A stretch of 64,000 bases of DNA from assembly GCF_003018115.1 (NCBI RefSeq), contig NZ_CP027457.1; one strand, written 5' to 3'. How positions within the stretch are numbered: position 1 is the stretch's first letter; each line of letters begins with the position of its first letter. Shown here piece after piece: positions 1 through 64,000 of the stretch. The notes beneath the pieces are model-generated. The model had not been told where the DNA came from, made no database searches, and saw only the letters and a program-made list of their open reading frames with translations. The stretch is from Escherichia coli. GTDB taxonomy: Bacteria > Pseudomonadota > Gammaproteobacteria > Enterobacterales > Enterobacteriaceae. The position numbers and the translations under genes are program-made.

Positions 1-1
1 C

Positions 2-502
2 GTAGCCGGTAAAATGAGCAGCGGTGGAGCCGCCAATGGCAGTTACCACAGCAACGGGCTGGGCGGTCACATTGAAACCGGGATGCGATTTACCGATGGT
101 AACTGGAACCTGACGCCGTATGCATCGTTAACGGGGTTCACCGCTGATAACCCTGAATATCATTTATCCAATGGCATGGAATCGAAATCAGTCGATACCC
201 GCAGTATATATCGTGAACTGGGTGCAACGCTGAGTTACAACATGCGTCTGGGGAACGGTATGGAAGTTGAGCCGTGGCTGAAGGCGGCTGTGCGCAAAGA
301 ATTTGTCGATGATAACCGGGTGAAGGTGAATAATGACGGTAATTTCGTCAATGATTTGTCGGGCAGACGTGGAATATACCAGGCAGGTATTAAAGCCTCA
401 TTCAGCAGTACGTTAAGCGGGCATCTCGGGGTGGGGTATAGCAACGGTGCCGATGTGGAATCCCCGTGGAACGCGGTGGCTGGTGTGAACTGGTCGTTCT
501 GA
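2..502 (+). CDS. autotransporter beta-barrel translocator domain, C-terminal fragment (gene starts upstream of window)
   Basis: Open frame from window edge to stop at 500-502; beta-strand-like alternating pattern and terminal ...GVNWSF aromatic end typical of autotransporter C-termini; flanks the ssrA island as ypjA does in K-12-type genomes. Confidence 0.6.
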   Translation, partial: VAGKMSSGGAANGSYHSNGLGGHIETGMRFTDGNWNLTPYASLTGFTADNPEYHLSNGMESKSVDTRSIYRELGATLSYNMRLGNGMEVEPWLKAAVRKEFVDDNRVKVNNDGNFVNDLSGRRGIYQAGIKASFSSTLSGHLGVGYSNGADVESPWNAVAGVNWSF

Positions 503-513
503 CCATCAACGAA

Positions 514-535
514 AAAGCCCACATCTGTGGGCTTT
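514..535 (+). terminator. Rho-independent terminator hairpin
   Basis: Perfect inverted repeat AAAGCCCACA-tc-TGTGGGCTTT immediately after the stop codon. Confidence 0.6.
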
Positions 536-662
536 CATGTCGCCAGGAGCCGCGGCTCCTTTGCGTATCCTTTTTTGTCTCCTCACCGTCTGGTCGGTGT
601 CCTGCTGAGACTGCTAACTTCCTGTTTTTGTTGGTGTTGTCCTTACACCGTCCAATCATGAT

Positions 663-707
663 TGGTGGAGCTGGCGGGAGTTGAACCCGCGTCCGAAATT
701 CCTACAT
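663..707. repeat. attL: 45-bp duplicate of the ssrA 3' end (prophage core attachment repeat)
   Basis: TGGTGGAGCTGGCGGGAGTTGAACCCGCGTCCGAAATTCCTACAT identical to 34905..34949; identity ends at 708. Confidence 0.85.
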
Positions 708-792
708 ACCATTTTCACTATAATAAAAACATTAACTTGCGTTTAAAATCAGTAAGTTAGTATTATCTTGTGTTTGCTCGTTTTACTCATTT

Positions 793-1839
793 TTAATGCT
801 CTGTCGCCAATCTGTCGCCATTGTAGGTCAACGAAGGTTGAGCCTTCCCTTTGTTTGTTATAATTTCATCAAAGATAGCTGGATTATTATCTTTCAGTAA
901 TCTTGCTAGTATAATGATTTGCCCAGACGAGCCATCATCCTTGAATGAAAGGAAATTATCGGTAATATCAAGAATATCAATGGTAAATTTGAAGTAAGTT
1001 TCAATTGTATCGCCAAGCTCAATGCTGGACATGAAGTTAGTAACCATTTCATATCCATCAAAGTATAAAGTTGCATGTTCATTTAACTCCATTGGAGTTA
1101 GGCAAAGCATTCGATTAAGTTCGGATAAGTGTTTTTCTATTGAATGAAGAGATTGCATTTGACGGATTAAAACTTCGTCAAACTGAGAGCCATGATTAGA
1201 TGAATGTATCTTCTCTAGGTTTTTTAGTATATCAACCCAGTGATTATTCACTTCACGTATGTATTCTTTATCTGTATTTTTAGGCCGTCCCTTCTCTGGT
1301 GAGCTATTTATGAAAATATATCTATATAGATGTATTGGGTAGTTAATTTTATAACTTATCTCTTTAGTACCATAATGACGTTCGCGTTTAATGGTTTTGT
1401 TAGGTAAATTGGTGAAATAATCAGTAACGAACTTTAGATGGCTATAGTAGCTATCAGATAGATTCTTTTGCTTGGTTTCCTCAATTTGTCGGTTTGTTTG
1501 AACTGTGCGGTGTATGTTTGCTACGACAGCAACAAATGGTATGGACAAAGAAAGTAAGGCGATAGGAAGCTTGCTAATTGCAATGAAATTATTAAAGCCC
1601 TCACTATCAAATTGAGGGGAATGTCCAAGCCAGGAAAATATACCAAAGTATATCGCTGAAAATACAGGAATCCTAAGTGATTGTTTAAATAAGTATTGAC
1701 TTGTTAATGGCCTTTCATCCATGTTAAAGCCTTTTTTTGATACGCATAGATATAATTCAAGGCATATATATAAAAAATATATTATGATAAGTAAGTACGA
1801 TATCCATGGGTATTGTTGGATATAGTTATTAACAAACAC
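793..1839 (-). CDS. hypothetical membrane protein (about 3 N-terminal TM helices plus ~230-aa soluble domain); AT-rich cargo between int and attL
   Basis: 348-codon ORF with GTG start at 1837-1839 preceded by GGAG; hydrophobic segments WISYLLIIIYFLYICLELYL, IPVFSAIYFGIFSWLG, LPIALLSLSIPFVAVVANI; AT-rich relative to phage backbone; no recognisable catalytic motif. Confidence 0.55.
   Translation of the reverse strand: MFVNNYIQQYPWISYLLIIIYFLYICLELYLCVSKKGFNMDERPLTSQYLFKQSLRIPVFSAIYFGIFSWLGHSPQFDSEGFNNFIAISKLPIALLSLSIPFVAVVANIHRTVQTNRQIEETKQKNLSDSYYSHLKFVTDYFTNLPNKTIKRERHYGTKEISYKINYPIHLYRYIFINSSPEKGRPKNTDKEYIREVNNHWVDILKNLEKIHSSNHGSQFDEVLIRQMQSLHSIEKHLSELNRMLCLTPMELNEHATLYFDGYEMVTNFMSSIELGDTIETYFKFTIDILDITDNFLSFKDDGSSGQIIILARLLKDNNPAIFDEIITNKGKAQPSLTYNGDRLATEH
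801..821. repeat. tandem direct repeats CTGTCGCCA(A/T), candidate integrase arm-type (P') sites
   Basis: CTGTCGCCAAT CTGTCGCCAT about 95-115 bp from the core; same 10-mer occurs as an inverted pair at 34808..34846 near attR. Confidence 0.4.
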
Positions 1840-2868
1840 TTTCTAATTTTCTCCATCCAAGGTTAGCAAGAGGATTTTTGGTTACAGCATCTTCCAGATG
1901 GTCGGGAGCGAAGTGGGCGTAAATCATTGTCATTTTTATATCGACATGGCCCAGAATATCGCGCAGCACCAGTATGTTTCCGCCATTCATCATAAAGTGA
2001 CTTGCAAATGTATGTCGTAATACGTGTGTGCATTGCCCTTCTGGTAGCTCGATGCCAGCTCGTTTTACCGCACGTTCAAAAGCTTTCCTACAAGGTGTAA
2101 ATAATTTTCCCCTATTCTTAGGCAGTTCTTCATATAAATCCTTTGAAATAGGCACTGTTCGGTTTTTCTTTCCTTTAGTCTTGGTATAAGTGATACGGTA
2201 TTTTGACACCTGATGACTCTGCAGGTTTTCGGCTTCGCTCCAGCGTGCGCCGGTGGCCAAGCATATTTTTGCAATCATCAGCAGACTGGGGCTTTGAGAA
2301 TCAGCACAGGCATCCAGCAGACGTTTAATTTCTTCCGGGGTCAGGAACGCCAATTCACCCTCAGCAATTTTAAATGTTGGCAGCCCAGCAAGCGGGTTGG
2401 GGGCTGCCAGTGGCCCAGCTTTTTCAGTGTACCAAAAACAGATGATAGGTTGCGCTGTTCAAGATTTACCGTGCGGGGCTTAACGGGCGACATAAGCGTG
2501 CCATCTTCATTTCGTACTTCACCTTTTAACCGTGCTTCGCGGTATTTCGTAAACTCACCAGCTGTCAGTTCTGAGGCGATGGGATCGCCTAGACCATTAC
2601 AGATAATTCTAAGTTTCGCCATGAGGCGCTTGGGGTCTGCGAGTGTTTGACCATACAGGGAATACCACAGCTCAATTAATTCTGATAGATGTCGCCGATC
2701 TTCCTTTTCCCCTAGCCATGGTTTTTTGTTCACTTCTTCCATTGTGAAGCTTTCAAACGCAATGGCTTCGCCTTTGGTAGCAAATTGCTTACGCACGCGC
2801 TTACCATTGCGTCCATTGGGATAGCACTCACACAACCATTTTCCGTTCGGCTGTTTTCTGATGGTCAT
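1829..2868 (-). pseudogene. int: P2-family tyrosine integrase, interrupted by an apparent 1-nt frameshift in a G5 run (2399..2403)
   Basis: Two overlapping ORFs (2341..2868 N-terminal part, 1829..2353 catalytic part with ...HVLRHTFASHF...MIYAHF motifs); adding one G/C to the homopolymer gives a continuous ...HWQPPNPLAGLPTFKIAEGELAFLTPEEI... reading. Confidence 0.7.
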
Positions 2869-2871
2869 AAG

Positions 2872-3510
2872 TTAGAGGTTCTTGATTACTTTGACTGCAC
2901 GTCCTAGGACTTCCACATCATCTACAGAACATTCAAATGAAGTGTCATCTTGGTTAACTACTATTTTGTTTCCGGGTATGCGCGCAATTTTGACGATGCT
3001 TTTAACTCCGTCCATATCGACTAACCAGAAGCCATTACTGACTTGTTTAACAGACGTATCCACTACAAAGCTATCATTAGCTGTTTTAACAAATAAAGCG
3101 TTGGATGAGTCACCATCGAGCAGGCTGCTATCAAGAAGAATTTCATCACTTGGCTGCAGTTCGCCGTTCTTCAGTTCAACACGTTTGATGCTAGGAGCGA
3201 CGATCTTAGAAAGTGGTCTTACAGTGACAGGAGGTTCATTTTTGAGATTTGTTTCTTCGTTCTCACACGCATACATATCTCCTTGACCAGTAGCCAGCCA
3301 TAGAAGGGAAACTCCTGTTTCAAGGGCACATTGGATTACCCATTCGGCAGGAAAGCTATCCCTTAAGTATCTGTTAGCCATAGTGCTTTTTGATACTTCC
3401 AGATGTTCGCAGAGCTGCTGTCGTGAGCTGAAGTTGTAAGCCTTAATAAGCCTATTAATCGCATCGCGCCCACCACTATCATTCCCCGCCTTGATTAAAC
3501 TCATAATCAA
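2872..3510 (-). CDS. cI: phage 186 CI-type immunity repressor (N-terminal HTH, C-terminal oligomerisation domain)
   Basis: 212-aa ORF divergent from apl/cII; position next to int; HTH-like SRQQLCEHLEVSKSTMANRYL. Confidence 0.75.
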   Translation of the reverse strand: MIMSLIKAGNDSGGRDAINRLIKAYNFSSRQQLCEHLEVSKSTMANRYLRDSFPAEWVIQCALETGVSLLWLATGQGDMYACENEETNLKNEPPVTVRPLSKIVAPSIKRVELKNGELQPSDEILLDSSLLDGDSSNALFVKTANDSFVVDTSVKQVSNGFWLVDMDGVKSIVKIARIPGNKIVVNQDDTSFECSVDDVEVLGRAVKVIKNL

Positions 3511-3620
3511 ACCTCTTGATGTATATAAAAAGTGATCCTAATATCCATCCATGGTTTGAAAAGCAAAACCAAACCACATAAAACAAGATAAAACGAAACC
3601 AAACTAAGAGATACTGCACT
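3511..3620. promoter_or_regulatory. lysis-lysogeny switch region with face-to-face promoters/operators between cI and apl; candidate rightward promoter TTGAAA(3556-3561)-17 bp-TAAAAC(3579-3584)
   Basis: AT-rich 110-bp divergent intergenic region between repressor and excisionase/Cox-like gene. Confidence 0.35.
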
Positions 3621-3863
3621 ATGAGTACTGATATTTCAATTCGTGTACCAAAAGAGATGGCTACGCCTGCAGAGTTCGCGGAATGGGAAGGTATCTCCCG
3701 CGGCTCCGTGTATCAAAAAATTCACCATGGTCAGCTTGCTAAATACATGGTCAAGAAAGAAAAAAACAAAGGCCGCGTAAGCCTGCGTTATTTAATGTAC
3801 AAAACCGATCAGGTCCGTGAATCCCTCGGTCATTCCAACTTCCGCGTCATTGTTGGTAAGTAA
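3621..3863 (+). CDS. apl: Apl/Cox-like excisionase and transcriptional regulator
   Basis: 80-aa ORF first in the early rightward operon, opposite cI; HTH-like EFAEWEGISRGSVYQKIHHGQL. Confidence 0.7.
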   Translation: MSTDISIRVPKEMATPAEFAEWEGISRGSVYQKIHHGQLAKYMVKKEKNKGRVSLRYLMYKTDQVRESLGHSNFRVIVGK

Positions 3864-3895
3864 GTTCAATTATGAGAACTTTCTAAGGGGGTAGC

Positions 3896-4405
3896 ATGTT
3901 TGATTATAAGATTTCCAAACACCCGCATTTTGATGAAGCCTGTAGAGCTTTTGCACTTCGTCACAATATGGCGAAGCTGGCAGAACGTGCAGGAATGAAT
4001 GTCCAGACTTTGCGAAACAAACTCAACCCAGATCAACCGCATCAGCTAAATGCGCCAGAAATCTGGCTGCTTACCGATCTGACTGAAGATTCAACGCTGA
4101 TAGATGGTTTTCTGGCACAGATTCACTGCCTGCCATGTGTACCGATTAATGAGGTAGCAAAAGAGAAACTGCCGCATTACGTCATGAGTGCAACTGCAGA
4201 GATCGGGCGTGTTGCTGCTGGTGCGGTATCTGGCGATGTAAAAACCAGTGCAGGTCGTCGTGATGCTATCAGCAGCATTAACTCTGTAACACGACTGATG
4301 GCGCTGGCTGCTGTTTCATTGCAGGCCCGTTTACAGGCTAACCCGGCGATGGCGAGTGCAGTTGATACCATGACTGGCCTTGGTGCTTCATTCGGTTTGC
4401 TGTGA
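3896..4405 (+). CDS. cII: CII-like lysogeny establishment activator (186 CII-type)
   Basis: 169-aa ORF directly after apl with RBS; HTH near N-terminus (MNVQTLRNKLN); 186-like order. Confidence 0.65.
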   Translation: MFDYKISKHPHFDEACRAFALRHNMAKLAERAGMNVQTLRNKLNPDQPHQLNAPEIWLLTDLTEDSTLIDGFLAQIHCLPCVPINEVAKEKLPHYVMSATAEIGRVAAGAVSGDVKTSAGRRDAISSINSVTRLMALAAVSLQARLQANPAMASAVDTMTGLGASFGLL

Positions 4406-4412
4406 GGTGCTT

Positions 4413-4613
4413 ATGCTTACGAAAGAACCATCATTTGCATCACTGCTGGTTAAACAAAGCCCGGCAATGCACTACGGTCACGGCTGGATCATGGGTGAGG
4501 ATGGTAAACGCTGGCATCCGTGCCGTTCACAAGATGAATTGCTGGCAGAACTATCTACGAAAAAACGGGGGAACAAATGGCTATTGAAGGCGCTGCGGCG
4601 ACTGTTCCATTAA
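4413..4613 (+). CDS. hypothetical early protein (186 fil position)
   Basis: ATG at 4413 preceded by GAGGTG; 66 codons; early operon. Confidence 0.45.
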   Translation: MLTKEPSFASLLVKQSPAMHYGHGWIMGEDGKRWHPCRSQDELLAELSTKKRGNKWLLKALRRLFH

Positions 4614-4918
4614 GCCCCGGTGAACGCCTGAATGGACTTAATCATATTGCGGAGTTAAGGGCGAAAGTTTTTGGTCTTAATATTGAGTCAGAGCTTGAGC
4701 GGTTTATTAAAGATATGCGTGATCCACGGGATATTAATAGCGAACAAAATAAACGGGCACTGGCTGCCATATTCTTTATGGCAAAAATTCCAGCTGAACG
4801 TCATAGCATCAGCATTAATGAGCTGACCACTGACGAAAAGCGGGAGTTGATTAAAGCAATGAATCATTTTCGTGCAGTGGTGAGCTTATTTCCCAGACGG
4901 TTAACCATGCCGAATTAA
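4577..4918 (+). CDS. hypothetical early protein (186 dhr position)
   Basis: 113-aa ORF with RBS, in early operon. Confidence 0.5.
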   Translation: MAIEGAAATVPLSPGERLNGLNHIAELRAKVFGLNIESELERFIKDMRDPRDINSEQNKRALAAIFFMAKIPAERHSISINELTTDEKRELIKAMNHFRAVVSLFPRRLTMPN

Positions 4919-4985
4919 TCAACTAATGAAATTAATGGCGTAAACCCGCCGGGCATCCCTTTATCTAAATTCAGGAGAATTGATT

Positions 4986-5219
4986 ATGCGTAATATTGAA
5001 ACCCTCACGACTAAAACCGGACCGGATGATGCAGGTCTTAATCTTTTACTGACAGAGGCCCGTCTTGAAGAATGCCGGGCAAGGGCTGAAGCAATGGCAG
5101 CTCGCCTTGATAGTCTGGCGTGTCATATTACATCCCGCCAGCTAAACCACGTCGAAGCGGCAGAACTGCTGCGTGTGACTGCTGAAGCAATCCAGAACGA
5201 AGCGCAGGAGATCCACTAA
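4986..5219 (+). CDS. hypothetical early protein
   Basis: ATG at 4986 preceded by CAGGAG; stop overlaps next start (TAATG). Confidence 0.5.
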   Translation: MRNIETLTTKTGPDDAGLNLLLTEARLEECRARAEAMAARLDSLACHITSRQLNHVEAAELLRVTAEAIQNEAQEIH

Positions 5220-5446
5220 TGGCTGATGCAATGGATCTCGTACAGCAGCGCGTTGAAGAAGAACGCCAGCGCCATATCCGTGCTGCCCGTGCCAGAACGC
5301 CGGGCGTGTCACGCGTGCTTTGCATTGAATGTGAAGCGCCAATTCCGCCAGCAAGACGCCGCGCCATTCCGGGAGTGCAGCTTTGCATTACCTGCCAGGA
5401 AATAGCAGAGCTGAAAGGCAAACATTACAACGGAGGTGCTGTATGA
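5219..5446 (+). CDS. TraR/DksA-family C4 zinc-finger protein
   Basis: CxxC...CxxC pattern (CIECEAPIPPARRRAIPGVQLCITCQ); 75 aa; translationally coupled to neighbours. Confidence 0.7.
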   Translation: MADAMDLVQQRVEEERQRHIRAARARTPGVSRVLCIECEAPIPPARRRAIPGVQLCITCQEIAELKGKHYNGGAV

Positions 5447-6300
5447 GCACCATCCTGAAATGGGCGGGTAATAAAACCGCCGTTATGTCCGAACTGAAAA
5501 AATACCTTCCTGCTGGCCCGCGACTGGTTGAACCTTTCGCGGGTTCCTGTGCAGTGATGATGGAGACGGATTACCCAAGCTATCTGGTAGCGGATATTAA
5601 TCCTGATTTAATCAACCTCTATAAAAAGGTTGCTGCTGATTGTGAGGTGTTTATATCTCGCGCCAGAATTTTGTTTGAGGAAGCAAACAGTGAGCTGGCT
5701 TATTACAACATAAGGCAGGAGTTTAATTACTCAACTGAAATTACTGATTTCATGAAATCGGTATATTTCCTGTATCTCAATCGTCATGGTTACCGTGGGT
5801 TATGTCGCTATAACAAGAGCGGGCATTTCAACATTCCCTACGGTAATTATAAAAAACCGTATTTCCCTGAAAAAGAAATTCGCGCATTTGCAGAGAAAGC
5901 CCAGCGGGCAACGTTTATCTGCGCCAGCTTTGATGAAACGCTGGCGATGTTGAAGGCGGGGGATGTGGTGTATTGCGATCCGCCGTATGACGGTACGTTT
6001 TCCGGCTATCACACTGATGGCTTCACTGAGGATGACCAGTATCACCTGGCATCCGTTCTTGAACATCGATCATCTGAAGGTCATCCGGTCATTGTTTCTA
6101 ACAGTGACACATCCCTGATTCGTTCGCTGTATCGCAATTTCACTCACCACTACATCAAGGCAAAACGCAGCATCGGCGTGTCGGCTGGCGAGAGTAAATC
6201 TGCAACAGAAATCATTGCTGTTTCCGGGGCGCGCTGCTGGGTGGGATTTGATCCTTCGCGTGGCGTGGATAGTTCTGCTGTGTACGAGGTGCGTGTATGA
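5443..6300 (+). CDS. dam: DNA adenine methyltransferase (Dam-like, probable GATC N6-adenine MTase), orphan
   Basis: Motif [10 protein letters not shown] and motif IV DPPY; strong similarity pattern to E. coli Dam ([24 protein letters not shown]); ATG 5443 with GGAGGTG RBS. Confidence 0.85.
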
Positions 6301-8711
6301 GTCATGACGATATGAGCAACTCTAGCGGCTTTAACGAGGCCGCAGCAGCATTTTCATGGAACGGCCCGAAAAAGGCCATTAACCCTTATCTGGACCCGGC
6401 GGAAGTTGCGCCGGAGTCTGCACTTTCAAACATGATCACTCTGTACGCTGCCGATAACGAGCAGGAACAGCTGCGCCGCGATGCACTGAGTGAGCAGGTC
6501 TGGGAGCGTTATTTCTTTAATGAATCCCGTGATCCTGTCCAGCGCGAAATGGAGCAGGATAAGCTCATTAGCCGCGCAAAGCTTGCGCATGAGCAGCAGC
6601 GTTTTAACCCGGACATGGTCATTCTGGCAGATGTCAGCGCCCAGCCTACCCACATCAGCAAGCCGCTGATGCAACGTATCGAATACTTCAGTAGCCTGGG
6701 CAGGCCAAAGGCTTATTCCTGCTATTTGCGTGAGACGATTAAGCCATGTCTGGAGCGACTGGATTGTGTACGCGACAGTCAGCTATCCGCTTCTTTCCGT
6801 TTTATGGCAAGCCATCAAGGGCTTGAGGGCCTGCTGATCCTGCCTGAAATGAGTCAGGATCAGGTAAAACGCCTGTCCACCCTGGTAGCAGCGCATATGA
6901 GCATGTGTCTTGAGGTCGCTTGTGGTGATTTGTATGCCACCGATGACGTTAAGCCAGAAGAAATCCGCAAGGCATGGGAAAAGGTGGCAGCGGAAACCCT
7001 GCGTCTGGATGTTATCCCGCCTGCGTTTGAGAAACTTCGTCGGAAAAGAAACCGCCGCAAACCAGTGCCCTATGAACTCATACCGGGTTCGATGGCACGT
7101 ATGCTTTGCGCCGACTGGTGGTATCGAAAATTGTGGAAGATGCGTTGCGAATGGCGGGAAGAGCAGTTGCGTGCTGTCTGTCTGGTCAGCAAAAAAGCAT
7201 CTCCCTATGTCAGCTATGAAGCAGTGACGCATAAACGTGAGCAGCGCCGCAAGTCGCTGGAGTTTTTCCGTTCTCATGAACTGGTGAACGAAGACGGAGA
7301 CACGCTGGATATGGAAGATGTGGTAAACGCCAGCAGCAGCAACCCGGCACATCGCCGAAATGAGATGATGGCCTGCGTTAAAGGTCTGGAGCTTATCGCG
7401 GAAATGCGTGGTGACTGCGCCGTTTTCTACACTATCACCTGTCCGTCACGTTTCCATTCCACGCTAAATAACGGCAGGCCCAACCCGACCTGGACAAATG
7501 CGACTGTAAGACAAAGCAGTGATTATCTGGTCGGCATGTTTGCTGCATTTCGTAAGGCGATGCACAAAGCCGGGTTGCGTTGGTATGGCGTGCGGGTGGC
7601 TGAGCCGCACCATGACGGTACTGTGCACTGGCATCTTATGTGCTTCATGCGTAAAAAAGACCGCCGCGCCATCACTGCATTACTGCGTAAGTTTGCCATC
7701 CGTGAAGACCGCGAGGAGCTGGGCAATAACACTGGGCCGCGCTTTAAGTCTGAGCTGATTAATCCGCGCAAAGGAACGCCGACAAGCTACATCGCGAAAT
7801 ATATCAGTAAGAACATTGACGGGCGTGGTCTGGCTGGCGAGATCAGCAAGGAAACGGGTAAATCTCTGCGTGATAACGCTGAATACGTGAATGCCTGGGC
7901 GTCTCTGCATCGTGTTCAGCAATTCCGCTTCTTTGGTATTCCGGGGCGTCAGACTTACCGTGAACTGCGATTGCTGGCTGGTCAGGCGGCAAGGCTACAG
8001 GGTGACAAAAAAGCAGGTGCGCCGGTACTGGATAACCCACGTCTTGATGCCATCCTGGCTGCTGCTGATGCTGGCTGTTTTGCGACCTACATCATGAAGC
8101 AGGGCGGCGTGCTGGTTCCCCGCAAATATCACCTTATCAGAACAGCTTATGAAATTAACGAAGAGCCGACCGCCTATGGCGATCACGGTATTCGTATTTA
8201 TGGCATCTGGTCACCCATTGCAGAGGGCAAGATCTGCACTCATGCAGTGAAGTGGAAAATGGTTAGTAAGGCCGTTGACGTTCAGGAGGCGGCAGCCGAC
8301 CAGGGCGCTTGCGCCCCTTGGACTCGTGGCAATAACTGTCCCCTTGCTGAAAATTTGAACCAACAAGGGAAAGACAAATCAGCTGATGGGGACTCCAGAA
8401 CGGATATTACCCGTATGAATGACAAGGAGTTGCACGATTACCTGCACAGTATGAGCAAAAAAGAGCGCCGGGAACTGGCTGCAAGGTTACGCCAGGTGAA
8501 ACCGAAACGGCGTAAAGACTACAAACAGCGAATTACAGACCATCAGCGACAGCAGCTCGTCTATGAACTGAAGTCCAGGGGATTTGATGGCAGCGAGAAA
8601 GAAGTCGATTTGCTCCTTCGCGGCGGCAGTATTCCGTCAGGAGCAGGCCTGCGTATCTTCTATCGGAACCAGCGTCTGAAGGAAGATGATAAGTGGCGGA
8701 ACCTGTATTAA
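6297..8711 (+). CDS. A: replication initiation endonuclease (P2 gpA-like rolling-circle initiator)
   Basis: 804-aa ORF at the end of the early operon; contains the gpA-family AKYISKN region and HWHLMCFM motif. Confidence 0.8.
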
Positions 8712-8805
8712 TTACGCGGGTTAACAATTCGTGCTCTTAATAATACCAGGCATATCAGGCCGATGAACGTAAAAAAACGTTTTACATCAGTAAGATTATT
8801 GTATA

Positions 8806-8821
8806 CTGTAAATATAAACAG
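8806..8821 (+). promoter_or_regulatory. LexA box (SOS operator) CTGTAAATATAAACAG
   Basis: Perfect CTG-N10-CAG with AT-rich centre about 45 bp upstream of the 8864 start; weaker second copy GTGGTTATGTATACAG at 8821..8836. Confidence 0.7.
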
Positions 8822-8863
8822 TGGTTATGTATACAGTATTGTTTTGGTGTCATAGGAGGAAAG

Positions 8864-9052
8864 ATGCAGGACTATTTTTTGGAGTCTTTGAAGCTCCAGC
8901 GCATTGATTTTTTTCTTAAGCTTGTAGCGGCTAGTGAGTGTAGTGATGAAGAGAAGGGGCTGGCTCTGCAGTGGGTTTCTGAATTGACTGATGAACTCAT
9001 GGCAAAAATCAGAAGCCACGAATACAACCGCTCAATGGATGTCATCAGCTGA
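8864..9052 (+). CDS. small SOS-inducible protein, possible Tum-like antirepressor
   Basis: 62-aa ORF with AGGAGG RBS directly downstream of the LexA box; 186-like position after gene A. Confidence 0.45.
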   Translation: MQDYFLESLKLQRIDFFLKLVAASECSDEEKGLALQWVSELTDELMAKIRSHEYNRSMDVIS

Positions 9053-9062
9053 GGTGACTTTT

Positions 9063-9296
9063 ATGCGCATTGAAATAATGATCGATAAAGAGCAGAAGAT
9101 TAGCCAGTCTACCCTGGACGCCCTTGAATCCGAGCTTTACCGCAATCTGCGCCCCCTGTATCCCAAAACGGTAATTCGCATTCGCAAAGGTAGCTCTAAC
9201 GGTGTGGAACTAACCGGACTGCAACTGGATGAAGAAAGAAAACAAGTGATGAAAATTATGCAGAAGGTGTGGGAGGACGACAGCTGGCTGCATTAA
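9063..9296 (+). CDS. DinI-family protein
   Basis: 77 aa from ATG 9063 (RBS GAGGTG); MRIEIMIDKEQ...WEDDSWLH resembles DinI (MRIEVTI...W..ADDW). Confidence 0.7.
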   Translation: MRIEIMIDKEQKISQSTLDALESELYRNLRPLYPKTVIRIRKGSSNGVELTGLQLDEERKQVMKIMQKVWEDDSWLH

Positions 9297-9488
9297 GAAA
9301 TGTTGCCCCCAGGAGGATTCATTCTGATGGGGGCTAGTTTGGGCAATGAGTGAAATAAGGCGTAAGGTGGGCGGTTATTTTGATAAGTGATCGTCCGCTT
9401 TGTGTCAGAAGCAGAAGCGGGAGTGTCTGAGACTCTCTAAAAGTTGATGATTCACTTACAAAACCATTTTCCTGATGGATGCTTACAC

Positions 9489-9824
9489 TTACGAATGATC
9501 ATTCTGTTTAGTCTTCATGAGAAAATCCCGAATCTTTGCCAAGTTTGAATTTTCGGGGATTGAATCCATGTACGGATCACGCTCAAACACTAATTGCTCA
9601 GATTCAACGAAAGCCTGCCACTCTACTGGGTCTAGCTCAAATCCCATTGCTGTCATATCACTTTCATCTTCCCCCTCGATCCAGTGGACTAAATAAAACA
9701 ATTCATCATCAGGAGAATCATCCTCACCATCAACAATATCAACATCGGTTACAGTGATACGTAGGGTGGGATCGATTTTTGAGACATAAATTCCTAACTG
9801 TGGTATAGGGGGAATATTGTTCAT
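9489..9824 (-). CDS. hypothetical highly acidic small protein (about 26 D/E in 111 aa), candidate DNA mimic, anti-restriction or immunity factor
   Basis: Strong RBS AAGGAG 6 nt before ATG (9822-9824); divergent from the DUF262 gene across the cos region; AT-rich. Confidence 0.6.
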   Translation of the reverse strand: MNNIPPIPQLGIYVSKIDPTLRITVTDVDIVDGEDDSPDDELFYLVHWIEGEDESDMTAMGFELDPVEWQAFVESEQLVFERDPYMDSIPENSNLAKIRDFLMKTKQNDHS

Positions 9825-10165
9825 GGAAACTCCTTTTATTGGTGTTTGCTATTTGAATAAAAATACGCCAAACAGAGTGTTAACTGTGAATATGGAAAGA
9901 ATCGTTGTAAGTACCCCACTTAGGTGTCCCATTCTATTTTAGAGGTTCTCGTGCATATGGATTATGTTATCTGAAAGTTAACTTCCGCTTCCCGTTCACA
10001 GCGAACATTCATCTTTGTAAACCCGTATGATCCGTTTTTCAAGTGGCCATTCAGATACGGATTTTCACTTCCTTGACAGTGCATGACTATGCTGCATGAA
10101 ATCGCATGATCGATTGAGGATCGTCTTTGCTCAGATCCGCCAGAACTGGCGGGCTTTTGCTCATG

Positions 10166-10181
10166 TCATGCATGTGCATGA
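10166..10181. repeat. perfect palindrome TCATGCA-TG-TGCATGA beside cos; related GCATGA direct repeats at 10081, 10094, 10104
   Basis: Read directly; candidate terminase or regulator binding site. Confidence 0.4.
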
Positions 10182-10203
10182 AAACCACTGCATAAAGCGG
10201 GCA

Positions 10204-10222
10204 GGCGTGGCGGGGATACGAG
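10204..10222. other. candidate cos cohesive-end site GGCGTGGCGGGGATACGAG
   Basis: First 13 nt match the P2/186 cohesive-end sequence as recalled (GGCG(A/T)GGCGGGGAAAGCA...); lies between the right-end tum region and Q as in P2/186. Confidence 0.4.
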
Positions 10223-10356
10223 CGCGCTCTGATATGAAAATCTGAACAAAAAATTACAAAATGGTATCTTTTTGTTGCTATCATCATTTTTGATGGTAAC
10301 TTAACCTTTTCAGTTTCTATATTATAAAATTCTATCCAGAAGAAGGAATTTGTTTC

Positions 10357-12138
10357 ATGGCTGAACTATTACCGCAAACAACTTCTATACAAACTATTTA
10401 TTCATGGTTTACTGAAGGTAAGATATTTGTTAATAGACGTTATCAACGAAAATTAGTTTGGACTGCAATAGAGAAACAAAAATTAATTGAATCCATTCAA
10501 AAAAAATATCCAATTCCTGCAGTTCTTCTCGCGGAAAGGGAAAATGATCCTGGCACATATGAAATAATTGATGGCCTACAAAGATTACATGCAATAATGT
10601 CTTTCATCGAAACAGGATATGAATCACTTGATGGAAAACGTTTTAATCTGGACGCTTTTCCCACAGCGAAAAATCGAGCGGATGAAGGTAAGTTTGTTGC
10701 AGTGAAAGCTGATAATCTTTTAAGTCAGCGTGAGGTTACTCAGTTATTGGATTATTCTCTTGCAATGTCCATTATGCGTAATGCGACTGAGAACGAAATA
10801 AATGATGTTTTTGATAGAATTAATACATACGGGCATAGACTTAGTGATCAAGAAAGGCGCCAGGCTGGTATACAAAATAAATTTTCAAATATGGTTAGGG
10901 ATATTGCCTGTTCTATCAGGGGGGATGTATCTGACGACATATTGCTTTTAGAGCAAATGCCGTCTATTAGCATTGATTTGCCACTAACTAAACATGGTTA
11001 CCAAATTCAGTCGGAAGAAGTATTTTGGGTAAAACATGGGATCTTACGTTCAACAGACCTTCGTGACAGTATGGATGAGCAATGCATTGCAGATATAGCA
11101 GCTTGTATTGTTGGAGGTAAGTTAATAGATCGTTCCAAAGATGCGCTTGATCAGATTTATAATAATGAAGATGAAGAGTATAGTCGTATTAGCTCTGCTA
11201 TTAATGTTTATGGTGAAGGAAAATTTGCAGAAGAGTTTAAATTCTGCATCCAGGAAATAACAAAAGTATGTAATAGTGACGGTGAAATTAAACTCAGGGA
11301 TTTAATCTTTACTAAACGTACTACAAATGCTTTCCCAGCCATATTTGCTGTGTTATTTATTGCTTTTCATGAATTACTCATTAAAGAAAATAAGAAGATT
11401 AATAATTATAAAGGTGTAAAAGACAATCTTAATAATATAGTCACTCGACTAGATACTAAAAGATCTGCTACTGGTGGGGAAGAGAGAAGAAAGAATATTA
11501 ATTCTATCATAGGCTTGATTAAAGATAACTTTATTGATAGCGCCGATAGCAGTCATATCTATAATTCTCACAATACGGTGGATATTGAGGATATTTTACG
11601 AAGATCTGAAATAGAGCTTGCAAATTATGAACTGAAACAGGGTTTGTTGATGTTAGGCGGAGAGCGAACTATTGATGATGGCATTCATGAGAAAATATTC
11701 TCCACAATTTGTGCTATTGCTAACATCGGTAAAGGTAACAAGAACGGTGTAGTTGGTAAGTTATTGCTTGGTGTAACAGATAAACCAAGTGATACAAGTA
11801 GAGTAAAAGAGCTTGATGATATAGATGCACATGTAGTTGGTGAGAGAAGTGTTGTTGGTGTTAAAAGAGAAGCTATTAAACTCGGCATATCAATGGAAGA
11901 ATATTATAGACGTTTTTGCGATGAGTTGAAAAAATCTGCTTTGAGTGAGCCTCTTAAATCACAAGTGGTGAGTTTGATTGACTATAATGACTTTTATGGT
12001 TATGGAGTTATAGTTATTACAATTCCACTTCTAGCATCTTATTCTAGTTATGATGGGGATATTTATTATCGTGCTGGCGATAATACCGTAAAAGCAACAG
12101 TTATCGAAGCAGCAGATATTGCAACACGTTTTAAATGA
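10357..12138 (+). CDS. DUF262 (ParB/GmrS-like NTPase/nuclease-fold) N-domain fused to Schlafen/AlbA_2-like C-domain; candidate anti-phage defence protein
   Basis: 593 aa; N-terminal RRYQRKLVW and IIDGLQRLHA motifs (DUF262 signature); C-terminal ELANYELKQ...ICAIANIGKGNKNGVVGKLLLGVTD...IYYRAGDNT resembles AlbA_2/Schlafen core; no H-N-H/DUF1524 motif; AT-rich; between cos and portal gene. Confidence 0.7.
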   Translation: MAELLPQTTSIQTIYSWFTEGKIFVNRRYQRKLVWTAIEKQKLIESIQKKYPIPAVLLAERENDPGTYEIIDGLQRLHAIMSFIETGYESLDGKRFNLDAFPTAKNRADEGKFVAVKADNLLSQREVTQLLDYSLAMSIMRNATENEINDVFDRINTYGHRLSDQERRQAGIQNKFSNMVRDIACSIRGDVSDDILLLEQMPSISIDLPLTKHGYQIQSEEVFWVKHGILRSTDLRDSMDEQCIADIAACIVGGKLIDRSKDALDQIYNNEDEEYSRISSAINVYGEGKFAEEFKFCIQEITKVCNSDGEIKLRDLIFTKRTTNAFPAIFAVLFIAFHELLIKENKKINNYKGVKDNLNNIVTRLDTKRSATGGEERRKNINSIIGLIKDNFIDSADSSHIYNSHNTVDIEDILRRSEIELANYELKQGLLMLGGERTIDDGIHEKIFSTICAIANIGKGNKNGVVGKLLLGVTDKPSDTSRVKELDDIDAHVVGERSVVGVKREAIKLGISMEEYYRRFCDELKKSALSEPLKSQVVSLIDYNDFYGYGVIVITIPLLASYSSYDGDIYYRAGDNTVKATVIEAADIATRFK

Positions 12139-12141
12139 AAG

Positions 12142-12163
12142 AACGCCTGCTCAGGCAGGCGTT
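12142..12163. terminator. bidirectional hairpin terminator between DUF262 gene and Q
   Basis: AACGCCTGC-tcag-GCAGGCGTT perfect 9-bp stem. Confidence 0.55.
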
Positions 12164-12178
12164 AATTATAAACAGGAA

Positions 12179-13207
12179 CTACAAAATATATTTATTAAAT
12201 GTAATTATATTTTCATCCAGCCAACAATTAAGCGCTTGCATCAATTTTTGCAAAGGTAAAAGCTCATTCCGCACAAATACCTTACTAGCTTTCTCTACAT
12301 CCCCAAACCCCCCGACATTGCTAGGCATAATCCCCATCATTTGCGGCGGTACGCGGTGCGCCGCCATCATGTCGTCCCGGCTCACGTTCTTGATATTCAG
12401 AAACTCATCCTTCGCCGCGACTTCTGACAGAGGAATGATCTGAAGCCCATCCTTTTTGCCGTTAGGCGAGTACATAAACAGGTTGCGGAAGTTACCCGGT
12501 CCTTTGGCGCTTTTCATTGCGTTGCGGAGGTTGTTCACATCCTCCTGGTTTTGCGCGGCATCGGTCATGTACATGATGAAGCCTGCATGACTGCCGTTAA
12601 TGTAATACTTCCGGCGGAACAGCGTGGCGGACTCGTTGAGCAGGGCTGACGGAATGGCAGAAAGATAACCGGGCAGGCCGTAGATCTCCTGGTTGATATC
12701 CGGTTCCATCAGGTGAAAAATGCTGCCTTTCGTGAACTGATACGGTTGCGTTGTCATGCCGTATTGCACAAACCAGTAGGTATCCAGGTCTAATCCACGT
12801 CGGGTGTATTTTGCCAGGGCAGGCTCAAGGGCGATAACTTCACCGAATCGGTTCGTGCGTTTCTCCAGGTAGGCGTTACCAAATACCAGATAGTCCTGCA
12901 CAAAACGCGAAAAAGCCTGCTGGCTGAGCAGCGGATGAGGGATATAGGTACTGGTCAGAATGTTGCACTTTACTGCAATCGGGGAACTGTGATGCACGGC
13001 GGCGCGGAAGGTGCGCGCCAGTCCGTCAAAGCTGACGGGCGGCTCATACCAGCGGTCCATCTGTACGCATTCCACATAGTCCAGCAGTTCACGGCGGTCC
13101 AGAACAGGAACGGGATCGCCGAAGCTGAATGCTTCGGCTGTAGTTTGACTTTTAAGCTGGATCTGTTTCGTCGCCGCAGCTCGGTTCTTCTTACTCTTTC
13201 CCATCAA
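12179..13207 (-). CDS. Q: portal protein (P2 gpQ-like)
   Basis: 342 aa, P2 Q size and position, translationally coupled to P. Confidence 0.85.
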   Translation of the reverse strand: MMGKSKKNRAAATKQIQLKSQTTAEAFSFGDPVPVLDRRELLDYVECVQMDRWYEPPVSFDGLARTFRAAVHHSSPIAVKCNILTSTYIPHPLLSQQAFSRFVQDYLVFGNAYLEKRTNRFGEVIALEPALAKYTRRGLDLDTYWFVQYGMTTQPYQFTKGSIFHLMEPDINQEIYGLPGYLSAIPSALLNESATLFRRKYYINGSHAGFIMYMTDAAQNQEDVNNLRNAMKSAKGPGNFRNLFMYSPNGKKDGLQIIPLSEVAAKDEFLNIKNVSRDDMMAAHRVPPQMMGIMPSNVGGFGDVEKASKVFVRNELLPLQKLMQALNCWLDENIITFNKYIL

Positions 13208-14970
13208 AAAATCTCCACAATATTGCTGGTATTGGCGGATTCGCCCTGCAGCGGTTCGTTAAACAGTGCGTGCATCGTTGCCCATGCCAGATCGGCGTGG
13301 CTGGCTTCTTCGCTGCGGCTGGCTTCATAGGTCGGGCGGTTGCCACTGGCTGTGGTGGCGCGACGGATTGCCATAAATGACTGCGCAATGTCGGTATGTC
13401 CGGCGTCAAACTCCAGACGGCGGTGGCTGATAATGTCGTAGGCCTTGAGTACCAGGGCGTTTTTAACGTTGGGGTTGTAGACAAACTCCCGGACGGCAGG
13501 AAAGAACGCTTTCACGTTCTCGTAAACCCCGTGACCAACGCCGGTTGAGTCGATGCCGATGTAGGTCACGTTGTACTGCTCGGTCAGTTTTTTGATTGCG
13601 TCAGCCTGGGCGCGGAAGTCCATCCCGCGCCACTGGTGACGCTCAAGAATGCGAAACTTGCCGCCCGGCACGGTTGGCGGTGCCACCACCACGCACCCGG
13701 CGCTGTCACCGTTCTGCGTGCCTTTCGCCGGGTCGTATCCGATCCAGACTTCGCGCCAGCCAAACGGGCGCAGGGCCAGTGCATGAAAGTCGGTCCAGAC
13801 TTCCCAACTGTCCACCATGCACGCCTGCAGCTCGCTGAGCGGAAACACGGACGCGAGATCGTCCACAAACTCGCACATCAGTAGGTTCTGGTATTCGTCC
13901 GGGCTGTACTCCATGCGCAACTGATCGAGGTCGAACAGGTTACAGCCGCCGCGCACCGCATCTTCCACAGTGACTATCTGGCGGTACTGTCCGTCAGGGC
14001 AGAGCAGGCCGCGCGCAAGATTGCTGTGGGTCAGGTCAATATCCACCTTGTCCGCTTTGGCGCGGCCCCGGTTAAACAGCGCACCGGACCAGAACGGATA
14101 GGCACTGTGGGTCAGGCTGGACGGCGTGGAAAAGTAGGTTTGTCGCCATTTCTTGTGAATGGCCATCCCGGAGGCAACTTTGCGCAGTTCCTGGAATTTC
14201 GGTATCCAGAAATATTCATCAAGGTACAGGTTGCCGTGGTAGCTCTGCGCCGTACGGGCGTTGGTGCCGAGAAAGTACAATGCTGCGCCATTAGGTAGCA
14301 CCATAGGATCGCCTTTCAGCTCCACCTCAACTTCTTTGGCAAAGTCGATGATGTACTGCTTAAAGACGTGCGCCTGTGCCTTACTGGCAGAAAGGAAAAT
14401 CTGGTTACGTCCGGTAAGCAGGGCGTCAATCAGGGCTTCACGGGCAAAGTAAAAGGTCGCGCCGATCTGGCGTGACTTCAGCAGGTTGCGGATGCGGTTG
14501 GTTTTTCCTGCTTCCCACCAGTGGCGCTGGTAGTTGAACATGGAGGAATAAAAGATTTCTTCCAGCTTCTCAATCTGTTCATCGGTGAAAACGTTCTTTT
14601 CCGGCTGACGGCGCGGGCCTTTGTTGCGGTTGGCGACGTTAGGGTTTAAGTCGGCTTCGTTGCCGCCATTGTTAAACTTGCCGATCCGCGCATGGCGCTC
14701 CGACTGGCGCGCCAGCAGGTCAATCTCTTTGAAATCTTTCCCTTCTTTGTGCTCCTTCATAATGAGCTGGCAGTAGCGTGCGGCGGTGGTGAGCTGCATC
14801 TGATCCAGCGGCCCATAGTCACCCCACTTGTCGCGTTTTTTCCAGCTGTGAACGGTTGCAACTTTCTCGCCCAGCATTTCAGCAATGCGGGCTACGCGGT
14901 ATCCCTGAAAGTACAGCAGCATGGCCTGCCGACGGGGATCGAGATCTGCGGGTGTCAGTGTGGTGTTCAT
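13204..14970 (-). CDS. P: terminase large (ATPase) subunit (P2 gpP-like)
   Basis: 588 aa; size and synteny with P2 gpP. Confidence 0.85.
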   Translation of the reverse strand: MNTTLTPADLDPRRQAMLLYFQGYRVARIAEMLGEKVATVHSWKKRDKWGDYGPLDQMQLTTAARYCQLIMKEHKEGKDFKEIDLLARQSERHARIGKFNNGGNEADLNPNVANRNKGPRRQPEKNVFTDEQIEKLEEIFYSSMFNYQRHWWEAGKTNRIRNLLKSRQIGATFYFAREALIDALLTGRNQIFLSASKAQAHVFKQYIIDFAKEVEVELKGDPMVLPNGAALYFLGTNARTAQSYHGNLYLDEYFWIPKFQELRKVASGMAIHKKWRQTYFSTPSSLTHSAYPFWSGALFNRGRAKADKVDIDLTHSNLARGLLCPDGQYRQIVTVEDAVRGGCNLFDLDQLRMEYSPDEYQNLLMCEFVDDLASVFPLSELQACMVDSWEVWTDFHALALRPFGWREVWIGYDPAKGTQNGDSAGCVVVAPPTVPGGKFRILERHQWRGMDFRAQADAIKKLTEQYNVTYIGIDSTGVGHGVYENVKAFFPAVREFVYNPNVKNALVLKAYDIISHRRLEFDAGHTDIAQSFMAIRRATTASGNRPTYEASRSEEASHADLAWATMHALFNEPLQGESANTSNIVEIF

Positions 14971-15016
14971 GGCACAAACCTACAGCCTTGAATGAAGGCT
15001 TTCCCCGCCTGCGGTT

Positions 15017-15034
15017 TGTGTGGTTGTCGGTACA
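15017..15034 (+). promoter_or_regulatory. Ogr-dependent late promoter dyad TGT-N12-ACA (pO-like)
   Basis: TGTGTGGTTGTCGGTACA centred about 85 bp upstream of O start. Confidence 0.6.
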
Positions 15035-15112
15035 AATACCGCGCATTGTTTCACTGCCCCCATCACCGCAACCATAAGGCTCCAGTAAGTTTTTTCTAAC
15101 GGAGCACGGCTC

Positions 15113-15946
15113 ATGACAGTGAAAGCAAAGCGTTTTCGCATCGGGGTGGAAGGTGCCACTACCGACGGACGCGAAATCCAGCGTGAATGGCTGGAACAGA
15201 TGGCAGCCAGCTACAACCCGGCGGTGTATACCGCGCTGATTAACCTTGAGCATATCAAGTCTTATCTGCCGGACAGCACCTTTAACCGCTACGGCAAGGT
15301 GACGGCGCTGTTTGCTGAAGAAATCACGGAAGGTCCGCTGGCTGGCAAGATGGCGCTGTATGCCGACGTTGAGCCAACGGAATCCCTGGTGGAACTGGTG
15401 AAAAAAGGCCAGAAATTATTCACCTCTATGGAAGTCAGCCCGAAGTTCGCTGATACGGGCAAAGCCTACCTGGTTGGCCTGGCTGCCACTGATGATCCCG
15501 CCAGTCTGGGTACGGAAATGCTGACATTCAGCGCCAGTGCAGCCCATAACCCGCTGGCAAACCGCAAGCAGAATCCCGCCAATCTCTTTACCGCTGCAGA
15601 GGAAACGGTGATCGAACTGGAAGAAATCCAGGATGACAAACCGTCCCTGTTTGCCCGCGTCACGGCGCTGTTCACCAAAAAAGAGCAGTCAGACGATGCC
15701 CGGTTCTCTGATGTGCATAAAGCCGTGGAGCTGGTCGCCACTGAGCAGCAGAACCTGAGCGCACGCACCGAAAAATCCCTGTCTGAGCAGGAAGAACGCC
15801 TGTCTGAGCTGGAGACTGCTCTGCAGGAGCAGCAAACCGCCTTTAACGAACTGGTGAATAAGCTGAGCCATGAAGACAGCCGCCAGGACTACCGCAAGCG
15901 TGCAACAGGCGGTAACGCCCCCGCTGACACTCTGACCAATTGCTGA
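15113..15946 (+). CDS. O: capsid scaffolding protein (P2 gpO-like)
   Basis: 277 aa, coiled-coil rich C-terminus, precedes major capsid gene. Confidence 0.8.
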   Translation: MTVKAKRFRIGVEGATTDGREIQREWLEQMAASYNPAVYTALINLEHIKSYLPDSTFNRYGKVTALFAEEITEGPLAGKMALYADVEPTESLVELVKKGQKLFTSMEVSPKFADTGKAYLVGLAATDDPASLGTEMLTFSASAAHNPLANRKQNPANLFTAAEETVIELEEIQDDKPSLFARVTALFTKKEQSDDARFSDVHKAVELVATEQQNLSARTEKSLSEQEERLSELETALQEQQTAFNELVNKLSHEDSRQDYRKRATGGNAPADTLTNC

Positions 15947-15962
15947 TGGAGCACAAAACCTG

Positions 15963-17021
15963 ATGAAGAAGAATACCCGCTTTGCTTTTAACGCTTACCT
16001 GCAGCAGCTGGCGCGTCTGAACGGTGTGGCAGTTGAAGAACTGTCCAGCCAGTTCACCGTGGAGCCGTCTGTACAGCAGACGCTGGAAGACCAGATCCAG
16101 CAGTCCGCCGCTTTCCTGACGCTGATTAACGTCACGCCAGTGACTGAGCAGTCTGGTCAGTTGCTGGGTCTGGGTGTTGGCAGCACCATTGCCGGAACCA
16201 CTGACACCACCGCGAAAGAGCGTGAGCCTGTCGATCCGACGCTGATGGTTGATGTGGAATATAAATGCGAGCAGACCAACTTTGACACGGTGCTGACCTA
16301 CGCGAAGCTGGACCTGTGGGCGAAGTTTCAGGATTTCCAGGTGCGCATCCGTGACGCCATCGTGAAACGTCAGGCACTGGACCGCATCATGATCGGCTTT
16401 AACGGCGTGAAGCGTGCGAAAACCTCCAACCGTAGTGAAAACCCGCTGCTGCAGGATGTAAACAAAGGCTGGCTGCAGAAAATCCGTGAGGATGCACCGG
16501 ATCACGTCATGGGCAGCACCACCACGGGCGGTGAAACCACTCCGGGCGTGGTGAAAGTCGGGAAAGGTGGCGAATATGCCAACCTGGACGCCGTAGTGAT
16601 GGATGCCGTCAATGAGCTTATCGATGTGGTCTACCAGGACGATGACGATCTGGTGGTGATTTGCGGTCGTGAACTGCTGTCTGACAAGTATTTCCCGCTG
16701 GTCAACAAAGAGCAGGAAAACAGTGAAAAACTGGCTGCCGATATGATCATCAGTCAGAAACGCATGGGTGGCCTGCAGGCCGTGCGTGCGCCGTTCTTCC
16801 CGCCGAATGCGCTGCTGATCACCCGTCTGGATAACCTGTCCATCTACTGGCAGGAAGACACCCGCCGCCGTTCAGTTATCGACAACCCGAAACGTGACCG
16901 GATTGAAAATTTTGAATCCGTTAACGAAGCCTATGTGGTTGAGGACTACCGCTGCGCCGCACTGGTGGAAAACATCCAGATTGGCGATTTCAGCGCCGCT
17001 GCAGCAGAAGCCGGAGCGTAA
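15963..17021 (+). CDS. N: major capsid protein (P2 gpN-like)
   Basis: 352 aa, synteny O-N-M. Confidence 0.85.
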   Translation: MKKNTRFAFNAYLQQLARLNGVAVEELSSQFTVEPSVQQTLEDQIQQSAAFLTLINVTPVTEQSGQLLGLGVGSTIAGTTDTTAKEREPVDPTLMVDVEYKCEQTNFDTVLTYAKLDLWAKFQDFQVRIRDAIVKRQALDRIMIGFNGVKRAKTSNRSENPLLQDVNKGWLQKIREDAPDHVMGSTTTGGETTPGVVKVGKGGEYANLDAVVMDAVNELIDVVYQDDDDLVVICGRELLSDKYFPLVNKEQENSEKLAADMIISQKRMGGLQAVRAPFFPPNALLITRLDNLSIYWQEDTRRRSVIDNPKRDRIENFESVNEAYVVEDYRCAALVENIQIGDFSAAAAEAGA

Positions 17022-17024
17022 CCC

Positions 17025-17675
17025 ATGAGCCTGAGTCCCGCACGGCAGCATCGCCTGCGCGTTCAGGCTGAACAGGCCGCCCGCGAGGGCGGCAGCGTTC
17101 GCCACGCGTCGGGCTATGACCTGATGCTGCTGCAACTGGCGGAAGACCGCCGCCGTCTCAAGGGCGTTCAGTCCACGGTGAAAAAAGCGGAAATCAAGGT
17201 GGAGCTGCTGCCGAAATATGCCGCCTGGGCGGAGGGCGTCCTGGCTGCCGGAGGCGCTCAACAGGATGACGTGCTGATGTACGTGATGCTGTGGCGCATT
17301 GATGCCGGAGATTATGCCGGGGCGCTGGAGATCGGGCGTCATGCCCTGCGTCATGGCTGGGTGATGCCGCTGGGTAACCGCAACGTGCAGACCGTGCTGG
17401 CAGAGGAAATGGCAGACGCGGCGCAGAGCGCAATGCTTGCCGCCACCGGCTTTGATGCCGATCTGTTGCTGCAGACGCTGGAGCTGACAGACGGTCTGGA
17501 TATGCCGGACCAGTCACGGGCGCGTCTGCATAAAGCGATTGGCGCTGTCCTGAGTGAAAGCAACCCGGCTTCCGCCCTTAATCATCTCAACCATGCGTTA
17601 CAGCTCGATCCCCGCTGTGGCGTGAAAAAAGACAAACAGCAGCTGGAGCGCAGACTGCGCAATGACAGCCGCTGA
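17025..17675 (+). CDS. M: terminase endonuclease (small) subunit (P2 gpM-like)
   Basis: 216 aa, synteny. Confidence 0.8.
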   Translation: MSLSPARQHRLRVQAEQAAREGGSVRHASGYDLMLLQLAEDRRRLKGVQSTVKKAEIKVELLPKYAAWAEGVLAAGGAQQDDVLMYVMLWRIDAGDYAGALEIGRHALRHGWVMPLGNRNVQTVLAEEMADAAQSAMLAATGFDADLLLQTLELTDGLDMPDQSRARLHKAIGAVLSESNPASALNHLNHALQLDPRCGVKKDKQQLERRLRNDSR

Positions 17676-17770
17676 CAGAACGTGCCCCCGCGCACGGGCG
17701 GCACGGGGTGGCGAAAGGCACTGCCACATCAAAACCCCGTCCACCGCCCTCTATTTCAGGAGAAAGCAGC

Positions 17771-18235
17771 ATGAAGTTTGTTGCGCTAGAACAGGCACCG
17801 GAACAGGCGGAAATCATCAGGAATACGCCGTTCTGGCCTGATGTGGACCTGTCGGAGTTTCGCAGCGTGATGCGCACTGACGGCACGGTGACGCAGCCGC
17901 GTTTAAAGCAGGTTGCGCTGTCGGCAATTTCGGAGGTCAACGCAGAGCTGTATGAGTTTCGCAGACGCCAGCAGATGCTGGGGTATGCCTCGCTGGCAGA
18001 GGTTCCGGCGGAACAGCTGGACGGCAAAAGTGAGCGCATTCAGCACTATTTCAACGCGGTTTACTGCTGGGCACGCGCCATGCTCAACGAACGTTACCAG
18101 GACTATGACGCCACGGCGTCCGGTGTGAAGCGGGGCGAGGAACTGGCGGAAGCAAGCGGTGATTTGTGGCGTGACGCCCGCTGGGCCATCAGCCGGGTGC
18201 AGGATGCGCCGCACTGCACAGTGGAGCTTATCTGA
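17771..18235 (+). CDS. L: head completion/stabilisation protein (P2 gpL-like)
   Basis: ATG 17771 with AGGAG RBS; synteny. Confidence 0.75.
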   Translation: MKFVALEQAPEQAEIIRNTPFWPDVDLSEFRSVMRTDGTVTQPRLKQVALSAISEVNAELYEFRRRQQMLGYASLAEVPAEQLDGKSERIQHYFNAVYCWARAMLNERYQDYDATASGVKRGEELAEASGDLWRDARWAISRVQDAPHCTVELI

Positions 18236-18438
18236 TGAAAGTGCGTGCGCATCAGTATGACACGGTGGACGCGCTTTGCTGGCGTCATTACGGGCGCACG
18301 CAGGGTGTCACGGAGCAGGTACTGAAGGCAAATCCGGGGCTTGCCGAATACGGCCCCTTTTTACCTCACGGGCTGCAGGTGGAGCTGCCGGACATTCCGA
18401 CCACCACCACCGTGCAGACCGTCCAGCTATGGGACTGA
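18235..18438 (+). CDS. X: tail protein X (P2 gpX-like)
   Basis: 67 aa, exact P2 gpX size and position. Confidence 0.8.
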   Translation: MKVRAHQYDTVDALCWRHYGRTQGVTEQVLKANPGLAEYGPFLPHGLQVELPDIPTTTTVQTVQLWD

Positions 18439-18441
18439 ATT

Positions 18442-18657
18442 ATGACGCTTGAGCGAATCAGCGCCTTTATCACGTATTGCATCGCCGTCGTGCTGGCCTG
18501 GCTGGGCGATTTGTCCATCAAGGATGCCTCAACGCTGGGCGGCCTGATGATTGGTGTGCTGATGCTGGCTATCAACTGGTACTACAAACACAAAGCCTAC
18601 CAGCTTCTGCGCGACGGGCAGATCTCGCGGGAGGATTATGAATCCATCAATCGTTAA
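18442..18657 (+). CDS. holin
   Basis: 71 aa with two hydrophobic helices and charged C-terminus, immediately upstream of endolysin. Confidence 0.7.
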   Translation: MTLERISAFITYCIAVVLAWLGDLSIKDASTLGGLMIGVLMLAINWYYKHKAYQLLRDGQISREDYESINR

Positions 18658-19150
18658 ACGCTGCCTTGTCGGGGCCGTGCTGGCTATTGCTGCCACGCTG
18701 CCGGGTTTTCAGCAGCTTCACACCTCCGTGGAGGGGCTGAAACTGATTGCCGATTACGAAGGCTGTCGTCTGCAGCCGTATCAGTGCAGCGCGGGTGTCT
18801 GGACAGACGGCATTGGTAATACATCTGGCGTCATTCCGGGCAAAACCATTACGGAACGACAGGCAGCGGAAGGGCTGATCTCCAACGTGCTACGTGTGGA
18901 GCGGGCACTGGAAAAGTGTGTGAAGCAACAGCCGCCGCAGAAGGTGTATGACGCGGCGGTGTCGTTTGCCTTCAACGTGGGAACGGGCAATGCCTGCAGT
19001 TCCACGCTGGTGAAATTGCTCAACCAGCGGCGCTGGGCGGATGCGTGCCGACAGTTGCCGCGCTGGGTTTATGTAAAAGGTGTGTTTAATCAGGGGCTGG
19101 ATAACCGCCGAGCGCGGGAGATGGCCTGGTGTTTACAGGGAGCAAACTGA
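18638..19150 (+). CDS. K: endolysin (phage lysozyme, GH24-like)
   Basis: EGLKLIADYEGCRLQPYQCSAGVWTDGIGNT catalytic E-D-T region. Confidence 0.85.
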   Translation: MNPSIVKRCLVGAVLAIAATLPGFQQLHTSVEGLKLIADYEGCRLQPYQCSAGVWTDGIGNTSGVIPGKTITERQAAEGLISNVLRVERALEKCVKQQPPQKVYDAAVSFAFNVGTGNACSSTLVKLLNQRRWADACRQLPRWVYVKGVFNQGLDNRRAREMAWCLQGAN

Positions 19151-19151
19151 A

Positions 19152-19529
19152 ATGAAAAAGAAAGTAATTAGCGGGCTGTTTCTGATGTTATGGATGGCGC
19201 TGTTAATCGCAGCAATGGCGTATCCGCAGGGGATTTTTCCGGTACTGGCAGCGTCCGGCGTTTGGGTAGCCTGTTTGCTGACATGGGCGGTAATTCCGGT
19301 AGCACTGGCTGCGTTAATTCAGAATGGCCCGCTCTGGCAGGAGTTAAGGGCATCTTTGCTGAAGACAATTACCCGAAAAGAAAACGTATTTATCAGTTGG
19401 GTGATGCGATTGCTGATTGTTGTAAGTCTCGCATGGACGGGGTGGGCTATTACCCTGGTCTTTTATCTACTGACCGTTATTGCCTTCTGGATCACCCGTA
19501 ATCAGATGGCGCAACAGGTAGCCGCATGA
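19152..19529 (+). CDS. lysA: LysA-like membrane protein (lysis timing)
   Basis: ATG 19152; multiple TM helices; position after endolysin. Confidence 0.65.
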   Translation: MKKKVISGLFLMLWMALLIAAMAYPQGIFPVLAASGVWVACLLTWAVIPVALAALIQNGPLWQELRASLLKTITRKENVFISWVMRLLIVVSLAWTGWAITLVFYLLTVIAFWITRNQMAQQVAA

Positions 19530-19954
19530 ACCGGTTGCTGCTGGTTGTGCTGGCGTTATTACTGGCGGCGCTGGGCTGGCAGACGTGGCGGCTGGCTGAT
19601 GCCAGCCAGACCATCAGCACGCAGGCAAACGAGCTGCAGAGCAAAAGCCAGGCACTGGCAAAGAGCAACAGCCAGCTTATCAGCCTGTCCATTCTGACTG
19701 AAACCAATAACCGGGAGCAGGCGCGGCTCTATGCCGAAGCAGAACAGACCAGCGCACAGCTGAGACAACGACAACGCCGGATCGAGGAACTGAAACGTGA
19801 GAACGAGGATTTACGCCACTGGGCTGATACTCCTTTGCCTGCTGACATTATCCGGCTGCGGGAACGTCCGGCACTCACCGGAGGTGCAGCTTACCGTCAG
19901 TGGTTGTCCGCGAGTGACGCCGTGTCGGCTGGAGCAGGCAGCACCGCGCACTAA
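19526..19954 (+). CDS. lysB: inner-membrane spanin (LysB/Rz-like)
   Basis: N-terminal TM anchor and coiled-coil periplasmic domain. Confidence 0.75.
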   Translation: MNRLLLVVLALLLAALGWQTWRLADASQTISTQANELQSKSQALAKSNSQLISLSILTETNNREQARLYAEAEQTSAQLRQRQRRIEELKRENEDLRHWADTPLPADIIRLRERPALTGGAAYRQWLSASDAVSAGAGSTAH

Positions 19955-20087
19955 CGGTGATCTGAATGCGTTGCTGGATGAAACGGAGGCCGCCTGGGCG
20001 GTCTGTGCAGACAAAGTGGACATGATTATTGCGTGTCAGGAGCGAAACAGTGAACAAACCACAATCCCTGCGCCACGCCCTCAATAA
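19797..20087 (+). CDS. lysC: outer-membrane lipoprotein spanin (LysC/Rz1-like), overlapping lysB in another frame
   Basis: GTG start; lipobox LTLSGC; overlaps 3' end of lysB and 5' end of R. Confidence 0.7.
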   Translation: MRTRIYATGLILLCLLTLSGCGNVRHSPEVQLTVSGCPRVTPCRLEQAAPRTNGDLNALLDETEAAWAVCADKVDMIIACQERNSEQTTIPAPRPQ

Positions 20088-20481
20088 AGCGGTGCCTTAT
20101 GTCCGCAATAACCCGGACAAACTGCATCTGTTTGTGGATAACGGTTCGCTGGTTGCCACGGGGGCCAGCTCCATGTCGTGGGAGTACCGTTACACACTGA
20201 ACGCGGTGATTGAGGATTTCAGCGGCGACCAGAATCTGCTGATGGCCCCGGTTTTGCTGTGGCTGAGGGATAACCAGCCCGATGCCATCAATAACCCGGC
20301 GTTACGGGAAAAGCTATTCACCTTTGAGGTGGATATTCTGCGCAACGATGTCTGTGATATCAGCCTGAACCTGCAACTGACGGAACGTGTGCTGGTCAGC
20401 ACTGACGGCAGTGTGTCGAGCGTTGAAGCTATAGCGGAACCTGATGCACCTGAAGAAATGTGGACGGTGAAACGTGGCTGA
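20050..20481 (+). CDS. R: tail completion protein (P2 gpR-like)
   Basis: GTG 20050 with AGGAG RBS; synteny. Confidence 0.75.
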   Translation: MNKPQSLRHALNKAVPYVRNNPDKLHLFVDNGSLVATGASSMSWEYRYTLNAVIEDFSGDQNLLMAPVLLWLRDNQPDAINNPALREKLFTFEVDILRNDVCDISLNLQLTERVLVSTDGSVSSVEAIAEPDAPEEMWTVKRG

Positions 20482-20920
20482 ACTGCAGAAGGTGGACGAC
20501 TGGCTGAGTGCCTTGCTGGCGAATCTGGAACCAGCCTCGAGAAGCCGCATGATGCGCCAGCTGGCGCAGGAACTTCGCCGGACACAGCAGCAGAATATCA
20601 GGATGCAGCGCAACCCTGACGGCAGCGGCTATGAACCGCGACGGGTAACAGCACGCAGTAAAAAAGGCCGTATCAAACGTCAGATGTTTGCAAAGCTGCG
20701 CACCACAAAATACCTGAAAACTGCCGCCAGCACCGACTCTGCCAGCGTGCAGTTTGAAGGCAAGGTGCAGCGCATTGCCCGCGTTCACCATTACGGCCTG
20801 CGAGATCGCGTCAGTCGTAAGGGACCGGAGGTGCGTTACGCAGAGCGTCGCCTTCTGGGTGTAAATGATGATGTTGAGGCAATGACCCGCGACATGATTC
20901 TGCAATGGCTGGCGGGGTGA
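20474..20920 (+). CDS. S: tail completion protein (P2 gpS-like)
   Basis: 148 aa; synteny. Confidence 0.75.
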   Translation: MAELQKVDDWLSALLANLEPASRSRMMRQLAQELRRTQQQNIRMQRNPDGSGYEPRRVTARSKKGRIKRQMFAKLRTTKYLKTAASTDSASVQFEGKVQRIARVHHYGLRDRVSRKGPEVRYAERRLLGVNDDVEAMTRDMILQWLAG

Positions 20921-20924
20921 TCTT

Positions 20925-20942
20925 TGTATCAGCACTGATACA
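20925..20942 (+). promoter_or_regulatory. Ogr-dependent late promoter dyad TGT-N12-ACA (pV-like)
   Basis: TGTATCAGCACTGATACA (also a palindrome) about 55 bp upstream of V. Confidence 0.6.
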
Positions 20943-20988
20943 AGTTGCAGCACTGCCGCCTTTCTTCCCCTGATGGCAACCTTTCCCT

Positions 20989-21567
20989 ATGAACGCACAA
21001 TTAACCGAAATCATGCGCCTTATCACCAACCTGATCCGCACAGGGGTAGTCATCGAAGTGGACAGGGAAAACTGGCTTTGCCGGGTGAAAACGGGCGACC
21101 TTGAAACCAACTGGATTAACTGGCTGACGCTGCGCGCGGGTAATGCCCGGACATGGTGGCGACCATCGGAAGGTGAGCAGGTGGTGCTACTGAGTCTGGG
21201 CGGCAATCTGGAAACAGCCTTTGCGCTGCCCGCCATCTATTCGAATCAGTTCGCGCCACCGTCGACGTCGGCAGACGCCTGCGTGACAGAACATCCTGAC
21301 GGTGGCTGGTTTGAATACGAACCTGCCACCGGGCGTTGGTATGTAAGGGGCATCAAATCAATGGTCATTGAGGCCGCTGACAACATCACCATGAAAACCA
21401 GTGAGTTTGTACTGGAGGCTGACCACACGCGCATTAACAGCGAAGTGGTGATCAATGGTGGCGTTACCCAGGGCGGCGGAGTGATGAGTTCTAACGGGAT
21501 TGTGGTTGATGCACATCAGCATACTGGCGTCCTGAAAGGCGGCGACACAACCGGAGGCCCGGTATGA
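20989..21567 (+). CDS. V: baseplate spike/assembly protein (P2 gpV-like)
   Basis: 192 aa; synteny V-W-J-I. Confidence 0.8.
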   Translation: MNAQLTEIMRLITNLIRTGVVIEVDRENWLCRVKTGDLETNWINWLTLRAGNARTWWRPSEGEQVVLLSLGGNLETAFALPAIYSNQFAPPSTSADACVTEHPDGGWFEYEPATGRWYVRGIKSMVIEAADNITMKTSEFVLEADHTRINSEVVINGGVTQGGGVMSSNGIVVDAHQHTGVLKGGDTTGGPV

Positions 21568-21923
21568 CGCTTTATAGCGGGATGAACAATACCAGCGGTA
21601 AAGCCATTACTGATATTGACCATCTGCGCCAGTCGGTGCGGGACATTTTGCTGACGCCGCAGGGTAGCCGCATTGCCCGTCGGGAATATGGTTCCCTGCT
21701 GTCGGCACTGATAGACCAGCCACAAAATCCGGCATTACGCCTGCAGGTCATGTCGGCAGTGTATGTGGCGCTGAGTCGCTGGGAGCCACGGCTGACGCTG
21801 GATTCCATCACCATCAACAGCAACTTTGACGGTTCTATGGTGGTGGAGCTGACCGGGCGGCGGAATAACGGTGTGCCTGTGTCCCTTTCCGTATCAACAG
21901 GAGCAGAGAATGGCAGTGATTGA
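21564..21923 (+). CDS. W: baseplate protein (P2 gpW-like, gp25-like)
   Basis: 119 aa; synteny. Confidence 0.8.
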   Translation: MTLYSGMNNTSGKAITDIDHLRQSVRDILLTPQGSRIARREYGSLLSALIDQPQNPALRLQVMSAVYVALSRWEPRLTLDSITINSNFDGSMVVELTGRRNNGVPVSLSVSTGAENGSD

Positions 21924-22818
21924 CCTTTCGCAGTTGCCTGCACCGCAGATTGTGGATGTGCCGGACTTTGAGACGCTGCTTGCCGAACGCAAGGCAGAAT
22001 TTGTGGCGCTTCATCCGAAAGATGAGCAGGAAGCCGTGATCCGAACGTTGGAACTGGAATCTGAACCCGTCACTAAATTGTTGCAGGAGAACGCTTACCG
22101 TGAGTTGCTTCTGCGCCAGCGCATTAACGAAGCCGCGCAGGCGGTGATGGTGGCTTACGCGATGGGCGGCGATCTTGACCAGCTCGCTGCCAACTACAAC
22201 GTGACACGCCTGACGGTGACGCCTGCTGATAATGATGCTGTGCCGCCCGTTGCAGCTGTGATGGAAAGCGATGAAGCGTTACGCCTGCGTGTGCCTGCAG
22301 CCTTTGAAGGGCTTTCTGTTGCGGGGCCAACTGCAGCTTATGAATTTCATGCCCGAAGCGCCGACGGTAGGGTGGCGGATGCCAGTGCAACCAGCCCGGC
22401 ACCTGCAGAGGTGGTGCTGACTGTCCTTAGCCGCGAAGGCGATGGAACTGCAGAAAAAGACCTGCTGGACGTGGTGGAAAAAGCTCTGAACAGTGAGAAC
22501 GTCCGCCCGGTGGCTGACCGTCTGACGGTTCGCAGCGCAGAAATCATCCCGTATCGCGTGGAAGCTACCATTTTTCTCTATCCGGGACCGGAAGCAGAGC
22601 CGGTAATGGCAGCGGCAAAAGCCAGCCTGCAGAAGTACATCGCCAGTCAGACGCGTCTTGGTCGGGATATTCGCCGTAGCGCCATCTTTGCCGCCCTGCA
22701 TGTTGAGGGTGTGCAGCGTGTGGAGCTGGCTTCTCCTCTGGCGGATGTGGTCCTGAACAAAACACAGGCGGCATCATGTACGCAGTGGAGCGTAACCAAC
22801 GGAGGAACGGATGAATAG
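21910..22818 (+). CDS. J: baseplate protein (P2 gpJ-like)
   Basis: 302 aa from ATG 21910 (same length as P2 gpJ). Confidence 0.8.
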   Translation: MAVIDLSQLPAPQIVDVPDFETLLAERKAEFVALHPKDEQEAVIRTLELESEPVTKLLQENAYRELLLRQRINEAAQAVMVAYAMGGDLDQLAANYNVTRLTVTPADNDAVPPVAAVMESDEALRLRVPAAFEGLSVAGPTAAYEFHARSADGRVADASATSPAPAEVVLTVLSREGDGTAEKDLLDVVEKALNSENVRPVADRLTVRSAEIIPYRVEATIFLYPGPEAEPVMAAAKASLQKYIASQTRLGRDIRRSAIFAALHVEGVQRVELASPLADVVLNKTQAASCTQWSVTNGGTDE

Positions 22819-23416
22819 TCTGCTGCCACCGGGTTCAACTTCACTGGAGCGCCGACTGGCGCAAACCTGTAGCGGGATTTCTGATCTGCAGGTGCCGCTG
22901 CGTGACTTGTGGAATCCGGCTACCTGTCCGGTCAGCTTCCTGCCTTATCTCGCCTGGGCGTTCTCTGTGGATCGCTGGGACGAGGGCTGGACAGAAAGCG
23001 TCAAACGCCAGGTAGTGAAGGATGCTTTTTATATTCATCAGCATAAAGGAACCACCAGTGCCGTGCGGCGGGTGGTGGAACCGTTCGGATTCCTGATCCG
23101 CATTATTGAGTGGTGGCAGACCGGAGAGGCTCCGGGCACGTTTCGCCTGGATATCGGCGTGCAGGACCAGGGCATCACTGAAGATACCTATCTGGAACTT
23201 GAGCGACTGATAAGCGATGCCAAACCATGTAGCCGCCACATGATCGGCATGTCCATCAATCTGCAGACCAGCGGCCCGCATTGGGTGGGAGCCGCCAGCT
23301 ATCTTGGCGAAGAAATCACGATCTATCCGTATATCAACGAAACAATTATTTCCGGTGGCACCGCGCATGAAGGCGGGGCGGTCCATGTTATTGACACAAT
23401 GAGAGTGAATCCATGA
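22811..23416 (+). CDS. I: baseplate protein (P2 gpI-like)
   Basis: 201 aa; GGAGG RBS. Confidence 0.75.
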   Translation: MNSLLPPGSTSLERRLAQTCSGISDLQVPLRDLWNPATCPVSFLPYLAWAFSVDRWDEGWTESVKRQVVKDAFYIHQHKGTTSAVRRVVEPFGFLIRIIEWWQTGEAPGTFRLDIGVQDQGITEDTYLELERLISDAKPCSRHMIGMSINLQTSGPHWVGAASYLGEEITIYPYINETIISGGTAHEGGAVHVIDTMRVNP

Positions 23417-24835
23417 GCACAAAATTTTATACCCTGCTGACGGATATTGGCGCGGCGAAACTTGCCAGCGCCGCCGCGCTCGGTGTGCCGCTAAAAATTA
23501 CCCATATGGCGGTGGGCGATGGCGGCGGAGCATTGCCGACGCCGGACGCAAAGCAGACGGCACTGGTAAATGAGAAACGCCGGGCTGCGCTGAATATGCT
23601 CTATATCGACCCGCAGAACAGCAGCCAGATTATTGCTGAACAGGTGATCCCTGAAAATGAGGGTGGTTGGTGGATACGTGAAGTGGGTCTGTTTGATGAG
23701 TCCGGGGCATTGATTGCCGTAGGCAACTGCCCGGAAAGCTATAAGCCGCAACTGGCTGAAGGCAGCGGGCGCACCCAGACCGTGCGCATGGTGCTGATTA
23801 CCAGCAGCACGGACAATATCACCCTGAAAATCGACCCTGCCGTCGTGCTGGCAACCCGCAAGTATGTGGATGACAAGGTACTGGAGCTGAAGGTGTTCGT
23901 GGATGATAAGATGGCAAAACATCTTGCCGCACCGGACCCGCATTCACAGTATGCACCCAAAGAAAGCCCGACATTGACCGGAACACCCAAAGCGCCAACG
24001 CCAGCGGAGGGGAATAACACCACGCAGATTGCGACCACCGCGTTTGTTCAGGCCGCTATTACTGCTCTGATTAACGGTGCGCCAGCCACGCTGGACACAC
24101 TGAAAGAAATTGCCGCAGCCATTAACAATGACCCGAAATTCAGTACCACCATTAACAATGCGCTGGCACTAAAAGCACCGCTGTCGAGTCCGGCACTCAC
24201 CGGAACGCCAACAGCACCTACTGCGGCACAGTCGGTCAACAATACACAGATTGCCACTACAGCTTTTGTGAAATCAGCGATTGCGGCAATGGTGGGTTCT
24301 GCACCTGCTGCACTGGATACACTGAACGAACTGGCGGCGGCGCTGGGGAATGACCCGAACTTTGCCACGACAATGTTGAATGCGCTGTCAGGCAAACAAC
24401 CGCTGGACAATACGCTGACTAATTTGAGTGGAAAGGATGTTGCTGGTCTTCTCGCATACCTTGGTTTGGGAGAAGCGGCAAAACGGGATGTGGGGACAGG
24501 GGAAAATCAGATACCGGACATGGCCTCTTTTGCCAGTGGTGATGGATGGATGAAATTACCCAACGGGAAAATCCTGCAATATGGTCGTGGTGCGGTTACG
24601 CCGACATTATCGACGCAAAACAATGAGAATTACATTCAGCATTCCTTTCCCCAAAAAAGCGGACTGCGCCATGCTTACTCATTCTGGTGATGGCGGTGCG
24701 CCTTTAGGCGCTGGGCGAGGGTTCGTGATGACTGCAGAAGGCCCAACGTTAACCGGCTTTAATTCTGCTTACAGAACGTCATCAACCAGCGACACGGTAT
24801 CGATGAATTACAGTTGGTGGGCTGTTGGTGAGTAA
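23413..24835 (+). CDS. H: tail fibre protein (P2 gpH-like); variable C-terminal part lies inside the invertible segment; apparent +1 frameshift at C4A6 run 24649..24658
   Basis: Collagen-like repeats (TGTPKAPT.., TGTPTAPT..); frame from 23413 stops at 24690 while an overlapping frame (24581..24835) runs open to just before tfa; removing one A from A6 joins them. Confidence 0.7.
24449..24474. repeat. invertase crossover site (left), TTCTCGCATACC-TT-GGTTTGGGAGAA
   Basis: 26-bp imperfect dyad inside H at the GLGE codons; right half is the exact reverse complement of the left half of the site at 26358..26383. Confidence 0.6.
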
Positions 24836-24855
24836 TTTTATTCAGGGTGATTTAT

Positions 24856-25299
24856 ATGAACGAATATGTTTATAGCGCAAGGCATAATGCTTTTTTCCCT
24901 GTGGATATGATTGATAAATATAAATCAGAGGGATGGGATTTATCAGACGCTAAGGAAGTAAATCAAAATATTATCAGTGAGTTTATGGCTGAACCGCCAC
25001 AAGGAAAAATCCGTATTGCCGGAGATGATGGGCTGCCTGCGTGGGCAGATATTCCTCCACCCACGCATGAAGAGCTTATTGAAATTACTGAATCAGAAAG
25101 ACAGCTACTAATTAACCAGGCCAACGAATACATGAACAGTAAGCAATGGCCCGGTAAAGCCGCTATTGGTCGTCTGAAAGGTGAGGAACTGGCGCAATAT
25201 AATTTGTGGCTGGATTATCTGGACGCACTGGAGCTGATCGATACTTCCGGTGCGCCAGATATTGAATGGCCTACGCCTCCGGCAGTTCAGGCCAGATGA
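24856..25299 (+). CDS. tail fibre assembly protein (Tfa, gpG/U-like)
   Basis: Follows the fibre gene in current orientation. Confidence 0.75.
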   Translation: MNEYVYSARHNAFFPVDMIDKYKSEGWDLSDAKEVNQNIISEFMAEPPQGKIRIAGDDGLPAWADIPPPTHEELIEITESERQLLINQANEYMNSKQWPGKAAIGRLKGEELAQYNLWLDYLDALELIDTSGAPDIEWPTPPAVQAR

Positions 25300-25873
25300 C
25301 ATCCGGCGCTGTGCTGGTATCTGTTGCCGTCACCGCGTCAATGTAATCCAGCACAGCGTTAAGGCGGGTTGTTTCTGCCTGCGTCAGCTTCCGTCCGGCC
25401 TGTAATTTCAGTTGAATCAGACTGATGGAGGCCATTGCAGTATCAATCAGCGACTGGCGCTGTGCTTCTGCTGCATCTACTGCTGCGCCGTGCTGTGCCT
25501 TGGTATCTGTCACCCATTTCTCACCATTCCATTCATCGTATGGCGTTAACGGGGCGATAGTGGTTGTATTTTCAGGATAATCACCCGGAGCTGTGATTTC
25601 TTTCGATTCTCCTGTTTCGATGCTATAGACGATTTCACCGCGATGATCTGGCACATATTCCCATGAATTTAAATTCACAGAACGACAGATTGCATAACCA
25701 ACCTTATGTATGCCTGGTGCATCAAGACAGGAACATGCCGGAATACCGACACCAACAGCAAGATATTCAGTTGACGTGGAAATATATTCCCGTGTTTCAC
25801 CATCGTAGTTATAAACGGTAACATCCCCTGCCTTTGTTGCAATAAGGTCACTATTTAATATTGCTTTATGCAT
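25271..25873 (-). CDS. alternative tail fibre assembly protein (Tfa')
   Basis: 200 aa on opposite strand within invertible segment; C-terminal ...DTSTAPDVIWPELPEA parallels Tfa ...DTSGAPDIEWPTPPA. Confidence 0.75.
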   Translation of the reverse strand: MHKAILNSDLIATKAGDVTVYNYDGETREYISTSTEYLAVGVGIPACSCLDAPGIHKVGYAICRSVNLNSWEYVPDHRGEIVYSIETGESKEITAPGDYPENTTTIAPLTPYDEWNGEKWVTDTKAQHGAAVDAAEAQRQSLIDTAMASISLIQLKLQAGRKLTQAETTRLNAVLDYIDAVTATDTSTAPDVIWPELPEA

Positions 25874-26370
25874 CAGGCTGCCCTCACGATATAATTAAAT
25901 GCAATATTACGCGGACGCGTTTCTGAGGCTGCGGCACCTAAACCAGCCACTGATTGTTTATATGTTTTAAAGGTTCCATAATCCGGTGCTGGTAATCCGG
26001 CATCGTTTGTGTTTCCTCTTTTGATAATGTCAGTGCCACTATTTACCCAGCTTTCATCAAAATAGAAATTAATAGTTGCATCAGTCACAATCGTGGATCT
26101 TGACGGTAATCCATGAGCATGATCCTCCGTTGCATATCCCTGAATACTTAAAATAGAGCGACCTGTATCAATCCCCGCCCGTCATCCCAGCCACGAATAA
26201 ACTCACCACGTAAATCAGGCAATTTATTTGTCGGGTAAACTTTTGCCAGTTCCGGGTATTCTTCAGCAGAAAAAGCTGCACCATTGCATTTCAGCCAGCC
26301 TGTAGGCGGAGTGGCTGAAGGCCACGGAACAGGGACACCAACAGGTAATGCAGAGCCTTCTCCCAAACCA
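25873..26370 (-). other. alternative tail-fibre variable C-terminal segment (H'), promoterless, with apparent frameshift at C4 run 26173..26176
   Basis: Minus-strand reading from the crossover site: ...GLGEGSALPVGVPVPWPSATPPTGWLKCNGAAFSAEEYPELAKVYPTNKLPDLRGEFIRGWDDGRG, then frame shifts to ...DTGRSILSIQGYATEDHAHGLPSRSTIVTDATINFYFDE... Confidence 0.6.
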
Positions 26371-26383
26371 ACGTTTATGAAAA
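26358..26383. repeat. invertase crossover site (right), TTCTCCCAAACC-AA-CGTTTATGAAAA
   Basis: Inverted relative to left site; core dinucleotide AA vs TT. Confidence 0.6.
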
Positions 26384-26438
26384 TGCAGAGATAATGGCTA
26401 ACTGGCATCATCCCCGGTTTTTATTCAGGGGATTGATC

Positions 26439-27005
26439 ATGCTTATTGGCTATGTACGCGTGTCAACAAATGACCAGAACACCGATTTGCAACGTAATGC
26501 ACTGAACTGCGCGGGATGTGAGCGGATTTTTGAGGACAAAATCAGTGGCACTAAGTCCGACAGACCGGGGCTTAAAAAACTGCTCAGGACACTATCGGCA
26601 GGTGACACACTGGTTGTCTGGAAGCTGGACAGGTTGGGGCGCAGTATGCAGCATCTTGTTACGCTGATAGAAGAGTTGCGCCAGCGTGGCGTGAATTTCC
26701 GAAGCCTGACTGACAGTATTGATACCAGTACCCCAATGGGCCGTTTCTTTTTTCATGTCATGGGTGCCCTGGCTGAAATGGAACGCGAACTGATAGTTGA
26801 ACGTACCAGGGCAGGGCTGGCTGCAGCTCGTGCCAAAGGCAGAGTAGGTGGGCGTCGTCCTAAGTTGACCACCGAACAGTGGGCACAGATTGGACGTTTA
26901 CTCGAGGCCGGAGAATCAAGACAGCGTATTGCACTGATTTTTGATGTGGGCGTTTCTACCATTTATAGAAAATTTCCGGTGAATGAGAGCAATGAATCGC
27001 CCTGA
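26439..27005 (+). CDS. serine DNA invertase (Gin/Hin/Cin/Pin family)
   Basis: MLIGYVRVSTNDQNTDLQRNAL (catalytic Ser in VRVST) and C-terminal HTH; 188 aa. Confidence 0.9.
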   Translation: MLIGYVRVSTNDQNTDLQRNALNCAGCERIFEDKISGTKSDRPGLKKLLRTLSAGDTLVVWKLDRLGRSMQHLVTLIEELRQRGVNFRSLTDSIDTSTPMGRFFFHVMGALAEMERELIVERTRAGLAAARAKGRVGGRRPKLTTEQWAQIGRLLEAGESRQRIALIFDVGVSTIYRKFPVNESNESP

Positions 27006-27053
27006 GTCAGCATTATTTTGATTTTTCCTGTAAGCGGACAAATACCGTTATTT

Positions 27054-27071
27054 TGTGTGAATAACGACACA
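27054..27071 (+). promoter_or_regulatory. Ogr-dependent late promoter dyad TGT-N12-ACA (pF-like)
   Basis: TGTGTGAATAACGACACA about 85 bp upstream of FI. Confidence 0.6.
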
Positions 27072-27147
27072 ACTGCGCTTAGCTGTTTGTCAGGCACAAT
27101 CACTTCAACATAGGGCGAAGCCTAATCCAATCAGGAGGTTCGCCACT

Positions 27148-28320
27148 ATGGCTCAGGATTACCACCACGGGGTGCGCGTTGTTGAAGTCAACGAAGGCAC
27201 CCGATCTATTACCACGGTGAGCACCGCCATCGTGGGTATGGTCTGCACGGGCGATGATGCCGATGCAAAAATGTTTCCTCTTAATAAACCCGTGCTGATC
27301 ACTGATGTGCTGACTGCCAGCGGTAAAGCGGGTGAGTCAGGTACTCTGGCCCGTTCGCTGGATGCCATCGCTGACCAGGCAAAACCCGTGACCATTGTTG
27401 TGCGTGTGCCGCAGGGTGAAACGGAAGACGAAACCACGACCAATATCATCGGCGCAGTGACTGCTGAAGGTAAAAAAACAGGTATGAAAGCCCTGTTATC
27501 TGCCCAGTCACAGCTCGGCGTTAAACCGCGCATTCTCGGCGTGCCAGGCCACGACACCAAGGCGGTAGCTACTGAGTTGCTGAGCGTGGCGCAAAGCCTG
27601 CGTGGATTTGCTTACCTGTCAGCGTATGGCTGCAAGACAGTGCAGGAGGCGATCACTTACCGCGAAAACTTCAGCCAGCGCGAAGGGATGCTGATCTGGC
27701 CTGACTTTACTGGTTGGGACACGGTGCTGAATGCCGAAGCAACGGCATATGCCGCCGCCCGTGCGCTTGGTCTGCGCGCCAAAATTGACGAGCAGACCGG
27801 ATGGCACAAAAGCCTGTCCAACGTGGGCGTGAACGGTGTCACCGGAATTTCTGCAGATGTGTTCTGGGATCTGCAGGACCCGGCAACCGATGCAGGTCTG
27901 CTGAACCAGAACGACGTCACCACGCTTGTGCGTAAAGACGGTTTCCGCTTCTGGGGTTCCCGCTGCCTGAGTGATGACCCGCTCTTTGCCTTCGAAAACT
28001 ACACCCGCACGGCGCAGGTGCTGATGGACACGATGGCAGAAGCACACATGTGGGCGGTGGATAAACCGCTTAACCCGTCGCTGGCCCGCGACATTATCGA
28101 AGGTATCCGCGCCAAAATGCGCAGCCTGGTCAGTCAGGGCTATCTCATTGGTGGTGATTGCTGGCTGGATGAGTCGGTGAACGACAAAGACACGCTGAAA
28201 GCCGGAAAACTCACCATCGACTACGACTACACGCCAGTGCCGCCACTTGAAAACCTGATGCTGCGTCAGCGCATCACCGATCAGTACCTGGTGAATTTCG
28301 CCAGCCAGGTCAGCGCGTAA
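27148..28320 (+). CDS. FI: tail sheath protein (P2 gpFI-like)
   Basis: 390 aa; strong RBS AGGAGG; synteny. Confidence 0.85.
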
Positions 28321-28329
28321 GGGGACAAC

Positions 28330-28845
28330 ATGGCATTACCACGCAAATTAAAACACCTGAACCTGTTTAACGACGGGAACAACTGGCAGGGGATCGTTGA
28401 GTCGCTGACGCTGCCGAAATTTACCCGCAAATATGAGAAGTATCGCGGCGGCGGAATGCCGGGTGCGGTGGATGTGGATCTGGGGCTTGATGACAGTGCG
28501 CTGGACACAGAATTTTCCATTGGTGGTACTGAATTGCTGCTGTTTAAACAGATGGGTAAAGCCACGGTGGATGGCATCCAGCTGCGCTTTACCGGCTCTA
28601 TTCAGCGTGACGATACCGGGGAAGTGCAGGCCGTGGAGCTTGTCGTGCGTGGACGTCACAAAGAAGTGGATTCCGGCGAGTGGAAGACGGGCGAAAGCAA
28701 CACCACCAAAGTGACCAGTACCAACAGCTACGCGAAGCTGACCATCAATGGTGAGGTGCTCTATGAAGTGGACCTTATCAACATGGTGGAAATTGTGGAC
28801 GGTGTGGACCTGATGGAAGCGCACCGCAACGCCCTCGGCCTCTGA
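28330..28845 (+). CDS. FII: tail tube protein (P2 gpFII-like)
   Basis: 171 aa; synteny. Confidence 0.85.
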   Translation: MALPRKLKHLNLFNDGNNWQGIVESLTLPKFTRKYEKYRGGGMPGAVDVDLGLDDSALDTEFSIGGTELLLFKQMGKATVDGIQLRFTGSIQRDDTGEVQAVELVVRGRHKEVDSGEWKTGESNTTKVTSTNSYAKLTINGEVLYEVDLINMVEIVDGVDLMEAHRNALGL

Positions 28846-28899
28846 TATATCTGAACGGCGCGGGATACCGCGCCAGAACCCAATTGACAGGACAGCAAA

Positions 28900-29202
28900 A
28901 TGAGCGATAAGCAGACTGAAAAGACCATTCAACTGGATACCCCCATCAAGCGCGGTAAAACAGAAATCACCGAAATTGTGCTGCGTAAACCGCAGTCCGG
29001 TGCGCTGCGCGGTACACGCCTGCAGGCCATTATGGATATGGATGTAAACGCGATGATGACCGTGATCCCCCGCATCTCCAGCCCGGCGCTGACTGCACAG
29101 GAAATTGCAGAGATGGACCCGGCAGATCTCACTGCCATGTCGGTTGAGGTTGTCACTTTTTTGTTGAAGAAGTCGGTGCTTGCCGGTTTACCGACAGCCT
29201 GA
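28900..29202 (+). CDS. E: tail assembly chaperone (P2 gpE-like)
   Basis: 100 aa, precedes tape measure gene. Confidence 0.75.
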   Translation: MSDKQTEKTIQLDTPIKRGKTEITEIVLRKPQSGALRGTRLQAIMDMDVNAMMTVIPRISSPALTAQEIAEMDPADLTAMSVEVVTFLLKKSVLAGLPTA

Positions 29203-29336
29203 CGGTTGACGATCTGGTGGCAGATATCGCCACCATTTTTCACTGGCCGCCATCCGTTACTGACGTTATGCCGCTGACCGAAGTGCTGGAATGGCGGTAT
29301 AAAGCGATTCAGAGAAGCGGGGCCAACGATGAGTGA
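29157..29336 (+). other. programmed -1 translational frameshift: slippery heptamer TTTTTTG (29157..29163) and E' extension ending at TGA 29334..29336
   Basis: T6G slip site near end of E; -1 frame is open for 59 codons and ends as T begins (G/GT-like tail chaperone arrangement). Confidence 0.65.
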
Positions 29337-32300
29337 TAACAACCTGCGTCTGCAGGTCATTCTTAATGCGGTTGACAAGCTCACCCGCCCATTTCGATCT
29401 GCGCAGGCCAGTTCAAGAGAACTGGCTGCTGCTGTCAAAAAATCCCGCGATGCAATAAAGCAGCTTGATCAGGCCGGGAGCAGTCTGGACAGCTTCCGAA
29501 AGCTGCAGGCAGAAAATCAGAAATTAGGCGACAGGCTGAACTATGCCCGCCAGCGTGCAAATTTGCTCAGTCAGGAACTGGGAGCGATGGGGCCGCCTTC
29601 GCAACGTAAGGTTGTTGCTCTGGGCCGTCAACGGCTGGCTGTTCAGCGCCTGGAAGAACGCCAGAAAAAGCTGCAGCAGCAGACGGCGCTTGTGCGTGCT
29701 GAACTGTACCGGGCGGGAATTTCTGCGAAAGACGATGCGGGAGCAACTGCCCGTTTAGCCCGTGAAACATCACGTTATAACCAGGAACTTTCGAAACAGG
29801 AGGCGCGGCTGAAGCGACTGGGGGAAGCTCAGCGCAGGATGAATGCAGCGCGTGCCAGTTATGCCCGTTCGCTGGAGGTGCGTGATCGTATTGCAGGTGC
29901 CGGAGCCACCACCACGGCTGCAGGGCTGGCAATGGGTGCGCCAGTGATGGCGGCAGTAAAAAGCTATACCAGCATGGAAGATGCCATGAAAGGTGTGGCA
30001 AAGCAGGTCAATGGTCTGCGTGACGATAATGGCAACCGCACTGCACGTTTTTATGAAATGCAGGATGCCATCAAGGCTGCCAGCGAACAGTTGCCGATGG
30101 AAAACGGTGCGGTGGACTTCGCTGCACTGGTTGAAGGTGGTGCGCGCATGAACGTCGCAAATCCTGACGACAGCTGGGAAGATCAGAAACGTGACCTGCT
30201 GGCCTTCGCCAGTACGACAGCAAAGGCGGCAACAGCCTTTGAGCTGCCAGCGGATGAACTGTCAGAAAGTCTGGGGAAAATCGCCCAGCTCTACAAAATC
30301 CCCACCCGCAATATTGAACAGCTCGGTGATGCGCTGAACTATCTGGATGATAACGCCATGTCGAAAGGGGCAGACATCATTGATGTGATGCAACGTCTGG
30401 GCGGTGTGGCTGACCGTCTGGATTATCGTAAAGCGGCGGCGCTGGGTTCCACCTTCCTGACACTGGGCGCTGCGCCAGAGGTTGCAGCCAGTGCAGCAAA
30501 CGCGATGGTGCGTGAATTGTCCATTGCCACCATGCAAAGCAAGAGTTTCTTTGAAGGGATGAATCTGCTGAAACTCAATCCTGAAGTGATTGAAAAGCAG
30601 ATGACGAAGGATGCGATGGGAACCATCCAGCGCGTGCTGGAGAAGGTAAACGCGCTGCCGCAGGACAAGCGCCTGTCTGCCATGACTATGTTGTTTGGTA
30701 AAGAGTTTGGCGATGACGCGGCGAAACTGGCAAACAACCTGCCGGAACTGCAGCGTCAGTTAAAATTGACAGCGGGCAATGATGCGCTTGGCTCCATGCA
30801 GAAAGAATCCGACATTAACAAGGATTCACTTTCTGCGCAGTGGTTGCTGGTCAAAACCGGAGCGCAGAACACCTTCAGCAGCCTGGGCGAAACGCTGCGC
30901 CAGCCGCTGATGGATATTCTGTACACGGTGAAAAGCGTCACGGGGGCGTTGCGTCGCTGGGTGGAAGCTAACCCGGAACTGACAGGCACACTGATGAAAG
31001 CATCGGCTGTTGTGGCTGCGGTTACCGTCGGCCTCGGCACCTTAGCGGTGGCGCTGGCTGCAGTGCTGGGGCCGCTGGCAGTGATCCGTCTGGGATTCTC
31101 TGTGTTGGGTATCAAAACGTTATCTTCCGTTACGGCAGCAGTAACTCGAACCAGCAGCGCGTTGTCCTGGCTGGCTGGCGCACCACTGGCACTGCTGCGA
31201 CGCGGGCTTGCTTCATCGGGCAACGCCGCAGGTTTACTTACTGCGCCGTTGTCGTCTTTGCGCCGCACGGCATCACTGACGGGAAATGTCCTGAAAACTG
31301 TAGCAGGTGCGCCGGTTGCACTTTTGCGGTCTGGATTATCCGGTTTACGTGCGGTTGCTGTGATGTTTATGAATCCACTGGCAGCACTACGCGGCGGGCT
31401 GGCTGCCGCAGGCACGGTGCTGCGAGTACTGGCATCTGGTCCGCTGGCGATGCTGCGCGTTGCCCTGTATGCCGTATCTGGTCTGTTAGGTGCTCTGCTC
31501 AGTCCGATAGGTCTTGTGGTTACTGCACTGGCGGGTGTGGCACTGGTTGTCTGGAAATACTGGCAACCCATCACCGCATTTCTCGGTGGCGTGGTGGAAG
31601 GATTCAAAGCGGCGGCAGGTCCCATCAGTGCAGCGTTCGAACCGCTTAAGCCTGTGTTCCAGTGGATTGGTGACAAAGTGCAGGCGCTGTGGGGCTGGTT
31701 TACTGATCTGCTGACGCCCGTTAAGTCGACTTCTGCCGAACTGCAGAGCGCAGCGGCAATGGGGCGACGATTCGGGGAGGCACTGGCGGAAGGGCTGAAT
31801 ATGGTTATGCATCCGCTGGACTCCCTGAAATCTGGCGTTTCCTGGTTGCTGGATAAACTCGGCATTGTCAGTAAAGAGGCTGCAAAGGCGAAACTGCCGG
31901 AAAGCGTGACGCGTCAGCAACCTGCGACGGTGAATGCAGACGGTAAAGTGATGATGCCATCGGGTGGTTTTCCGTCATGGGGATATGGCTTTGCGGGGAT
32001 GTATGACAGCGGCGGCTATATCCCGCGCGGGCAGTTTGGCATCGTCGGTGAAAACGGGCCGGAAATTGTTAACGGCCCGGCAAATGTGACCAGCCGGAGA
32101 AATACAGCTGCACTGGCTGCCGTTGTTGCCGGAATGATGGGCGTTGCTGCCGCGCCTGCAGAGCTTCCACCGTTGCACCCTTTGGCACTTCCCGCGAAAG
32201 GCGGCGAAGCGATGGTGAGTCGTGCAGCCACTGTGCCGCCCGTTCAACGGATTGAGGCACCGATGCAGATCATCATTCAGACGCAGCCAGGACAAAGTGC

Positions 32301-32406
32301 GCAGGATATTGCGCGGGAGGTGGCCCGCCAGCTTGATGAACGTGAACGCAGGCTGAAGGCAAAAGCCAGGAGTAACTACAGCGATCAGGGGGGATACGAC
32401 GCATGA
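29329..32406 (+). CDS. T: tail tape measure protein (P2 gpT-like)
   Basis: 1025 aa, Ala/Leu-rich repeats, C-terminal region. Confidence 0.85.
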   Translation: MSDNNLRLQVILNAVDKLTRPFRSAQASSRELAAAVKKSRDAIKQLDQAGSSLDSFRKLQAENQKLGDRLNYARQRANLLSQELGAMGPPSQRKVVALGRQRLAVQRLEERQKKLQQQTALVRAELYRAGISAKDDAGATARLARETSRYNQELSKQEARLKRLGEAQRRMNAARASYARSLEVRDRIAGAGATTTAAGLAMGAPVMAAVKSYTSMEDAMKGVAKQVNGLRDDNGNRTARFYEMQDAIKAASEQLPMENGAVDFAALVEGGARMNVANPDDSWEDQKRDLLAFASTTAKAATAFELPADELSESLGKIAQLYKIPTRNIEQLGDALNYLDDNAMSKGADIIDVMQRLGGVADRLDYRKAAALGSTFLTLGAAPEVAASAANAMVRELSIATMQSKSFFEGMNLLKLNPEVIEKQMTKDAMGTIQRVLEKVNALPQDKRLSAMTMLFGKEFGDDAAKLANNLPELQRQLKLTAGNDALGSMQKESDINKDSLSAQWLLVKTGAQNTFSSLGETLRQPLMDILYTVKSVTGALRRWVEANPELTGTLMKASAVVAAVTVGLGTLAVALAAVLGPLAVIRLGFSVLGIKTLSSVTAAVTRTSSALSWLAGAPLALLRRGLASSGNAAGLLTAPLSSLRRTASLTGNVLKTVAGAPVALLRSGLSGLRAVAVMFMNPLAALRGGLAAAGTVLRVLASGPLAMLRVALYAVSGLLGALLSPIGLVVTALAGVALVVWKYWQPITAFLGGVVEGFKAAAGPISAAFEPLKPVFQWIGDKVQALWGWFTDLLTPVKSTSAELQSAAAMGRRFGEALAEGLNMVMHPLDSLKSGVSWLLDKLGIVSKEAAKAKLPESVTRQQPATVNADGKVMMPSGGFPSWGYGFAGMYDSGGYIPRGQFGIVGENGPEIVNGPANVTSRRNTAALAAVVAGMMGVAAAPAELPPLHPLALPAKGGEAMVSRAATVPPVQRIEAPMQIIIQTQPGQSAQDIAREVARQLDERERRLKAKARSNYSDQGGYDA

Positions 32407-32888
32407 TGATGGTGCTGGGATTGTACGTGTTTATGCTGCGCACCGTGCCGTATCAGGAGCTGCAGTATCAACGCAGCTGGCGACATGCGGCAAACAGCCG
32501 GGTAAACCGACGTCCGTCCACGCAGTTTCTGGGACCGGACAACGACATGCTGACGCTTTCCGGTGTTCTTATGCCGGAGATAACAGGCGGCAGGCTGTCG
32601 TTGCTGGCACTGGAGCAGATGGCAGAACAGGGGAAAGCATGGCCCCTGATTGAAGGCAGCGGCACGATTTACGGCATGTATGTGATTGAGGGACTGAATC
32701 AGACTAAAACGGAGTTTTTCCGCGACGGTATGCCGCGCCGGATTGAGTTCACCCTGTCGCTCAAACGAGTGGATGAATCCCTGTCCGATATGTTCGGTGA
32801 TCTCAGTGCGCAACTGAATAATCTGCAGGACACGGCAACGTCTGCCTTAAGCGATATCAGTAAAACGGTGGGAGGGCTGCTGTCGTGA
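32403..32888 (+). CDS. U: tail protein (P2 gpU-like)
   Basis: 161 aa; synteny. Confidence 0.8.
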   Translation: MMMVLGLYVFMLRTVPYQELQYQRSWRHAANSRVNRRPSTQFLGPDNDMLTLSGVLMPEITGGRLSLLALEQMAEQGKAWPLIEGSGTIYGMYVIEGLNQTKTEFFRDGMPRRIEFTLSLKRVDESLSDMFGDLSAQLNNLQDTATSALSDISKTVGGLLS

Positions 32889-33985
32889 ATTTCAGCTCTG
32901 AACTGCTTAACAAAGGCAACAAAACTCCCGCATTCAGCATCAGCATTGAGGGCAGGGATATCACCACTGTGCTGGATAACCGCCTGATGAGTTTGACGCT
33001 GACGGATAACCGGGGCTTTGAAGCGGACCAGCTTGATCTGGAGTTGGATGACGCTGACGGAAAAATCGTGCTGCCGCGCCGTGGTGCGGTCATTACGCTG
33101 GCGCTGGGCTGGAAGGGGCAGCCGCTTTTCCCGAAAGGGGCATTCACAGTGGACGAGATTGAACACACTGGCGCACCGGACCGCCTGACTATCCGGGCGC
33201 GAAGTGCTGATTTTCGGGAAACGCTGAATACCCGCCGTGAAAAATCGTGGCATAAGACCACCGTCGGGGAAGTGGTGAAGGAAATAGCCGCGCGGCACAA
33301 GCTGAAGATGGCACTGGGTAAAGACCTGTCGGATAAACCCGTGGAGCATATAGACCAGACTAATGAGAGTGACGGCAGTTTTCTGATGCGGCTGGCGCGA
33401 CAGTACGGTGCCATCGCGTCGGTGAAAAATGGCAATCTGTTATTCATCCGGCAGGGGCAGGGCAAAAGCGCCACTGGTAAACCTCTGCCAGTGATCACTA
33501 TCACACGCAAGGACGGCGACAGTCACCGATTTACCCTGGCAGATCGCGGAGCCTACACGGGCGTAATTGCCAGCTGGTTACATACCCGCGAACCTGCGAA
33601 GAAAGAAAGCACCACGGTGAAGCGTAAGCGCAGAACTAAGAAGCAGAAGAAAGAGCCAGAAGCGAAGCAGGGCGATTACCTGGTGGGTACGGATGAAAAC
33701 GTGCTGGTACTTAATCGCACTTATGCCAACCGGAGCAACGCCGAACGAGCGGCGAAAATGCAGTGGGAACGCCTGCAACGCGGCGTTGCGTCATTTTCGC
33801 TACAACTGGCAGAAGGGCGGGCAGATCTCTACACGGAAATGCCTGTGAAGGTCAGCGGTTTTAAACAGCCGATAGATAATGCGGAATGGACCATTACGAC
33901 TCTGACACATACCGTCAGCCCGGATAACGGTTTTACAACCAGTATTGAACTCGAAGTGAAGATTGATGATCTTGAAATGGAATAA
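32885..33985 (+). CDS. D: tail protein / late gene D (P2 gpD-like)
   Basis: 366 aa; synteny; GTG start. Confidence 0.8.
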   Translation: MNFSSELLNKGNKTPAFSISIEGRDITTVLDNRLMSLTLTDNRGFEADQLDLELDDADGKIVLPRRGAVITLALGWKGQPLFPKGAFTVDEIEHTGAPDRLTIRARSADFRETLNTRREKSWHKTTVGEVVKEIAARHKLKMALGKDLSDKPVEHIDQTNESDGSFLMRLARQYGAIASVKNGNLLFIRQGQGKSATGKPLPVITITRKDGDSHRFTLADRGAYTGVIASWLHTREPAKKESTTVKRKRRTKKQKKEPEAKQGDYLVGTDENVLVLNRTYANRSNAERAAKMQWERLQRGVASFSLQLAEGRADLYTEMPVKVSGFKQPIDNAEWTITTLTHTVSPDNGFTTSIELEVKIDDLEME

Positions 33986-34053
33986 AGTGTTCTCAATATT
34001 GATATTTTGTGTATCATTACAATGATTCTGATAGCAAAGGTAGGGATCTGGAT

Positions 34054-34272
34054 ATGATGAATTGTCCAAAGTGTGGTCATGCGGCACACACAAGGAGCAG
34101 TTTTCAAGTAACTGAAAGCACCAAAGAGCGTTACTGCCAGTGCCAAAATATTAACTGCGGGAGCACTTTTGTTACTCATGAAACAGTGGTCCGGTTTATT
34201 GTGACACCCGCACTGATTGCTACTGCTCCTCCACATCCATTGCCAGGTGGTCAGGGGCATATGAATTTTTGA
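34054..34272 (+). CDS. ogr: Ogr/Delta-family zinc-finger late transcription activator
   Basis: MMNCPKCGHAAHTRSS...ERYCQCQNINCGSTF...HPLPGG closely parallels P2 Ogr (CPLCQHAAH...YHQCQNVNCSATF...HPLPSG). Confidence 0.85.
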   Translation: MMNCPKCGHAAHTRSSFQVTESTKERYCQCQNINCGSTFVTHETVVRFIVTPALIATAPPHPLPGGQGHMNF

Positions 34273-34279
34273 GAAAGAG

Positions 34280-34300
34280 AACCTGCTACGGCAGGTTTTT
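34280..34300. terminator. bidirectional Rho-independent terminator
   Basis: AACCTGC-tacg-GCAGGTT followed by TTTT; serves ogr (+) and the convergent WYL-BRCT gene (-). Confidence 0.65.
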
Positions 34301-34781
34301 ATTCATCTGGGATCTCACCCGTTTCAAGAAAATGTATAAAGCCAGGCTCATCTATGATGATTGTGCCTTTCATCCTGGCTGCCGATACTTTTGATGGGCC
34401 TGCATTGTAACCGCAACAGAGCATCTGAAGGCTTTGGGTTACAGAGGTTCTTACCGTTAATCCTTGTTCATTCGCCTTATCAACCAATCTTTCTTTATCT
34501 GCTTTCTTAAATCCGGTGAAACACACATCGAATGTATTTTTTTTCGGACCAGACTGCTTAGTGAGATGTGAGTAGCTTTCGGGGAGGAATGACGCGCATT
34601 CCTGAATGGCTTGTTCTGGTGAATCGTACTGTTTAAGAATGCGGTCTTTTCGGAAGGTTTTTATTCGATCGGTGTTCTTACAAATGCCCTGTATATGATT
34701 TTCGCTATAACTGATGCTCTGTATAGAGTGAACACCGATACGACCATTTGCATTGATGTAAACAAAGTGAAGTTCTTCCAT
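34299..34781 (-). CDS. small WYL-domain plus BRCT-domain protein, cargo between ogr and attR
   Basis: 160 aa; N-terminal FVYINANGRIGVHSI...GICKNTDRIKTFRKDRI (WYL-like, ends in the FRxDRI signature); C-terminal DVCFTGFKKADKERLVDKANEQGLTVRTSVTQSLQMLCCGYNAGPSKVSAARMKGTIIIDEPGF (BRCT-like); RBS AGAGG before ATG at 34779-34781. Confidence 0.6.
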   Translation of the reverse strand: MEELHFVYINANGRIGVHSIQSISYSENHIQGICKNTDRIKTFRKDRILKQYDSPEQAIQECASFLPESYSHLTKQSGPKKNTFDVCFTGFKKADKERLVDKANEQGLTVRTSVTQSLQMLCCGYNAGPSKVSAARMKGTIIIDEPGFIHFLETGEIPDE

Positions 34782-34807
34782 GTGAAACCTCTTTGCATGA
34801 TCTCAAG

Positions 34808-34846
34808 ATGGCGACAGGCAAGATGGACGCAAAAGTCTGTCGCCAT
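34808..34846. repeat. inverted pair of the CTGTCGCCAT motif (ATGGCGACAG ... CTGTCGCCAT), candidate P-arm integrase binding sites / hairpin
   Basis: Perfect 10-bp inverted repeat with 19-nt spacer, 60-100 bp from attR core; same motif as 801..821. Confidence 0.4.
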
Positions 34847-34904
34847 TTTGCCGCCACTACCAAAGAAAAAGGGGCTACGCTTTCACGTAACCCCTTGATT
34901 TATT

Positions 34905-35267
34905 TGGTGGAGCTGGCGGGAGTTGAACCCGCGTCCGAAATTCCTACATCCTCGGTACTACATGCTTAGTCAGTCTTTACATTCGCTTGCCAGCTGCGGA
35001 CGGACACGCCACTAACAAACTAGCCTGATTAAGTTTTAACGCTTCAACCCCTGGCAGGGCTTCCACGCGATCTCTTTTGGGTTTGACCTCTCTTGATCCC
35101 CGTCCTAAGAGCGGAGGCTAGGGAGAGAGGGCTCTAAGCAGGTTATTAAGCTGCTAAAGCGTAGTTTTCGTCGTTTGCGACTATTTTTTGCGGCTTTTTA
35201 CGAGGCCAACCGCCCCTCGGCATGCACCTTGGGTTTCGCAAATCCCGTCGAATCCAGAATCAGCCCC
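34905..35267 (-). ncRNA. ssrA: tmRNA (SsrA), complete; 3' 45 nt form attR
   Basis: Reverse complement matches the E. coli tmRNA from GGGGCTGATTCTGGATTCGACGGG to ...GGTTCAACTCCCGCCAGCTCCACCA, including the tag-encoding region. Confidence 0.95.
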
Positions 35268-35481
35268 AATGTGTAAAGGTAAGTATACCAGATTTATGAG
35301 CGCCATGACCAGCCTCAATGGCGTTATCGTTAAAGATTTAGCACCCATGTAGCCTGATTTTTATTCGATTAAGCAATGGGATGGCAACATTTGTGTCGGA
35401 TGTGATAGCCAATAAGATGTTCATTCGCGCCGCCGGAGAGGGAGGCGCGGTGAGGAACTGGTCAATAATTGGAGTGCAGGT

Positions 35482-35964
35482 TTAACGGTGGGCGTTTTTC
35501 ATGATACGCGCTTTATCCACCTGCCATTCGCGCTCTTTGATATCTGAACGTTTATCGTGCTGTTTCTTACCTTTGGCGACGCCGATTTTCACTTTGCACC
35601 AGGCATTTTTCCAGTACAGGGAGAGCGCCACTACGGTATAGCCTTCTCGATTGACGCGACCGTACAATGAGTCCAGTTCGCGCTGGTTGAGAAGTAACTT
35701 GCGGGTACGGGTAGGGTCGCACACCACATGCGTGGAGGCCACGGCCATTGGCGTGATGTTAGCGCCAAACAGAAATGCCTCTCCGTCACGCAGAAGGACG
35801 TAGCTGTCGCTGATATTGGCTTTTCCTGCGCGCAGGGATTTAACTTCCCAGCCTTGCAGGGCAAGTCCCGCTTCGAACTCTTCTTCGATAAAGTATTCGT
35901 GACGGGCGCGCTTGTTAAGCGCGATGGTCGCTGAACCAGGTTTATGTGCTTTTTTCTTCGTCAT
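35482..35964 (-). CDS. smpB: SsrA-binding protein SmpB
   Basis: 160 aa, directly upstream of ssrA on same strand; sequence as E. coli SmpB. Confidence 0.95.
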
Positions 35965-36095
35965 AAGCGTCGTGAATCATCGGTAATCTGAAATCGAAAA
36001 CACCCCATATCAATCCTGCGGGGGACAAGGCTCTATCTTAGCATGAACCCGATGTTACCCAGCGCCGGGATAGCGTTTTTTTTACAGCAGGATAA

Positions 36096-36572
36096 ATGAT
36101 ATTATTTGTTGGATTTTTGTTGATGGAAATTGTTATGCCTCAGATTAGCCGGACCGCACTGGTACCCTACAGCGCGGAGCAAATGTATCAGTTAGTGAAT
36201 GACGTTCAGTCTTATCCTCAGTTTTTGCCGGGTTGTACCGGAAGTCGGATTCTGGAGTCCACTCCTGGGCAGATGACTGCGGCGGTAGATGTCTCTAAGG
36301 CTGGGATCAGCAAAACGTTTACTACCCGCAACCAGTTGACCAGTAACCAAAGTATTCTTATGAATCTGGTGGATGGGCCATTCAAGAAATTGATTGGTGG
36401 ATGGAAGTTTACGCCGCTGAGCCAGGAGGCGTGTCGTATCGAGTTTCATCTCGACTTTGAGTTTACCAATAAGTTGATTGAGCTCGCCTTTGGTCGCGTG
36501 TTTAAAGAGCTGGCGTCTAATATGGTCCAGGCTTTTACGGTTCGTGCGAAAGAGGTTTACAGTGCCAGGTAA
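36096..36572 (+). CDS. ratA: ribosome association toxin RatA (PasT, SRPBCC fold)
   Basis: 158 aa; K-12 synteny beside smpB. Confidence 0.85.
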
Positions 36573-36852
36573 AATTGCCGTTGAGGTGGCTTATGCGCTA
36601 CCTGAGAAGCAGTACCTGCAGCGAGTGACGCTGCAGAAGGGCGCGACGGTTGAAGAAGCTATTCGCGCCAGTGGCTTGCTGGAATTGCGTACCGATATCG
36701 ATTTAACTAAAAACAAAGTCGGCATTTACAGCCGTCCGGCAAAACTAAGCGATAGTGTGCATGATGGCGATCGGGTGGAGATTTATCGCCCTCTCATTGC
36801 CGATCCGAAAGAGCTTCGCAGGCAACGAGCAGAAAAATCAGCGAATAAATAA
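36562..36852 (+). CDS. ratB: RatB (YfjF) protein
   Basis: GTG start overlapping ratA stop; 96 aa. Confidence 0.75.
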
Positions 36853-36865
36853 CAGACAGAAAAAA

Positions 36866-36888
36866 GGTGCTCATTGAGCACCTTTTTT
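36866..36888. terminator. bidirectional terminator between ratB and bamE
   Basis: GGTGCTC-att-GAGCACC followed by TTTTTT. Confidence 0.6.
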
Positions 36889-36913
36889 AACGTCTTTGAG
36901 AGCAACTTTATTA

Positions 36914-37255
36914 TTAGTTACCACTCAGCGCAGGTTTGTTATCAATATTGGTCAACACACCGCTACTGTTAAAGGTCAGCGTCAGCGTTTGCTGCGTTAC
37001 ACCTTCATGACCTGGTTGCTGGCGGAAGACATAGAACCAGGTATTCGTACCAAATGGATCGGACATCAGCGGTGTACCCAATGCGTACGCAACTTGTTGT
37101 TGCGTCATGCCAACACGTATTTTGGATACGTCGTTAGCGGTCAGATAGTTCCCCTGGTTGATGTCAGGACGGTAAACCACTCGCTCCAGAGTGGAACAGC
37201 CTGCGGTCAACATCAATAGTACTGCTGCTGCAGCAGTCAGCGTTTTACAGCGCAT
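36914..37255 (-). CDS. bamE: outer membrane protein assembly factor BamE (SmpA) lipoprotein
   Basis: 113 aa with lipobox LTAGC. Confidence 0.9.
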
Positions 37256-37403
37256 AGTGATTTGATTCCTTTTCGGGCCCGAGCAGTACGTGGCTCATCT
37301 GTAATATGCCGATGATAATAGACCTTTCATCACTTTAAAACCTTTTGCTTTCCGGTCTTACGGCGTTTTGCTGTTTACTCTGACCGTGAAGCAGGAAAAA
37401 AGT

Positions 37404-39065
37404 TTACGCCGCAAGCAGTTCTTTCGCATTCGCCAGTGTGTTACGTGTGACTTCACTGCCACCAAGCAGGCGCGCCAGCTCTTGTAACCGCGCTTTTTTA
37501 TTCAGGGATTGCATATGCGTTTCTGTCATCGCACCATCGGTTTCTTTGCTGACAAAATAGTGTTGATGACCACATCCCGCGACTTGTGGCAGGTGGGTAA
37601 CACACATCACCTGAGTTGATTCGCCGAGTTGACGCAGCAGTTTGCCGACAACTGCCGCTGTTGGACCGCTAATCCCTACATCCACTTCATCAAAAATCAG
37701 TGCCGGGGTTTCCATTTTACGCGCCGTGATGACCTGAATTGCCAATGCGATGCGGGACAATTCACCACCGGATGCGACTTTGGCAATAGGCTGCATTGGC
37801 TGACCTGGGTTGGTGGTTACCCGAAACTCAATACGATCGGCGCCGTCAGCGCCCAGGTGATGCTCGTCAAATTTGACATCAATCGTAAACTGCCCATGCG
37901 GCATTGAGAGCGCATGCATACTGTCGGTGATCAGCTGTGCAAGTTCTTCTGCATAATGCTGGCGTTGCTGGTGTAATGCGCGCGCCGTTTCCAGTGCCTG
38001 CTGATGATGTTTCGTTACCGCCAGCGCGAGCGTTTCTTGTGAGTCGGCCTGATCGTCCAGTTGCTGCTGTTCTTCCAGTAGCGACTGGTAATACTGTGGC
38101 AATGTCTCAGGGCTGACGTGATGTTTACGTGCCAGCGAAATCTGTTTTGAGATGCGCTGTTCAAGTTCAAACAGTCGGTTGGGATCGAGATCCAGACGAT
38201 CGCAGTAGTGGCGCAGTTCGTCGCTGGCTTCAACAATCTGGATGGTAGCTTCTTCCAGCATATCAAGTACGCCGGACAGTTTGCTGTCCATGCCAATCAA
38301 TTCGCTCACCAGTTGTTTAGCCGTGTAAAGCTGACTTTGCAGGTTTGCGTCTTCACCGTCGGCCATTAATGCCAATGCATTCTGGCTGGTGGTCAGCAAT
38401 TGACCGCTGTTCGCCAGACGTTTGTACTCTTCGTCGATTTGCTCAAACTCTCCGGGCTGCGGATTAAATTCGTTAAGTTCTTTTAATTGGTATTGCAGCA
38501 GTTCCGCACGGGCAGCGCGTTCCTGACTTAACTGTTGATGATGCGCGAGGTCACGGCAGCTTTGATGCCACAACTGATAACGTGCGGTCATTTCCTGGAG
38601 TAGAGAGGTTTCATTGGCATAGCCATCAAGCAGGAACTTTTGGTGCTCGGGTTTGGTGAGTAACTGATGAGCGTGCTGACCATGGATCTGAATCAGCAAC
38701 TGACCCAGTTCGCGCAGTTGTGACAGAGGAACAGCTGTACCGTTGATGAAACCACGGGAGCGACCATCGCTGCTGATCACGCGACGAAGCAAACATTCAT
38801 GCCCGTCTTCAAGCTGGTTTTCTTCCAGCCAGCGCAGAGCCGCTGGCGTATCTTTCAGAGAAAAACGGGCGCACAGGTCAGCGCGAGCAGCGCCGGTACG
38901 CACCATGTCGGCTTCAGCGCGACCACCGAGACAAAGACCGAGGGCATCTATTGCAATAGATTTACCCGCGCCGGTCTCGCCAGTTATTACGGTCATGCCG
39001 CTATGAAAATCAATCTCAAGCTCACGAACGATAGCAAAGTTGCTGATGGTCAGTTGTGCCAACAT
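37404..39065 (-). CDS. recN: DNA repair protein RecN
   Basis: 553 aa; Walker A GETGAGKS; long coiled-coil. Confidence 0.95.
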
Positions 39066-39150
39066 AGTCGTTTTCCTGTATGAAAAACCATTACTGTTAT
39101 TGTGTACAGTATAAACTGGTTTTATATACAGTAAAGAGGCTGGCGTAAAA

Positions 39151-40029
39151 TTAGAATAATTTTTTTGACCAGCCGAGCTTGGTGCTTAATGTATTGAAAT
39201 AACTGTAATCTTTCGGATGAATCAGATTCAGATGGTAATCACAGCGACGAATCAGGACATCTTCACCTTCCTGAATCGGCAGTGCTATCTGGCTGTCGCA
39301 ACTGATTTCCAGGTCGTTACGGCGATGCGAAAAACGCAGACGGATCGTGCTGCTGCTGTTTATGACCAGTGGTCGTGCTGACAACGTATGCGGGAACATG
39401 GGCACCAGGGTAATCGCATCCAGAGAGGGGGTCAGAATAGGACCGCCCGCAGAGAGGGAATAGGCGGTGGAGCCTGTTGGCGTCGAAATAATTAGCCCAT
39501 CAGATCGCTGAGAAAACGCAAAGATCTCGTCGATATACACTTCGAACTCTATCATATGCGCCACTTTGCCTGGATGAAGTACCACTTCATTTATCGCGGT
39601 GCTGATGCGTTTCTGGCAATCTTGCTGACAGACTTGCGCTTCCAGCAAAAAACGTTTCTCGCTGATGTAGTGACCTTCCAGCACATCGGCTAATTGTTGC
39701 TGGGCGTTATCGGGGTCAAGGTCAGTCAGGAAACCCAGGTTGCCACGGTTGATTCCAATAACTTTAATATCGTAACGGGCGAGCGTGCGCGCCGCGCCCA
39801 GCATATTACCGTCGCCACCAACGACTACCGCGAGATCAGCTAGTTGCCCAATCTCCGCGAGCGTGCCAGTTTTCACATTCTTCAGTTGCAGTTCGTGAGC
39901 GATTTGTTGCTCAACGATGACCTCGTAACCTTTTGTGCACAGCCAGCGGTAGAGCATTTCATGTGTTGTCAGTGCAGTAGGGTGCCGTGGGTGTCCCACA
40001 ATGCCAATACACTTGAAATGATTATTCAT
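39151..40029 (-). CDS. nadK: NAD kinase
   Basis: 292 aa; GGDGN motif. Confidence 0.95.
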
Positions 40030-40118
40030 TTTTCCGAGGTCCTTGTTGCGAAGATTGATGACAATGTGAGTGCTTCCCTTGAAACCCTGAAACTGATCCC
40101 CATAATAAGCGAAGTTAG

Positions 40119-40745
<627 letters not shown>

Positions 40746-40799
40746 TTTCTGTTTTCGTAATAATTCACGGCCCTGCATGCGAATGTCGGGCCGTTTTCG

Positions 40800-42062
40800 T
40801 TACTCCGCCACACTCTCGCGCAGCGGTTTCACAGGAAAAACTTTTACCTGCTTAATCATATTGTCCTGTACGTCGAGAATATCGATATCGTACTCGCCAA
40901 TACGCACGCGGGTGCCTGCGACAGGAATCTCTTCCAGTGCCTCAAGAATGACGCCATTAACCGTGCGGGCATCATCTTCCGGTAGATGCCAGTTAAAGGC
41001 TTTGTTGATTTCCCGCACGTTGGCAGTGCCATCAATAATCACCGAACCGTCGTTTTGCGGCGTGACCTCTTCGGCAAGTGTTGGCGACATCGACGTAGTG
41101 AAATCGCCGACAATCTCTTCCAGAATATCTTCAACCGTCACCAGCCCCTGAATGTCTCCATACTCGTTGACGACCAGGCCGACTTTCTTTTTGTTGCGCT
41201 GAAACTTCACCAACTGCGTGCTGAGCGGCGTACCTTCCGGCACAAAATAGATCTCGTCCGCGGCGCGCAGCATGGTTTCTTTGGTGAACTCTTTTTTCTC
41301 AGACATCAACCGCCAGGCTTCACGTACTCGCAGCATACTGATGGCGTCGTCCAGCGAATCACGGTAGAGCACGATGCGCCCGTGAGGTGAGTGGGAGAGT
41401 TGGCGCAGAATAGATTTCCAGTCATCGTTGATATCAATACCGATAATTTCACTGCGCGGCACCATGATGTCATCAACGGTCATTTTTTCCAGATCGAGCA
41501 CCGACAGCAGCATATCCTGATTGCGACGGGAAATTTGTGAGCGCGATTCGTGCACGATAGTGCGCAACTCTTCTTTGCTCAAAGAGCCGCTAACCACGAT
41601 ATCGGTTTTGATACCCATCATGCGCATCAGCATACGGGTGATAGCATTCAGCAACCAGACCAGCGGCATCATCAAAATTTGCAGCGGTGCTAACAGAATA
41701 CTACTCGGGTAAGCGACTTTTTCCGGGTATAGCGCAGCGATAGTTTTCGGCAACACCTCGGCAAAAACCAGCACCACAAAGGTCAGCACACCAGTCGCAA
41801 TTGCCACGCCCGCATCGCCGTACAAACGCATCCCAACAATAGTGCCGAGCGCGGAGGCAAGAATATTGACCAGGTTATTGCCGATTAACACCAGGCTTAT
41901 TAGGCGGTCTGGCTTACGCAGCAATTTTTCGACGCGTTTGGCCGAGCGATTACCCTGTTTCGCCATATGTCGCAGACGATAGCGGTTCAGGGTCATCATT
42001 CCGGTTTCGGACCCGGAAAAATAGGCTGAAATGACCACCATGATGATCAGAATAATGATCAA
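40800..42062 (-). CDS. yfjD: CNNM/CorC-family inner membrane protein (DUF21 + CBS pair + CorC_HlyC)
   Basis: 420 aa; N-terminal TM helices, CBS region, K-12 synteny. Confidence 0.85.
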   Translation of the reverse strand: MIIILIIMVVISAYFSGSETGMMTLNRYRLRHMAKQGNRSAKRVEKLLRKPDRLISLVLIGNNLVNILASALGTIVGMRLYGDAGVAIATGVLTFVVLVFAEVLPKTIAALYPEKVAYPSSILLAPLQILMMPLVWLLNAITRMLMRMMGIKTDIVVSGSLSKEELRTIVHESRSQISRRNQDMLLSVLDLEKMTVDDIMVPRSEIIGIDINDDWKSILRQLSHSPHGRIVLYRDSLDDAISMLRVREAWRLMSEKKEFTKETMLRAADEIYFVPEGTPLSTQLVKFQRNKKKVGLVVNEYGDIQGLVTVEDILEEIVGDFTTSMSPTLAEEVTPQNDGSVIIDGTANVREINKAFNWHLPEDDARTVNGVILEALEEIPVAGTRVRIGEYDIDILDVQDNMIKQVKVFPVKPLRESVAE

Positions 42063-42106
42063 CGTAGTAGTAGAAATGTGTTCCAGGGGAAACTCCTTTT
42101 CTGGGT

Positions 42107-42898
42107 TTAGCTGATTAACTGCTGGACAATTCGGCTGCCGAAGTAGGCCAGTGTCAGAATGACTGCACCCGCAACGTTAAACCAGACGACGCGGCGTCCA
42201 CGCCATCCTTCATGATAATGTCCCCACAGCAGCACAATATAGACAAACCACGCCACGATAGAGAGCACAGCCTTGTCGATATTTTCCATGCTAAATAAGT
42301 TGTGCATGTAGAACAGGCCAGTGCAAAGCGTGAGCGTTAGCAGCACCACGCCAATCTGCGTGATGTGGAACATTTTACGCTCGATACTCATCAATGGCGG
42401 CATTTCCTGGTTAAACGCCAGCTTCTTGTTCTTCAGTTGGTAATCAATCCACGCCAGTTGCAGCGCGTACAGGGCGGCGATAATTAGCGTGGCATAGGAA
42501 AAGAGCGATAAGCCAATGTGCACCAGCATCCCAGGCGTTGCTTCCAGATGGGTGATGTATTCATTGGGCATGAAGGTCGCCAGCGCCAGGTTGATAAGCG
42601 CAAAGGCATAGACAATGGGTAGCAGCAACCAGCCACGATTGCGAGAAGCCACAATGGTCATTACCGTACAGATCATCAAACTGACCAATGAACCAACGTT
42701 CAGCAGGCTGAGGTTTTGTCCGCTATCACCGTCGGGCAGGATGCGGGCTTCCAGAGCGATTGCGTGGCAGACCAGCGCAATGACCGCAGAAATAATAGCC
42801 ATGCGCCGCCAGCCGCCGTTTTTTTGCAGCAGACCGGGAACAATCAGCGCAAGACTGACGGAGTAGGCGACAAGCGCGAGCAGAGCAAAAACGGGCAT
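42107..42898 (-). CDS. ypjD: inner membrane protein YpjD (cytochrome c assembly-like)
   Basis: 263 aa from internal Met of the 288-aa ORF; polytopic membrane protein. Confidence 0.8.
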   Translation of the reverse strand: MPVFALLALVAYSVSLALIVPGLLQKNGGWRRMAIISAVIALVCHAIALEARILPDGDSGQNLSLLNVGSLVSLMICTVMTIVASRNRGWLLLPIVYAFALINLALATFMPNEYITHLEATPGMLVHIGLSLFSYATLIIAALYALQLAWIDYQLKNKKLAFNQEMPPLMSIERKMFHITQIGVVLLTLTLCTGLFYMHNLFSMENIDKAVLSIVAWFVYIVLLWGHYHEGWRGRRVVWFNVAGAVILTLAYFGSRIVQQLIS

Positions 42899-43064
42899 AG
42901 TAATGTCGACAGTTTGAGCAATAAGAAAGAGAAGCAGTATAGCGTCAGGTGAACGCTGCTCCAACCGTTGCATAACAACAAAGACGCCTTCATGTTATAC
43001 TGCGGCAAAATACTGATGATGTGTCGCGATTGCGGCCAACCGTTTCCACCCCAGGCGAGAGACA

Positions 43065-44426
43065 ATGTTTGATAATTTAACCGATCGTTTGTCGCGCACG
43101 CTGCGCAATATCAGTGGCCGTGGACGCCTCACTGAAGACAACGTAAAAGATACGCTGCGCGAAGTGCGCATGGCGCTGCTGGAGGCGGACGTCGCTCTGC
43201 CGGTAGTGCGTGAGTTTATCAATCGCGTAAAAGAGAAAGCGGTTGGTCATGAAGTTAATAAGAGCCTGACGCCGGGGCAGGAGTTCGTCAAAATCGTCCG
43301 TAACGAACTGGTTGCGGCGATGGGCGAAGAGAACCAGACCCTGAACCTGGCTGCGCAACCGCCAGCGGTCGTGCTGATGGCGGGCCTGCAAGGTGCCGGT
43401 AAAACAACCAGCGTTGGTAAACTCGGTAAGTTCCTGCGCGAGAAGCACAAGAAGAAAGTGTTGGTGGTTTCTGCCGACGTCTATCGCCCGGCGGCAATCA
43501 AACAGCTTGAGACGCTGGCTGAGCAGGTGGGCGTTGATTTCTTCCCTTCTGATGTTGGTCAGAAGCCGGTAGATATCGTTAACGCGGCGCTGAAAGAAGC
43601 CAAACTGAAATTCTACGACGTGCTGCTGGTGGATACCGCTGGTCGTCTGCACGTTGACGAAGCGATGATGGACGAGATCAAACAAGTCCATGCGTCGATT
43701 AACCCGGTTGAAACCCTGTTTGTGGTTGACGCCATGACCGGTCAGGATGCGGCCAATACGGCAAAAGCATTCAATGAAGCGTTACCGCTTACCGGCGTAG
43801 TGTTGACCAAAGTGGACGGCGATGCCCGCGGCGGTGCGGCGCTCTCTATTCGTCACATCACTGGCAAACCGATCAAGTTCCTCGGTGTTGGCGAGAAAAC
43901 TGAGGCGCTGGAGCCGTTCCATCCGGACCGCATCGCGTCGCGTATTCTCGGCATGGGCGACGTACTGTCGCTGATCGAAGATATCGAAAGCAAAGTTGAC
44001 CGCGCGCAGGCAGAGAAATTAGCCAGCAAGCTGAAAAAAGGTGACGGCTTCGATCTCAACGACTTTCTTGAGCAGCTGCGCCAGATGAAAAATATGGGCG
44101 GCATGGCTAGCCTGATGGGCAAGCTGCCGGGCATGGGGCAGATCCCGGATAACGTCAAGTCGCAGATGGACGATAAAGTGCTGGTGCGTATGGAAGCCAT
44201 CATCAACTCGATGACGATGAAAGAGCGCGCTAAGCCAGAAATCATCAAAGGTTCGCGTAAACGCCGTATTGCTGCCGGTTGCGGTATGCAGGTGCAGGAC
44301 GTTAACCGTCTTCTGAAACAGTTCGACGACATGCAGCGCATGATGAAGAAAATGAAGAAGGGCGGAATGGCGAAGATGATGAGAAGCATGAAGGGGATGA
44401 TGCCGCCGGGATTTCCTGGTCGCTAA
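43065..44426 (+). CDS. ffh: signal recognition particle protein Ffh
   Basis: 453 aa; GLQGAGKTT, DTAGR motifs; Met-rich C-terminus. Confidence 0.95.
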   Translation: MFDNLTDRLSRTLRNISGRGRLTEDNVKDTLREVRMALLEADVALPVVREFINRVKEKAVGHEVNKSLTPGQEFVKIVRNELVAAMGEENQTLNLAAQPPAVVLMAGLQGAGKTTSVGKLGKFLREKHKKKVLVVSADVYRPAAIKQLETLAEQVGVDFFPSDVGQKPVDIVNAALKEAKLKFYDVLLVDTAGRLHVDEAMMDEIKQVHASINPVETLFVVDAMTGQDAANTAKAFNEALPLTGVVLTKVDGDARGGAALSIRHITGKPIKFLGVGEKTEALEPFHPDRIASRILGMGDVLSLIEDIESKVDRAQAEKLASKLKKGDGFDLNDFLEQLRQMKNMGGMASLMGKLPGMGQIPDNVKSQMDDKVLVRMEAIINSMTMKERAKPEIIKGSRKRRIAAGCGMQVQDVNRLLKQFDDMQRMMKKMKKGGMAKMMRSMKGMMPPGFPGR

Positions 44427-44484
44427 ATGACCTTATGCGACAGAGTTATTAACTGCTGATTGCATTTTCTCCAGAAATCAGTAA

Positions 44485-44811
<327 letters not shown>

Positions 44812-44829
44812 TCTGTCACGGTGGTCATG

Positions 44830-45378
44830 ATGAGCAAACAACTCACCGCGCAAGCACCTGTTGATCCCATCGTTTTGGGAAAAATGGGTTCGTCTTACGG
44901 TATTCGTGGGTGGCTCAGAGTGTTTTCTTCCACCGAAGACGCCGAAAGCATTTTTGACTATCAGCCCTGGTTTATCCAGAAGGCGGGTCAGTGGCAGCAA
45001 GTCCAGCTGGAAAGCTGGAAGCACCACAATCAGGACATGATCATCAAGCTGAAAGGCGTTGACGATCGTGATGCGGCGAACCTGCTGACGAATTGTGAAA
45101 TTGTCGTGGATTCATCGCAGCTGCCTCAGCTTGAAGAGGGTGACTACTACTGGAAAGACCTGATGGGCTGCCAGGTAGTAACCACTGAAGGCTACGATCT
45201 CGGTAAAGTCGTCGATATGATGGAAACCGGATCTAATGACGTTCTCGTCATTAAGGCAAACCTGAAAGATGCGTTTGGTATCAAGGAACGTCTCGTACCG
45301 TTCCTCGATGGGCAGGTTATCAAGAAAGTCGATCTCACTACTCGTTCAATCGAAGTAGATTGGGATCCTGGTTTTTAA
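44830..45378 (+). CDS. rimM: ribosome maturation factor RimM
   Basis: 182 aa from [10 protein letters not shown]... Confidence 0.9.
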
Positions 45379-45408
45379 ACCACCGGATAAACGGTAAAAG
45401 ACGGCGCT

Positions 45409-46176
45409 ATGTGGATTGGCATAATTAGCCTGTTTCCTGAAATGTTCCGCGCAATTACCGATTACGGGGTAACTGGCCGGGCAGTTAAAAATGGCCTGCT
45501 GAGCATCCAGAGCTGGAGTCCTCGCGACTTCACGCATGACCGGCACCGTACCGTGGACGATCGTCCTTACGGCGGCGGACCGGGGATGTTAATGATGGTG
45601 CAACCCTTGCGGGACGCCATTCATGCAGCAAAAGCCGCGGCGGGTGAAGGCGCAAAGGTGATTTATCTGTCACCACAGGGACGCAAGCTTGATCAAGCGG
45701 GCGTCAGCGAACTGGCAACGAATCAAAAATTGATTCTGGTGTGCGGTCGCTACGAAGGTATAGATGAGCGCGTGATCCAAAACGAAATTGACGAAGAATG
45801 GTCAATCGGCGATTACGTTCTCAGTGGTGGTGAGTTACCAGCAATGACGCTGATTGACTCCGTTTCCCGGTTTATTCCGGGAGTACTGGGACATGAAGCC
45901 TCGGCAACGGAAGATTCCTTTGCTGAAGGATTGCTGGATTGCCCGCACTATACGCGGCCTGAGGTGTTAGAAGGGATGGAAGTTCCGCCAGTGTTACTGT
46001 CGGGCAACCATGCCGAGATACGTCGCTGGCGTTTGAAACAGTCGCTGGGCCGTACCTGGCTTAGAAGACCTGAACTTCTGGAAAACCTGGCTCTGACTGA
46101 AGAGCAAGCAAGGTTGCTGGCGGAGTTCAAAACGGAACACGCACAACAGCAACATAAACATGATGGGATGGCGTAA
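45409..46176 (+). CDS. trmD: tRNA (guanine37-N1)-methyltransferase TrmD
   Basis: 255 aa; operon rpsP-rimM-trmD-rplS. Confidence 0.95.
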
Positions 46177-46214
46177 GCCCCCGAGATATCAGTTTACCCA
46201 GGATAAGAGATTAA

Positions 46215-46565
<351 letters not shown>

Positions 46566-46595
46566 GATTTCGCTTAAGCGACATCCTGTTAAGAA

Positions 46596-46624
46596 GGGCT
46601 GGCCAATTGGCTGGCCCTTTTTTT
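46596..46624. terminator. Rho-independent terminator after rplS
   Basis: GGGCTGGCC-aatt-GGCTGGCCC followed by TTTTTTT. Confidence 0.8.
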
Positions 46625-46641
46625 GTCTGTTTGCTCGTGTT

Positions 46642-47124
46642 TTAAGGGGTTGTAATCACCACTGCGACGCGGCGGTTCTCGGCGCGGCCCTGGGCGGTCT
46701 TGTTACTGGCTATGGGATATTTTTTTCCTAAACCCTGTGTGGTGAGATTGCTGCGTGGAATTTGTCCACCCATAGCCCATGCATCGGCCACGACATTCGC
46801 CCGTTTCAATGATAAGCCTTCGTTGTAACTGTCTTCACCATAGTTATCGGTGTGTCCATCCATACGGGCATGTGTTAGCCCTGTCGAGGCCAATTTGGCT
46901 GCCATGGTTTGGATCTGTTGCTGGCTTTCCGGGAGCAATTTGTAGTCATTTTTTGCGAACAGAATGGCATCTGATAAGCCCAGCGACCAGTCGCCGGCCG
47001 ATTCAGTAAATCCATAAGATTGCATAGCGGCGACTTGCTCAGGAGTAAACTTTCCCTGAGGGGACTGGCAGCCAGTCAGTATTAGTGAGGTGAAAATCAG
47101 GGGTGCTACCAGGTGCTTTATCAT
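46642..47124 (-). CDS. yfiB: OmpA-family lipoprotein YfiB
   Basis: 160 aa; lipobox LTGC; OmpA-like C-terminus. Confidence 0.9.
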   Translation of the reverse strand: MIKHLVAPLIFTSLILTGCQSPQGKFTPEQVAAMQSYGFTESAGDWSLGLSDAILFAKNDYKLLPESQQQIQTMAAKLASTGLTHARMDGHTDNYGEDSYNEGLSLKRANVVADAWAMGGQIPRSNLTTQGLGKKYPIASNKTAQGRAENRRVAVVITTP

Positions 47125-47139
47125 ATCGATATATCCTTG

Positions 47140-48366
47140 TTATCTCACCAGCTTTTCGGCACGCTGGTGTTTGGCCTGATACATATTGTGATCGGCAAGC
47201 TCTTGTAATTTTTCCGCAGAGGCGTGCTCAATGGTCATCGCGTAACCAATGCTTAATGTCATGGTGGTCTGATGGCCATTATGAAGATCAAACGGGAGAT
47301 TAAAGATTTGTGTCAGTGCTGAGCATATCTGCTGCACTTCAGATTCCGACTGTACATCATAGAGCACCATCGCGAATTCATCGCCGCCCAGGCGGTATGC
47401 TTTATGTCGTAGCCCGCCAAATTCAGCTAACCGTTTTGCGATTTCAATCAAGACTCGATCGCCCGTCGCATGACCCCAGGTATCATTGATATATTTGAAA
47501 TTATCGCCATCAAGAAATAGTAACGCCGACGTTTTTCGGGCAGCGGAATTGTTCATCAACGTGTTGATGCCGCTACGAAACGCTGCGCGGTTAGCCAGCC
47601 CGGTTAATGGGTCATGTAGCGCGGTACGTAGAAGCTGCGCATTTTTGGCCTGTAAACGAAGCTGCCACTCTTCCATTTCATCCAGCAGACTGTTGAAGTC
47701 GAGAGCGAAGCGGTGAAACTCAGCGATACGTTCTTCCGAAACTCGTCGGGAAAAATTGCGGTTGGAACGCACATCATGTACGACATCGGTGATATTTTTC
47801 AGTGCTTCCACCAGGCCATTGTGCAAATGGCGGGTGAGGGTAATTGCGATTCCTGATGCCAGCAGAATACAACCGGTCAGTACGGCGAGCGAAAACCAGA
47901 TAAAATGGCTGATTGAACTGTCGCGAGCGGTTAAGCGTACTTCACCAATGGTTTCGCCATTGTGACGAATCGGCTGAATGATGGGAGCAGGGAAGAGCCA
48001 GTGGCTTATGAAATTGCTGAAAGTATCGCCTGGATCCTTACGGGTGTAATGCCAGGATGCCAGAATATTTTGCTGCTTATCACGTACTTCTGCAGTTGAA
48101 AATTGCCCTTGCTGGCCCAGCGCTGCCAGTGTTTCAGTTGCTGCAGGGCCATCGGCAAAAACGACAGCTGCTTCCAGACTGTAAGTCATTGTTGCTGCTG
48201 TCAGTGCCAGGTTTTTTTGCGCGTACTGTTTCAGGGTCAGCACCGAGGTCACGGAAAGCAGCAACCAGATCAGCATCATAGTGATAAATATGCTGGTCAT
48301 ACTGATGTTGCGTAATGCTCTTTTAAACGTGGGGCGCTTATTAAGAGAATTATCGTTATCCATCAT
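47140..48366 (-). CDS. dgcN: diguanylate cyclase DgcN (YfiN), membrane-bound GGDEF protein
   Basis: 408 aa; RLGGDEF motif; yfiRNB operon. Confidence 0.9.
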
Positions 48367-48874
48367 TTTTCTTCCGTGCGAGCATTAAGACATCCGGGTT
48401 GACCTTTACACCGCTACGCGATAAGGCATCCAGGTTTACGGCAAATCTGACGTCATTATTGTGGATGATCAGACAAAAGGCGCTACCAATAATGCACTCG
48501 GTATTTTGTTCGGCAATTAATAATAACGCCTTTGACGGATATTGTTCGGTTAATTCCATCTGGAATGTCGGTGACTCGTTGCCAAAATAAAAACCATTGC
48601 AGCCTGAAATCATCGCCTCTTGTTGAGTGTGAATGATGACAGGCAGATAAGGCAAAGATGTCGCGGCATTCTCTTGTAGAGCGGTACTAAAACGTGAAGA
48701 TGAAAAGATACATAACTTTGGTGGCCCTGATAGCGCAGGCCAGCGGGTGTAACTGACAATACCGGAAACCATCATACGCACGTTTTTCGCAACGTCAGAA
48801 GGCTCCTGAGCGAGTATTGGTGCTCCCGTCAGCAGGAGAATCAGCAGTAAGAACAGTCGGTGAGAAAAACGCAT
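48356..48874 (-). CDS. yfiR: periplasmic DgcN repressor YfiR
   Basis: 172 aa with signal peptide; overlaps dgcN start. Confidence 0.85.
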
Positions 48875-49023
48875 TCAGGGATCCCCACCATCTTCGCTCG
48901 AAATGCATCGATATTTTTTCAGAATGCTCATTAAAATATCATTATTTCATGCGGTCGTCATCATTGTGAGAAATAAAACATAATGAGTAAAATCTTATGT
49001 TTAATTTATTTGTGGGGTTTTAA

Positions 49024-49383
49024 TTAATTTAATCGTATTGCGCTGGCATTTTCAACATTGTTGCAGCTGGCAGGAAAGCTTTTACCGGAAAGTCCTCGGG
49101 CATAAGTAAAATCGGTCTGGCAAGTTTTCTTTTGTCCTTCGGCATATCCTTTAAGGTATAGACCGCGATCCGCCTGTGAATCGCTAAATGCATCGTCATC
49201 TTTTATGGCGCTGCCCGATATCGCATCTTCCATACCAACATCATACCAGTCGGTGCTGGTCAAGGTTGGCGCGTGAGTATAAGGATCAATCTGGCATCCG
49301 CTAACCAGTAAAGCCAACAAGGGGGCGATAAACTTTTTCATCATTTCTTTCTCCTTTTTCAAAGCATAGCGGATTGTTTTCAA
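49024..49383 (-). CDS. yfiL: lipoprotein YfiL
   Basis: 119 aa with lipobox LVSGC. Confidence 0.75.
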   Translation of the reverse strand: MKTIRYALKKEKEMMKKFIAPLLALLVSGCQIDPYTHAPTLTSTDWYDVGMEDAISGSAIKDDDAFSDSQADRGLYLKGYAEGQKKTCQTDFTYARGLSGKSFPASCNNVENASAIRLN

Positions 49384-49553
49384 AGGTGGTGTAAATTTAT
49401 CTATACAGAATCAAGGGTTGAAAGCGCGAATAAATTGCTTATGTAAAGAAAAATGTACGAAATATGGATTGAAAACTTTACTTTATGTGTTATCGTTACG
49501 TCATCCTCGCTGAGGATCAACTATCGCAAACGAGCATAAACAGGATCGCCATC

Positions 49554-50624
49554 ATGCAAAAAGACGCGCTGAATAACGTACATATTACCGACGAACAGGT
49601 TTTAATGACTCCGGCACAACTGAAGGCCGCTTTTCCATTAAGCCTGCAACAAGAAGCCCAGATTGCTGACTCGCGTAAAACCATTTCAGATATTATCGCC
49701 GGGCGCGATCCTCGTCTGCTGGTAGTATGTGGTCCTTGTTCCATTCATGATCCGGAAACTGCTCTGGAATATGCTCGTCGATTTAAAGCCCTTGCCGCAG
49801 AGGTCAGCGATAGCCTCTATCTGGTAATGCGCGTCTATTTTGAAAAACCCCGTACCACTGTCGGCTGGAAAGGGTTAATTAACGATCCCCATATGGATGG
49901 CTCTTTTGATGTAGAAGCCGGGCTGCAGATCGCGCGTAAATTGCTGCTTGAGCTGGTGAATATGGGACTGCCACTGGCGACGGAAGCGTTAGATCCGAAT
50001 AGCCCGCAATACCTGGGCGATCTGTTTAGCTGGTCAGCAATTGGTGCTCGTACAACGGAATCGCAAACTCACCGTGAAATGGCCTCCGGGCTTTCCATGC
50101 CGGTTGGTTTTAAAAACGGCACCGACGGCAGTCTGGCAACAGCAATTAACGCTATGCGCGCCGCCGCCCAGCCGCACCGTTTTGTTGGCATTAACCAGGC
50201 AGGGCAGGTTGCGTTGCTACAAACTCAGGGGAATCCGGACGGACATGTGATCCTGCGCGGTGGTAAAGCGCCGAACTATAGCCCTGCGGATGTTGCGCAA
50301 TGTGAAAAAGAGATGGAACAGGCGGGACTGCGCCCGTCTCTGATGGTAGATTGCAGCCACGGTAATTCCAATAAAGATTATCGCCGTCAGCCTGCGGTGG
50401 CAGAATCCGTGGTTGCTCAAATCAAAGATGGCAATCGCTCAATTATTGGTCTGATGATCGAAAGTAATATCCACGAGGGCAATCAGTCTTCCGAGCAACC
50501 GCGCAGTGAAATGAAATACGGTGTATCCGTAACCGATGCCTGCATTAGCTGGGAAATGACCGATGCCTTGCTGCGTGAAATTCATCAGGATCTGAACGGG
50601 CAGCTGACGGCTCGCGTGGCTTAA
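49554..50624 (+). CDS. aroF: DAHP synthase, Tyr-sensitive (AroF)
   Basis: 356 aa from [11 protein letters not shown]... Confidence 0.95.
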
Positions 50625-50634
50625 GAGGTTTATT

Positions 50635-51756
50635 ATGGTTGCTGAATTGACCGCATTACGCGATCAAATTGATGAAGTCGATAAAGCGCTGCTGAATTTA
50701 TTAGCGAAGCGTCTGGAACTGGTTGCTGAAGTGGGTGAGGTGAAAAGCCGCTTTGGACTGCCTATTTATGTTCCGGAGCGCGAGGCATCTATGTTGGCCT
50801 CGCGTCGTGCAGAGGCGGAAGCTCTGGGTGTACCGCCAGATCTGATTGAGGATGTTTTGCGTCGGGTGATGCGAGAATCTTACTCCAGTGAAAACGACAA
50901 AGGATTTAAAACGCTTTGTCCGTCACTGCGTCCGGTGGTTATCGTCGGCGGTGGCGGTCAGATGGGACGTCTGTTCGAGAAGATGCTGACACTCTCGGGT
51001 TATCAGGTGCGGATTCTGGAGCAACATGACTGGGATCGAGCGGCTGATATTGTTGCCGATGCCGGAATGGTGATTGTTAGTGTGCCAATCCACATTACTG
51101 AGCAAGTTATCGGCAAATTACCGCCTTTACCGAAAGATTGTATTCTGGTTGATCTGGCATCGGTGAAAAATGGACCATTACAGGCCATGCTGGCGGCGCA
51201 CGATGGCCCGGTGTTGGGTCTACACCCAATGTTCGGTCCGGACAGCGGTAGCCTGGCAAAGCAAGTTGTGGTCTGGTGTGATGGACGTAAGCCGGAAGCA
51301 TACCAATGGTTTCTGGAGCAAATTCAGGTCTGGGGCGCTCGGTTGCATCGTATTAGCGCCGTCGAGCACGATCAGAATATGGCGTTTATTCAGGCACTGC
51401 GCCACTTTGCTACTTTTGCTTACGGGCTGCACCTGGCAGAAGAAAATGTTCAGCTTGAGCAACTTCTGGCGCTCTCTTCGCCGATTTACCGCCTTGAGCT
51501 GGCGATGGTCGGGCGACTGTTTGCTCAGGATCCGCAGCTTTATGCCGACATCATTATGTCGTCAGAGCGTAATCTGGCGTTAATCAAACGTTACTATAAG
51601 CGTTTCGGCGAGGCGATTGAGTTGCTGGAGCAGGGCGATAAACAGGCGTTTATTGACAGTTTCCGCAAGGTGGAGCACTGGTTCGGCGATTACGCACAGC
51701 GTTTTCAGAGTGAAAGCCGCGTGTTATTGCGTCAGGCGAATGACAATCGCCAGTAA
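50635..51756 (+). CDS. tyrA: bifunctional chorismate mutase / prephenate dehydrogenase TyrA
   Basis: 373 aa; aroF-tyrA operon. Confidence 0.95.
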
Positions 51757-51764
51757 TAATCCAG

Positions 51765-51796
51765 TGCCGGATGATTCACATCATCCGGCACCTTTT
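51765..51796. terminator. bidirectional terminator between tyrA and pheA
   Basis: GTGCCGGATGA-ttcaca-TCATCCGGCAC. Confidence 0.75.
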
Positions 51797-51798
51797 CA

Positions 51799-52959
51799 TC
51801 AGGTTGGATCAACAGGCACTACGTTCTCACTTGGGTAACAGCCCAATACCTTCATTGAACGGGTGATTTCCCCTAACTCTTTCAATGCTTTTTGCATTTC
51901 CGCTGATTCAAGATTGGCCTGAATATCCAGATAAAACATCTCTTCCCATGGATTACCGTGAATCGGGCGTGATTCCAGACGGGTCATAATCAGATTGTGG
52001 TTGCGCAGTACCAGCAACGCTTCAACCAGCGCACCGGCTTGTTGCCCGGTCGCCATTAACAACGTCGTTTTCGCCGGAACCTGATCAGACACGTTAATGG
52101 CTTTACGCGCCAACACCACAAATCGGGTGAAGTTTTGTCGCTGATTCGCTTCAATCCGCTCCAGTACCTGCAAACCGTACAAAGTGCCGCCAGCTTCGCT
52201 TCCCAACGCAGCAACATGCGGTGATTTTGCCTGTGCAACCTTTTCCATTGCCGCAGACGTACTTTCGGTATATTCAATCTTCCAGTGCGGATAACGATTA
52301 AGGAATTTGCTGCATTGCTGGAATGGCTGCGGATGGCTGTAGACCGTATTGATGGTGGATAAATCAGTCGTGCCGGAGACTAACAAACAATGGTCGATAG
52401 TTAACGTCATCTCGCCAACAATCGACAAGCTGGTATGTTGCAGCAGATCGTAAACGTCATTTATGGCACCGGAGCTGGTATTTTCAATCGGTACGACGGC
52501 ATAGTCGGCCTGGCCGGTTTCCACCTGATTAAAAATATCGGCAAATTTGGCGCAGCCACTTTCAATGAATTGCTCAAAGTGACGGGCAGCATACTGGCGC
52601 GCCGCAAGATGGGAATAAGAACCTTTGGGGCCGAGAAAAGCGATGCGTGCTGAGTGCGGATTAATTTTATTGAGATGTTGTTGGAGCAAAGCCTGCTGAG
52701 TTAATACGGAATCTTCAATGATGAGCTGGAACAGGCGAGTAATGTAATGGGCGTCCAGATGGTGCGCTTTACCGAGCGTAATTAATCTTTCCAGTAAATC
52801 GCGTTCACGATCAATATCACGTACCGGGCGATGCGAGAGCAGTTTGGCTTTTCCCACCTCGACGGCCAGTTCGCGCCGCTCTGCCAGTAATGCTAATAAT
52901 TTTTCATCCAGCGCGCTGATTTTCTCTCGCAGCGCCAGTAACGGGTTTTCCGATGTCAT
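51799..52959 (-). CDS. pheA: bifunctional chorismate mutase / prephenate dehydratase PheA
   Basis: 386 aa. Confidence 0.95.
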
Positions 52960-52982
52960 AGTGTTGCCTTTTTGTTATCAAT

Positions 52983-53010
52983 AAAAAAGGCCCCCCGATT
53001 TGGGAGGCCT
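52983..53010 (-). terminator. pheA attenuator terminator hairpin
   Basis: GC-rich near-perfect inverted repeat (GGCCCCCC...GGGAGGCC) followed by U-run on the minus strand, between pheL and pheA. Confidence 0.55.
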
Positions 53011-53057
53011 TATTGTTCGTCTTCGCATTCTGTTTCACACGACGAAACGCCTCCCAT

Positions 53058-53105
53058 TCAGGGGAAGGTAAAAAAGAATGCGAAGAAAAACGGTATGTGT
53101 TTCAT
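53058..53105 (-). CDS. pheL: phe operon leader peptide PheL ([15 protein letters not shown])
   Basis: 15-codon ORF with seven Phe codons upstream of pheA. Confidence 0.9.
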
Positions 53106-53208
53106 GTTTGTTTCCTTAAGTGACTTTAGTACAGTACCCGTACTGTTTTCACGCTGTCAACAAAAAACGCGCCCGAAGGCGCGTTGGCGATACACTCAAT
53201 ATAAAGGA

Positions 53209-53604
<396 letters not shown>

Positions 53605-53826
53605 TCAAAATGTGTGATGGAAATCTCATAATTTTGTCACTTTTTGTCAACGAATCTTTTTTGTGAGAAATCGCAGGAAGAGGTGTTTTTTTACTTGAGG
53701 AATATCTCAAAGCGAGCCATATTTGATGAGATCGATAGTGACTAAATCGCTTCAGTTTCACATTCACAACTAACAGAATAAAAAAACGGCAGCTCAAGGG
53801 CTGCCGTTTTGTGTTTCAGGTTTCTG

Positions 53827-54564
53827 TTATGTATTGCTGCTGTTTGCGGCGATGATTTTCGCTACTTTTTCAGCTTGCGCATTCATCTGCATCTGACGGT
53901 ATGCATTTTCCATCAGCGGCAGCGCATCACGCGTAGCCTGGGTATCCGGGTAGTCGCGCAACATGCCTTCTACGCGGTTAACGACGGCAACCCATGCGCC
54001 ACGTTCTGTATAGTACTCGGCCACGGAGTATTCATATTTCGCCAGACGATCTTTCAGGAATACCAGACGTTTGGTGGCATCGGTGGTGTACTGACTGTTT
54101 GGATAGCCGCGCACCAGTTTGGAAAAGTCACTAAACGCAGCTCGTGCATGTTGAGGATCGCGATCGCTACGGTCAACGCCAAAGAACCCTTGCAGCGCAC
54201 TGTCATCCAGCGCCATATTGGTCAGGCCACGCATGTACATGACATAATCGATATTCGGATGGGTCGGGTTAAGGCGAATAAAACGATCGATGGCAGCCTG
54301 CGCTAACGGCAAATCGGCGTTTTTATAGTAGGCATAGATGAGATCCAGCTGCACCTGCTGCGAATACGGACCAAACGGATAGCGATTATCTAACGCTTCC
54401 AGTTGCGTTATTGCCTGTCTCCAGTTACCGTCCTGCAGCTTTTGTTGTGCAGTCGCGTAAATTTCATTTGGCGGATTATCAGGTACTTCTTCCTTTGACC
54501 CCGAGCAACCCGCCAAAAACAGGCTTAGTGTGGCGGCTGCCACCAGATATTTCATGCGCGTCAT
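53827..54564 (-). CDS. bamD: outer membrane protein assembly factor BamD (YfiO), TPR lipoprotein
   Basis: 245 aa; lipobox LAGC. Confidence 0.95.
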
Positions 54565-54698
54565 GACGTTTTGACTTTCCTCAAAATGTAATACGGGAGA
54601 TTCTCTGTTCCTGCTCCCGGTTAAGACCAGCTACAATAGCACACTATATTAAACGGCAAAGCCGTAAAACCCCAACGATAAACGAAGAAGCAGTATAT

Positions 54699-55679
54699 AT
54701 GGCACAACGAGTACAGCTCACTGCAACGGTGTCCGAAAACCAACTCGGACAACGCTTAGATCAGGCTTTGGCCGAAATGTTCCCGGATTATTCACGTTCG
54801 CGAATAAAAGAATGGATCCTCGACCAGCGCGTGCTGGTTAACGGCAAACTTTGTGATAAGCCGAAAGAAAAAGTATTGGGTGGCGAGCAGGTTGCCATCA
54901 ACGCAGAGATTGAAGAAGAAGCGCGTTTTGAACCGCAGGATATCCCGCTGGATATCGTCTATGAAGATGAAGACATCATCGTCATTAATAAACCGCGCGA
55001 CCTGGTGGTTCATCCTGGCGCGGGTAACCCGGATGGCACGGTACTGAATGCGTTGCTTCATTATTATCCGCCTATTGCCGATGTACCGCGTGCGGGCATC
55101 GTCCATCGTCTGGATAAAGACACCACTGGCCTGATGGTTGTGGCAAAAACCGTTCCGGCTCAGACGCGTTTAGTCGAATCTTTGCAAAGGCGTGAAATTA
55201 CTCGTGAGTACGAAGCGGTGGCGATTGGTCATATGACCGCTGGCGGTACGGTGGATGAGCCAATCAGTCGCCACCCGACCAAACGTACTCACATGGCGGT
55301 GCATCCGATGGGCAAACCGGCGGTGACTCACTATCGCATCATGGAACACTTCCGTGTGCACACGCGTCTGCGGTTGCGTCTGGAAACTGGACGTACGCAC
55401 CAGATCCGCGTGCATATGGCCCATATCACTCATCCGCTGGTGGGCGATCCGGTTTATGGTGGCCGTCCGCGTCCGCCAAAAGGTGCTTCGGAAGCGTTTA
55501 TCTCCACGCTGCGTAAGTTTGACCGCCAGGCGCTTCATGCAACCATGCTGCGTCTTTATCACCCGATCTCCGGTATCGAAATGGAATGGCATGCGCCTAT
55601 TCCACAAGATATGGTGGAGCTGATTGAGGTGATGCGCGCCGATTTCGAAGAGCATAAAGATGAAGTGGACTGGTTATGA
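54699..55679 (+). CDS. rluD: 23S rRNA pseudouridine(1911/1915/1917) synthase RluD
   Basis: 326 aa; S4 domain plus HRLDKDTTG catalytic motif. Confidence 0.95.
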   Translation: MAQRVQLTATVSENQLGQRLDQALAEMFPDYSRSRIKEWILDQRVLVNGKLCDKPKEKVLGGEQVAINAEIEEEARFEPQDIPLDIVYEDEDIIVINKPRDLVVHPGAGNPDGTVLNALLHYYPPIADVPRAGIVHRLDKDTTGLMVVAKTVPAQTRLVESLQRREITREYEAVAIGHMTAGGTVDEPISRHPTKRTHMAVHPMGKPAVTHYRIMEHFRVHTRLRLRLETGRTHQIRVHMAHITHPLVGDPVYGGRPRPPKGASEAFISTLRKFDRQALHATMLRLYHPISGIEMEWHAPIPQDMVELIEVMRADFEEHKDEVDWL

Positions 55680-56407
55680 GTAAGCTGATTGTCCCGCAGT
55701 GGCCGCTGCCAAAAGGTGTTGCGGCCTGTAGCTCTACTCGTATCGGCGGCGTGAGCTTGCCCCCGTATGACTCGCTCAACCTCGGTGCCCATTGTGGCGA
55801 TAACCCGGATCACGTTGAGGAGAATCGCAAGCGACTTTTTGCTGCGGGCAATTTGCCTTCTAAACCGGTCTGGCTTGAGCAGGTACACGGCAAAGATGTG
55901 CTTAAGCTTACTGACGAACCTTATGACTCAAAACGAGCAGATGCCTCTTATAGCAATACGCCCGGCACGGTTTGCGCAGTGATGACTGCCGACTGCCTCC
56001 CTGTGCTGTTTTGCAATCGAGCGGGAACGGAAGTCGCCGCCGCTCATGCTGGCTGGCGTGGACTGTGCGCAGGCGTGCTGGAAGAGACAGTTTCCTGTTT
56101 TGCTGATAATCCAGAAAATATTCTCGCCTGGTTAGGGCCGGCAATTGGTCCACGCGCGTTTGAAGTGGGGGCGGAGGTTCGCGAGGCGTTTATGGCAGTA
56201 GACGCCGAAGCGAGTACAGCTTTCATTCAGCATGGTGATAAGTATCTGGCGGACATTTATCAGCTTGCCCGGCAGCGTCTGGCGAGCGTTGGTGTTGAAC
56301 AAATTTTCGGCGGCGACCGTTGTACATATACGGAAAATGAGACTTTCTTCTCTTATCGTCGCGACAAGACCACCGGTCGTATGGCAAGTTTCATTTGGCT
56401 GATATAA
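55676..56407 (+). CDS. pgeF: purine nucleoside phosphorylase / polyphenol oxidase-like YfiH (PgeF)
   Basis: 243 aa; overlaps rluD stop. Confidence 0.9.
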   Translation: MSKLIVPQWPLPKGVAACSSTRIGGVSLPPYDSLNLGAHCGDNPDHVEENRKRLFAAGNLPSKPVWLEQVHGKDVLKLTDEPYDSKRADASYSNTPGTVCAVMTADCLPVLFCNRAGTEVAAAHAGWRGLCAGVLEETVSCFADNPENILAWLGPAIGPRAFEVGAEVREAFMAVDAEASTAFIQHGDKYLADIYQLARQRLASVGVEQIFGGDRCTYTENETFFSYRRDKTTGRMASFIWLI

Positions 56408-56536
56408 CCTAAAGAATCAAGACGATCCGGTACGCGTGATTTTCTTTTCACATTAATCTGGTCAATAACCTTGAATAATTGAGGGATGACCTCATTTAAT
56501 CTCCAGTAGCAACTTTGATCCGTTATGGGAGGAGTT

Positions 56537-59110
56537 ATGCGTCTGGATCGTCTTACTAATAAATTCCAGCTTGCTCTTGCCGATGCCCAATCACTTGCAC
56601 TCGGGCACGACAACCAATTTATCGAACCACTTCATTTAATGAGCGCCCTGCTGAATCAGGAAGGGGGTTCGGTTAGTCCTTTATTAACATCCGCTGGCAT
56701 AAATGCTGGCCAGTTGCGCACAGATATCAATCAGGCATTAAATCGTTTACCGCAGGTTGAAGGTACTGGTGGTGATGTCCAGCCATCACAGGATCTGGTG
56801 CGCGTTCTTAATCTTTGCGACAAGCTGGCGCAAAAACGTGGTGATAACTTTATCTCGTCAGAACTGTTCGTTCTGGCGGCACTTGAGTCTCGCGGCACGC
56901 TGGCCGACATCCTGAAAGCAGCAGGGGCGACCACCGCCAACATTACTCAAGCGATTGAACAAATGCGTGGAGGTGAAAGCGTGAACGATCAAGGTGCTGA
57001 AGACCAACGTCAGGCTTTGAAAAAATATACCATCGATCTTACCGAACGAGCCGAACAAGGCAAACTCGATCCGGTGATTGGTCGTGATGAAGAAATTCGC
57101 CGTACCATTCAGGTGCTGCAACGTCGTACTAAAAATAACCCGGTACTGATTGGTGAACCCGGCGTCGGTAAAACTGCCATCGTTGAAGGTCTGGCGCAGC
57201 GTATTATCAACGGCGAAGTGCCGGAAGGGTTGAAAGGCCGCCGCGTACTGGCGCTGGATATGGGCGCGCTGGTGGCTGGGGCGAAATATCGCGGTGAGTT
57301 TGAAGAACGTTTAAAAGGCGTGCTTAACGATCTTGCCAAACAGGAAGGCAACGTCATCCTGTTTATCGACGAATTACATACCATGGTCGGCGCGGGTAAA
57401 GCCGATGGCGCAATGGACGCCGGAAACATGCTGAAACCGGCGCTGGCGCGTGGTGAATTGCACTGCGTAGGTGCCACGACGCTTGACGAATATCGCCAGT
57501 ACATCGAAAAAGATGCTGCGCTGGAACGTCGTTTCCAGAAAGTGTTTGTTGCCGAGCCTTCTGTTGAAGATACCATTGCGATTCTGCGTGGCCTGAAAGA
57601 ACGTTACGAATTGCACCACCATGTGCAAATTACTGACCCGGCAATTGTTGCAGCGGCGACGTTGTCTCATCGCTACATTGCTGACCGTCAGCTGCCGGAT
57701 AAAGCCATCGACCTGATCGATGAAGCAGCATCCAGCATTCGTATGCAGATTGACTCAAAACCAGAAGAACTCGACCGACTCGATCGCCGTATCATCCAGC
57801 TCAAACTGGAACAACAGGCGTTAATGAAAGAGTCTGATGAAGCCAGTAAAAAACGTCTGGATATGCTCAACGAAGAACTGAGCGACAAAGAACGTCAGTA
57901 CTCCGAGTTAGAAGAAGAGTGGAAAGCAGAGAAGGCATCGCTTTCTGGTACGCAGACCATTAAAGCGGAACTGGAACAGGCGAAAATCGCTATTGAACAG
58001 GCTCGCCGTGTGGGGGACCTGGCGCGGATGTCTGAACTGCAATACGGCAAAATCCCGGAACTGGAAAAGCAACTGGAAGCCGCAACGCAGCTCGAAGGCA
58101 AAACTATGCGTCTGTTGCGTAATAAAGTGACCGACGCCGAAATTGCTGAAGTGCTGGCGCGTTGGACGGGGATTCCGGTTTCTCGCATGATGGAAAGCGA
58201 GCGCGAAAAACTGCTGCGTATGGAGCAAGAACTGCACCATCGCGTTATTGGTCAGAACGAAGCGGTTGATGCGGTATCTAACGCTATTCGTCGTAGCCGT
58301 GCGGGGCTGGCGGATCCAAATCGCCCGATTGGTTCATTCCTGTTCCTCGGCCCAACTGGTGTGGGGAAAACTGAGCTTTGTAAGGCGCTGGCGAACTTTA
58401 TGTTTGATAGCGACGAGGCGATGGTCCGTATCGATATGTCCGAGTTTATGGAGAAACACTCGGTGTCTCGTCTGGTTGGTGCGCCTCCGGGATATGTTGG
58501 TTATGAAGAAGGTGGCTACCTGACCGAAGCTGTGCGTCGTCGTCCGTATTCCGTTATCCTGCTGGATGAAGTGGAAAAAGCGCATCCGGATGTCTTCAAC
58601 ATTCTGTTGCAGGTACTGGATGATGGGCGTCTGACTGACGGGCAGGGGAGAACGGTCGACTTCCGTAATACGGTTGTCATTATGACCTCTAACCTCGGTT
58701 CAGATCTGATTCAGGAACGCTTCGGTGAACTGGATTATGCGCACATGAAAGAGCTGGTGCTCGGTGTGGTTAGCCATAACTTCCGTCCGGAATTCATTAA
58801 CCGTATCGATGAAGTGGTGGTCTTCCATCCGCTGGGTGAACAGCACATTGCGTCGATTGCGCAGATTCAGTTGAAACGTCTGTATAAACGTCTGGAAGAA
58901 CGTGGTTATGAAATCCACATTTCTGACGAGGCGCTGAAACTGCTGAGCGAGAACGGTTACGATCCGGTCTATGGTGCACGTCCTCTGAAACGTGCAATTC
59001 AGCAGCAGATCGAAAACCCGCTGGCACAGCAAATACTGTCTGGTGAATTGGTTCCGGGTAAAGTGATTCGCCTGGAAGTTAATGAAGACCGGATTGTCGC
59101 CGTCCAGTAA
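56537..59110 (+). CDS. clpB: disaggregase chaperone ClpB
   Basis: 857 aa from [11 protein letters not shown]; two Walker A boxes GEPGVGKT and GPTGVGKT. Confidence 0.95.
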
Positions 59111-59116
59111 ATGATA

Positions 59117-59142
59117 AAACGAGCCCTTCGGGGCTCGTTTTT
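59117..59142 (+). terminator. clpB Rho-independent terminator
   Basis: AAACGAGCCC-ttcg-GGGCTCGTTT followed by TT. Confidence 0.8.
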
Positions 59143-59225
59143 GTCTATAAGTTAGACGGAAAAGACTATATTTAAGATGTTTTGCCTGAAAAGTGAGCGA
59201 ACGATAAAGTTTTTATATTTTTCGC

Positions 59226-59253
59226 TTGTCAGGCCGGAATAACTCCCTATAAT
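59226..59253 (+). promoter_or_regulatory. rRNA operon promoter P1 (-35 TTGTCA, 16-bp spacer, -10 TATAAT)
   Basis: CTTGTCAGGCCGGAATAACTCCCTATAATGCGCCACCACTG is the canonical rrn P1 core. Confidence 0.8.
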
Positions 59254-59344
59254 GCGCCACCACTGACACGGAACAACGGCAAACACGCCGCCGGGTCAGC
59301 GGGGTTCTCCTGAGAATTCCGACAGAGAAAGCAAAAATAAATGC

Positions 59345-59372
59345 TTGACTCTGTAGCGGGAAAGCGTATTAT
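59345..59372 (+). promoter_or_regulatory. rRNA operon promoter P2 (-35 TTGACT, -10 TATTAT)
   Basis: TTGACTCTGTAGCGGGAAAGCGTATTATGCACACCCCGCGCCGCTG. Confidence 0.75.
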
Positions 59373-59553
59373 GCACACCCCGCGCCGCTGAGAAAAAGCG
59401 AAGCGGCACTGCTCTTTAACAATTTATCAGACAATCTGTGTGGGCACTCGAAGATACGGATTCTTAACGTCGCAAGACGAAAAATGAATACCAAGTCTCA
59501 AGAGTGAACACGTAATTCATTACGAAGTTTAATTCTTTGAGCATCAAACTTTT

Positions 59554-61095
<1,542 letters not shown>

Positions 61096-61180
61096 CCTTA
61101 AAGAAGCGTACTTTGCAGTGCTCACACAGATTGTCTGATAGAAAGTGAAAAGCAAGGCGTCTTGCGAAGCAGACTGATAC

Positions 61181-61256
61181 GTCCCCTTCGTCTAGAGGCC
61201 CAGGACACCGCCCTTTCACGGCGGTAACAGGGGTTCGAATCCCCTAGGGGACGCCA
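61181..61256 (+). tRNA. gltW: tRNA-Glu (UUC) in the 16S-23S spacer
   Basis: GTCCCCTTCGTCTAGAGGCCCAGGACACCGCCCTTTCACGGCGGTAACAGGGGTTCGAATCCCCTAGGGGACGCCA, 76 nt. Confidence 0.95.
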
Positions 61257-61449
61257 CTTGCTGGTTTGTGAGTGAAAGTCACCTGCCTTAATATCTCAAA
61301 ACTCATCTTCGGGTGATGTTTGAGATATTTGCTCTTTAAAAATCTGGATCAAGCTGAAAATTGAAACACTGAACAACGAGAGTTGTTCGTGAGTCTCTCA
61401 AATTTTCGCAACACGATGATGAATCGAAAGAAACATCTTCGGGTTGTGA

Positions 61450-64000
<2,551 letters not shown>

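Follow-up and report, generated by a model that had tools for sequence, protein, structure and literature searches.

A Fels-2-like P2/186-family prophage in the tmRNA gene of Escherichia coli

Since 2003 it has been published, and hence known, that the tmRNA gene ssrA is shared by islands with P4-type integrases, such as CP4-57, and by phages with P2-type integrases (Williams 2003; Pelludat 2003; tabulated in PMC10107115). In S. Typhimurium, ssrA is occupied by Fels-2 (Felsduovirus; also SopE-phi). In phage 186 (Eganvirus), a CI/Apl/CII/Fil switch is combined with late genes of the P2 type, an SOS operon that lies between A and cos under LexA control, the Ogr-like gene B and a Mu-like crossover site for the tail fibre. 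Cartapus (Peduoviridae, Elveevirus) and the Klebsiella Kp48xx phages are further relatives. Here we analysed a 64,000-nt stretch of E. coli DNA (NZ_CP027457.1; the window), in which the tmRNA gene carries an ordinary, known kind of P2/186-family (Fels-2-like) prophage.

Boundaries and the empty site

The prophage, 34.2 kb long, lies between two copies, at 662-707 and 34904-34949, of an exact 46-bp direct repeat (TTGGTGGAGCTGGCGGGAGTTGAACCCGCGTCCGAAATTCCTACAT). Within positions 1-36000 no other direct repeat exceeded 34 nt at 74% identity, which excludes a chance origin for the 46-bp repeat. The proximal copy (34904-34949) is the 3' end of a functional ssrA, and overlaps a full-length tmRNA gene (34905-35267, minus strand; tag ANDENYALAA) that ARAGORN and Rfam (RF00023, full length, 294.9 bits) find intact. 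The distal copy (662-707) is an ssrA 3' end that has been displaced; the repeat matches the 47-bp attP core of Fels-2 exactly over the first 46 nt of that core. A sequence-only reading of this DNA had recognised the direct repeats of the tmRNA 3' end correctly, but had given their length as 45 bp. Two tandem motifs, TGTCGCCAWT (802-822, plus strand), resemble the arm-site consensus YAYCGCCAYTY annotated for 186 Int (NC_001317). This motif has four matches in the window versus 0.44 expected, three of them within 150 bp of the att repeats, and such arm-type motifs adjoin both att copies.

Beyond the distal repeat is flank that is also present in K-12 and in empty-site strains. It leads to the 3' end of an autotransporter gene (14-502, plus strand; Pfam Autotransporter beta-domain, E=5.8e-26), named ypjA/EhaD in the annotation of matching genomes. 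In K-12 the same flank, ATCATGATTGGACGGTGTAAGG, comes after CP4-57, in agreement with the chromosomal context proposed earlier. A synthetic empty site, made by joining window positions 201-661 to 34904-35400, had continuous matches in 1386 of the 5426 complete E. coli genomes (99.1-99.8% identity among the matches listed). The boundaries thus hold in the comparison with empty-site strains, by which the sequence-only reading had proposed that they be judged.

Integrase and tail-fibre lesions

The integrase gene (1829-2868, minus strand), of the P2/Fels-2 subfamily of tyrosine recombinases, is a pseudogene in which a deletion of 1 nt near 2407, located by alignment to the intact counterparts (346 aa) in CFSAN051542 and TW10690, splits the reading frame. 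Pfam places Int_N on an ORF of 175 aa and the catalytic Phage_integrase domain on another, of 174 aa. Frameshifts also affect both tail-fibre tips. In the baseplate and tail-fibre genes V, W, J, I and H (20989-24835, plus strand), H is shifted near 24617, where A3 has become A4. The invertible segment at 24449-26383, bounded by 27-nt inverted repeats (24449-24475 and 26357-26383), holds two alternative fibre tips and two assembly genes, and its counterpart in 186 is the Mu-like crossover site that annotation places in gene K. The alternative tip is shifted near 26176, leaving an 87-aa ORF (26148-26411) whose exact sequence is absent from the public protein collection. A Gin/Cin-type DNA invertase follows (26439-27005, plus strand; Pfam Resolvase and HTH_7), 98% identical in amino acids to that of Cartapus.

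Because its integrase gene is broken, the prophage is probably stuck in the chromosome, with excision lost, and excised circles would probably not be found by PCR, though a related integrase elsewhere in the genome, outside the window, could act in trans. The frameshifts in both fibre tips suggest that the prophage is probably defective, most likely yielding no infectious particles.

It is improbable, in our judgement, that the prophage is fully functional and inducible, the frameshifts being sequencing errors or bypassed, or Int working as two interacting fragments. The remaining 40-odd genes are full length and intact, among them those for CI and the Apl excisionase and those of the SOS operon; the catalytic domain is still encoded by an ORF with a TTG start (1829-2353); and the truncated 425-aa H product occurs on only one public contig, so that the H frameshift, a homopolymer change seen in one assembly, could be a sequencing error. 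The int deletion, however, is not within a homopolymer and recurs in 24 public contigs that are independent of one another and come from NCBI, ENA and Logan assemblies, and three copies bearing it were 99.8-99.97% identical to the window, with few SNPs and no gaps. Nor is the assembly indel-prone, since the 29-kb chromosomal part of the window has only one indel relative to the closest genome. No split tyrosine integrase is known to be active.

Gene organisation and relatives

All of the content between the repeats is phage, with 45 genes matching genes of Fels-2, Cartapus or E. coli prophages. The CI immunity repressor is of the 186/Fels-2 type (2875-3504, minus strand; Pfam Phage_CI_repr and Phage_CI_C), with amino acid identities of 93% to Fels-2, 59% to Cartapus and 30% to 186; at 59%, the immunity type differs from that of Cartapus. 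The early lytic/switch region (3621-4613, plus strand) contains apl (3621-3863; PHROG Cox-like excisionase), cII (3896-4405; Pfam Phage_CP76) and fil (4413-4613), whose products are 100%, 92% and 84% identical, respectively, to those of Fels-2. The early operon (4577-8711, plus strand) encodes DUF5347, DUF2732 and TraR/DksA-like proteins, a Dam methylase (5443-6300) and replication endonuclease A (6297-8711). A perfect LexA box, CTGTAAATATAAACAG (8806-8821, plus strand), lies 43 nt upstream of the SOS operon, at the position of p95/LexA in 186; the only other match in the 64 kb is upstream of recN. The SOS operon itself (8864-9296, plus strand) is a split tum, encoding a 62-aa putative antirepressor (8864-9052; 97% identical to Fels-2 STM2728) and a 77-aa DinI-like protein (9063-9296; Pfam DinI; 100% identical to STM2726.1). 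In Fels-2 and PSP3 tum is reported to be split too, with an upstream half that functions as an antirepressor (PMC3121763).

The presumed cos region (10204-10222) corresponds in alignment to the point where the two ends of the Cartapus genome join, which is annotated there as a P2-like cos. The head, packaging and lysis genes (12179-20920), namely Q and P on the minus strand and O, N, M, L, X, holin, lysozyme, LysA-like, LysB/C, R and S on the plus strand, encode proteins with single-frame, full-length matches to TW10690, Cartapus and Fels-2. Tail genes FI, FII, E/E', T, U and D, together with the late activator ogr (34054-34272), occupy 27148-34272 (plus strand).

Gene for gene, the prophage is colinear with Cartapus, TW10690 and Fels-2, which bears out the P2/186-family identity assigned earlier. 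It has the orientation of Fels-2 relative to ssrA, an Int 93% identical, and in common with Fels-2 Dam, the invertase and the invertible fibre. It differs from Fels-2 in its host, in a nucleotide identity of only about 74-87%, in having extra att-flanking genes (for a 348-aa membrane protein between att and int, and for a BRCT protein between ogr and att), in its hotspot cargo, and in the frameshifts of int and both fibre tips. Cartapus and the Kp48xx phages are 94-96% identical in nucleotides over 72-84% of the first 24 kb, with most proteins 84-100% identical, and have the BRCT gene, Dam, invertase and cos in common with the prophage. Cartapus, however, carries a RES-domain gene in the att-int slot, a DUF4145 gene in the cos-portal slot and a gene in the S-V slot, and is without the LysA-like gene. 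Phage 186 integrates in ileY rather than ssrA, has Tum as a single 146-aa protein, and is without Dam, the invertase and the BRCT gene.

The sequence-only reading described a 186-like lysogeny/SOS module mixed with P2-like morphogenesis; the description fits, but such a layout is normal 186/Fels-2 architecture and no hybrid. A recent recombination uniting the lysogeny module of 186 with the morphogenesis module of P2 is very unlikely. The lysogeny and early genes do match 186 and find no match in P2, P2-family phages do swap modules (in E. coli W this backbone is found elsewhere in the chromosome and with another integrase), and the divergence of CI from that of Cartapus would be in keeping with an exchange. 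Against this, the structural proteins are about equally far from 186 and P2 (about 40-69% amino acid identity; N 59%/59%, FI 69%/68%, P 63%/63%), colinearity with Fels-2 extends over the whole genome, at 68-100% amino acid identity in shared core genes, the variable tail-fibre assembly gene excepted, and 186 itself has P2-type late genes, so that the layout is the ancestral 186/Fels-2 one.

CP4-57 occupies the same chromosomal interval in K-12, from the ssrA 3' end to the ypjA flank (ATCATGATTGGACGG), but it is an unrelated element, as the earlier claim of site sharing had it. Its P4-type integrase (Arm-DNA-bind_3 plus Phage_int_M) is 28% identical to that of the prophage over the catalytic domain only, its integrase gene adjoins ssrA whereas here the integrase is distal, and it lacks virion genes. 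The attR copy of CP4-57 is damaged and measures only about 14 bp (CCGCCAGC-CCACCA), so that tmRNA is inactivated when this element excises; an intact attR copy, as listed for P2-integrase elements in PMC10107115, is common to Fels-2 and the present prophage. Among the 5426 genomes, 624 had the K-12-type ssrA-intA junction and 164 the junction of this prophage with ssrA, one of the latter with the prophage in tandem with a P4-type island. Given these counts and the 1386 empty sites, CP4-57-type elements do use the site, but calling them its normal occupants is K-12-centric. A composite of a P2-like prophage with what is left of a CP4-57-type island, whether inside the repeats or in the flank, can be set aside: tandem arrays exist (TW10690 has the order ssrA, prophage, 45-bp ssrA copy, P4-type integrase island) and some left-junction matches begin at 512 instead of 662, but no P4-type integrase or island gene was found between ypjA and ssrA here, 503-661 is flank of empty-site strains and K-12, and there are only two ssrA-end copies.

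Accessory genes and proposed history

At least four accessory genes had been proposed, and this number was verified. The att-int slot, whose content varies in relatives, holds the gene for an orphan membrane protein (793-1839, minus strand; 348 aa if translation starts at a GTG, 309 aa if it starts at the ATG at 1722; 34% GC). The protein belongs to phrog_17460, function unassigned there, and to a family of 42 clusters with named members all from enterobacterial genera; it gave a weak match to the PADLOC '2TM effector' (E=2e-4) and none to Pfam or NCBIfam. Its AF2 model (pLDDT 82.8) has N-terminal helices and no fold match in the PDB. Between the SOS operon and cos is a 111-aa ORF (9489-9824, minus strand; phrog_17127), in a segment that in some genomes carries a gene annotated 'DUF8087 domain-containing protein'. 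The cos-portal hotspot holds the gene for a 593-aa protein with DUF262/GmrSD_N and AlbA_2/Schlafen-like domains (10357-12138, plus strand; 35% GC). Pfam gave GmrSD_N at 1.6e-22 and SLFN_AlbA_2 at 1.2e-3, the latter below the curated threshold, PADLOC matched NsnA at 8e-31, most homologues have both PF04326 and PF03235, and Foldseek matched BrxU (E=6e-4), DIP2311 and SLFN11/14. In PMC13056530 this class of architecture was shown to protect against phages. The 160-aa BRCT-domain protein between ogr and att (34299-34781, minus strand; phrog_2561; Pfam BRCT 1.1e-3, below the curated cut-off) is kept in Cartapus (gp32) and TW10690, and was absent from Fels-2, 186 and P2 by genome and protein comparison. 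Cargo slots vary among the relatives, and the hotspots are P2 hotspots described before. The sequence-only reading had overlooked this placement of the cargo, as well as the int deletion and the frameshifts in the fibre tips.

We consider it highly probable that this is a Peduoviridae prophage of 186/Fels-2 type in ssrA, most likely locked in place and non-infectious, with its accessory genes intact. A temperate phage of that organisation would have entered the 3' end of ssrA by tyrosine-integrase recombination of attP with the chromosome. As the final 46-47 nt of ssrA are also present in attP, the gene would have been rebuilt intact and the 46-bp fragment displaced to lie next to ypjA. Homology to Fels-2, PSP3 and 186 suggests that lysogeny would be held by the Fels-2-type CI repressor, that induction would proceed through the LexA-repressed operon for the small antirepressor and the DinI-like protein, and that the CI/Apl/CII switch and the Ogr-type activator would then drive the P2-type late genes. 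The int deletion, parting the N-terminal from the catalytic domain, and the two fibre-tip frameshifts would later have left the prophage most likely locked in and unable to form infectious particles. The genes for the DUF262-Schlafen-like protein, the orphan membrane protein, Dam and the BRCT protein are intact, and, judged from their sequences, probably serve anti-phage or lysogenic-conversion functions.

Boundaries and gene content of the prophage at ssrA

An exact 46-bp direct repeat, TTGGTGGAGCTGGCGGGAGTTGAACCCGCGTCCGAAATTCCTACAT, was found at positions 662-707 and 34904-34949. The runner-up direct repeat within positions 1-36000 is just 34 nt long with 74% identity, so that chance is no concern for the 46-bp repeat. 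The tmRNA gene (34905-35267, minus strand) is full-length and encodes the tag ANDENYALAA; its 3' end, as placed by ARAGORN, is the second repeat copy, and its match to Rfam RF00023 scores 294.9 bits over model positions 1-374. The sequence-only reading had put a P2/186-family prophage between 45-bp direct repeats of the tmRNA end; the exact repeat stood, while its length was corrected to 46 bp. The annotated 47-bp attP of Fels-2 matches the repeat at 46/46 nt, and both window copies are exact. The attP core equals the last ~47 nt of ssrA in sequence, and the attR copy, CGCCAGCTCCACCA, is undamaged.

Comparison with empty-site strains had been named as the test of these boundaries. A synthetic empty site was made by joining window positions 201-661 to 34904-35400 and was searched for in 5426 complete E. 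coli genomes. The junction was uninterrupted in 1386 of them, annotated as ssrA adjoining ypjA, with 99.1-99.8% identity among the matches listed, and the prophage boundaries are therefore supported to the base. The left junction had a best match of 98.7% in the complete-genome collection. The flanking ORF, which ends at position 502, carries an autotransporter beta-domain and is annotated as ypjA/EhaD in matching genomes.

The interval between the repeats is filled by a complete P2-family genome of 34.2 kb. The observation of a prophage at ssrA is confirmed, and its assignment to the P2/186 family is supported. Reading from the left repeat, the minus strand carries a low-GC cargo ORF (793-1839), int (1829-2868) and CI (2875-3504), followed on the plus strand by apl, cII, fil, DUF5347, DUF2732, a TraR/DksA-like gene, dam and replication gene A (3621-8711). 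A LexA box (8806-8821) precedes a 62-aa ORF and a DinI-like ORF (8864-9296); then come a 111-aa ORF on the minus strand (9489-9824), the predicted cos (about 10204-10222) and a gene for a 593-aa DUF262 protein (10357-12138). Portal Q and terminase P lie after that gene on the minus strand, followed by O, N, M, L, X, holin, lysozyme, LysA-like, LysB/C, R, S, V, W, J, I and H, an invertible fibre segment with a Gin-type invertase, FI, FII, E/E', T, U, D and ogr, and finally a minus-strand BRCT-domain ORF (34299-34781) next to ssrA. The late genes are mostly 54-62% GC (13-24 kb and 27-34 kb), the tail-fibre/invertase segment falls to 48-49%, and the two main cargo genes are 34-35% GC. All phage genes other than int and the fibre tips are full length. 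An Rfam gathering scan of the whole window returned only tmRNA, rRNA, tRNA, Phe leader, RyfD and StyR-44, and no phage-borne RNA family.

Family relationships and the lysogeny and SOS genes

The packaging and head cluster is of the P2 type found in Peduoviridae, with Q and P divergent from O, N, M and L. In full-length comparisons with P2 and 186, Q and P have 61-63% amino acid identity and O, N, M and L 40-59%; identities to the Escherichia phage Cartapus are 96-99%. The contractile tail and baseplate set characteristic of the family (V, W, J, I, H, G, FI, FII, E/E', T, U, D) is complete and in P2 order, as is the Ogr/Delta late activator, which is of the zinc-finger type. The rolling-circle replication endonuclease GpA, another family feature, is an 804-aa protein with 32-35% identity to the A proteins of P2 and 186 and 96% to that of Cartapus. 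The predicted cos aligns with the Cartapus genome ends and appears P2-like.

In a megablast search of 50,697 phage records, the Klebsiella phages Kp48xx and Cartapus (Peduoviridae, Elveevirus) matched at 94-96% identity, covering 72-84% of the first 24 kb. For membership of a genus, the ICTV criterion asks that nucleotide identity to a member reach 70% or more across the length of the genome. Against Elveevirus (Cartapus, 4LV2017), the first 24.3 kb was 77% covered at 94.5% identity, or about 73%, and the other 10 kb, compared as protein only, was 88-100% identical. Judged from these alignments, the prophage probably belongs to Elveevirus. A related prophage genome is also recorded as a separate 37,446-bp replicon (CP019275.1) in the E. 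coli 13P477T assembly; this record could represent such a phage in an excised or extrachromosomal state.

The element had been described as a mixture of a 186-like lysogeny/SOS module with P2-like morphogenesis genes. A 186-type lysogeny set is indeed present: Pfam and PHROG searches identified CI (Phage_CI_repr plus Phage_CI_C), Apl/Cox, CII (CP76) and Fil, which have 30-82% amino acid identity to 186, 84-100% to Fels-2, and no match in P2. The DinI-like protein, like CI, Apl, CII and Fil, is matched in 186 and not in P2, and Int (55% vs 39%) and TraR (69% vs 46%) are nearer to 186 than to P2. The structural proteins are equidistant from 186 and P2 (N, 59% and 59%; P, 63% and 63%; FI, 69% and 68%). 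Since P2-type late genes are also part of the 186 genome, the mixture is how 186-type genomes are ordinarily laid out, rather than a new hybrid. The closest classical relative is the Salmonella phage Fels-2, which is colinear in gene order and has amino acid identities of 93% for Int and CI, 100% for Apl, 92% for CII, 97% for the 62-aa ORF and 100% for the DinI-like protein.

The LexA box, CTGTAAATATAAACAG, is perfect, and the 62-aa ORF follows 43 nt downstream. The 64 kb contain one other perfect CTGT-N8-ACAG box (39094-39109), just upstream of recN, which served as internal positive control for the SOS-box scan. The phage 186 Tum is a single 146-aa protein, in place of which the prophage has the 62-aa ORF and a 77-aa DinI-like ORF. 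A 186-type Tum split by a frameshift was considered and dropped, because no match was seen between the 62-aa ORF and 186 Tum in its N-terminal half. In Fels-2 and PSP3 a stop codon splits tum into an upstream half, the antirepressor, and a downstream DinI homologue (PMC3121763). The ORF pair here is exactly that Fels-2/PSP3 split-tum arrangement, which we prefer given the lack of a Tum match. The proposed 186-like SOS module thereby holds up in its Fels-2 form, with a putative LexA-repressed promoter and a putative 62-aa antirepressor.

A split integrase, frameshifted fibre tips and the sharing of ssrA

By homology, a P2-subfamily tyrosine integrase would recombine attP with the 3' end of ssrA, and ssrA would be rebuilt at integration because attP brings the ssrA end. 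The motif TGTCGCCAWT is similar to the consensus annotated for the arm sites of 186. The window has four copies of it where 0.44 would be expected, three of them no more than 150 bp from an att copy. A 1-nt deletion near 2407 splits the int gene itself, leaving Int_N on an ORF of 175 aa and the catalytic domain on one of 174 aa. The deletion site reads CACTGG-CAGCC in the window versus CACTGGTCAGCC in intact 346-aa alleles, and is not a homopolymer. The exact 175-aa product was found on 24 contigs in NCBI, ENA and Logan assemblies, and three copies with the split int aligned to the window without gaps at 99.8-99.97% identity, so the lesion is real and inherited in a lineage. The intact allele of E. 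coli TW10690 (L005), which carries a related prophage, has 93% amino acid identity to Fels-2 Int, and the window sequence is orthologous to it. The window thus lacks the intact orthologous integrase of the Fels-2/SopE-phi ssrA module, so that the prophage is a member of that module by descent and not by current function. In E. coli W (NC_017635.1, 956976-983856) the same backbone lies beside rcdA with a different integrase, indicating that the integration module is swappable and has been exchanged while the backbone stayed the same. That prophage also has a KAP-family NTPase between int and cI.

In the fibre gene H, a frameshift (A3 to A4) lies at about 24617; it was found in only one assembly and might reflect a sequencing error. 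In the alternative tip, within the invertible segment, a missing G shifts the frame at about 26176. General indel noise in the assembly was rejected as an explanation of these frameshifts: in about 25 kb of HSPs to its best match, the window's chromosomal part showed 1 indel, so the assembly is not generally indel-prone. Given the split int and the frameshifted fibre tips, the prophage can most likely neither excise nor make adsorbing particles, and PCR for excised circles would probably be negative.

The sequence-only reading had also likened the site to that of CP4-57, the cryptic prophage of E. coli K-12, and had taken the two elements to be unrelated. In K-12 the same flank (ATCATGATTGGACGGTGTAAGG...) comes after CP4-57, preceded there by a damaged 14-bp copy of the ssrA end, CCGCCAGC-CCACCA, annotated psaA. 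CP4-57 IntA is of the P4 type (Arm-DNA-bind_3, Phage_int_M and a catalytic domain) and has 28% identity to Fels-2-type Int, over the catalytic core only; this architecture and limited identity bear out the claim that CP4-57 and the prophage are unrelated. In CP4-57-type islands a P4-subfamily integrase adjoins ssrA and the attR copy is short and damaged, whereas here the Int architecture differs, int is distal to ssrA, and the repeat is 46 bp and undamaged. Elements with P4-, P2- and CTX-type integrases at ssrA have been tabulated (PMC10107115 Table 1, citing Williams 2003 and Pelludat 2003), and those with P2 integrases (Fels-2, SopE-phi, SpaX) leave the undamaged copy CGCCAGCTCCACCA, as is also seen in the window.

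A census of ssrA junctions in the 5426 complete E. coli genomes gave 1386 with an empty site (ssrA plus the ypjA flank), 624 with a K-12-type ssrA-intA junction, and 164 with the ogr-BRCT-ssrA junction of this prophage type; 853 genomes carry the late region as a whole. F9792, the closest core-genome relative, has yet another island at ssrA. In TW10690 (34650-36181) a tandem array consists of ssrA, a prophage of this type, a 45-bp ssrA copy and an island with a P4-type integrase, showing that both element types co-reside at ssrA.

Cargo genes and standing of the prophage

Hotspots for accessory genes in P2 have been described between GpA and portal, int and att, and int and primase (PMC9122126; bioRxiv 10.64898/2026.02.27.708500), and the accessory genes here sit at these positions. 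The intergenic slot between S and V (20920-20989) is empty here; P2 (orf30), Cartapus (gp14) and the E. coli W prophage have an accessory gene there. The slot between att and int, which is hypervariable, holds a 348-aa (or 309-aa) orphan membrane protein (793-1839), and elsewhere holds GapS1 (Ecol_AZ147), a RES-domain gene (Cartapus) or other hypothetical genes (GF47, KE58). The last codons of the ORF overlap Int arm-type repeats (802-822). The protein family is small, and its named members are all from enterobacterial genera. The structure, predicted with good confidence (pLDDT 82.8), has N-terminal helices and a helical/beta C-terminal part, and a Foldseek search of the PDB with this model gave no match at E<0.5. 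NCBIfam and Pfam gave no match for the 348-aa or the 111-aa protein. PADLOC detected no complete known defence system, its hits being single-domain matches only (NsnA-like, 2TM effector, orphan MTase). We think it rather unlikely that the 348-aa protein is an unrecognised single-gene anti-phage system of the abortive-infection type, which selection has kept, along with the DUF262-Schlafen-like gene, on a prophage immobilised in its host lineage by integrase loss.

That second gene, in the slot between cos and portal (10357-12138), encodes a 593-aa protein with a clear DUF262/GmrSD_N domain (1.6e-22) and a weak AlbA_2/Schlafen match (19.8 bits versus a cut-off of 25.3); PF04326 is recorded for most of its homologues at ~60% identity. 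The family is highly conserved, at about 60% identity from Enterobacterales to cyanobacteria. The structural model matched BrxU, DIP2311 and SLFN11/14 domains in Foldseek, and a DUF262-family profile search of PDB sequences found no match. EcoSlfn7, an E. coli DUF262-Schlafen fusion, is reported to defend against T7 and other phages through tRNA cleavage (PMC13056530). Judged by its domains, the 593-aa protein appears to be of the same architecture class. Across the 2.9-kb hotspot segment (9300-12180), the window and the prophage of E. coli W show 100% identity. In TW10690, whose prophage is 97-99% identical, the same slot (23802-25583) encodes another DUF262 protein, also of 593 aa; it was rejected as an orthologue, being unrelated beyond the DUF262 motif (DGxQR region).

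Two accessory proteins, Dam and the BRCT protein, are conserved throughout the Cartapus-like phages. The latter (160 aa; 34299-34781), encoded between ogr and att, has a C-terminal BRCT-like domain, occurs in Cartapus-like prophages and is absent from Fels-2, 186 and P2; its annotations vary among DNA ligase, exonuclease and BRCT protein.

In sum, the prophage is an ordinary Fels-2-like element at a classic shared att site, of a type common in sequenced E. coli. The literature already describes its features, the ssrA hotspot and its use by Fels-2-like phages having been known since 2003; the present analysis adds the probable defective state and the identification of the cargo. The importance beyond annotation is small, with three points of modest value. 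The element offers a clean case of a prophage that was probably grounded recently, with integrase loss inherited in a lineage and the cargo intact. Because its att copies are exact, excision would spare tmRNA, unlike that of CP4-57. Finally, two cargo genes in known P2 defence hotspots are candidates for anti-phage screening.

Follow-up and report, generated by a model that had tools for sequence, protein, structure and literature searches.

What does a single AT-rich gene do between the integrase gene and the attachment site of an Escherichia coli prophage, and does it belong to the phage proper or to its changeable cargo? The question is raised by a stretch of 64,000 nucleotides (hereafter the window), in which the host element is a Fels-2/186-like prophage integrated at ssrA. 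An earlier note on this DNA had taken the gene for a membrane protein inserted at the int-att junction, and had suggested that membrane-anchored proteins in such a position are often superinfection-exclusion or abortive-infection effectors. The features of the locus needed for the discussion are as follows:

793..1839, minus strand: cargo gene, long form, 348 codons from a GTG, with the stop codon at 793-795 (from the ORF list and the sequence)
793..1722, minus strand: cargo gene, short form, begun at the ATG of codon 40 and coding for 309 aa with two predicted TM helices
1829..2868, minus strand: P2/186-type tyrosine integrase gene (int), ending in a stop codon that overlaps with the cargo-gene start
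2872..3510, minus strand: gene of the 186-type CI repressor, with which the lysogenic operon begins (from the ORF list and RefSeq's annotation at the orthologous locus)
662..707, minus strand: attachment-site core of the prophage, in which the last ~45 nt of ssrA are repeated as a displaced copy

The description of the cargo gene as an AT-rich ORF of 348 codons was confirmed, its GC content being 0.337 against 0.520 for window positions 3600-34900; int and cI have 0.464 and 0.427, respectively, and GC3 is 0.31 in the cargo gene versus 0.41 in int. The position claimed for it is also correct, as it lies between int and the ssrA copy at 662-707, with the att core 86 nt downstream of its stop codon. 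According to the pairwise alignment, the full tmRNA gene (34905..35267) has at its 3' end a run identical to this core. The label 'attL' for the 662-707 side is a matter of convention only.

AT-rich composition and the lack of a database annotation would suit a chance reading frame in AT-rich junk DNA as well, but such an explanation, to which we give practically no credence, is already refuted by hundreds of homologous clusters, by a dN/dS of 0.025 in the core of the protein, by a confident AlphaFold model and by a match to PHROG 17460 at E = 2e-155. The ORF is a real gene under selection, with an overall dN/dS of 0.19 in comparison with a 90%-identical allele.

Two starts of this gene have to be considered. 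The long form begins at the GTG and has an overlap of 11 nt with the int stop codon, and homologues have an ATG at the equivalent place, with an overlap of 4-11 nt. Homologues range in identity from 98% down to ~20%, and all 20 that were aligned have a hydrophobic N-terminal extension, with Y24 and E28 invariant. The orthologue in RefSeq (WP_000344474.1; 309 aa, 930 nt) takes the ATG of codon 40 as its start, so that two TM helices are left instead of three. An AAGG stands 7 nt upstream of this ATG, M40 is invariant in the alignment of 20 homologues, many family members begin at this very point, and in the E. coli OkiPb01677 allele the short form alone is intact. The short form may be an alternative product of the gene.

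The count of about three N-terminal TM helices, made in the earlier note, agrees with the hydrophobic segments found in Kyte-Doolittle windows (approximately residues 13-33, 54-72 and 85-108) and with the AlphaFold model, while the RefSeq short form retains only two of them. Structure prediction, which had been recommended as a check, gives helices at residues 12-34, 49-72 and 79-143 and, after them, an alpha/beta domain, with pLDDT of 78 overall and mostly 80-93 in the C-terminal domain, much of which reaches 85-93. Three TM helices with the N-terminus out and the C-terminus in are predicted, a topology that fits the charge balance of the loops, and on this ground the C-terminal domain is probably cytoplasmic. 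The protein can be divided into three parts:

1741..1803, minus strand: TM1 (residues 13-33), optional and weakly constrained, with hydropathy up to 2.35 and helix 12-34 in the model
1402..1722, minus strand: conserved membrane core (residues 40-146), defined by the columns of 94 members, information content, dN/dS and the model
796..1401, minus strand: C-terminal alpha/beta domain (residues 147-348), variable, with a predicted cytoplasmic location

The invariant and near-invariant columns of the core, read from 94 diverse family members, follow one another as a putative cytoplasmic L-x-x-Q-x-LF motif, TM2, a short periplasmic loop with the motif W-x-G-H-x-P-x-F...GF, TM3 and a long juxtamembrane helix, which bears a polar stripe (N108, H110, R111, T112, Q114, T115, Q118, K125, N126, D129, H134 and K136). 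Information content reaches 2.56 bits per column in the core versus ~1 elsewhere, its dN/dS is 0.025, and residues 79-143 form one continuous helix in the model. In residues 2-39 dN/dS is 0.64, with 1.1 bits per column in TM1, and in the C-terminal domain it is 0.24, with 0.75-1.08 bits per column. Distant family members match by the N-terminal module alone and have other C-termini attached to it; we propose that the C-terminal domain may be the specificity or sensing part of the protein. The earlier statement that the soluble part has no recognisable motif holds for Pfam and NCBIfam; among themselves, however, the family members share a strong motif, N-I-H-R-T-x-Q-T-x-x-Q-I ... K-N-x-x-D-x-Y-Y-S-H-x-K.

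The match to PHROG 17460 covers residues 4-332 against profile positions 2-343 of 343, and this PHROG is annotated as 'unknown function'. A word-indexed search returned 29 clusters of relatives, to which a second one with a 94-sequence profile, capped in its number of candidates, contributed next to nothing, and a profile search returned 828 clusters at 50% identity, spread over Enterobacterales, Vibrio and Pseudomonas; the allele of the window itself is present in 13 of the 5,426 complete E. coli genomes, and the sole match in the plasmid search was a prophage fragment misfiled as a plasmid. No Pfam or NCBIfam match was found for the query, nor a relative with a solved structure for the family, and about 150 relatives compared with Pfam, NCBIfam and PADLOC gave sporadic weak matches in the TM region alone. 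Among these were the PADLOC CBASS '2TM' profile PDLC00691 (E = 2e-4 for the query, not seen in 29 relatives), PycTM (E ~3e-3 for two relatives) and Pfam SLATT_6 (E ~0.04 for two relatives), the latter two having no match in most relatives; we did not accept such matches as grounds for assigning the protein to a known family. A literature search with WP_000344474 and phrog_17460 found no account of the family, and neither the family nor the int-att slot is described in the DefensePredictor supplements, in Rousset et al. 2022 (PMC9122126) or in a 2026 survey of P2-like viruses. The family is thus large, uncharacterised, unannotated in Pfam and NCBIfam and without a consistent PADLOC match.

The place that the gene occupies is informative for its nature. 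In Fels-2, 87% identical to our prophage across int-cI-cII, the slot is empty and int ends 141 bp from attP, and in phage 186 it holds Orf69, a protein of 83 aa. Two E. coli prophages carry GapS1 there, GAPS1 being a validated anti-phage system (bioRxiv 10.1101/2023.03.28.534373). RE-2010 and Cartapus have a 401-aa protein in the slot (a putative RES protein in the Cartapus record), another close relative has one of 222 aa, and still other close relatives have divergent members of the cargo family with 28-38% identity. The slot is variably occupied between conserved flanks, and the base composition of the cargo gene departs from that of the phage backbone, which together identify the gene as accessory (moron) cargo; the variability of the slot supports well the view that the int-att junction is a moron site. 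Since close relatives have the slot empty or filled with unrelated genes, the cargo gene is dispensable for lysogeny. As to conservation across related prophages, which was also to be checked, the family does recur after int, yet the contents of the slot vary.

The context was examined for eleven relatives, seven of which stand directly after a P2-type int. One more lies between gpA and ogr/portal, that is in the P2 A-Q hotspot, a validated defence hotspot (Rousset et al. 2022, PMC9122126), and another in an smpB/ssrA island, where it adjoins a reverse transcriptase. A Proteus relative is situated at a prophage end, adjoining tail genes, with genes for NADAR, PRTase-CE and DUF4747 proteins near it. 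In the PM2-like (Vinavirales) prophages of Vibrio the homologue comes right after a LexA-like repressor, at the prophage border, which is an accessory and defence hotspot in this group (PMC11630473). Such hotspots carry non-defence cargo too. Both the window and six homologous loci have int, cI and att as neighbours of the gene, and no partner genes for nucleotide cyclase, SMODS, SLOG or TIR proteins were found in any of them.

By analogy with the annotation of phage 186, whose record has the order pL/pE, cI, int, Orf69 and then a terminator beyond attP, the cargo gene would be the last gene of a lysogenic operon cI, int, cargo, and such a place would imply its expression in lysogens. A scan of positions 450-3700 revealed no terminator on the minus strand. 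Promoter-like sites in the consensus scan were no commoner than in shuffled sequence, so the operon reading relies on the phage 186 annotation. Taking the 186 operon, the lack of an intervening terminator and the overlap of the start with the int stop codon together, we suggest that the gene is probably expressed in lysogens at a low level and is translationally coupled to int. In the window int is split into the ORFs 2341..2868 and 1829..2353 because one nucleotide is missing between positions 2407 and 2406, as seen in the alignment to the intact 346-aa gene of E. coli CFSAN051542, and this frameshift may weaken the translational coupling of the cargo gene.

From the context and the architecture it would be logical to suggest, tentatively and with a chance that we judge somewhat below half, that the gene encodes an accessory, lysogen-expressed, single-protein phage-exclusion factor of the abortive-infection type. 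This reading is favoured because the slot is shared with the validated defence gene GapS1, because one relative resides in the validated P2 hotspot and because the lysogenic operon, by analogy with phage 186, would provide expression in the lysogen. The membrane module, conserved while the cytoplasmic domain varies or is swapped, points the same way, as do the scattered weak matches to CBASS 2TM, PycTM, SLATT_6 and AbiC. According to this proposal, the variable cytoplasmic domain would serve to detect some component of the infecting phage, and the signal could pass via the conserved juxtamembrane helix to the membrane hairpin; the latter would oligomerise or open, collapsing membrane integrity or the proton-motive force, and this loss would stop the infection. 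Both the defence role and the membrane-damage mechanism are inferred. Against them stands the fact that no defence profile matches the cargo family consistently, and the conserved hairpin with its periplasmic loop would equally fit binding to a conserved host membrane protein, which would suit a block of DNA entry or a role outside defence. The fixed place after int in many 186-like lineages could also mean some other function beneficial for the phage. A core phage function, namely that of an accessory factor of integration or excision, or of a lysis or assembly protein, could be read from the coupling of the start to the int stop codon in several lineages, but we regard it as very improbable: phage 186 has the 83-aa Orf69 only, the gene is AT-rich in comparison with the phage backbone, unrelated genes take the slot elsewhere, and Fels-2 has no gene there at all, for which last reason the explanation is largely refuted.

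Two other explanations deserve more weight, even if we consider each of them unlikely. The protein might work by superinfection exclusion, its inner-membrane hairpin and periplasmic loop blocking the entry of an incoming genome without killing of the host; a host inner-membrane component that serves DNA translocation might, for example, be occupied or altered by it. The predicted inner-membrane location and predicted expression in lysogens would agree with this, and so would the fact that TM2, the short periplasmic loop and TM3 are the best conserved part, as expected for a host partner or a phage ejection partner. It is not obvious, however, how about 200 variable residues, predicted to be cytoplasmic, would act on an entry from outside, the conserved polar stripe runs 35 residues into the putative cytoplasmic side, and no homology to a known Sie protein was found in PHROGs or PADLOC. 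Alternatively, this may be a membrane protein of lysogenic conversion or prophage maintenance unrelated to defence, such as a sensor of stress or of the envelope, a protein that modulates host physiology or an input to the lysis-lysogeny decision, and here too we see a rather small chance. The tie to the cI-int operon, or to the repressor in the Vibrio PM2-like prophages, would suit a lysogeny regulator too, and the lack of a link to any known defence family is in line with it. A regulator of this kind accords poorly with a slot that is empty or holds unrelated genes, GapS1 included, in close relatives, and with a family member that is separated from cI-int and has its place in the A-Q defence hotspot of P2; besides, a C-terminal domain that varies or is swapped agrees more with an arms race than with housekeeping signalling.

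We may even suggest, with more doubt than for the abortive-infection proposal itself, that anti-phage sensors consisting of one membrane-anchored protein make up a large family, hitherto unrecognised, with this gene as its founding example, and that the int-att junction is a third defence hotspot of the P2 family. In such a family the near-invariant 2TM hairpin and polar helix (H-R-T-x-Q-T-x-x-Q-I...K-N-x-x-D) would constitute the killing or blocking module, and the cytoplasmic recognition domain would diversify fast and sometimes be swapped. In two unrelated viral realms, the tailed 186-like Peduoviridae and the tailless PM2-like Vinavirales, the whole would be hard-wired to the lysogenic operon at its end, possibly with two isoforms, having three or two TM helices, made from nested starts.

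If the function were confirmed, this would be a widespread defence or exclusion family missed by Pfam, NCBIfam and PADLOC 2023, and the int-att end of the 186/Fels-2 lysogenic operon would be a cargo hotspot that can be mined by synteny, as has its precedent in the P2 A-Q and P4 psu-int loci. One cargo family would then have been recruited by both tailed and tailless temperate phages. The combination of a near-frozen membrane module and a variable, putatively cytoplasmic domain would offer a convenient system for studying effector restraint and release within one polypeptide. If the function were not confirmed, the gene would be one more hypothetical prophage moron.

Among known systems, the AbiC/P group, with its TM helices, long helix and soluble domain without an assignable fold (PMC13064643), invites comparison. 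AbiC and AbiP are likewise products of a single AT-rich gene of ~340 aa borne by mobile elements, the models of AbiC and of the window protein both begin with TM helices and continue with a long helix and a soluble domain, and four structural relatives of the window protein in AlphaFold-DB, UniProt A0AAW6XE66, A0AB35PWB9, A0AAX2BKH9 and A0AA97BW60, bear the name 'Phage abortive infection protein'. For reference we took the AbiC-like gene of the L. lactis plasmid p275A, which as a positive control matched PF16872 at 1.6e-7 and the PADLOC AbiC profile at 4e-133, and built an AbiC alignment. A local hmmsearch against AbiC gave a weak best score of 12.8 bits, collinear over the 2TM region, where I-S-K-L-P...S-I-P...H-R-T-I-Q-T of the cargo family stands opposite l-S-r-l-e...i-g-P...r-n-T-l-k-i-q of AbiC. 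PF16872 (putAbiC) had no match to the query at E <= 10 and none among 20 + 94 + 36 family members at E <= 0.1, the PADLOC AbiC profile matched neither the query nor 29 relatives, hhalign against AbiC returned probabilities of 3.7%, 1.3% and 5.7%, which are not significant, and the Foldseek best-50 lists of the two models had zero targets in common; on these comparisons membership of AbiC was rejected. The C-terminal domain of AbiC is all-alpha with YFKIFHRILK...GILRTQLS, whereas that of the window protein is alpha/beta with other motifs. A very remote kinship of the membrane module with that of AbiC may still exist.

The 2TM/SLATT effectors of CBASS, Pycsar and Thoeris likewise combine a two-helix hairpin, a short outer loop and a cytoplasmic domain, on the principle that a conserved effector in the membrane is coupled to a sensing domain, but their profile matches are not reproducible across the cargo family, and the cargo gene stands alone after int, without a signal-generator partner. 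By Pfam, the C-terminal domain of the window protein is not of a SAVED or cNMP-binding fold. The classic Sie genes (P22 sieA, T4 imm and lactococcal sie2009) encode small membrane proteins in lysogeny modules. SieA, Imm and Sie2009 would resemble our protein in being membrane proteins of a phage or prophage expressed from the lysogeny module; they have no sequence relationship to it, and it exceeds them greatly in size, with ~200 aa in its predicted cytoplasmic domain.

Orf69 of phage 186 shares with the cargo gene its position after int and before attP inside the lysogenic operon, but is only 83 aa long against 348 codons, and a tblastn search of the phage collection with the window protein found nothing in phage 186. 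The cargo of the P2-like hotspot, such as old and tin (PMC9122126), occupies the A-Q locus instead of the int-att junction in the lysogenic operon, and its validated members are unrelated to the window protein; it is nevertheless, like the gene described here, an AT-rich and variable single-locus insertion in Peduoviridae.

According to our analysis, the open reading frame 793..1839 (minus strand) is cargo of a prophage of the 186/Fels-2 type (Peduoviridae), about 34 kb long, which lies in the Escherichia coli chromosome between the end of ypjA and ssrA; an rrn operon follows at 59.5 kb of the window, beyond ssrA and smpB. The chromosomal borders are:

14..502, plus strand, end of ypjA, left chromosomal flank of the prophage
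34905..35267, minus strand, ssrA (tmRNA), right of the prophage, with smpB next

The left end of the prophage was placed at 662-707, because a second copy of the ~45 nt that end ssrA lies there. From this end the genes run int, cI, apl, cII, fil and dam, after which come replication gene A and then the late genes, and the closest named phage is Fels-2, with 87% identity across int-cI-cII. The ORF has 348 codons and a GTG start, overlaps the int stop by 11 nt, and its GC content is 0.337 (GC3 0.31) versus 0.464 in int and 0.520 in the prophage body. An AT-rich 348-codon ORF between integrase and att, as the earlier note described it, is thus what we find.

The int gene itself (1829..2868, minus strand) is broken into ORFs 2341..2868 and 1829..2353 by a 1-nt deletion at 2406-2407, CACTGG[T]CAGCCCCC, seen on comparison with E. 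coli CFSAN051542, where the gene is intact and encodes 346 aa. This is either a mark of a grounded prophage unable to excise or a sequencing error beside a C5 run; excision may therefore be impossible, and translational coupling to the cargo gene may be weaker. In CFSAN051542, the best-matching E. coli genome (locus L001), the prophage breaks off shortly after dam, positions 8880-9101 are an incomplete baseplate gene according to RefSeq, and the cI-int-cargo module survives in the remnant.

The interval from int to att is a variable slot. It is empty in Fels-2 (141 bp from the int end to attP), holds the 83-aa Orf69 in phage 186, a 401-aa protein in Salmonella phage RE-2010 (L011 204-1409) and Escherichia phage Cartapus (L012 1267-2472), where it is labelled 'putative RES protein, NAD+ binding domain', and a 222-aa hypothetical protein in E. 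coli VCSW8 (L004 1794-2462). PADLOC gave no assignment for the 401-aa and 222-aa proteins, which we regard as candidates for defence genes or toxins. In E. coli prophages with flanks that agree with the window at 90-93%, the slot holds GapS1, the 222-aa protein, or a protein of 339 or 352 aa. GAPS1 is a validated anti-phage system (bioRxiv 10.1101/2023.03.28.534373). The 339-aa and 352-aa proteins are divergent members of our family: the 339-aa protein is among the search matches (38% identity), and the 352-aa protein aligns in hhalign with 100% probability (28% identity). The gene is solid, and so is its status as a moron at the int-att junction, proposed earlier, the slot being empty in Fels-2 and occupied by other genes in relatives. 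The window allele is rare (13 of 5,426 complete E. coli genomes), and a 98% identical copy is present in a Klebsiella prophage record. In OK490418.1 (11511-15116), labelled as Klebsiella pneumoniae phage Kp4865-2, the cargo gene is found together with int, cI and cII, all 98-99% identical to the window, which suggests that the segment moved between genera very recently or that the record has a labelling issue.

In the curated record of phage 186 the slot belongs to the lysogenic operon, where pL (maintenance) and pE (establishment) precede cI, int and Orf69, with the predicted terminator beyond attP. The scanned region of the window contains no minus-strand terminator, and promoter-like sites are no more frequent in it than in shuffled sequence. 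Given this operon layout, the lack of a terminator there and the start/stop overlap, the simplest reading would be that the cargo gene is co-transcribed with cI-int in lysogens.

Three hydrophobic stretches (residues ~13-33, 54-72 and 85-108) bear out the earlier expectation of about three N-terminal TM helices, as does an AlphaFold model built with 20 homologues (pLDDT 78, pTM 0.62), with helices at 12-34 and 49-72, a long single helix at 79-143 and then an alpha/beta domain, mostly at pLDDT 80-93. Loop charges (none in residues 1-12, +5/-2 in 34-60, +1/-2 in 72-92, +5/-4 after TM3) agree by the positive-inside rule with an N-out, C-in topology, which would place the large domain in the cytoplasm.

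RefSeq gives the orthologue as 309 aa, from an ATG at codon 40. In six relatives located directly after int the start codon is ATG, overlapping the int stop by 4-11 nt in five and abutting it in one. The long three-TM form is probably real, judging from the alignment, since each of the 20 aligned homologues has an open, hydrophobic extension in which Y24 and E28 never vary. There are also signs of a short form: M40 is invariant, AAGG lies 7 nt upstream of its ATG, many family members start at this position, and constraint on residues 2-39 is weak (dN/dS 0.64). The natural allele of E. coli OkiPb01677 (L021) has lost one TA unit at nt 76 from a short (TA)n run (window ~1755-1775) within the TM1-coding extension; this 2-nt deletion shifts the frame of the long form, so that the 309-aa product from the ATG alone stays intact. 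Either simple decay or a slippage-prone switch that toggles three-TM and two-TM isoforms could explain the loss. Both products may be present, and the two-TM core is the indispensable part of the protein.

A word-indexed search returned 29 clusters, every one 'hypothetical', and an exhaustive profile search 828 clusters at 50% identity (E <= 1e-3), 127 of them at E <= 1e-30, mostly of 320-380 aa. The genera represented by named members are Escherichia, Salmonella, Klebsiella, Citrobacter, Enterobacter, Cronobacter, Proteus, Providencia, Morganella, Duffyella and Erwinia; matches by structure extend the range to Serratia, Yersinia, Rahnella, Dickeya, Pseudomonas and Achromobacter. PHROG 17460, of unknown function, matches at 2e-155. 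In 94 diverse members Q48, F85, H110 and Q114 are invariant, and L45, F51, P58, W70, G81, P92, L96, R111, T112, T115, Q118, I119, K125, N126, D129, H134, K136 and Y172 are at least 90% conserved. Residues 40-146 carry 2.56 bits per column versus 0.75-1.1 elsewhere, and comparison with an allele of 90% identity gives a dN/dS of 0.025 for this core and of 0.24 for the C-terminal domain. In helix 108-140 the conserved polar residues occupy a single face (arc ~160 degrees), and some distant members (e.g. P0067, P0084, P0111, P0125) have the N-terminal module alone in common and another C-terminus.

Contexts were examined for eleven relatives, namely the 352-aa slot protein of E. coli KE58 and ten homologues from databases; seven of the eleven directly follow a P2-type int. 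P0174, after int, has FRG-domain and nSTAND NTPase genes close by; P0078 (Morganella) lies in an smpB/ssrA island and adjoins a reverse transcriptase; P0084 (Proteus), at a prophage end, adjoins tail genes, with NADAR, PRTase-CE and DUF4747 genes nearby. P0160 (Providencia), in a P2-like prophage, is flanked by ogr/portal and gpA; this is the A-Q hotspot that carries anti-phage systems according to Rousset et al. (PMC9122126). At this classical P2 site (A-Q, tin/old) the window prophage has an insert of its own: with replication gene A (6297..8711) on one side and the portal/terminase genes on the other, in an AT-rich stretch (~10200-12100), a 593-aa ORF at 10357..12138 (plus strand; GC ~0.30-0.38) matches NsnA (8e-31) and PD-T4-2_A (2e-18) in PADLOC and, given this place and these matches, is probably a second, recognisable defence cargo. 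A 358-aa homologue (hhalign 97.8% probability across TM3 and the conserved helix) directly follows a LexA-like repressor at the border of tailless PM2-like prophages (Vinavirales) of Vibrio cyclitrophicus, an accessory/defence hotspot of these phages (PMC11630473), so the same cargo family occurs in two viral realms:

L014 13481-14557, Vibrio homologue in 10N.286.54.F4_PE001
L015 12774-13841, Vibrio homologue in 10N.239.312.A01_PE001

A single-polypeptide sensor-effector acting by abortive infection fits best, because the membrane module is frozen, a conserved polar helix joins it to a variable domain predicted to be cytoplasmic, the genetics are stand-alone, and the genes sit in lysogeny operons and defence hotspots; we hold this reading tentatively, as possible. 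The C-terminal domain would recognise a phage component, and the membrane module would then damage the membrane or the proton-motive force. Superinfection exclusion by blocking entry would agree with the conserved periplasmic loop, but is disfavoured by the large variable domain, predicted to be cytoplasmic, and we consider it unlikely. A non-defence role in lysogenic conversion seems to us similarly improbable, and the empty slot of Fels-2 largely rules out that the gene serves a core function of the phage. The exclusion or abortive-infection function guessed in the earlier note is reasonable but unproven; the family, large and unannotated, makes a worthwhile experimental candidate rather than a demonstrated novelty.

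As to known systems, no solved structure is similar to the window protein. Profile matches to CBASS '2TM', PycTM and SLATT_6 are sporadic and irreproducible across the family, and the signalling partner gene of 2TM/SLATT systems is absent. Four structural relatives in AlphaFold-DB with 21-27% identity (A0AAW6XE66, A0AB35PWB9, A0AAX2BKH9, A0AA97BW60) bear the name 'Phage abortive infection protein', and lactococcal AbiC (PMC13064643) resembles our protein in its ~340 aa and N-terminal TM helices. As reference we took a retrieved AbiC-like gene (PADLOC AbiC 4e-133, Pfam putAbiC) and an alignment of its family. Membership in AbiC was rejected: hhalign probabilities are 1-6%, none of 130 scanned family members matches putAbiC despite the name of the relatives, PADLOC AbiC matches none of the members scanned, the AbiC model has an all-alpha C-domain whereas that of the window protein is alpha/beta, and no target is common to the top-50 Foldseek lists of both models. 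The residual similarity is weak and collinear (<=13 bits), extending over the TM hairpin into the first turns of the next helix, and on this sequence resemblance the membrane module may share a very distant ancestry with that of AbiC.

Follow-up and report, generated by a model that had tools for sequence, protein, structure and literature searches.

The stretch of DNA analysed (the window, 64 kb from Escherichia coli) starts with the end of the ypjA autotransporter gene and includes the tmRNA gene, ssrA, at 34905-35267 (− strand). A prophage, a 186-like member of the P2 family, is inserted in the 3′ end of ssrA and lies between two copies of an att core that are identical over 46 bp. The copy at 34904-34949 is the ssrA-side junction and forms the 3′ end of the intact gene. 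The copy at 662-707 is the displaced ssrA 3′ end. The junctions on the left and right are attL (B-O-P′) and attR (P-O-B′) respectively, the orientation assumed in a first-pass annotation of this DNA.

The genes are ordered cargo ORF, int, cI, apl, cII at the int end, and D, ogr, cargo ORF at the opposite end. The int-side cargo ORF (793-1839, −) has 348 codons for a probable protein with two transmembrane segments (2-TM) that belongs to phrog_17460. The integrase gene (1829-2868, −) has a 186-type N-terminus (KWLCECY) and a 1-bp deletion near 2406, after residue 154. The second cargo gene (34299-34781, −), between the ogr terminator and the P arm, specifies 160 aa with a BRCT-like C-terminal half (phrog_2561, ‘DNA ligase’), and is common to Cartapus, 500465-1 and MLG42. 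The nearest deposited phages are Klebsiella phage Kp4865-2 (99% identity over the int side), Escherichia phage Cartapus, and Salmonella RE2010, SEN8, SopEPhi and Fels-2.

Between the ogr-side repeats considered below and the core is an intrinsic terminator (34869-34896, −) with a 12-bp stem followed by TTTCTTT. It is supplied by the phage, is conserved in all P arms retrieved, and ends ssrA in the lysogen. By analogy with 186, it probably also ends the lysogenic operon in the phage; the GenBank record of 186 (NC_001317) has a ‘predicted terminator of lysogenic operon’ at the equivalent place.

Phased repeats on both sides of the ssrA-derived core

The first-pass annotation drew attention to four copies of CTGTCGCCA near the att cores. 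All four are present, at 801-809 (+), 812-820 (+), 34809-34817 (−) and 34837-34845 (+), and an exact search of the 64 kb found no further copy. Each is within about 115 bp of a core copy. With shuffling, 0.67 copies are expected and four or more were reached in 2 of 100 shuffles. The count itself is therefore only mildly unusual, and it is the placement that constitutes the signal. A repeat finder reports the tandem pair at 800-809/811-820, with a spacing of 11 bp, and an inverted repeat of 14 nt at 34804-34817/34837-34850, which is 93% complementary and has a gap of 19 nt.

Comparison with relatives revealed that the real unit, TGYCGCCA, is shorter than CTGTCGCCA and has one degenerate base. 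With this definition there is a fifth copy, TGCCGCCA at 34849-34856, 11 bp past the copy that starts at 34838. Lone octamers are common (18 in the window where 6.8 are expected), and so only phased pairs have diagnostic value. The phased form, TGYCGCCA-N3-TGYCGCCA, has two matches in the 64 kb, at 802-820 and 34838-34856, one in each arm and both on the + strand. The excess of octamers, the 2 shuffles in 100 that reached four exact 9-mers and the location of repeats inside an ORF could be taken as signs that the motif is a by-product of chance, of base composition or of selection on the C-terminal peptide of the cargo protein. This is scarcely credible, as none of 100 shuffles had a match to the phased pair (the peptide is taken up in the last section).

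In the int-side arm the two sites are P′1, CTGTCGCCAA at 801-810 (+), and P′2, CTGTCGCCAT at 812-821 (+), which is the outer limit of the conserved attP on that side. In the ogr-side arm they are P-arm site a, CTGTCGCCAT at 34837-34846 (+), the corresponding outer limit, and P-arm site b, TTGCCGCCAC at 34848-34857 (+), which starts 11 bp past site a and is the second copy of the pair, TGCCGCCAC, overlooked in the first-pass annotation. The two direct-repeat pairs, 801-821 and 34837-34857, are thus on the same strand and flank the ssrA-derived core. There are 47 nt from the end of the P pair to the first core base, and 94 nt from the last core base to the start of the P′ pair. The window copies, CTGTCGCCAAT, CTGTCGCCATT, CTGTCGCCATT and TTGCCGCCACT, fit tgccGCCActt / YAYCGCCAYTY, the second position being G in the window motif where the 186 consensus has A.

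Other elements accompany the repeats. The IHF consensus, WATCARNNNNTTR, has seven matches in the 64 kb, two of which are in the arms. One putative site, AATCAGTAAGTTA at 747-759 (+), is in the P′ arm, and the other, AATCAAGGGGTTA at 34888-34900 (−), abuts the core; each corresponds in place to an IHF footprint of 186, the second of which adjoins the 186 core on its left. Putative operators for Apl, the excisionase, are at 780-796 (+), with the elements GTTTTA and TTTTTAA 10-11 bp apart. They adjoin the P′ pair and include the cargo stop codon (793-795). The pattern GTTTKR-N4-5-KTTTKR has six matches against 1.05 expected; three of these overlap one another in the switch region between cI and apl (3569-3604), and another is at 780-795. 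In a profile of 52 sequences the Apl-like elements by the P′ pair stand out as near-invariant islands.

A one-mismatch copy in the host flank, ATGTCGCCA at 537-545, was considered as a relic arm site of an older element and rejected. The flank varies at exactly those bases in other strains, and so the match is due to chance.

Conservation of the arms among relatives

In BLAST comparisons with phage genomes, similarity to Fels-2, SopEPhi, SEN8 and MLG42 on the int side extends from the core up to 820-821 and then ends. On the ogr side, similarity to Fels-2, RE2010, SopEPhi and SEN8 starts at 34837. Both limits are the outer edges of the repeat pairs.

For the P′ arm, 80 loci were collected whose integrases are 71-100% identical to the intact version of the window integrase. 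The ssrA core was found in 60 of them, and these with the window yielded 59 distinct full-length P′ arms. The CGCCA pair is present in 57, in exact register in 52 and shifted by a few bases in 5; the remaining 2 have TGGAC-type repeats instead. Within the 52 in-register arms the position and the CGCCA core of P′1 are invariant. Information per column is maximal over both repeats and falls to about zero directly after the second. What follows P′2 is of two classes. One, with the int stop codon 3 nt further on, comprises about a dozen loci together with SEN8, MLG42 and Fels-2. In the other class there is 0.6-2.2 kb of unrelated accessory sequence.

The P arms were retrieved by scanning for the phage-supplied terminator together with the core, which gave 120 loci and 87 distinct arms. 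In 70 of the 87, CTGYCGCCATTTTGCCGCCA is 63-65 nt before the core, and the other 17 have TGGAC-type repeats at the same place; CGCCA in site b is invariant in the 65 in-register P arms that were profiled. As with the other arm, conservation in the sequence logo vanishes just outside the pair, here just upstream. Since the compared sequences are related by descent, neither these counts nor those for the P′ arm are counts of independent events. Alignment of att regions from ssrA-integrating relatives had been proposed as a check with the original annotation, and in these alignments the motif is conserved in position rather than absent.

A third, distal copy in the P arm is variable. Among the 70 arms of 186 type it is direct in 25, inverted in 13 and lacking in 32. 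Where direct, it is 19-21 bp upstream and typically overlaps the T-run of the ogr terminator, as in Fels-2.

Four loci (L011, L027, L028 and L035) have what looks like a hybrid attP, with a P2-type P arm, the core and a 186-type P′ arm. The simplest reading of the contig geometry is that tandem prophages meet there, which is probable rather than certain: a tblastn search of the 1-2 kb past the junction did not find Ogr or D in any of them.

Among the closest known arrangements is that of Fels-2, SopEPhi, RE2010 and SEN8 (Felsduovirus) and of Cartapus and MLG42 (Elveevirus). The core, the phage-supplied terminator, both pairs and the distances are the same as in the window, and the arms are 81-98% identical. 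There are differences: Fels-2, SEN8 and MLG42 do not have the int-side cargo, and the third P-arm copy of Fels-2 and SEN8 is direct where that of the window is inverted (the Fels-2 attP having three and two direct copies). The P′ repeats of these relatives are mostly TGCCGCCA whereas TGTCGCCA is found in the window.

Coliphage 186 has the same plan with other components. [quoted passage not shown] As in the window, direct repeats with a CGCCA core are 11 bp apart in both arms, the distal one of the three on the left being inverted. A terminator and an IHF site are between the left pair and the core, and Apl sites are between the core and the right pair. The Int N-terminus is likewise of the W/E/Y pattern, and a small ORF (orf69) is similarly located between int and the right pair. 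However, the core specificity of 186 is for the ileY tRNA gene rather than ssrA, its motif is YAYCGCCA in place of YTGYCGCCA, its Int is 56% identical to that of the window, and its Apl operators are ATTGCC-like in contrast to the putative GTTTKR-like operators here.

P2 (NC_001895) too has two direct repeats 11 bp apart in each arm, an IHF site on the P arm, and sites for its recombination directionality factor (Cox) before the P′ pair. Unlike in the window, its repeat is TGTGGACA, its Int N-terminus has Y/D/R and its core is outside any RNA gene. The arm sites of P2 are annotated as protein-binding sites (protein_bind), whereas those of 186 are ‘predicted’.

The integrase and the type of repeat

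The integrase of phage lambda is heterobivalent. Its small N-terminal domain binds distal arm sites (P1, P2 and P′1-P′3) and its body binds the core, with IHF and Xis bending the arms. The lambda motif, and the number and orientation of its sites, differ from those of the window, and the lambda Int N-terminal domain is not known to have detectable sequence-level similarity to that of the window.

For P2-like phages, repeats of this sort were found in all examined but one (Nilsson et al. 2011, PMC3448106). In the same study the 186-type arm consensus was given as tgccGCCActt and the P2 type as tgTGGaCa, and candidate specificity residues in the Int N-terminus were named, Y/D/R for the P2 type and W/E/Y for the 186 type. 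By this definition (PMC3448106) the window has a predicted 186-type set of arm repeats: the pairs at 801-821 and 34837-34857 (both +), their fit to the consensus, the W/E/Y Int and the conserved position all place it there. The W/E/Y pattern is seen at the start of the window Int, MTIRKQPNGKWLCECYPNG (MTIRKQPNGKWLCECY).

Comparison of ssrA-core integrases takes this further. All those with KW(L/I)CECY are paired with CGCCA repeats. Two have WLCD(L/I)R, the D/R pattern of P2 Int, and both are paired with TGGAC repeats. Repeat type thus appears to follow Int residues 14 and 16 independently of core specificity, with n=2 for the switched integrases. The switch between CGCCA and TGGAC on a shared ssrA core amounts to a natural experiment, and backs the specificity determinants proposed in 2011.

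Taken together, the fixed position, the 11-bp phase, the edge of conservation, the match to the 186-type consensus and the covariation with the Int N-terminus support the reading of the phased repeats as predicted arm-type sites of the prophage's own tyrosine integrase, to which we assign a probability of roughly 0.85. A displaced pair that has decayed, in the locus L214 (last section), points the same way. This bears out the proposal of the first-pass annotation that P and P′ arm sites of a tyrosine integrase are present, and is in keeping with the 57 of 59 P′ arms and 70 of 87 P arms that have the motif.

The repeats might instead be binding sites for another protein, whether Apl, the CI repressor or one from the host, that happen to be near att. 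Direct repeats with a spacing of about one helical turn are known for recombination directionality factors as well (PMC7498355). That explanation is nevertheless very unlikely. The repeat type switches with Int residues 14 and 16, and the motif is the published 186-type arm consensus (PMC3448106). The repeats are also on both arms, whereas 186 has its Apl sites in a single arm and these differ in sequence, and a separate Apl-like motif, GTTTKR, is common to the P′ arm and the switch region between cI and apl.

Each arm of the reconstituted attP has two direct TGYCGCCA repeats one helical turn (11 bp) apart, and these bound the conserved attP. With the repeats as Int arm sites, a mechanism can be proposed by analogy with P2, 186 and lambda. 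The first 50-60 or so residues of Int would bind the repeats, with the remainder of the same protein binding the core. Bending of the DNA by IHF at 747-759 and 34888-34900 would allow one Int to bridge arm and core, and Apl on the GTTTTA-type repeats by the P′ pair would set direction toward excision. Just outside both pairs, accessory genes have accumulated. The functional limits of attP would then be 34837-34949 joined to 708-821, about 230 bp. Exact limits of this sort help in annotating prophage ends and in separating core phage DNA from accessory cargo.

Whether the sites are in use in the source strain is doubtful, because its int is frameshifted. In comparison with two E. coli chromosomes and Kp4865-2, all close relatives, the window has one base fewer near 2406. 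The shift after residue 154 leaves ORFs of 175 and 174 aa. The three relatives have an intact 346-aa integrase, and on this intact version Pfam Int_N and Phage_integrase are found. An intact integrase frame, which marks an excision-competent prophage, is therefore not present in this sequence, though a sequencing error is possible. Should the deletion be genuine, the prophage has kept its arm sites intact but is unable to excise unaided.

Arm repeats of this kind were already known from 186-type phages, and the Fels-2/SopEPhi group shares the attP. The understanding of such systems is unchanged by the present results. They add the attP limits, the covariation of repeat with Int residues 14 and 16 in ssrA-specific integrases, and the conserved read-through of cargo considered below.

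Cargo genes at the outer edges of attP

On the ogr side, the first-pass annotation had singled out an inverted pair. The copies are there, including the extra inverted one at 34809-34817 (−), which is part of the 14-nt inverted repeat and is tied to the 160-aa cargo module. As the conserved set, however, the inverted pair gives way to the direct pair at 34837-34857, the inverted copy being in 13 of 70 arms. Its absence from the other 57 means that it is not generally required for attP function. The inverted copy is probably not part of the core attP, and the conserved ogr-side partner of site a is, by the alignments, the direct copy at 34848-34857.

It is still possible, though on the whole doubtful, that the inverted pair (34804-34817/34837-34850) is a functional ogr-side unit, either as a third, inverted Int site or as a stem-loop or operator for the 160-aa gene. 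In its favour, the inverted repeat of site a extends over 14 nt at 93% complementarity, and the region folds well as + strand RNA (−25.8 kcal/mol, z = −4.1). Coliphage 186 also has an inverted third site by its left pair. The inverted copy is within the 55 bp that separate the start codon of the 160-aa gene (34781) from the P pair, and all 13 distinct arms with the 160-aa cargo retain it, some bases varying singly. On the other hand, among the 57 arms of 186 type without it, 25 have a direct third copy in its stead and 32 have none, and MLG42 has a homologous cargo gene with no inverted copy. The − strand, which is the sense strand for the 160-aa gene, folds no better than shuffles (z = −1.35), and a promoter scan found no sigma-70-like promoter for the gene. 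The inverted copy belongs to the ogr-side cargo module, and may replace the direct distal third P-arm site of cargo-free relatives.

Between the two halves of the inverted repeat, GATGGACGCAA at 34822-34832 resembles the first P2-type repeat of other ssrA phages. None of the loci joins the 160-aa cargo with P2-type arms. The resemblance may be a coincidence, or the stretch may be a recombination scar or the remains of an inverted copy of 186 type.

On the int side the original annotation placed the attL copies inside the last codons of the membrane-protein ORF, and this is so. The ORF (793-1839, −) ends ...AAT GGC GAC AGA TTG GCG ACA GAG CAT TAA, and the last nine codons, NGDRLATEH, cover 796-822. 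The NGD and LAT codons are the two P′ repeats, and the TAA is in the next conserved element. Lacking a stop of its own, the cargo frame continues across both repeats; the nine codons are thus translated arm sites. In close relatives the RefSeq homologue starts at the ATG at 1722 and is a 309-aa hypothetical protein with the same stop. No Pfam match was found for the 348-aa protein, and PADLOC gave only a weak match to a ‘2TM effector’ (E = 2e-4).

There is precedent in P2 for such an overlap, as its P′ Int site (24470-24496) is within the last codons of int (24462-25475), whose product ends ...SVHTVSTVE. The int-side cargo is accessory. In cargo-free relatives the int stop is 3 nt from P′2, and dozens of unrelated sequences follow P′2, which agrees with the earlier suggestion that the cargo was set against pre-existing arm sites. 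Cargo at this minor int-att hotspot of P2-like phages butts against the outer arm site, and can read through it.

Selection on the peptide, the remaining part of the by-product explanation, fares poorly. The pair is equally conserved when it is non-coding (with the int stop 3 nt off) or is before unrelated cargo. The D/G variation in the peptide corresponds to the T/C variation allowed in the site, and the phrog_17460 profile stops 16 residues short of the cargo C-terminus. These comparisons point to the arm sites as the constrained element, with the peptide tail as a passenger.

Could the arm sites double as control elements of the flanking cargo genes? This is very unlikely. Were it true, cargo expression would depend on the lysogenic or excision state through Int bound at the P′ pair, within the 2-TM gene's 3′ end, and at the P pair and inverted copy, before the 160-aa gene, and the inverted copy would have come with the cargo for such control. 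In a variant of this, the binder in the source strain could be the 175-aa N-terminal Int fragment that results from the frameshift.

The overlap of cargo with arm sites was seen correctly in the first-pass annotation, but it did not arise recently in this prophage. Cargo homologues down to 41-47% identity keep the tail, (N/D)G(D/G)xLAAEH, and the overlap with the repeats is kept in those down to 44-47%. Two homologues that were located, one in Cronobacter and one in a metagenome contig, show the same read-through and have int on one side and the ssrA core on the other. The arrangement is therefore old and inherited, and does not reflect a recent event. One distant homologue (L214) has its own stop codon. 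Past it come a pair that has decayed, TGTCGCCA...TATCGTCA, another cargo gene and, at the usual spacing from the core, an intact pair.

Arm types at ssrA

The arm repeats of phages that integrate in ssrA are of two types. Besides those with the CGCCA core of the 186-type repeats, there is a second group of P2-like phages with TGGAC (P2-type) arm repeats, and its core and terminator are the same as those of the window's prophage. Among the retrieved loci of related phages, P2-type repeats are in the P′ arm (int side) of L088 and L089, and in 17 of 87 distinct P arms (ogr side) among L090-L209. L088 and L089 are the two that have int on the same locus, and in both, Int residues 14 and 16 are D/R, the pattern of P2 Int, and not the E/Y of the 186-type N-terminus. 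As read from the sequences, core specificity being constant while arm specificity is switched is a natural swap among ssrA phages. The terminator now ending the tmRNA gene (34869-34896, - strand), which is phage DNA, is kept in all ssrA phages retrieved, whichever their arm type.

At four loci (L011, L027, L028 and L035) both types meet across the core, with a P2-type P arm on its left and a P′ arm of the 186 type on its other side. Most simply, each such junction is that of two different prophages in tandem at ssrA; neither ogr nor D genes were found in the 1-2 kb available there.

The integrase gene of the window

The window's int (- strand) lacks 1 bp at 2395-2410 compared with three close relatives, which shifts the reading frame beyond residue 154. 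Either the prophage is locked in, perhaps, or the missing base is an error of sequencing; production of a 175-aa N-terminal fragment that carries the arm-binding domain could continue. Compared with int of the related phage RE2010, identity is ~97% upstream of the frameshift point (~2400) and ~80% downstream, a step which suggests a mosaic junction within int, between its N-terminal and catalytic parts.

Cargo beside the arms

L214 has two cargo genes in the interval from int to the core (positions ~3560-3600 and ~4700-4870 of that locus). A decayed arm pair, TGTCGCCA...TATCGTCA, separates them, and a second pair, as far from the core as is normal, is intact, which suggests that cargo was gained stepwise, with the displaced arm sites decaying.

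On the ogr side, a 160-aa cargo gene (34299-34781, - strand), flanked by the ogr terminator and the P arm, is common to the window and the related phages Cartapus, 500465-1 and MLG42. Its product is a member of phrog_2561 (‘DNA ligase’), with a BRCT match below threshold and a weak match to PADLOC PDC-S48. Many other, unrelated cargos occupy the slot in relatives.

Repeats near the arm pairs

GCAAGATGGACGCAA (34818-34832) repeats in tandem, in degenerate form, the TCAAGATGGCGACAG just before it, and GATGGACGCAA within it also matches a P2-type arm repeat, the first one, in other ssrA phages (e.g. L155, L175). Coincidence could account for it, as could a scar of recombination or the decay of an inverted site. 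A motif copy with one mismatch, ATGTCGCCA, in host DNA adjoining the ypjA terminator (537-545) differs between strains and was judged due to chance.

GTTTKR repeats, spaced 10-11 bp, are present in the cI/apl intergenic switch region (3569-3604, - strand) and adjoining the P′ pair (780-795, + strand). They are probably operators for the prophage's 80-aa Apl-like protein (gene at 3621-3863), and are unlike the operators of 186, which are ATTGCC-like.

Follow-up and report, generated by a model that had tools for sequence, protein, structure and literature searches.

Grounded or cryptic prophages of Escherichia coli have been reviewed, e.g. DLP12, Rac, e14, Qin and CPZ-55 (PMC6379469), and integration into ssrA has been described for Fels-2 and SopE-phi (PMC3448106 and its reference 18). 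The window, i.e. the whole stretch of 64,000 nucleotides that was analysed, is E. coli chromosome and contains a 34 kb prophage (~662 to 34949) of the P2 family, 186/Fels-2 type, inserted at the 3' end of ssrA. In common with the Fels-2/SopE-phi/186 group, this prophage features a CI-type repressor and the order int, cI, apl, cII, fil, dam and replication gene A followed by P2-type late genes, and it is integrated at the ssrA 3' end with int located at the end far from ssrA. Its int gene shows ~86% DNA identity to the int gene of Salmonella phage RE2010. Conversely, a frameshifted integrase, other cargo (GmrSD-like and BRCT-like) and a Gin/Hin-type invertible tail-fibre segment set it apart from that group.

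The resemblance to the grounded prophages (PMC6379469) concerns a lesion in an excision element, fixation in the chromosome, vertical inheritance, and the retention of immunity and accessory genes. Whereas DLP12, Rac, e14, Qin and CPZ-55 are heavily deleted and rearranged, the present locus appears to be at a very early stage. As compared to such classical cryptic prophages, it shows one int point deletion plus tail-fibre frameshifts, with the other compared genes and both att sites intact. An excision-defective prophage arising from an int point lesion, in a well-known phage group and at a well-known attachment site, is of a kind already known. With fairly high confidence, we consider a 186/Fels-2-like prophage grounded through an inherited point deletion in int as the best explanation of the data. 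The prophage is probably stuck in the chromosome, which would represent an ordinary early step of prophage decay.

The early genes are arranged in the order int, cI, apl-like, cII, fil, DUF5347, DUF2732, traR, dam, replication gene A and dinI-like. These are succeeded by a cargo slot and, beyond it, by the P2-type genes portal, terminase, capsid, lysis, baseplate, tail fibre, sheath, tube, tape measure, D and ogr. At the integrase end, the outer neighbour is the end of the ypjA autotransporter gene. The main elements outside the integrase and tail-fibre genes are the following.

662..707, no strand: att core copy on the integrase side, repeating the ssrA 3' end perfectly over 46 nt
793..1722, minus strand: 309-aa hypothetical protein, intact, between the integrase gene and the att core
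2872..3510, minus strand: CI repressor gene, intact
3621..3863, plus strand: Apl/Cox-type small regulator, 80 aa, intact, presumed excision directionality factor (from its position and the RefSeq label of a homologue)
10357..12138, plus strand: GmrSD_N/NsnA-like cargo protein, 593 aa, intact
34299..34781, minus strand: BRCT-like cargo protein, 160 aa, intact, beside the ssrA-side att copy
34904..34949, no strand: att core copy at the ssrA end, i.e. the 3' end of the functional tmRNA gene
34905..35267, minus strand: ssrA (tmRNA), the integration target

The att direct repeats at 662-707 and 34904-34949 are identical in 46 of 46 positions. A Pfam search of the Apl/Cox-type regulator at 3621..3863 gave no match. 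In a comparison with the TW10690 prophage, the compared genes other than integrase and tail fibre proved full length, Fil excepted. Fil matches 52 of the 98 residues in TW10690, and the 66-aa form found in the window equals that annotated in L001, a relative with intact int. The cargo genes, i.e. those for the GmrSD_N/NsnA-like, BRCT-like and 309-aa hypothetical proteins and the Dam methylase, are intact. Selection for keeping the cargo was considered and is unsupported, the structural genes being equally well preserved.

The integrase gene is described by six features.

1829..2868, minus strand: integrase gene, disrupted (tyrosine recombinase of P2/HP1/186 type; intact homologue 346 aa)
2344..2868, minus strand: N-terminal ORF, 175 aa, with its stop codon at 2343..2341
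1832..2353, minus strand: C-terminal ORF, 174 aa, encoding the whole catalytic domain, with a TTG at 2353 as its sole start
between 2406 and 2407, minus strand: site of a one-base deletion, from gene alignment with intact relatives
2399..2403, no strand: G5 run (C5 on the coding strand), of the same length in intact relatives
2374..2368, minus strand: T_TTA_AAA heptamer (discussed below)

A first-pass annotation of this DNA had described an integrase split in two frames on the minus strand, exactly over 2868..1829, and had placed the frameshift in a G5 run at 2399..2403. The split is borne out by the ORFs at 2868..2344 and 2353..1832, and the run exists; the position of the lesion has to be revised. 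A comparison with related intact prophages, as suggested in the same annotation, was performed by aligning the gene with three intact relatives, CFSAN051542 (99.5% DNA identity), 503440 (99.3%) and A41 (94.7%). Across this alignment the window integrase displays a single gap, located between 2406 and 2407, where a lone T on the coding strand (A on the plus strand) that is present in the intact relatives has been lost. The coding-strand context of the lost base, CACTGG[T]CAGCCCCC / CACTGG[T]CAGCC, is non-homopolymer. The five-base run is shared with the intact relatives; its length is unchanged in the two closest, and a substitution interrupts it in A41. Hence, as a lone T is lost and the C5 run is unchanged, there is no homopolymer-length change at the integrase site relative to close relatives, and the homopolymer slip previously given as the cause is wrong.

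The deletion breaks the reading frame at codon 155. Accordingly, the N-terminal ORF comprises 154 native residues, covering the arm-binding region and most of the Int_N/core-binding domain, and then 21 out-of-frame residues. Its stop codon is overlapped by the TTG start of the C-terminal ORF. Re-insertion of the T yields a protein of 346 aa, rather than the 349 aa reported before, that equals WP_000155498.1 apart from A345V. An extra G in the run, which had been proposed as the repair, also restores a 346-aa frame, but it changes S155Q and A156P and is thus not a true wild-type repair.

The decisive evidence that the lesion is real is the recurrence of the same allele in independent assemblies. 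A protein look-up in NCBI, ENA and Logan located the exact 175-aa product on 18 contigs and the exact 174-aa product on 17. In the contig look-up, 24 contigs with the deleted allele were read, and overall the number of independent contigs is about 17 to 25. The carriers include the assembly GCA_946909845.1, one ENA metagenome scaffold, and the Logan assemblies SRR8321524, SRR33680639, SRR31617790 and ERR10796150. Between each of the six carrier contigs that were fetched and the window there are 2 to 9 SNPs within at most 12 kb, distributed in a nested pattern, with 5577C, 5584G and 7953G common to L010 and L012, and 3289T common to L012 and L014. As the carriers differ by nested SNPs they are independent isolates, not copies of one assembly, and the deletion is older than this small diversification and inherited.

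Host flank is available for L009, the sole displayed carrier contig of this kind, under which 11 further places with mostly the same neighbouring genes are collapsed. The flank of L009 is likewise ypjA and matches the window at 100% identity throughout the 720 bases that both cover, and a further 8 kb of the L009 flank is 99.95% identical to strain E1373 of enterotoxigenic E. coli (ETEC) lineage L7. The host-flank data are consistent with vertical descent at one chromosomal site. We conclude that the integrase deletion is a genuine mutation that has been passed on vertically within one small E. coli lineage with a relationship to ETEC lineage L7. For the integrase, a miscalled homopolymer is excluded, given that the site is non-homopolymer and that independent assemblies reproduce the allele.

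No additional integrase damage is seen in the carriers. Given a lineage-wide diversity of only ~10 SNPs per 12 kb, chance alone would account for this, and the observation is uninformative.

Outside this lineage, the two-frame arrangement was not encountered, and every homologue inspected consists of one ORF. The best int match among 5,426 complete RefSeq E. coli genomes is 99.5% identical and intact. The 213 matching records, from 212 complete E. coli genomes, each extend over 80% or more of the integrase gene, and the annotation of every match listed among complete E. coli genomes is plain "site-specific integrase". Three fetched relatives each have a single integrase ORF, of 346 aa in L001 and L002 and of 340 aa in L003, which has an earlier stop. 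In IMG/VR, the intact allele is present in 16 contigs and the deleted allele in 0. Neither IMG/VR nor the JGI metagenome contigs yielded the deleted allele, i.e. these collections gave no evidence of the mutant phage in free or excised form and no additional carriers, which is a weak sign of non-excision.

The consequences of the deletion were evaluated from the domain structure of the integrase. The core-binding domain Int_N (PF24624) corresponds to residues 57-167 of the intact protein according to Pfam, and in the window it is confined to the first ORF. The catalytic domain (PF00589, E = 2.7e-26) is wholly contained in the second ORF. Thus, two domains that are joined in one polypeptide in the relatives lie in separate frames in the window. 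The catalytic residues R209, H282, R285, H308 and Y317 (intact numbering) are all encoded in the second ORF, and the break falls inside Int_N, close to where this core-binding domain ends, with ~15 residues left before the catalytic domain starts. The window integrase is strongly homologous in sequence to the HP1 integrase (1AIH, E = 8e-68), the catalytic-domain crystal construct of which aligns from residue 170, and it is homologous to the P2 integrase structures 5C6K and 5DOR. Unlike in these enzymes, the catalytic domain is cut off from the DNA-binding domains by the frameshift. Tyrosine integrases such as those of lambda, P2 and HP1 depend on the cooperation of their arm-binding, core-binding and catalytic parts at the att sites. 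Since these parts must act together, Int activity is likely absent.

Following the loss of one non-repeated base at codon 155, translation would stop after 21 wrong residues, and the catalytic domain would be left without its normal start, unlinked to the DNA-binding part. Lacking functional Int, the still-perfect att sites would not be recombined, and the prophage would be grounded, capable of neither excision nor re-lysogenisation even though its att sites are perfect and its apl-like gene is intact. Loss of Int activity and of excision is the most likely outcome to judge by the sequence. The first-pass annotation had proposed a prophage locked into the chromosome with its cargo intact. A real, inherited int lesion, perfect att repeats and full-length other genes agree with this proposal; the failure to excise is its inferred part. 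With structural and cargo genes equally intact, the overall pattern looks like early neutral decay. The locus provides a clean, datable case of the first step of prophage domestication, in which a single point lesion in int and lesions in host-range genes are fixed in a natural E. coli lineage while att sites, immunity, lysis genes and candidate defence cargo are intact.

Residual activity of the split integrase has to be weighed against this. It could arise from rare -1 slippage, or from separately made halves that assemble on DNA, in which case the prophage would be throttled rather than locked. The break is located at a domain junction, and the second ORF begins 3 residues past the start of the HP1 catalytic-domain construct, which folds alone. 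For Cre, complementation between fragments has been reported. Both halves could be produced, as GAGG is found 5 nt upstream of the TTG start at 2353 and the TTG overlaps the upstream stop codon. Still, promoter and terminator signals for separate expression of the second ORF amounted to weak consensus matches only, fewer than in shuffled sequence. With regard to slippage, the T_TTA_AAA heptamer at 2374..2368 is in register in the post-deletion frame, and CCC_CCA (the C5 run) is placed where a -1 slip regains the integrase frame; a frame repaired by an extra G would differ from wild type at just two residues. However, a stimulatory RNA structure downstream of the heptamer was not detected, RNA folding of the 90 nt downstream giving -22.2 kcal/mol as compared to a shuffle mean of -20.8 (z = -0.47), and C5 is too short for efficient slippage. 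Both the heptamer and the TTG derive incidentally from the wild-type sequence, in which the heptamer is out of register, and its in-register position here is most likely a coincidence. Moreover, the split arrangement is missing from every other homologue checked and so has not evolved as a programmed event. Contigs derived from viral particles and other metagenome contigs (IMG/VR, JGI) did not yield the deleted allele, and where flanks are known this allele occupies one chromosomal site only. On balance, partial activity of the split enzyme appears improbable, and loss of Int activity is retained as the preferred reading.

A second possibility is that the prophage is still mobile through a related Int acting in trans, supplied from elsewhere in the genome or by a co-infecting phage. 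The intact att sites and apl gene would permit this, and relatives often have a second integrase beside the same ssrA site, as in L003 and L005. These neighbouring integrases are, however, of a different type (~409 aa), a type that is not expected to recognise the arm sites of this phage, and within the 64-kb window no second integrase is found beside the prophage. Judged from the window, mobilisation in trans is scarcely probable.

The host part of the window (34905..64000) runs from ssrA and smpB via recN, ffh and clpB into an rRNA operon and is 99.8% identical to the ETEC lineage L7 strain E1373, which provides the closest host flank and has a different island at ssrA. All host ORFs in the window are of the expected length. 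No indels relative to E1373 were observed in the first 14 kb of the host flank, and the other 15 kb contain no more than four single-base gaps. One borders an intergenic length difference near 49040 and the other three lie in 16S rRNA; at the 16S gap at 60478 the window, unlike E1373, has the canonical G5. The earlier statement that about 29 kb of host flank is free of frameshifting indels thereby holds in comparison with E1373, its closest genome. As evidence, the contrast between phage and host is weak. Three frameshifts in 34 kb versus none in 30 kb correspond to P ~0.15 by our own arithmetic, assuming a uniform error rate over prophage and host, and the contrast proves little if errors are evenly spread.

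The two tail-fibre frameshifts noted in the first-pass annotation are present as well, both as homopolymer-length changes. They are located in the following region.

23413..24690, plus strand: tail-fibre gene, truncated to 425 aa (473 aa in relatives)
24617..24620, plus strand: extra A (A3 to A4) in the variable tail-fibre end, carried as A4 by 8 of 10 related contigs
26173..26176, minus strand: lost C (C5 to C4, plus strand) in the alternative, inverted tail-fibre end, in the window only; C5 in 10 of 10 related contigs
24449..26383, no strand: invertible tail-fibre segment including 27-nt inverted repeats (24449-24475 and 26357-26383)
26439..27005, plus strand: serine DNA invertase, 188 aa, intact, adjoining the invertible segment

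The ten related tail-fibre contigs were found via a short neighbouring tail-fibre assembly protein. An exact-sequence look-up of the repaired 473-aa tail fibre returned no record. The extra A at 24617..24620 cuts the 473-aa fibre to 425 aa. Because the same allele is carried by 8 of the 10 related contigs, three of them tied to the integrase deletion (L018, which is the same contig as the carrier L009, and the samples ERR10796150 and ERZ28594605), A4 at this site is real and inherited in the lineage. C4 at 26173..26176 is attributed either to a private mutation or to a homopolymer error.

These alleles also bear on the notion that the cell has an intact integrase, the missing base being a homopolymer miscall. 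Single-base indels are the commonest assembly error and the C5 to C4 change at 26173..26176 is in a homopolymer and unique to this assembly, but a sequencing or assembly artefact in the integrase is hardly credible, given that its deletion is not in a homopolymer, that ~24 contigs produced by unrelated sequencing runs and assemblers share the identical allele, that the tail-fibre A4 allele recurs in 8 of 10 related contigs, and that no other private indel is seen relative to L009, L015 and L018 over ~25 kb (1..12868 and 18960..31561) or relative to L008 in the host flank. Homopolymer sequencing error, the alternative raised in the first-pass annotation, is therefore excluded for the integrase and the A4 site, and it survives as one of the two options for the C4 site, which is unique to this assembly. 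A frameshift can thus be separated from a sequencing error without raw reads when the exact truncated products are looked up in independent public assemblies; this exact-product look-up sorted the three frameshifts into two that are real and one that is either private or an error.

Both tail-fibre frameshifts fall in the two alternative ends of the invertible segment. All features of a Gin/Hin/Cin-type switch are present, i.e. inverted repeats, alternative fibre ends, an adjacent serine invertase, and both orientations. In the related contigs, the gene homologous to that of the invertase, which shares 97% identity with the window copy, encodes a recombinase carrying a PF00239 Resolvase domain. 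L015, L017 and L018 have the segment in the opposite orientation to that in the window and L019, and in these three contigs an intact 515-aa fibre results. Judged from these reading frames, the relatives keep one working fibre, and the window as assembled would have none. As both orientations of the segment are seen, the invertase is active in the lineage.

The slot between ssrA and ypjA is a swap hotspot. In the closest host genome, that of ETEC L7 strain E1373, the slot is filled by another island, about 21 kb long (L004, NZ_LR882990.1 1209000-1230200), and the left boundary is shared. Encoded on this island are three integrases, a relaxase and a His-Xaa-Ser (Hxs) radical-SAM system. In the host flank, at window 60474-60478 within the 16S rRNA gene, the window reads G5 and the E1373 DNA (L008) G4. 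G5 is the canonical sequence, and the G4 is likely an error in the assembly of the relative rather than in that of the window, which favours the base-level quality of the window. In the yfiL-aroF intergenic region (window ~49038-49054), the window and strain E1373 differ in length by about 45 bp.

Within the prophage, the tail-fibre region (window 24449-27005) contains an invertible segment of the Gin/Hin type. The region holds inverted repeats of 27 nt, a pair of alternative fibre ends with one assembly protein for each, and a serine invertase encoded beside the segment. Both orientations were found among near-identical relatives, so the segment switches within the lineage.

The replication genes are separated from the portal gene by a variable slot, and two small accessory genes are located just within the att sites. 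The features at these places are:

9489-9824, opposite strand, 111-aa ORF in the variable slot
10357-12138, GmrSD_N/NsnA-like protein of 593 aa in the variable slot
793-1722, 309-aa hypothetical protein inside the att site, weakly matched by a 2TM effector model
34299-34781, 160-aa protein inside the att site, which matches BRCT weakly and also matches PADLOC PDC-S48

The 593-aa protein is a candidate anti-phage nuclease; in the relative L011, its gene shows a 1-nt deletion at window position 10506. The 111-aa ORF carries a DUF8087 label in related contigs, and a Pfam search of the window's copy gave no match. The 309-aa protein has cluster members labelled Klebsiella and Salmonella. Similarly, the unannotated 46.7-kb record OK490418.1, named Klebsiella phage Kp4865-2, matches the window's E. 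coli integrase gene at 99.4% identity and has this gene at intact length (phages collection, H31). The phage type may cross genera, or else the Klebsiella and Salmonella records may be mislabelled.

At the integrase break (window 2341-2374, minus strand), deletion of the base places a T_TTA_AAA heptamer in the -1 slippage register, and the start of the catalytic-domain ORF, GAGG-N5-TTG, overlaps the stop codon of the upstream ORF. Both features are probably coincidental.

The 116-nt cI-apl switch spacer carries two substitutions, at window 3520 and 3549. Among the relatives compared, 3549C is found in the window only and 3520T is common to the window and L011 only; the remaining relatives, int-intact ones included, have C at 3520 and T at 3549. 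These substitutions might alter the lysis-lysogeny switch.

Follow-up and report, generated by a model that had tools for sequence, protein, structure and literature searches.

What does a prophage gain by carrying its own DNA adenine methyltransferase gene in a host that can be expected to make Dam already? The question is raised by an open reading frame at 5443..6300 (+ strand) of the window, by which we mean the entire 64,000-nucleotide stretch of Escherichia coli DNA that was analysed. The host copy had been taken for granted in the original prediction, which placed a host dam elsewhere in the genome. The window itself holds no second D12 match, but the statement is a safe inference, since a search of 5426 complete E. 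coli genomes finds the dam of strain K-12 in 5425. The prophage dam is already known, widespread and annotated, and its family was first reported in the retron-Ec67 prophage. As a gene call dam therefore adds little, and it is the context of the gene that matters.

The dam gene and its product

The dam gene encodes a protein of 285 aa that profiles, motifs and homologues identify as a D12-class N6-adenine DNA methyltransferase of the Dam family, predicted to be GATC-specific. The mechanical ORF that contains it begins at TTG 5383 and ends with the stop codon at 6298-6300 (+ strand, ORF list). We adopted ATG 5443 as the real start of dam because it has a GGAGG 6 nt upstream, because it overlaps the stop codon of the preceding TraR/DksA-like gene as ATGA, and because it opens the N-terminal sequence that is common to all homologues. 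The product carries the AdoMet-binding motif I, EPFAGSCAV, at residues 30-38 and the catalytic motif IV, DPPY, at residues 179-182, and both motifs are invariant across 16 phage-type homologues. In Pfam, PF02086 matches residues 7-244 on profile positions 1-253 with an E value of 2.3e-75 and 254 bits (cut-off 22), the NCBIfam model TIGR00571 'dam' gives 318.3 bits against a cut-off of 114.85, and the E. coli Dam structures 2G1P/4GOL are matched at E ~3e-73. Membership of the protein in the D12-class alpha-group N6-adenine methyltransferases is far beyond chance, and the Dam-family motifs that had been read from the ORF in the original prediction are present, with the profile and structure matches in agreement. 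Against NF008152, the NCBIfam equivalog for the housekeeping Dam, the protein scores 287.8 bits, which is under the cut-off of 441, and it is therefore a Dam-family enzyme and not an orthologue of the chromosomal Dam. The gene is not located at the damX-dam-rpe locus; its site is a prophage at ssrA.

The chromosomal Dam of E. coli K-12 (EcoDam) is the natural standard for the prophage enzyme, which is 47% identical to it over 257 residues. The two share the family and fold class as well as motif I and DPPY, and both are orphans. EcoDam reads the fourth base pair of GATC with R124, the third with L122 and P134 and the first with K9 and Y138, and Y119 intercalates (PMC4417163). In the prophage Dam, residues K6, Y117, L120, R122, P132 and Y136 are the equivalents of EcoDam K9, Y119, L122, R124, P134 and Y138, respectively, and all six are invariant in an alignment of the 16 phage-type homologues, which are 70-94% identical. 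Judged from its sequence, the prophage Dam is very probably an active GATC methylase.

There are also differences between the two enzymes. EcoDam N120, which hydrogen-bonds to a base, is an R in the whole phage family (R118 in the prophage Dam), a loop of 5 residues that follows DPPY in EcoDam is deleted in the phage family, and EcoDam lacks the 25-residue C-terminal tail (of the W-G-D-G-D-S-V-EVRA type) that the phage family conserves. Because of the change of N120 to R and the deletion of the 5-residue loop, the kinetics or fidelity of the prophage Dam could differ from those of EcoDam. The settings differ too, in that EcoDam is constitutive whereas the prophage Dam is phage-borne and expected in the lytic phase. 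An AlphaFold model of the prophage Dam, for which 17 sequences were aligned, was of mediocre quality (mean pLDDT 68.7). The C-terminal tail, with a pLDDT <35 in that model, is probably disordered, and the model suggests that this tail and the DNA-contact loops are flexible.

With a dN/dS of 0.17 relative to a 94%-identical homologue, the prophage dam is under purifying selection. Papers dealing with the prophages of Salmonella, with Serratia and with the sigma-54 regulon yielded no functional data for this dam.

Prophage context and relatives

The prophage that carries dam is 34.3 kb long, of the 186/Fels-2 type (Felsduovirus-like) in the P2 family, and inserted at ssrA. Its left boundary is marked by attL (662..707), a 46-bp perfect direct repeat of the ssrA 3′ end that matches 34904-34949 at 46/46 positions by local blastn. 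The latter repeat is attR (34904..34949), which overlaps the 3′ end of the tmRNA gene ssrA (34905-35267, - strand). To the right of the prophage, the flank shares 99.3% identity with E. coli chromosomes on which recN, clpB and ffh are found. In its left part, the prophage has an uncharacterised 348-aa ORF, an integrase, and a 186-type CI repressor (2872..3510, - strand; Pfam Phage_CI_repr and Phage_CI_C, with the role taken from the 186 record). The rightward genes that follow CI begin with an Apl/Cox-like ORF at the start of the early operon (3621-3863, + strand), CII (3896-4405, + strand; Pfam Phage_CP76) and Fil (4380-4613, + strand; Pfam Phage_186_Fil), in the same gene order as in 186 and Fels-2. 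They continue with DUF5347, DUF2732, TraR/DksA, dam, gpA, a small ORF and a DinI/Tum-like ORF, and the late genes are P2-type. This gene order, together with the profile matches, confirms that the Dam-like adenine methyltransferase is phage-encoded and lies within the early operon, as had been proposed. The integrase is frameshifted, and dam may therefore rarely be used in this particular strain.

The gene directly upstream of dam is a TraR/DksA-like zinc-finger gene (5219..5446, + strand; Pfam PF01258), and a gene of this kind is also the upstream neighbour in 186, P2, Fels-2, RE2010 and E. coli HS. Directly downstream is gpA, the rolling-circle replication endonuclease (6297..8711, + strand; Pfam PF05840, E 6e-128), whose ATG overlaps the dam stop codon as ATGA and whose Shine-Dalgarno sequence, GAGGTG, is encoded by the last dam codons (E-V-R). 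Neither of these two neighbours is a restriction gene, and Pfam and PADLOC searches of the window-specific ORFs found none beside dam or elsewhere in the prophage. The PGAP annotation of near-identical prophages likewise contains no restriction enzyme, and the best PADLOC model for the prophage Dam is 'orphan methyltransferase' at E 1e-110. The claim that dam has no cognate restriction gene thus stands. This is also what separates the prophage Dam from M1.DpnII (PDB 2DPM), which has the same domain and GATC target (E 4e-33 against the prophage Dam), and from other D12 methylases linked to restriction-modification systems, since those enzymes are paired with a restriction endonuclease and the prophage Dam is unpaired.

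We considered one candidate partner, a DUF262/GmrSD_N protein encoded at 10357-12138 that resembles the defence proteins NsnA and PD-T4-2 (Pfam/PADLOC). Its gene is 4 kb from dam in a variable cargo slot that runs from cos to the portal gene and that is occupied in other strains by the retrons Ec67 or Ec86 or by other genes. It is also far rarer than dam, in that only 24 genomes contain 80% or more of the window's first 20 kb, compared with 1239 genomes that have dam. On grounds of distance, location and rarity, we rejected this gene as a restriction partner of dam.

Prophage dam DNA is found in 1239 of the 5426 complete E. coli genomes, 1231 of which cover at least 80% of the gene, and in 56 phage records. 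The exact protein occurs on 135 contigs, where it is named DNA adenine methylase, and homologues of 70-94% identity occur in Escherichia, Salmonella, Klebsiella, Enterobacter, Citrobacter, Edwardsiella, Cronobacter and others. The TraR-dam-A order is also found in Fels-2 (STM2730), RE2010, E. coli HS, ECE228, FDAARGOS_1287 and Klebsiella prophages, including one amplified in K. pneumoniae Kp52145, with gene lengths in these relatives of 228 bp for TraR/DksA, 858 bp for dam and 2415-2430 bp for gpA. The prophage Dam is 94% identical to the protein of E. coli HS (DuoHS prophage), 95% to that of RE2010 and 73% to STM2730 of Fels-2, and the E. coli HS protein is called 'retron EC67 DNA adenine methylase' in the Fels-2 record. 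Hsu, Inouye and Inouye described a Dam ORF in 1990 in retron-Ec67, a 34-kb element that is itself a 186-related prophage (cited in PMC7826664). Prophages of the Fels-2/HS/retron-Ec67 type thus have the same dam in the same place, with only allelic differences from the copy studied here. They carry retrons or other cargo in the cos-portal slot, whereas the prophage at ssrA has the DUF262 gene there along with its frameshifted integrase. The retron-Ec67 Dam ORF reportedly has 285 residues and is said to be about 44% identical to E. coli Dam.

Other phage Dam proteins are less closely related. The Dam (Dmt) of P1/P7 is also a D12 Dam homologue of a temperate phage and illustrates how a phage can provide GATC methylation for itself, but it is much more distant, the prophage Dam being 36% identical to it over 258 residues. 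The P1 dam triggers retron-Sen2, as the host dam does (bioRxiv 10.1101/2020.06.22.160242). The Dam of T4/T2, another orphan GATC methylase encoded by a phage, falls in the same Pfam family with only ~22% identity to the prophage Dam. Its DNA-recognition hairpin is different, and the phage is virulent and has hydroxymethylcytosine in its DNA.

Expression and GATC content

In the curated record of phage 186, the promoter pR is repressed by CI and Apl and drives apl, cII, fil, dhr, the DUF2732 ORF, the DksA-like ORF, three non-essential ORFs and A, and translation of the A protein "appears" to require that the preceding ORF, orf84, be translated through to its end. The prophage dam fills the same slot as the 186 non-essential ORFs, the interval between the DksA-like gene and A, and it is 1.9 kb inside the operon that corresponds to the CI-repressed operon of 186. 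A putative early lytic promoter pR, TTGATG-17-TAATAT, can be read in the cI-apl intergenic sequence (3516..3544, + strand) by analogy with the pR of 186. Its spacer contains a single GATC (3534) that is conserved in the 4 loci sharing this switch region. A strict consensus scan of 3400-9400 found no + strand promoter-like site, and the negative result is weak evidence because the scan also missed the putative pR.

By analogy with 186, infection or induction should switch on Dam and the replication initiator at the same time, and the resting lysogen, with the operon under CI repression, is expected to keep dam silent. This agrees with a methylome study (PMC4659465) according to which the methyltransferase genes of prophages are often not transcribed in lysogens. 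M.EcoMIV, a prophage Dam homologue of the ST131 strain EC958 that was silent by RT-PCR, was considered as possibly the same gene and rejected, because the P2-like prophage found at serS among three EC958 regions has no dam in its early region. M.EcoMIV therefore belongs to another prophage, and PMC4659465 serves as a general precedent only.

If a phage-made Dam matters to the phage, its effect might be sought in the GATC content of phage genomes. The GATC density of the prophage is 3.4/kb versus 4.0/kb in the host flank, a value that is uninformative by itself and informative only against dam-less relatives. The ratio of observed to expected GATC (O/E) is 0.85-0.89 in 5/5 dam+ genomes (the window prophage, ECE228, FDAARGOS_1287, RE2010 and Fels-2), compared with 0.12-0.24 in the four dam-less genomes (186, P2, Wphi and PSP3), where, of the 16 four-base palindromes, only one is depleted more strongly than GATC. 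Homologous late genes behave in the same way, with 7, 9 and 6 GATCs in the capsid gene of dam+ phages versus 0, 1 and 0 in dam-less ones, and 6, 7 and 6 in the sheath gene versus 0, 0 and 0.

A larger set consisted of 240 IMG/VR loci around gpA genes, with at most 10 kb of flank on each side. Among 80 Fels-2-type loci, dam was present in 77 and the median GATC O/E was 0.93 (0.78-1.11), whereas dam was present in 0/80 loci of the 186 type, with a median of 0.31, and in 0/80 of the P2 type, with a median of 0.23; because these are three clades, the contrast is confounded with phylogeny and amounts effectively to one or two independent contrasts. Of the Fels-2-type loci, 79 extend over the slot upstream of A (L071 is truncated there), and dam is kept in 77 of those 79. 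The other two, L063 and L087, are without dam and have a normal GATC density, which may reflect recent loss of the gene. The EC958 P2-like prophage, which has no D12 dam, is intermediate with a GATC O/E of 0.59.

Counter-selection of GATC in enterobacteriophages has been described before (McClelland 1984; Deschavanne and Radman 1991), as discussed in PMC5014478. In the picture given there, host Dam is limiting and methylates the DNA of fast-replicating phages poorly, and the sites left unmethylated are exposed to MutH. A further source (bioRxiv 10.1101/2020.06.22.160242) describes host Dam as the rate-limiting factor for DNA in high copy and assigns phage Dam an anti-restriction function. The contrast within this phage family, with normal GATC content where dam is present and a 4- to 8-fold depletion where it is not, is a clean natural experiment that supports the old idea that host Dam and MutH penalise under-methylated phage GATC and that a phage-borne Dam lifts the penalty.

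GATC sites are also concentrated beside cos. The cos region (10079..10222, + strand), recognised by its match to 186 cos, consists of GCAT repeats, a stem-loop and a cos core, GGCGTGGCGGGGA, at ~10204. Four GATCs, at 10029, 10108, 10119 and 10134, are found within 106 bp just left of the cos core, and this is the only place in the prophage with at least three GATCs within 100 bp. A set of 75 unique cos regions of the Fels-2 type averages 2.7 GATCs per 162-bp region versus ~0.55 expected, and the two sites of a GATC pair spaced 11 bp apart are present in 70/75 and 73/75. In L087 the spacer inside the pair differs and both GATCs are retained; two relatives have zero GATCs in the cos region. The cos regions of 186, PSP3 and P2 share the GCAT repeats, the stem-loop and the cos core, and differ in having 0-1 GATC and no pair. 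The whole cos region is highly conserved, and the conservation of its GATCs is not above this background. The probability that a comparable GATC cluster arises by chance somewhere in 34 kb is ~0.34-0.43.

The role of the phage Dam

We think it likely that the prophage dam is an active, stand-alone, GATC-specific Dam gene of a Felsduovirus-like prophage that belongs to the CI-repressed early operon, is coupled to TraR/DksA and A, and adds Dam capacity during lytic replication so that the phage GATC sites become fully methylated. According to this explanation, the CI-repressed promoter would drive transcription of dam as part of the early lytic operon, and dam would be translationally coupled both to the TraR/DksA-like gene upstream and to the replication gene A downstream. 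The enzyme would then be made as the phage starts rolling-circle replication and not in the resting lysogen, and it would supplement a host Dam that is limiting for rapidly replicating DNA, bringing the phage GATC sites to full methylation. Such methylation would spare the phage DNA any penalty on unmethylated or hemimethylated GATC, such as cleavage by MutH or binding by SeqA. As a further, non-exclusive benefit, packaged DNA would resist methylation-sensitive restriction enzymes that cleave GATC in the next host. It is because dam+ phages keep GATC near the host level while dam-less phages purge it that we favour full methylation as the role of dam. Counting against this role, the 186 record annotates the occupants of the corresponding slot in that phage as non-essential.

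That annotation is also the starting point for regarding dam as a dispensable passenger, an interchangeable filler with little selected enzymatic role in a slot before A that merely needs a translated ORF for the coupling of A. The slot holds three non-essential ORFs in 186, orf35 in PsP3 and one small ORF in P2 and Wphi, A translation is tied to translation through orf84 in the 186 record, and two Fels-2-type loci do without dam. A mere filler would hardly show a dN/dS of 0.17, catalytic and DNA-contact residues that are invariant across homologues of 70-94% identity, and retention in 77 of the 79 Fels-2-type loci whose sequence covers the slot, and it is hard to reconcile with the contrast in GATC density. 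We therefore consider this explanation highly improbable. A selected role outside the lytic cycle is only slightly easier to accept. In the original prediction, a second Dam in the lysogen was thought to alter methylation dynamics, and a prophage Dam expressed in the lysogen could in principle act as a lysogenic-conversion factor that shifts gene expression, mutation rate or the dynamics of GATC methylation in the host. Excess Dam does have phenotypes, such as a mutator effect (PMC5014478) and the triggering of retron-Sen2 (bioRxiv 10.1101/2020.06.22.160242), and the spacer of the putative pR has a GATC that is conserved in the loci with the same switch region. Against this, dam is 1.9 kb into an operon that is CI-repressed in 186, the scan (weak as it is) revealed no promoter-like site from which dam could be transcribed separately, prophage methyltransferases are often silent in lysogens (PMC4659465), the host dam is core to the species, and the GATC density of the host flank is ordinary. 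Taken together, these points speak against the proposed effect on the lysogen and make such a role very unlikely.

Protection from restriction deserves more weight, although we still hold it unlikely as the only selected role. Here dam would serve solely to protect injected and replicating phage DNA from methylation-sensitive Type II enzymes of the MboI/DpnII type, which cleave GATC and are present in some hosts. Phage Dam has been described in these terms (bioRxiv 10.1101/2020.06.22.160242), the prophage Dam family spans many genera of Enterobacterales, and an orphan architecture is typical of phage self-protection. Restriction alone does not account for the 4- to 8-fold purge of GATC in the dam-less cousins, and GATC avoidance is classically ascribed to host Dam and MutH and not to restriction (PMC5014478). 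The anti-restriction reading is compatible with full methylation as the favoured explanation. The hosts of the prophage Dam family are expected to be Dam+. Phage progeny would for that reason already be largely methylated, which argues against anti-restriction as the sole function. The cos-side sites raise a different prospect, namely that Dam methylation of the GATC pair beside cos regulates recognition or cleavage by terminase. A precedent would be P1 pac, where methylated GATC-containing repeats are reported to regulate packaging (Sternberg and Coulby 1990). The clustering of four GATCs, unique in the prophage, their excess over expectation in the 75 cos regions, the near-constancy of both sites of the pair and their retention in L087 are all consistent with such control. 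They are offset by a conservation no higher than that of cos as a whole, by the sizeable probability of a chance cluster, by the use of homologous cos sequences without these GATC sites in 186, P2 and PSP3, and by the two relatives that have none, and we regard packaging control as quite improbable.

It follows from the placement of dam in a lytic operon, coupled to the replication initiator, that differences in the methylome are to be sought after induction and not in resting lysogens. Only two points seem to us to deserve further work, the contrast in GATC avoidance and the GATC pair adjacent to cos, and the pair as a P1-pac-like site is a lead and not a result. The two could be joined in a single scheme, to which we give little credence, in which acquisition of dam freed the Felsduovirus-type branch from the 4- to 8-fold GATC purge of P2, 186, Wphi and PSP3, and the near-invariant pair (11 bp apart and ~85-100 bp from the cos cut) makes cos recognition or cleavage, or SeqA binding, depend on methylation made by the phage. 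If true, GATC control at cos would be the cos-phage counterpart of the control at P1 pac. Finally, since excess Dam can trigger retron abortive-infection systems, dam may be both a benefit and a liability to the phage that carries it.

GATC content among P2-family phages

We compared the GATC content of the window prophage (662-34949) with that of phages 186 (L008), P2 (L009), Wphi (L011) and PSP3 (L012), together with the comparison sequences L010 and L013 and the IMG/VR loci around the replication gene gpA (L014-L253). GATC content divides the P2-family phages, with observed/expected densities of 0.85-0.93 in the genomes that carry dam versus 0.12-0.31 in the dam-less 186/P2-type genomes, and even a comparison of capsid and sheath homologues shows the same divide. 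L063 and L087 are two Fels-2-type loci that lack dam, yet their GATC density is normal. The P2-like prophage at serS in E. coli EC958 (L005 20100-50000, L006), from which the D12 dam is absent, has an intermediate observed/expected density of 0.59, outside both the dam-carrying and the classical dam-less groups; it has ParM and plasmid-stability genes on board.

Four GATC sites are clustered at 10029-10222, immediately to the left of the cos core, and a GATC pair with 11-bp spacing is kept in 70-73 of the 75 unique Fels-2-type cos regions; 186, P2 and PSP3 have homologous cos regions that lack this spaced pair. Within the putative early promoter pR (3516-3544), one GATC at 3534 falls in the spacer, adjoining the -10 element, and is kept in comparison sequence L007 and in the four IMG/VR loci with the same immunity region; the pR of 186 has no GATC.

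Dam-gpA fusion entries and the split integrase

The 90%-identity protein cluster that contains the prophage Dam (5443-6297) has an 804-aa gpA as its representative, and Dam and gpA proteins are intermixed within it. The databases also hold entries (P0024, P0025, P0078, P0088 and P0117) in which Dam is fused with gpA or with a gpD-like domain; they are probably prophage copies, frameshifted or rearranged, through which the clustering is chained.

The prophage integrase (1829-2868, minus strand) is divided into two ORFs, a 175-aa N-terminal part (2341-2868) and a 174-aa catalytic part (1829-2353), by a frameshift near 2390-2420; in a related prophage, the integrase is an unbroken 346 aa. The split may leave the prophage excision-defective, or else a sequencing error may lie behind the frameshift.

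Possible SOS control, tail fibres and cargo

Downstream of gpA, a DinI-like ORF (8991-9296, plus strand) occupies the same position as tum of 186 and tumB of PsP3, and this position suggests that an SOS-inducible antirepressor controls the prophage. At 24847-27005, a Gin/Cin-type serine invertase (26394-27005) adjoins two tail-fibre assembly genes in opposite orientation (24847-25299, plus strand; 25271-25873, minus strand), in what looks like an invertible host-range segment resembling that of Fels-2.

Between attL and the integrase lies a 348-aa ORF (793-1839, minus strand) with a hydrophobic N-terminus, for which a Pfam search returned no match and PADLOC gave a weak match to "2TM effector" (E 2e-4). 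Because this slot is filled by different hypothetical genes in relatives, the ORF could represent a moron or a defence gene carried as cargo. The cos-to-portal cargo slot holds a 593-aa DUF262/GmrSD_N protein (10357-12138, plus strand), a candidate anti-phage defence gene with PADLOC matches to NsnA (E 8e-31) and PD-T4-2_A; in related prophages, this slot is occupied by retrons Ec67/Ec86 or by AIPR or AAA-ATPase genes.
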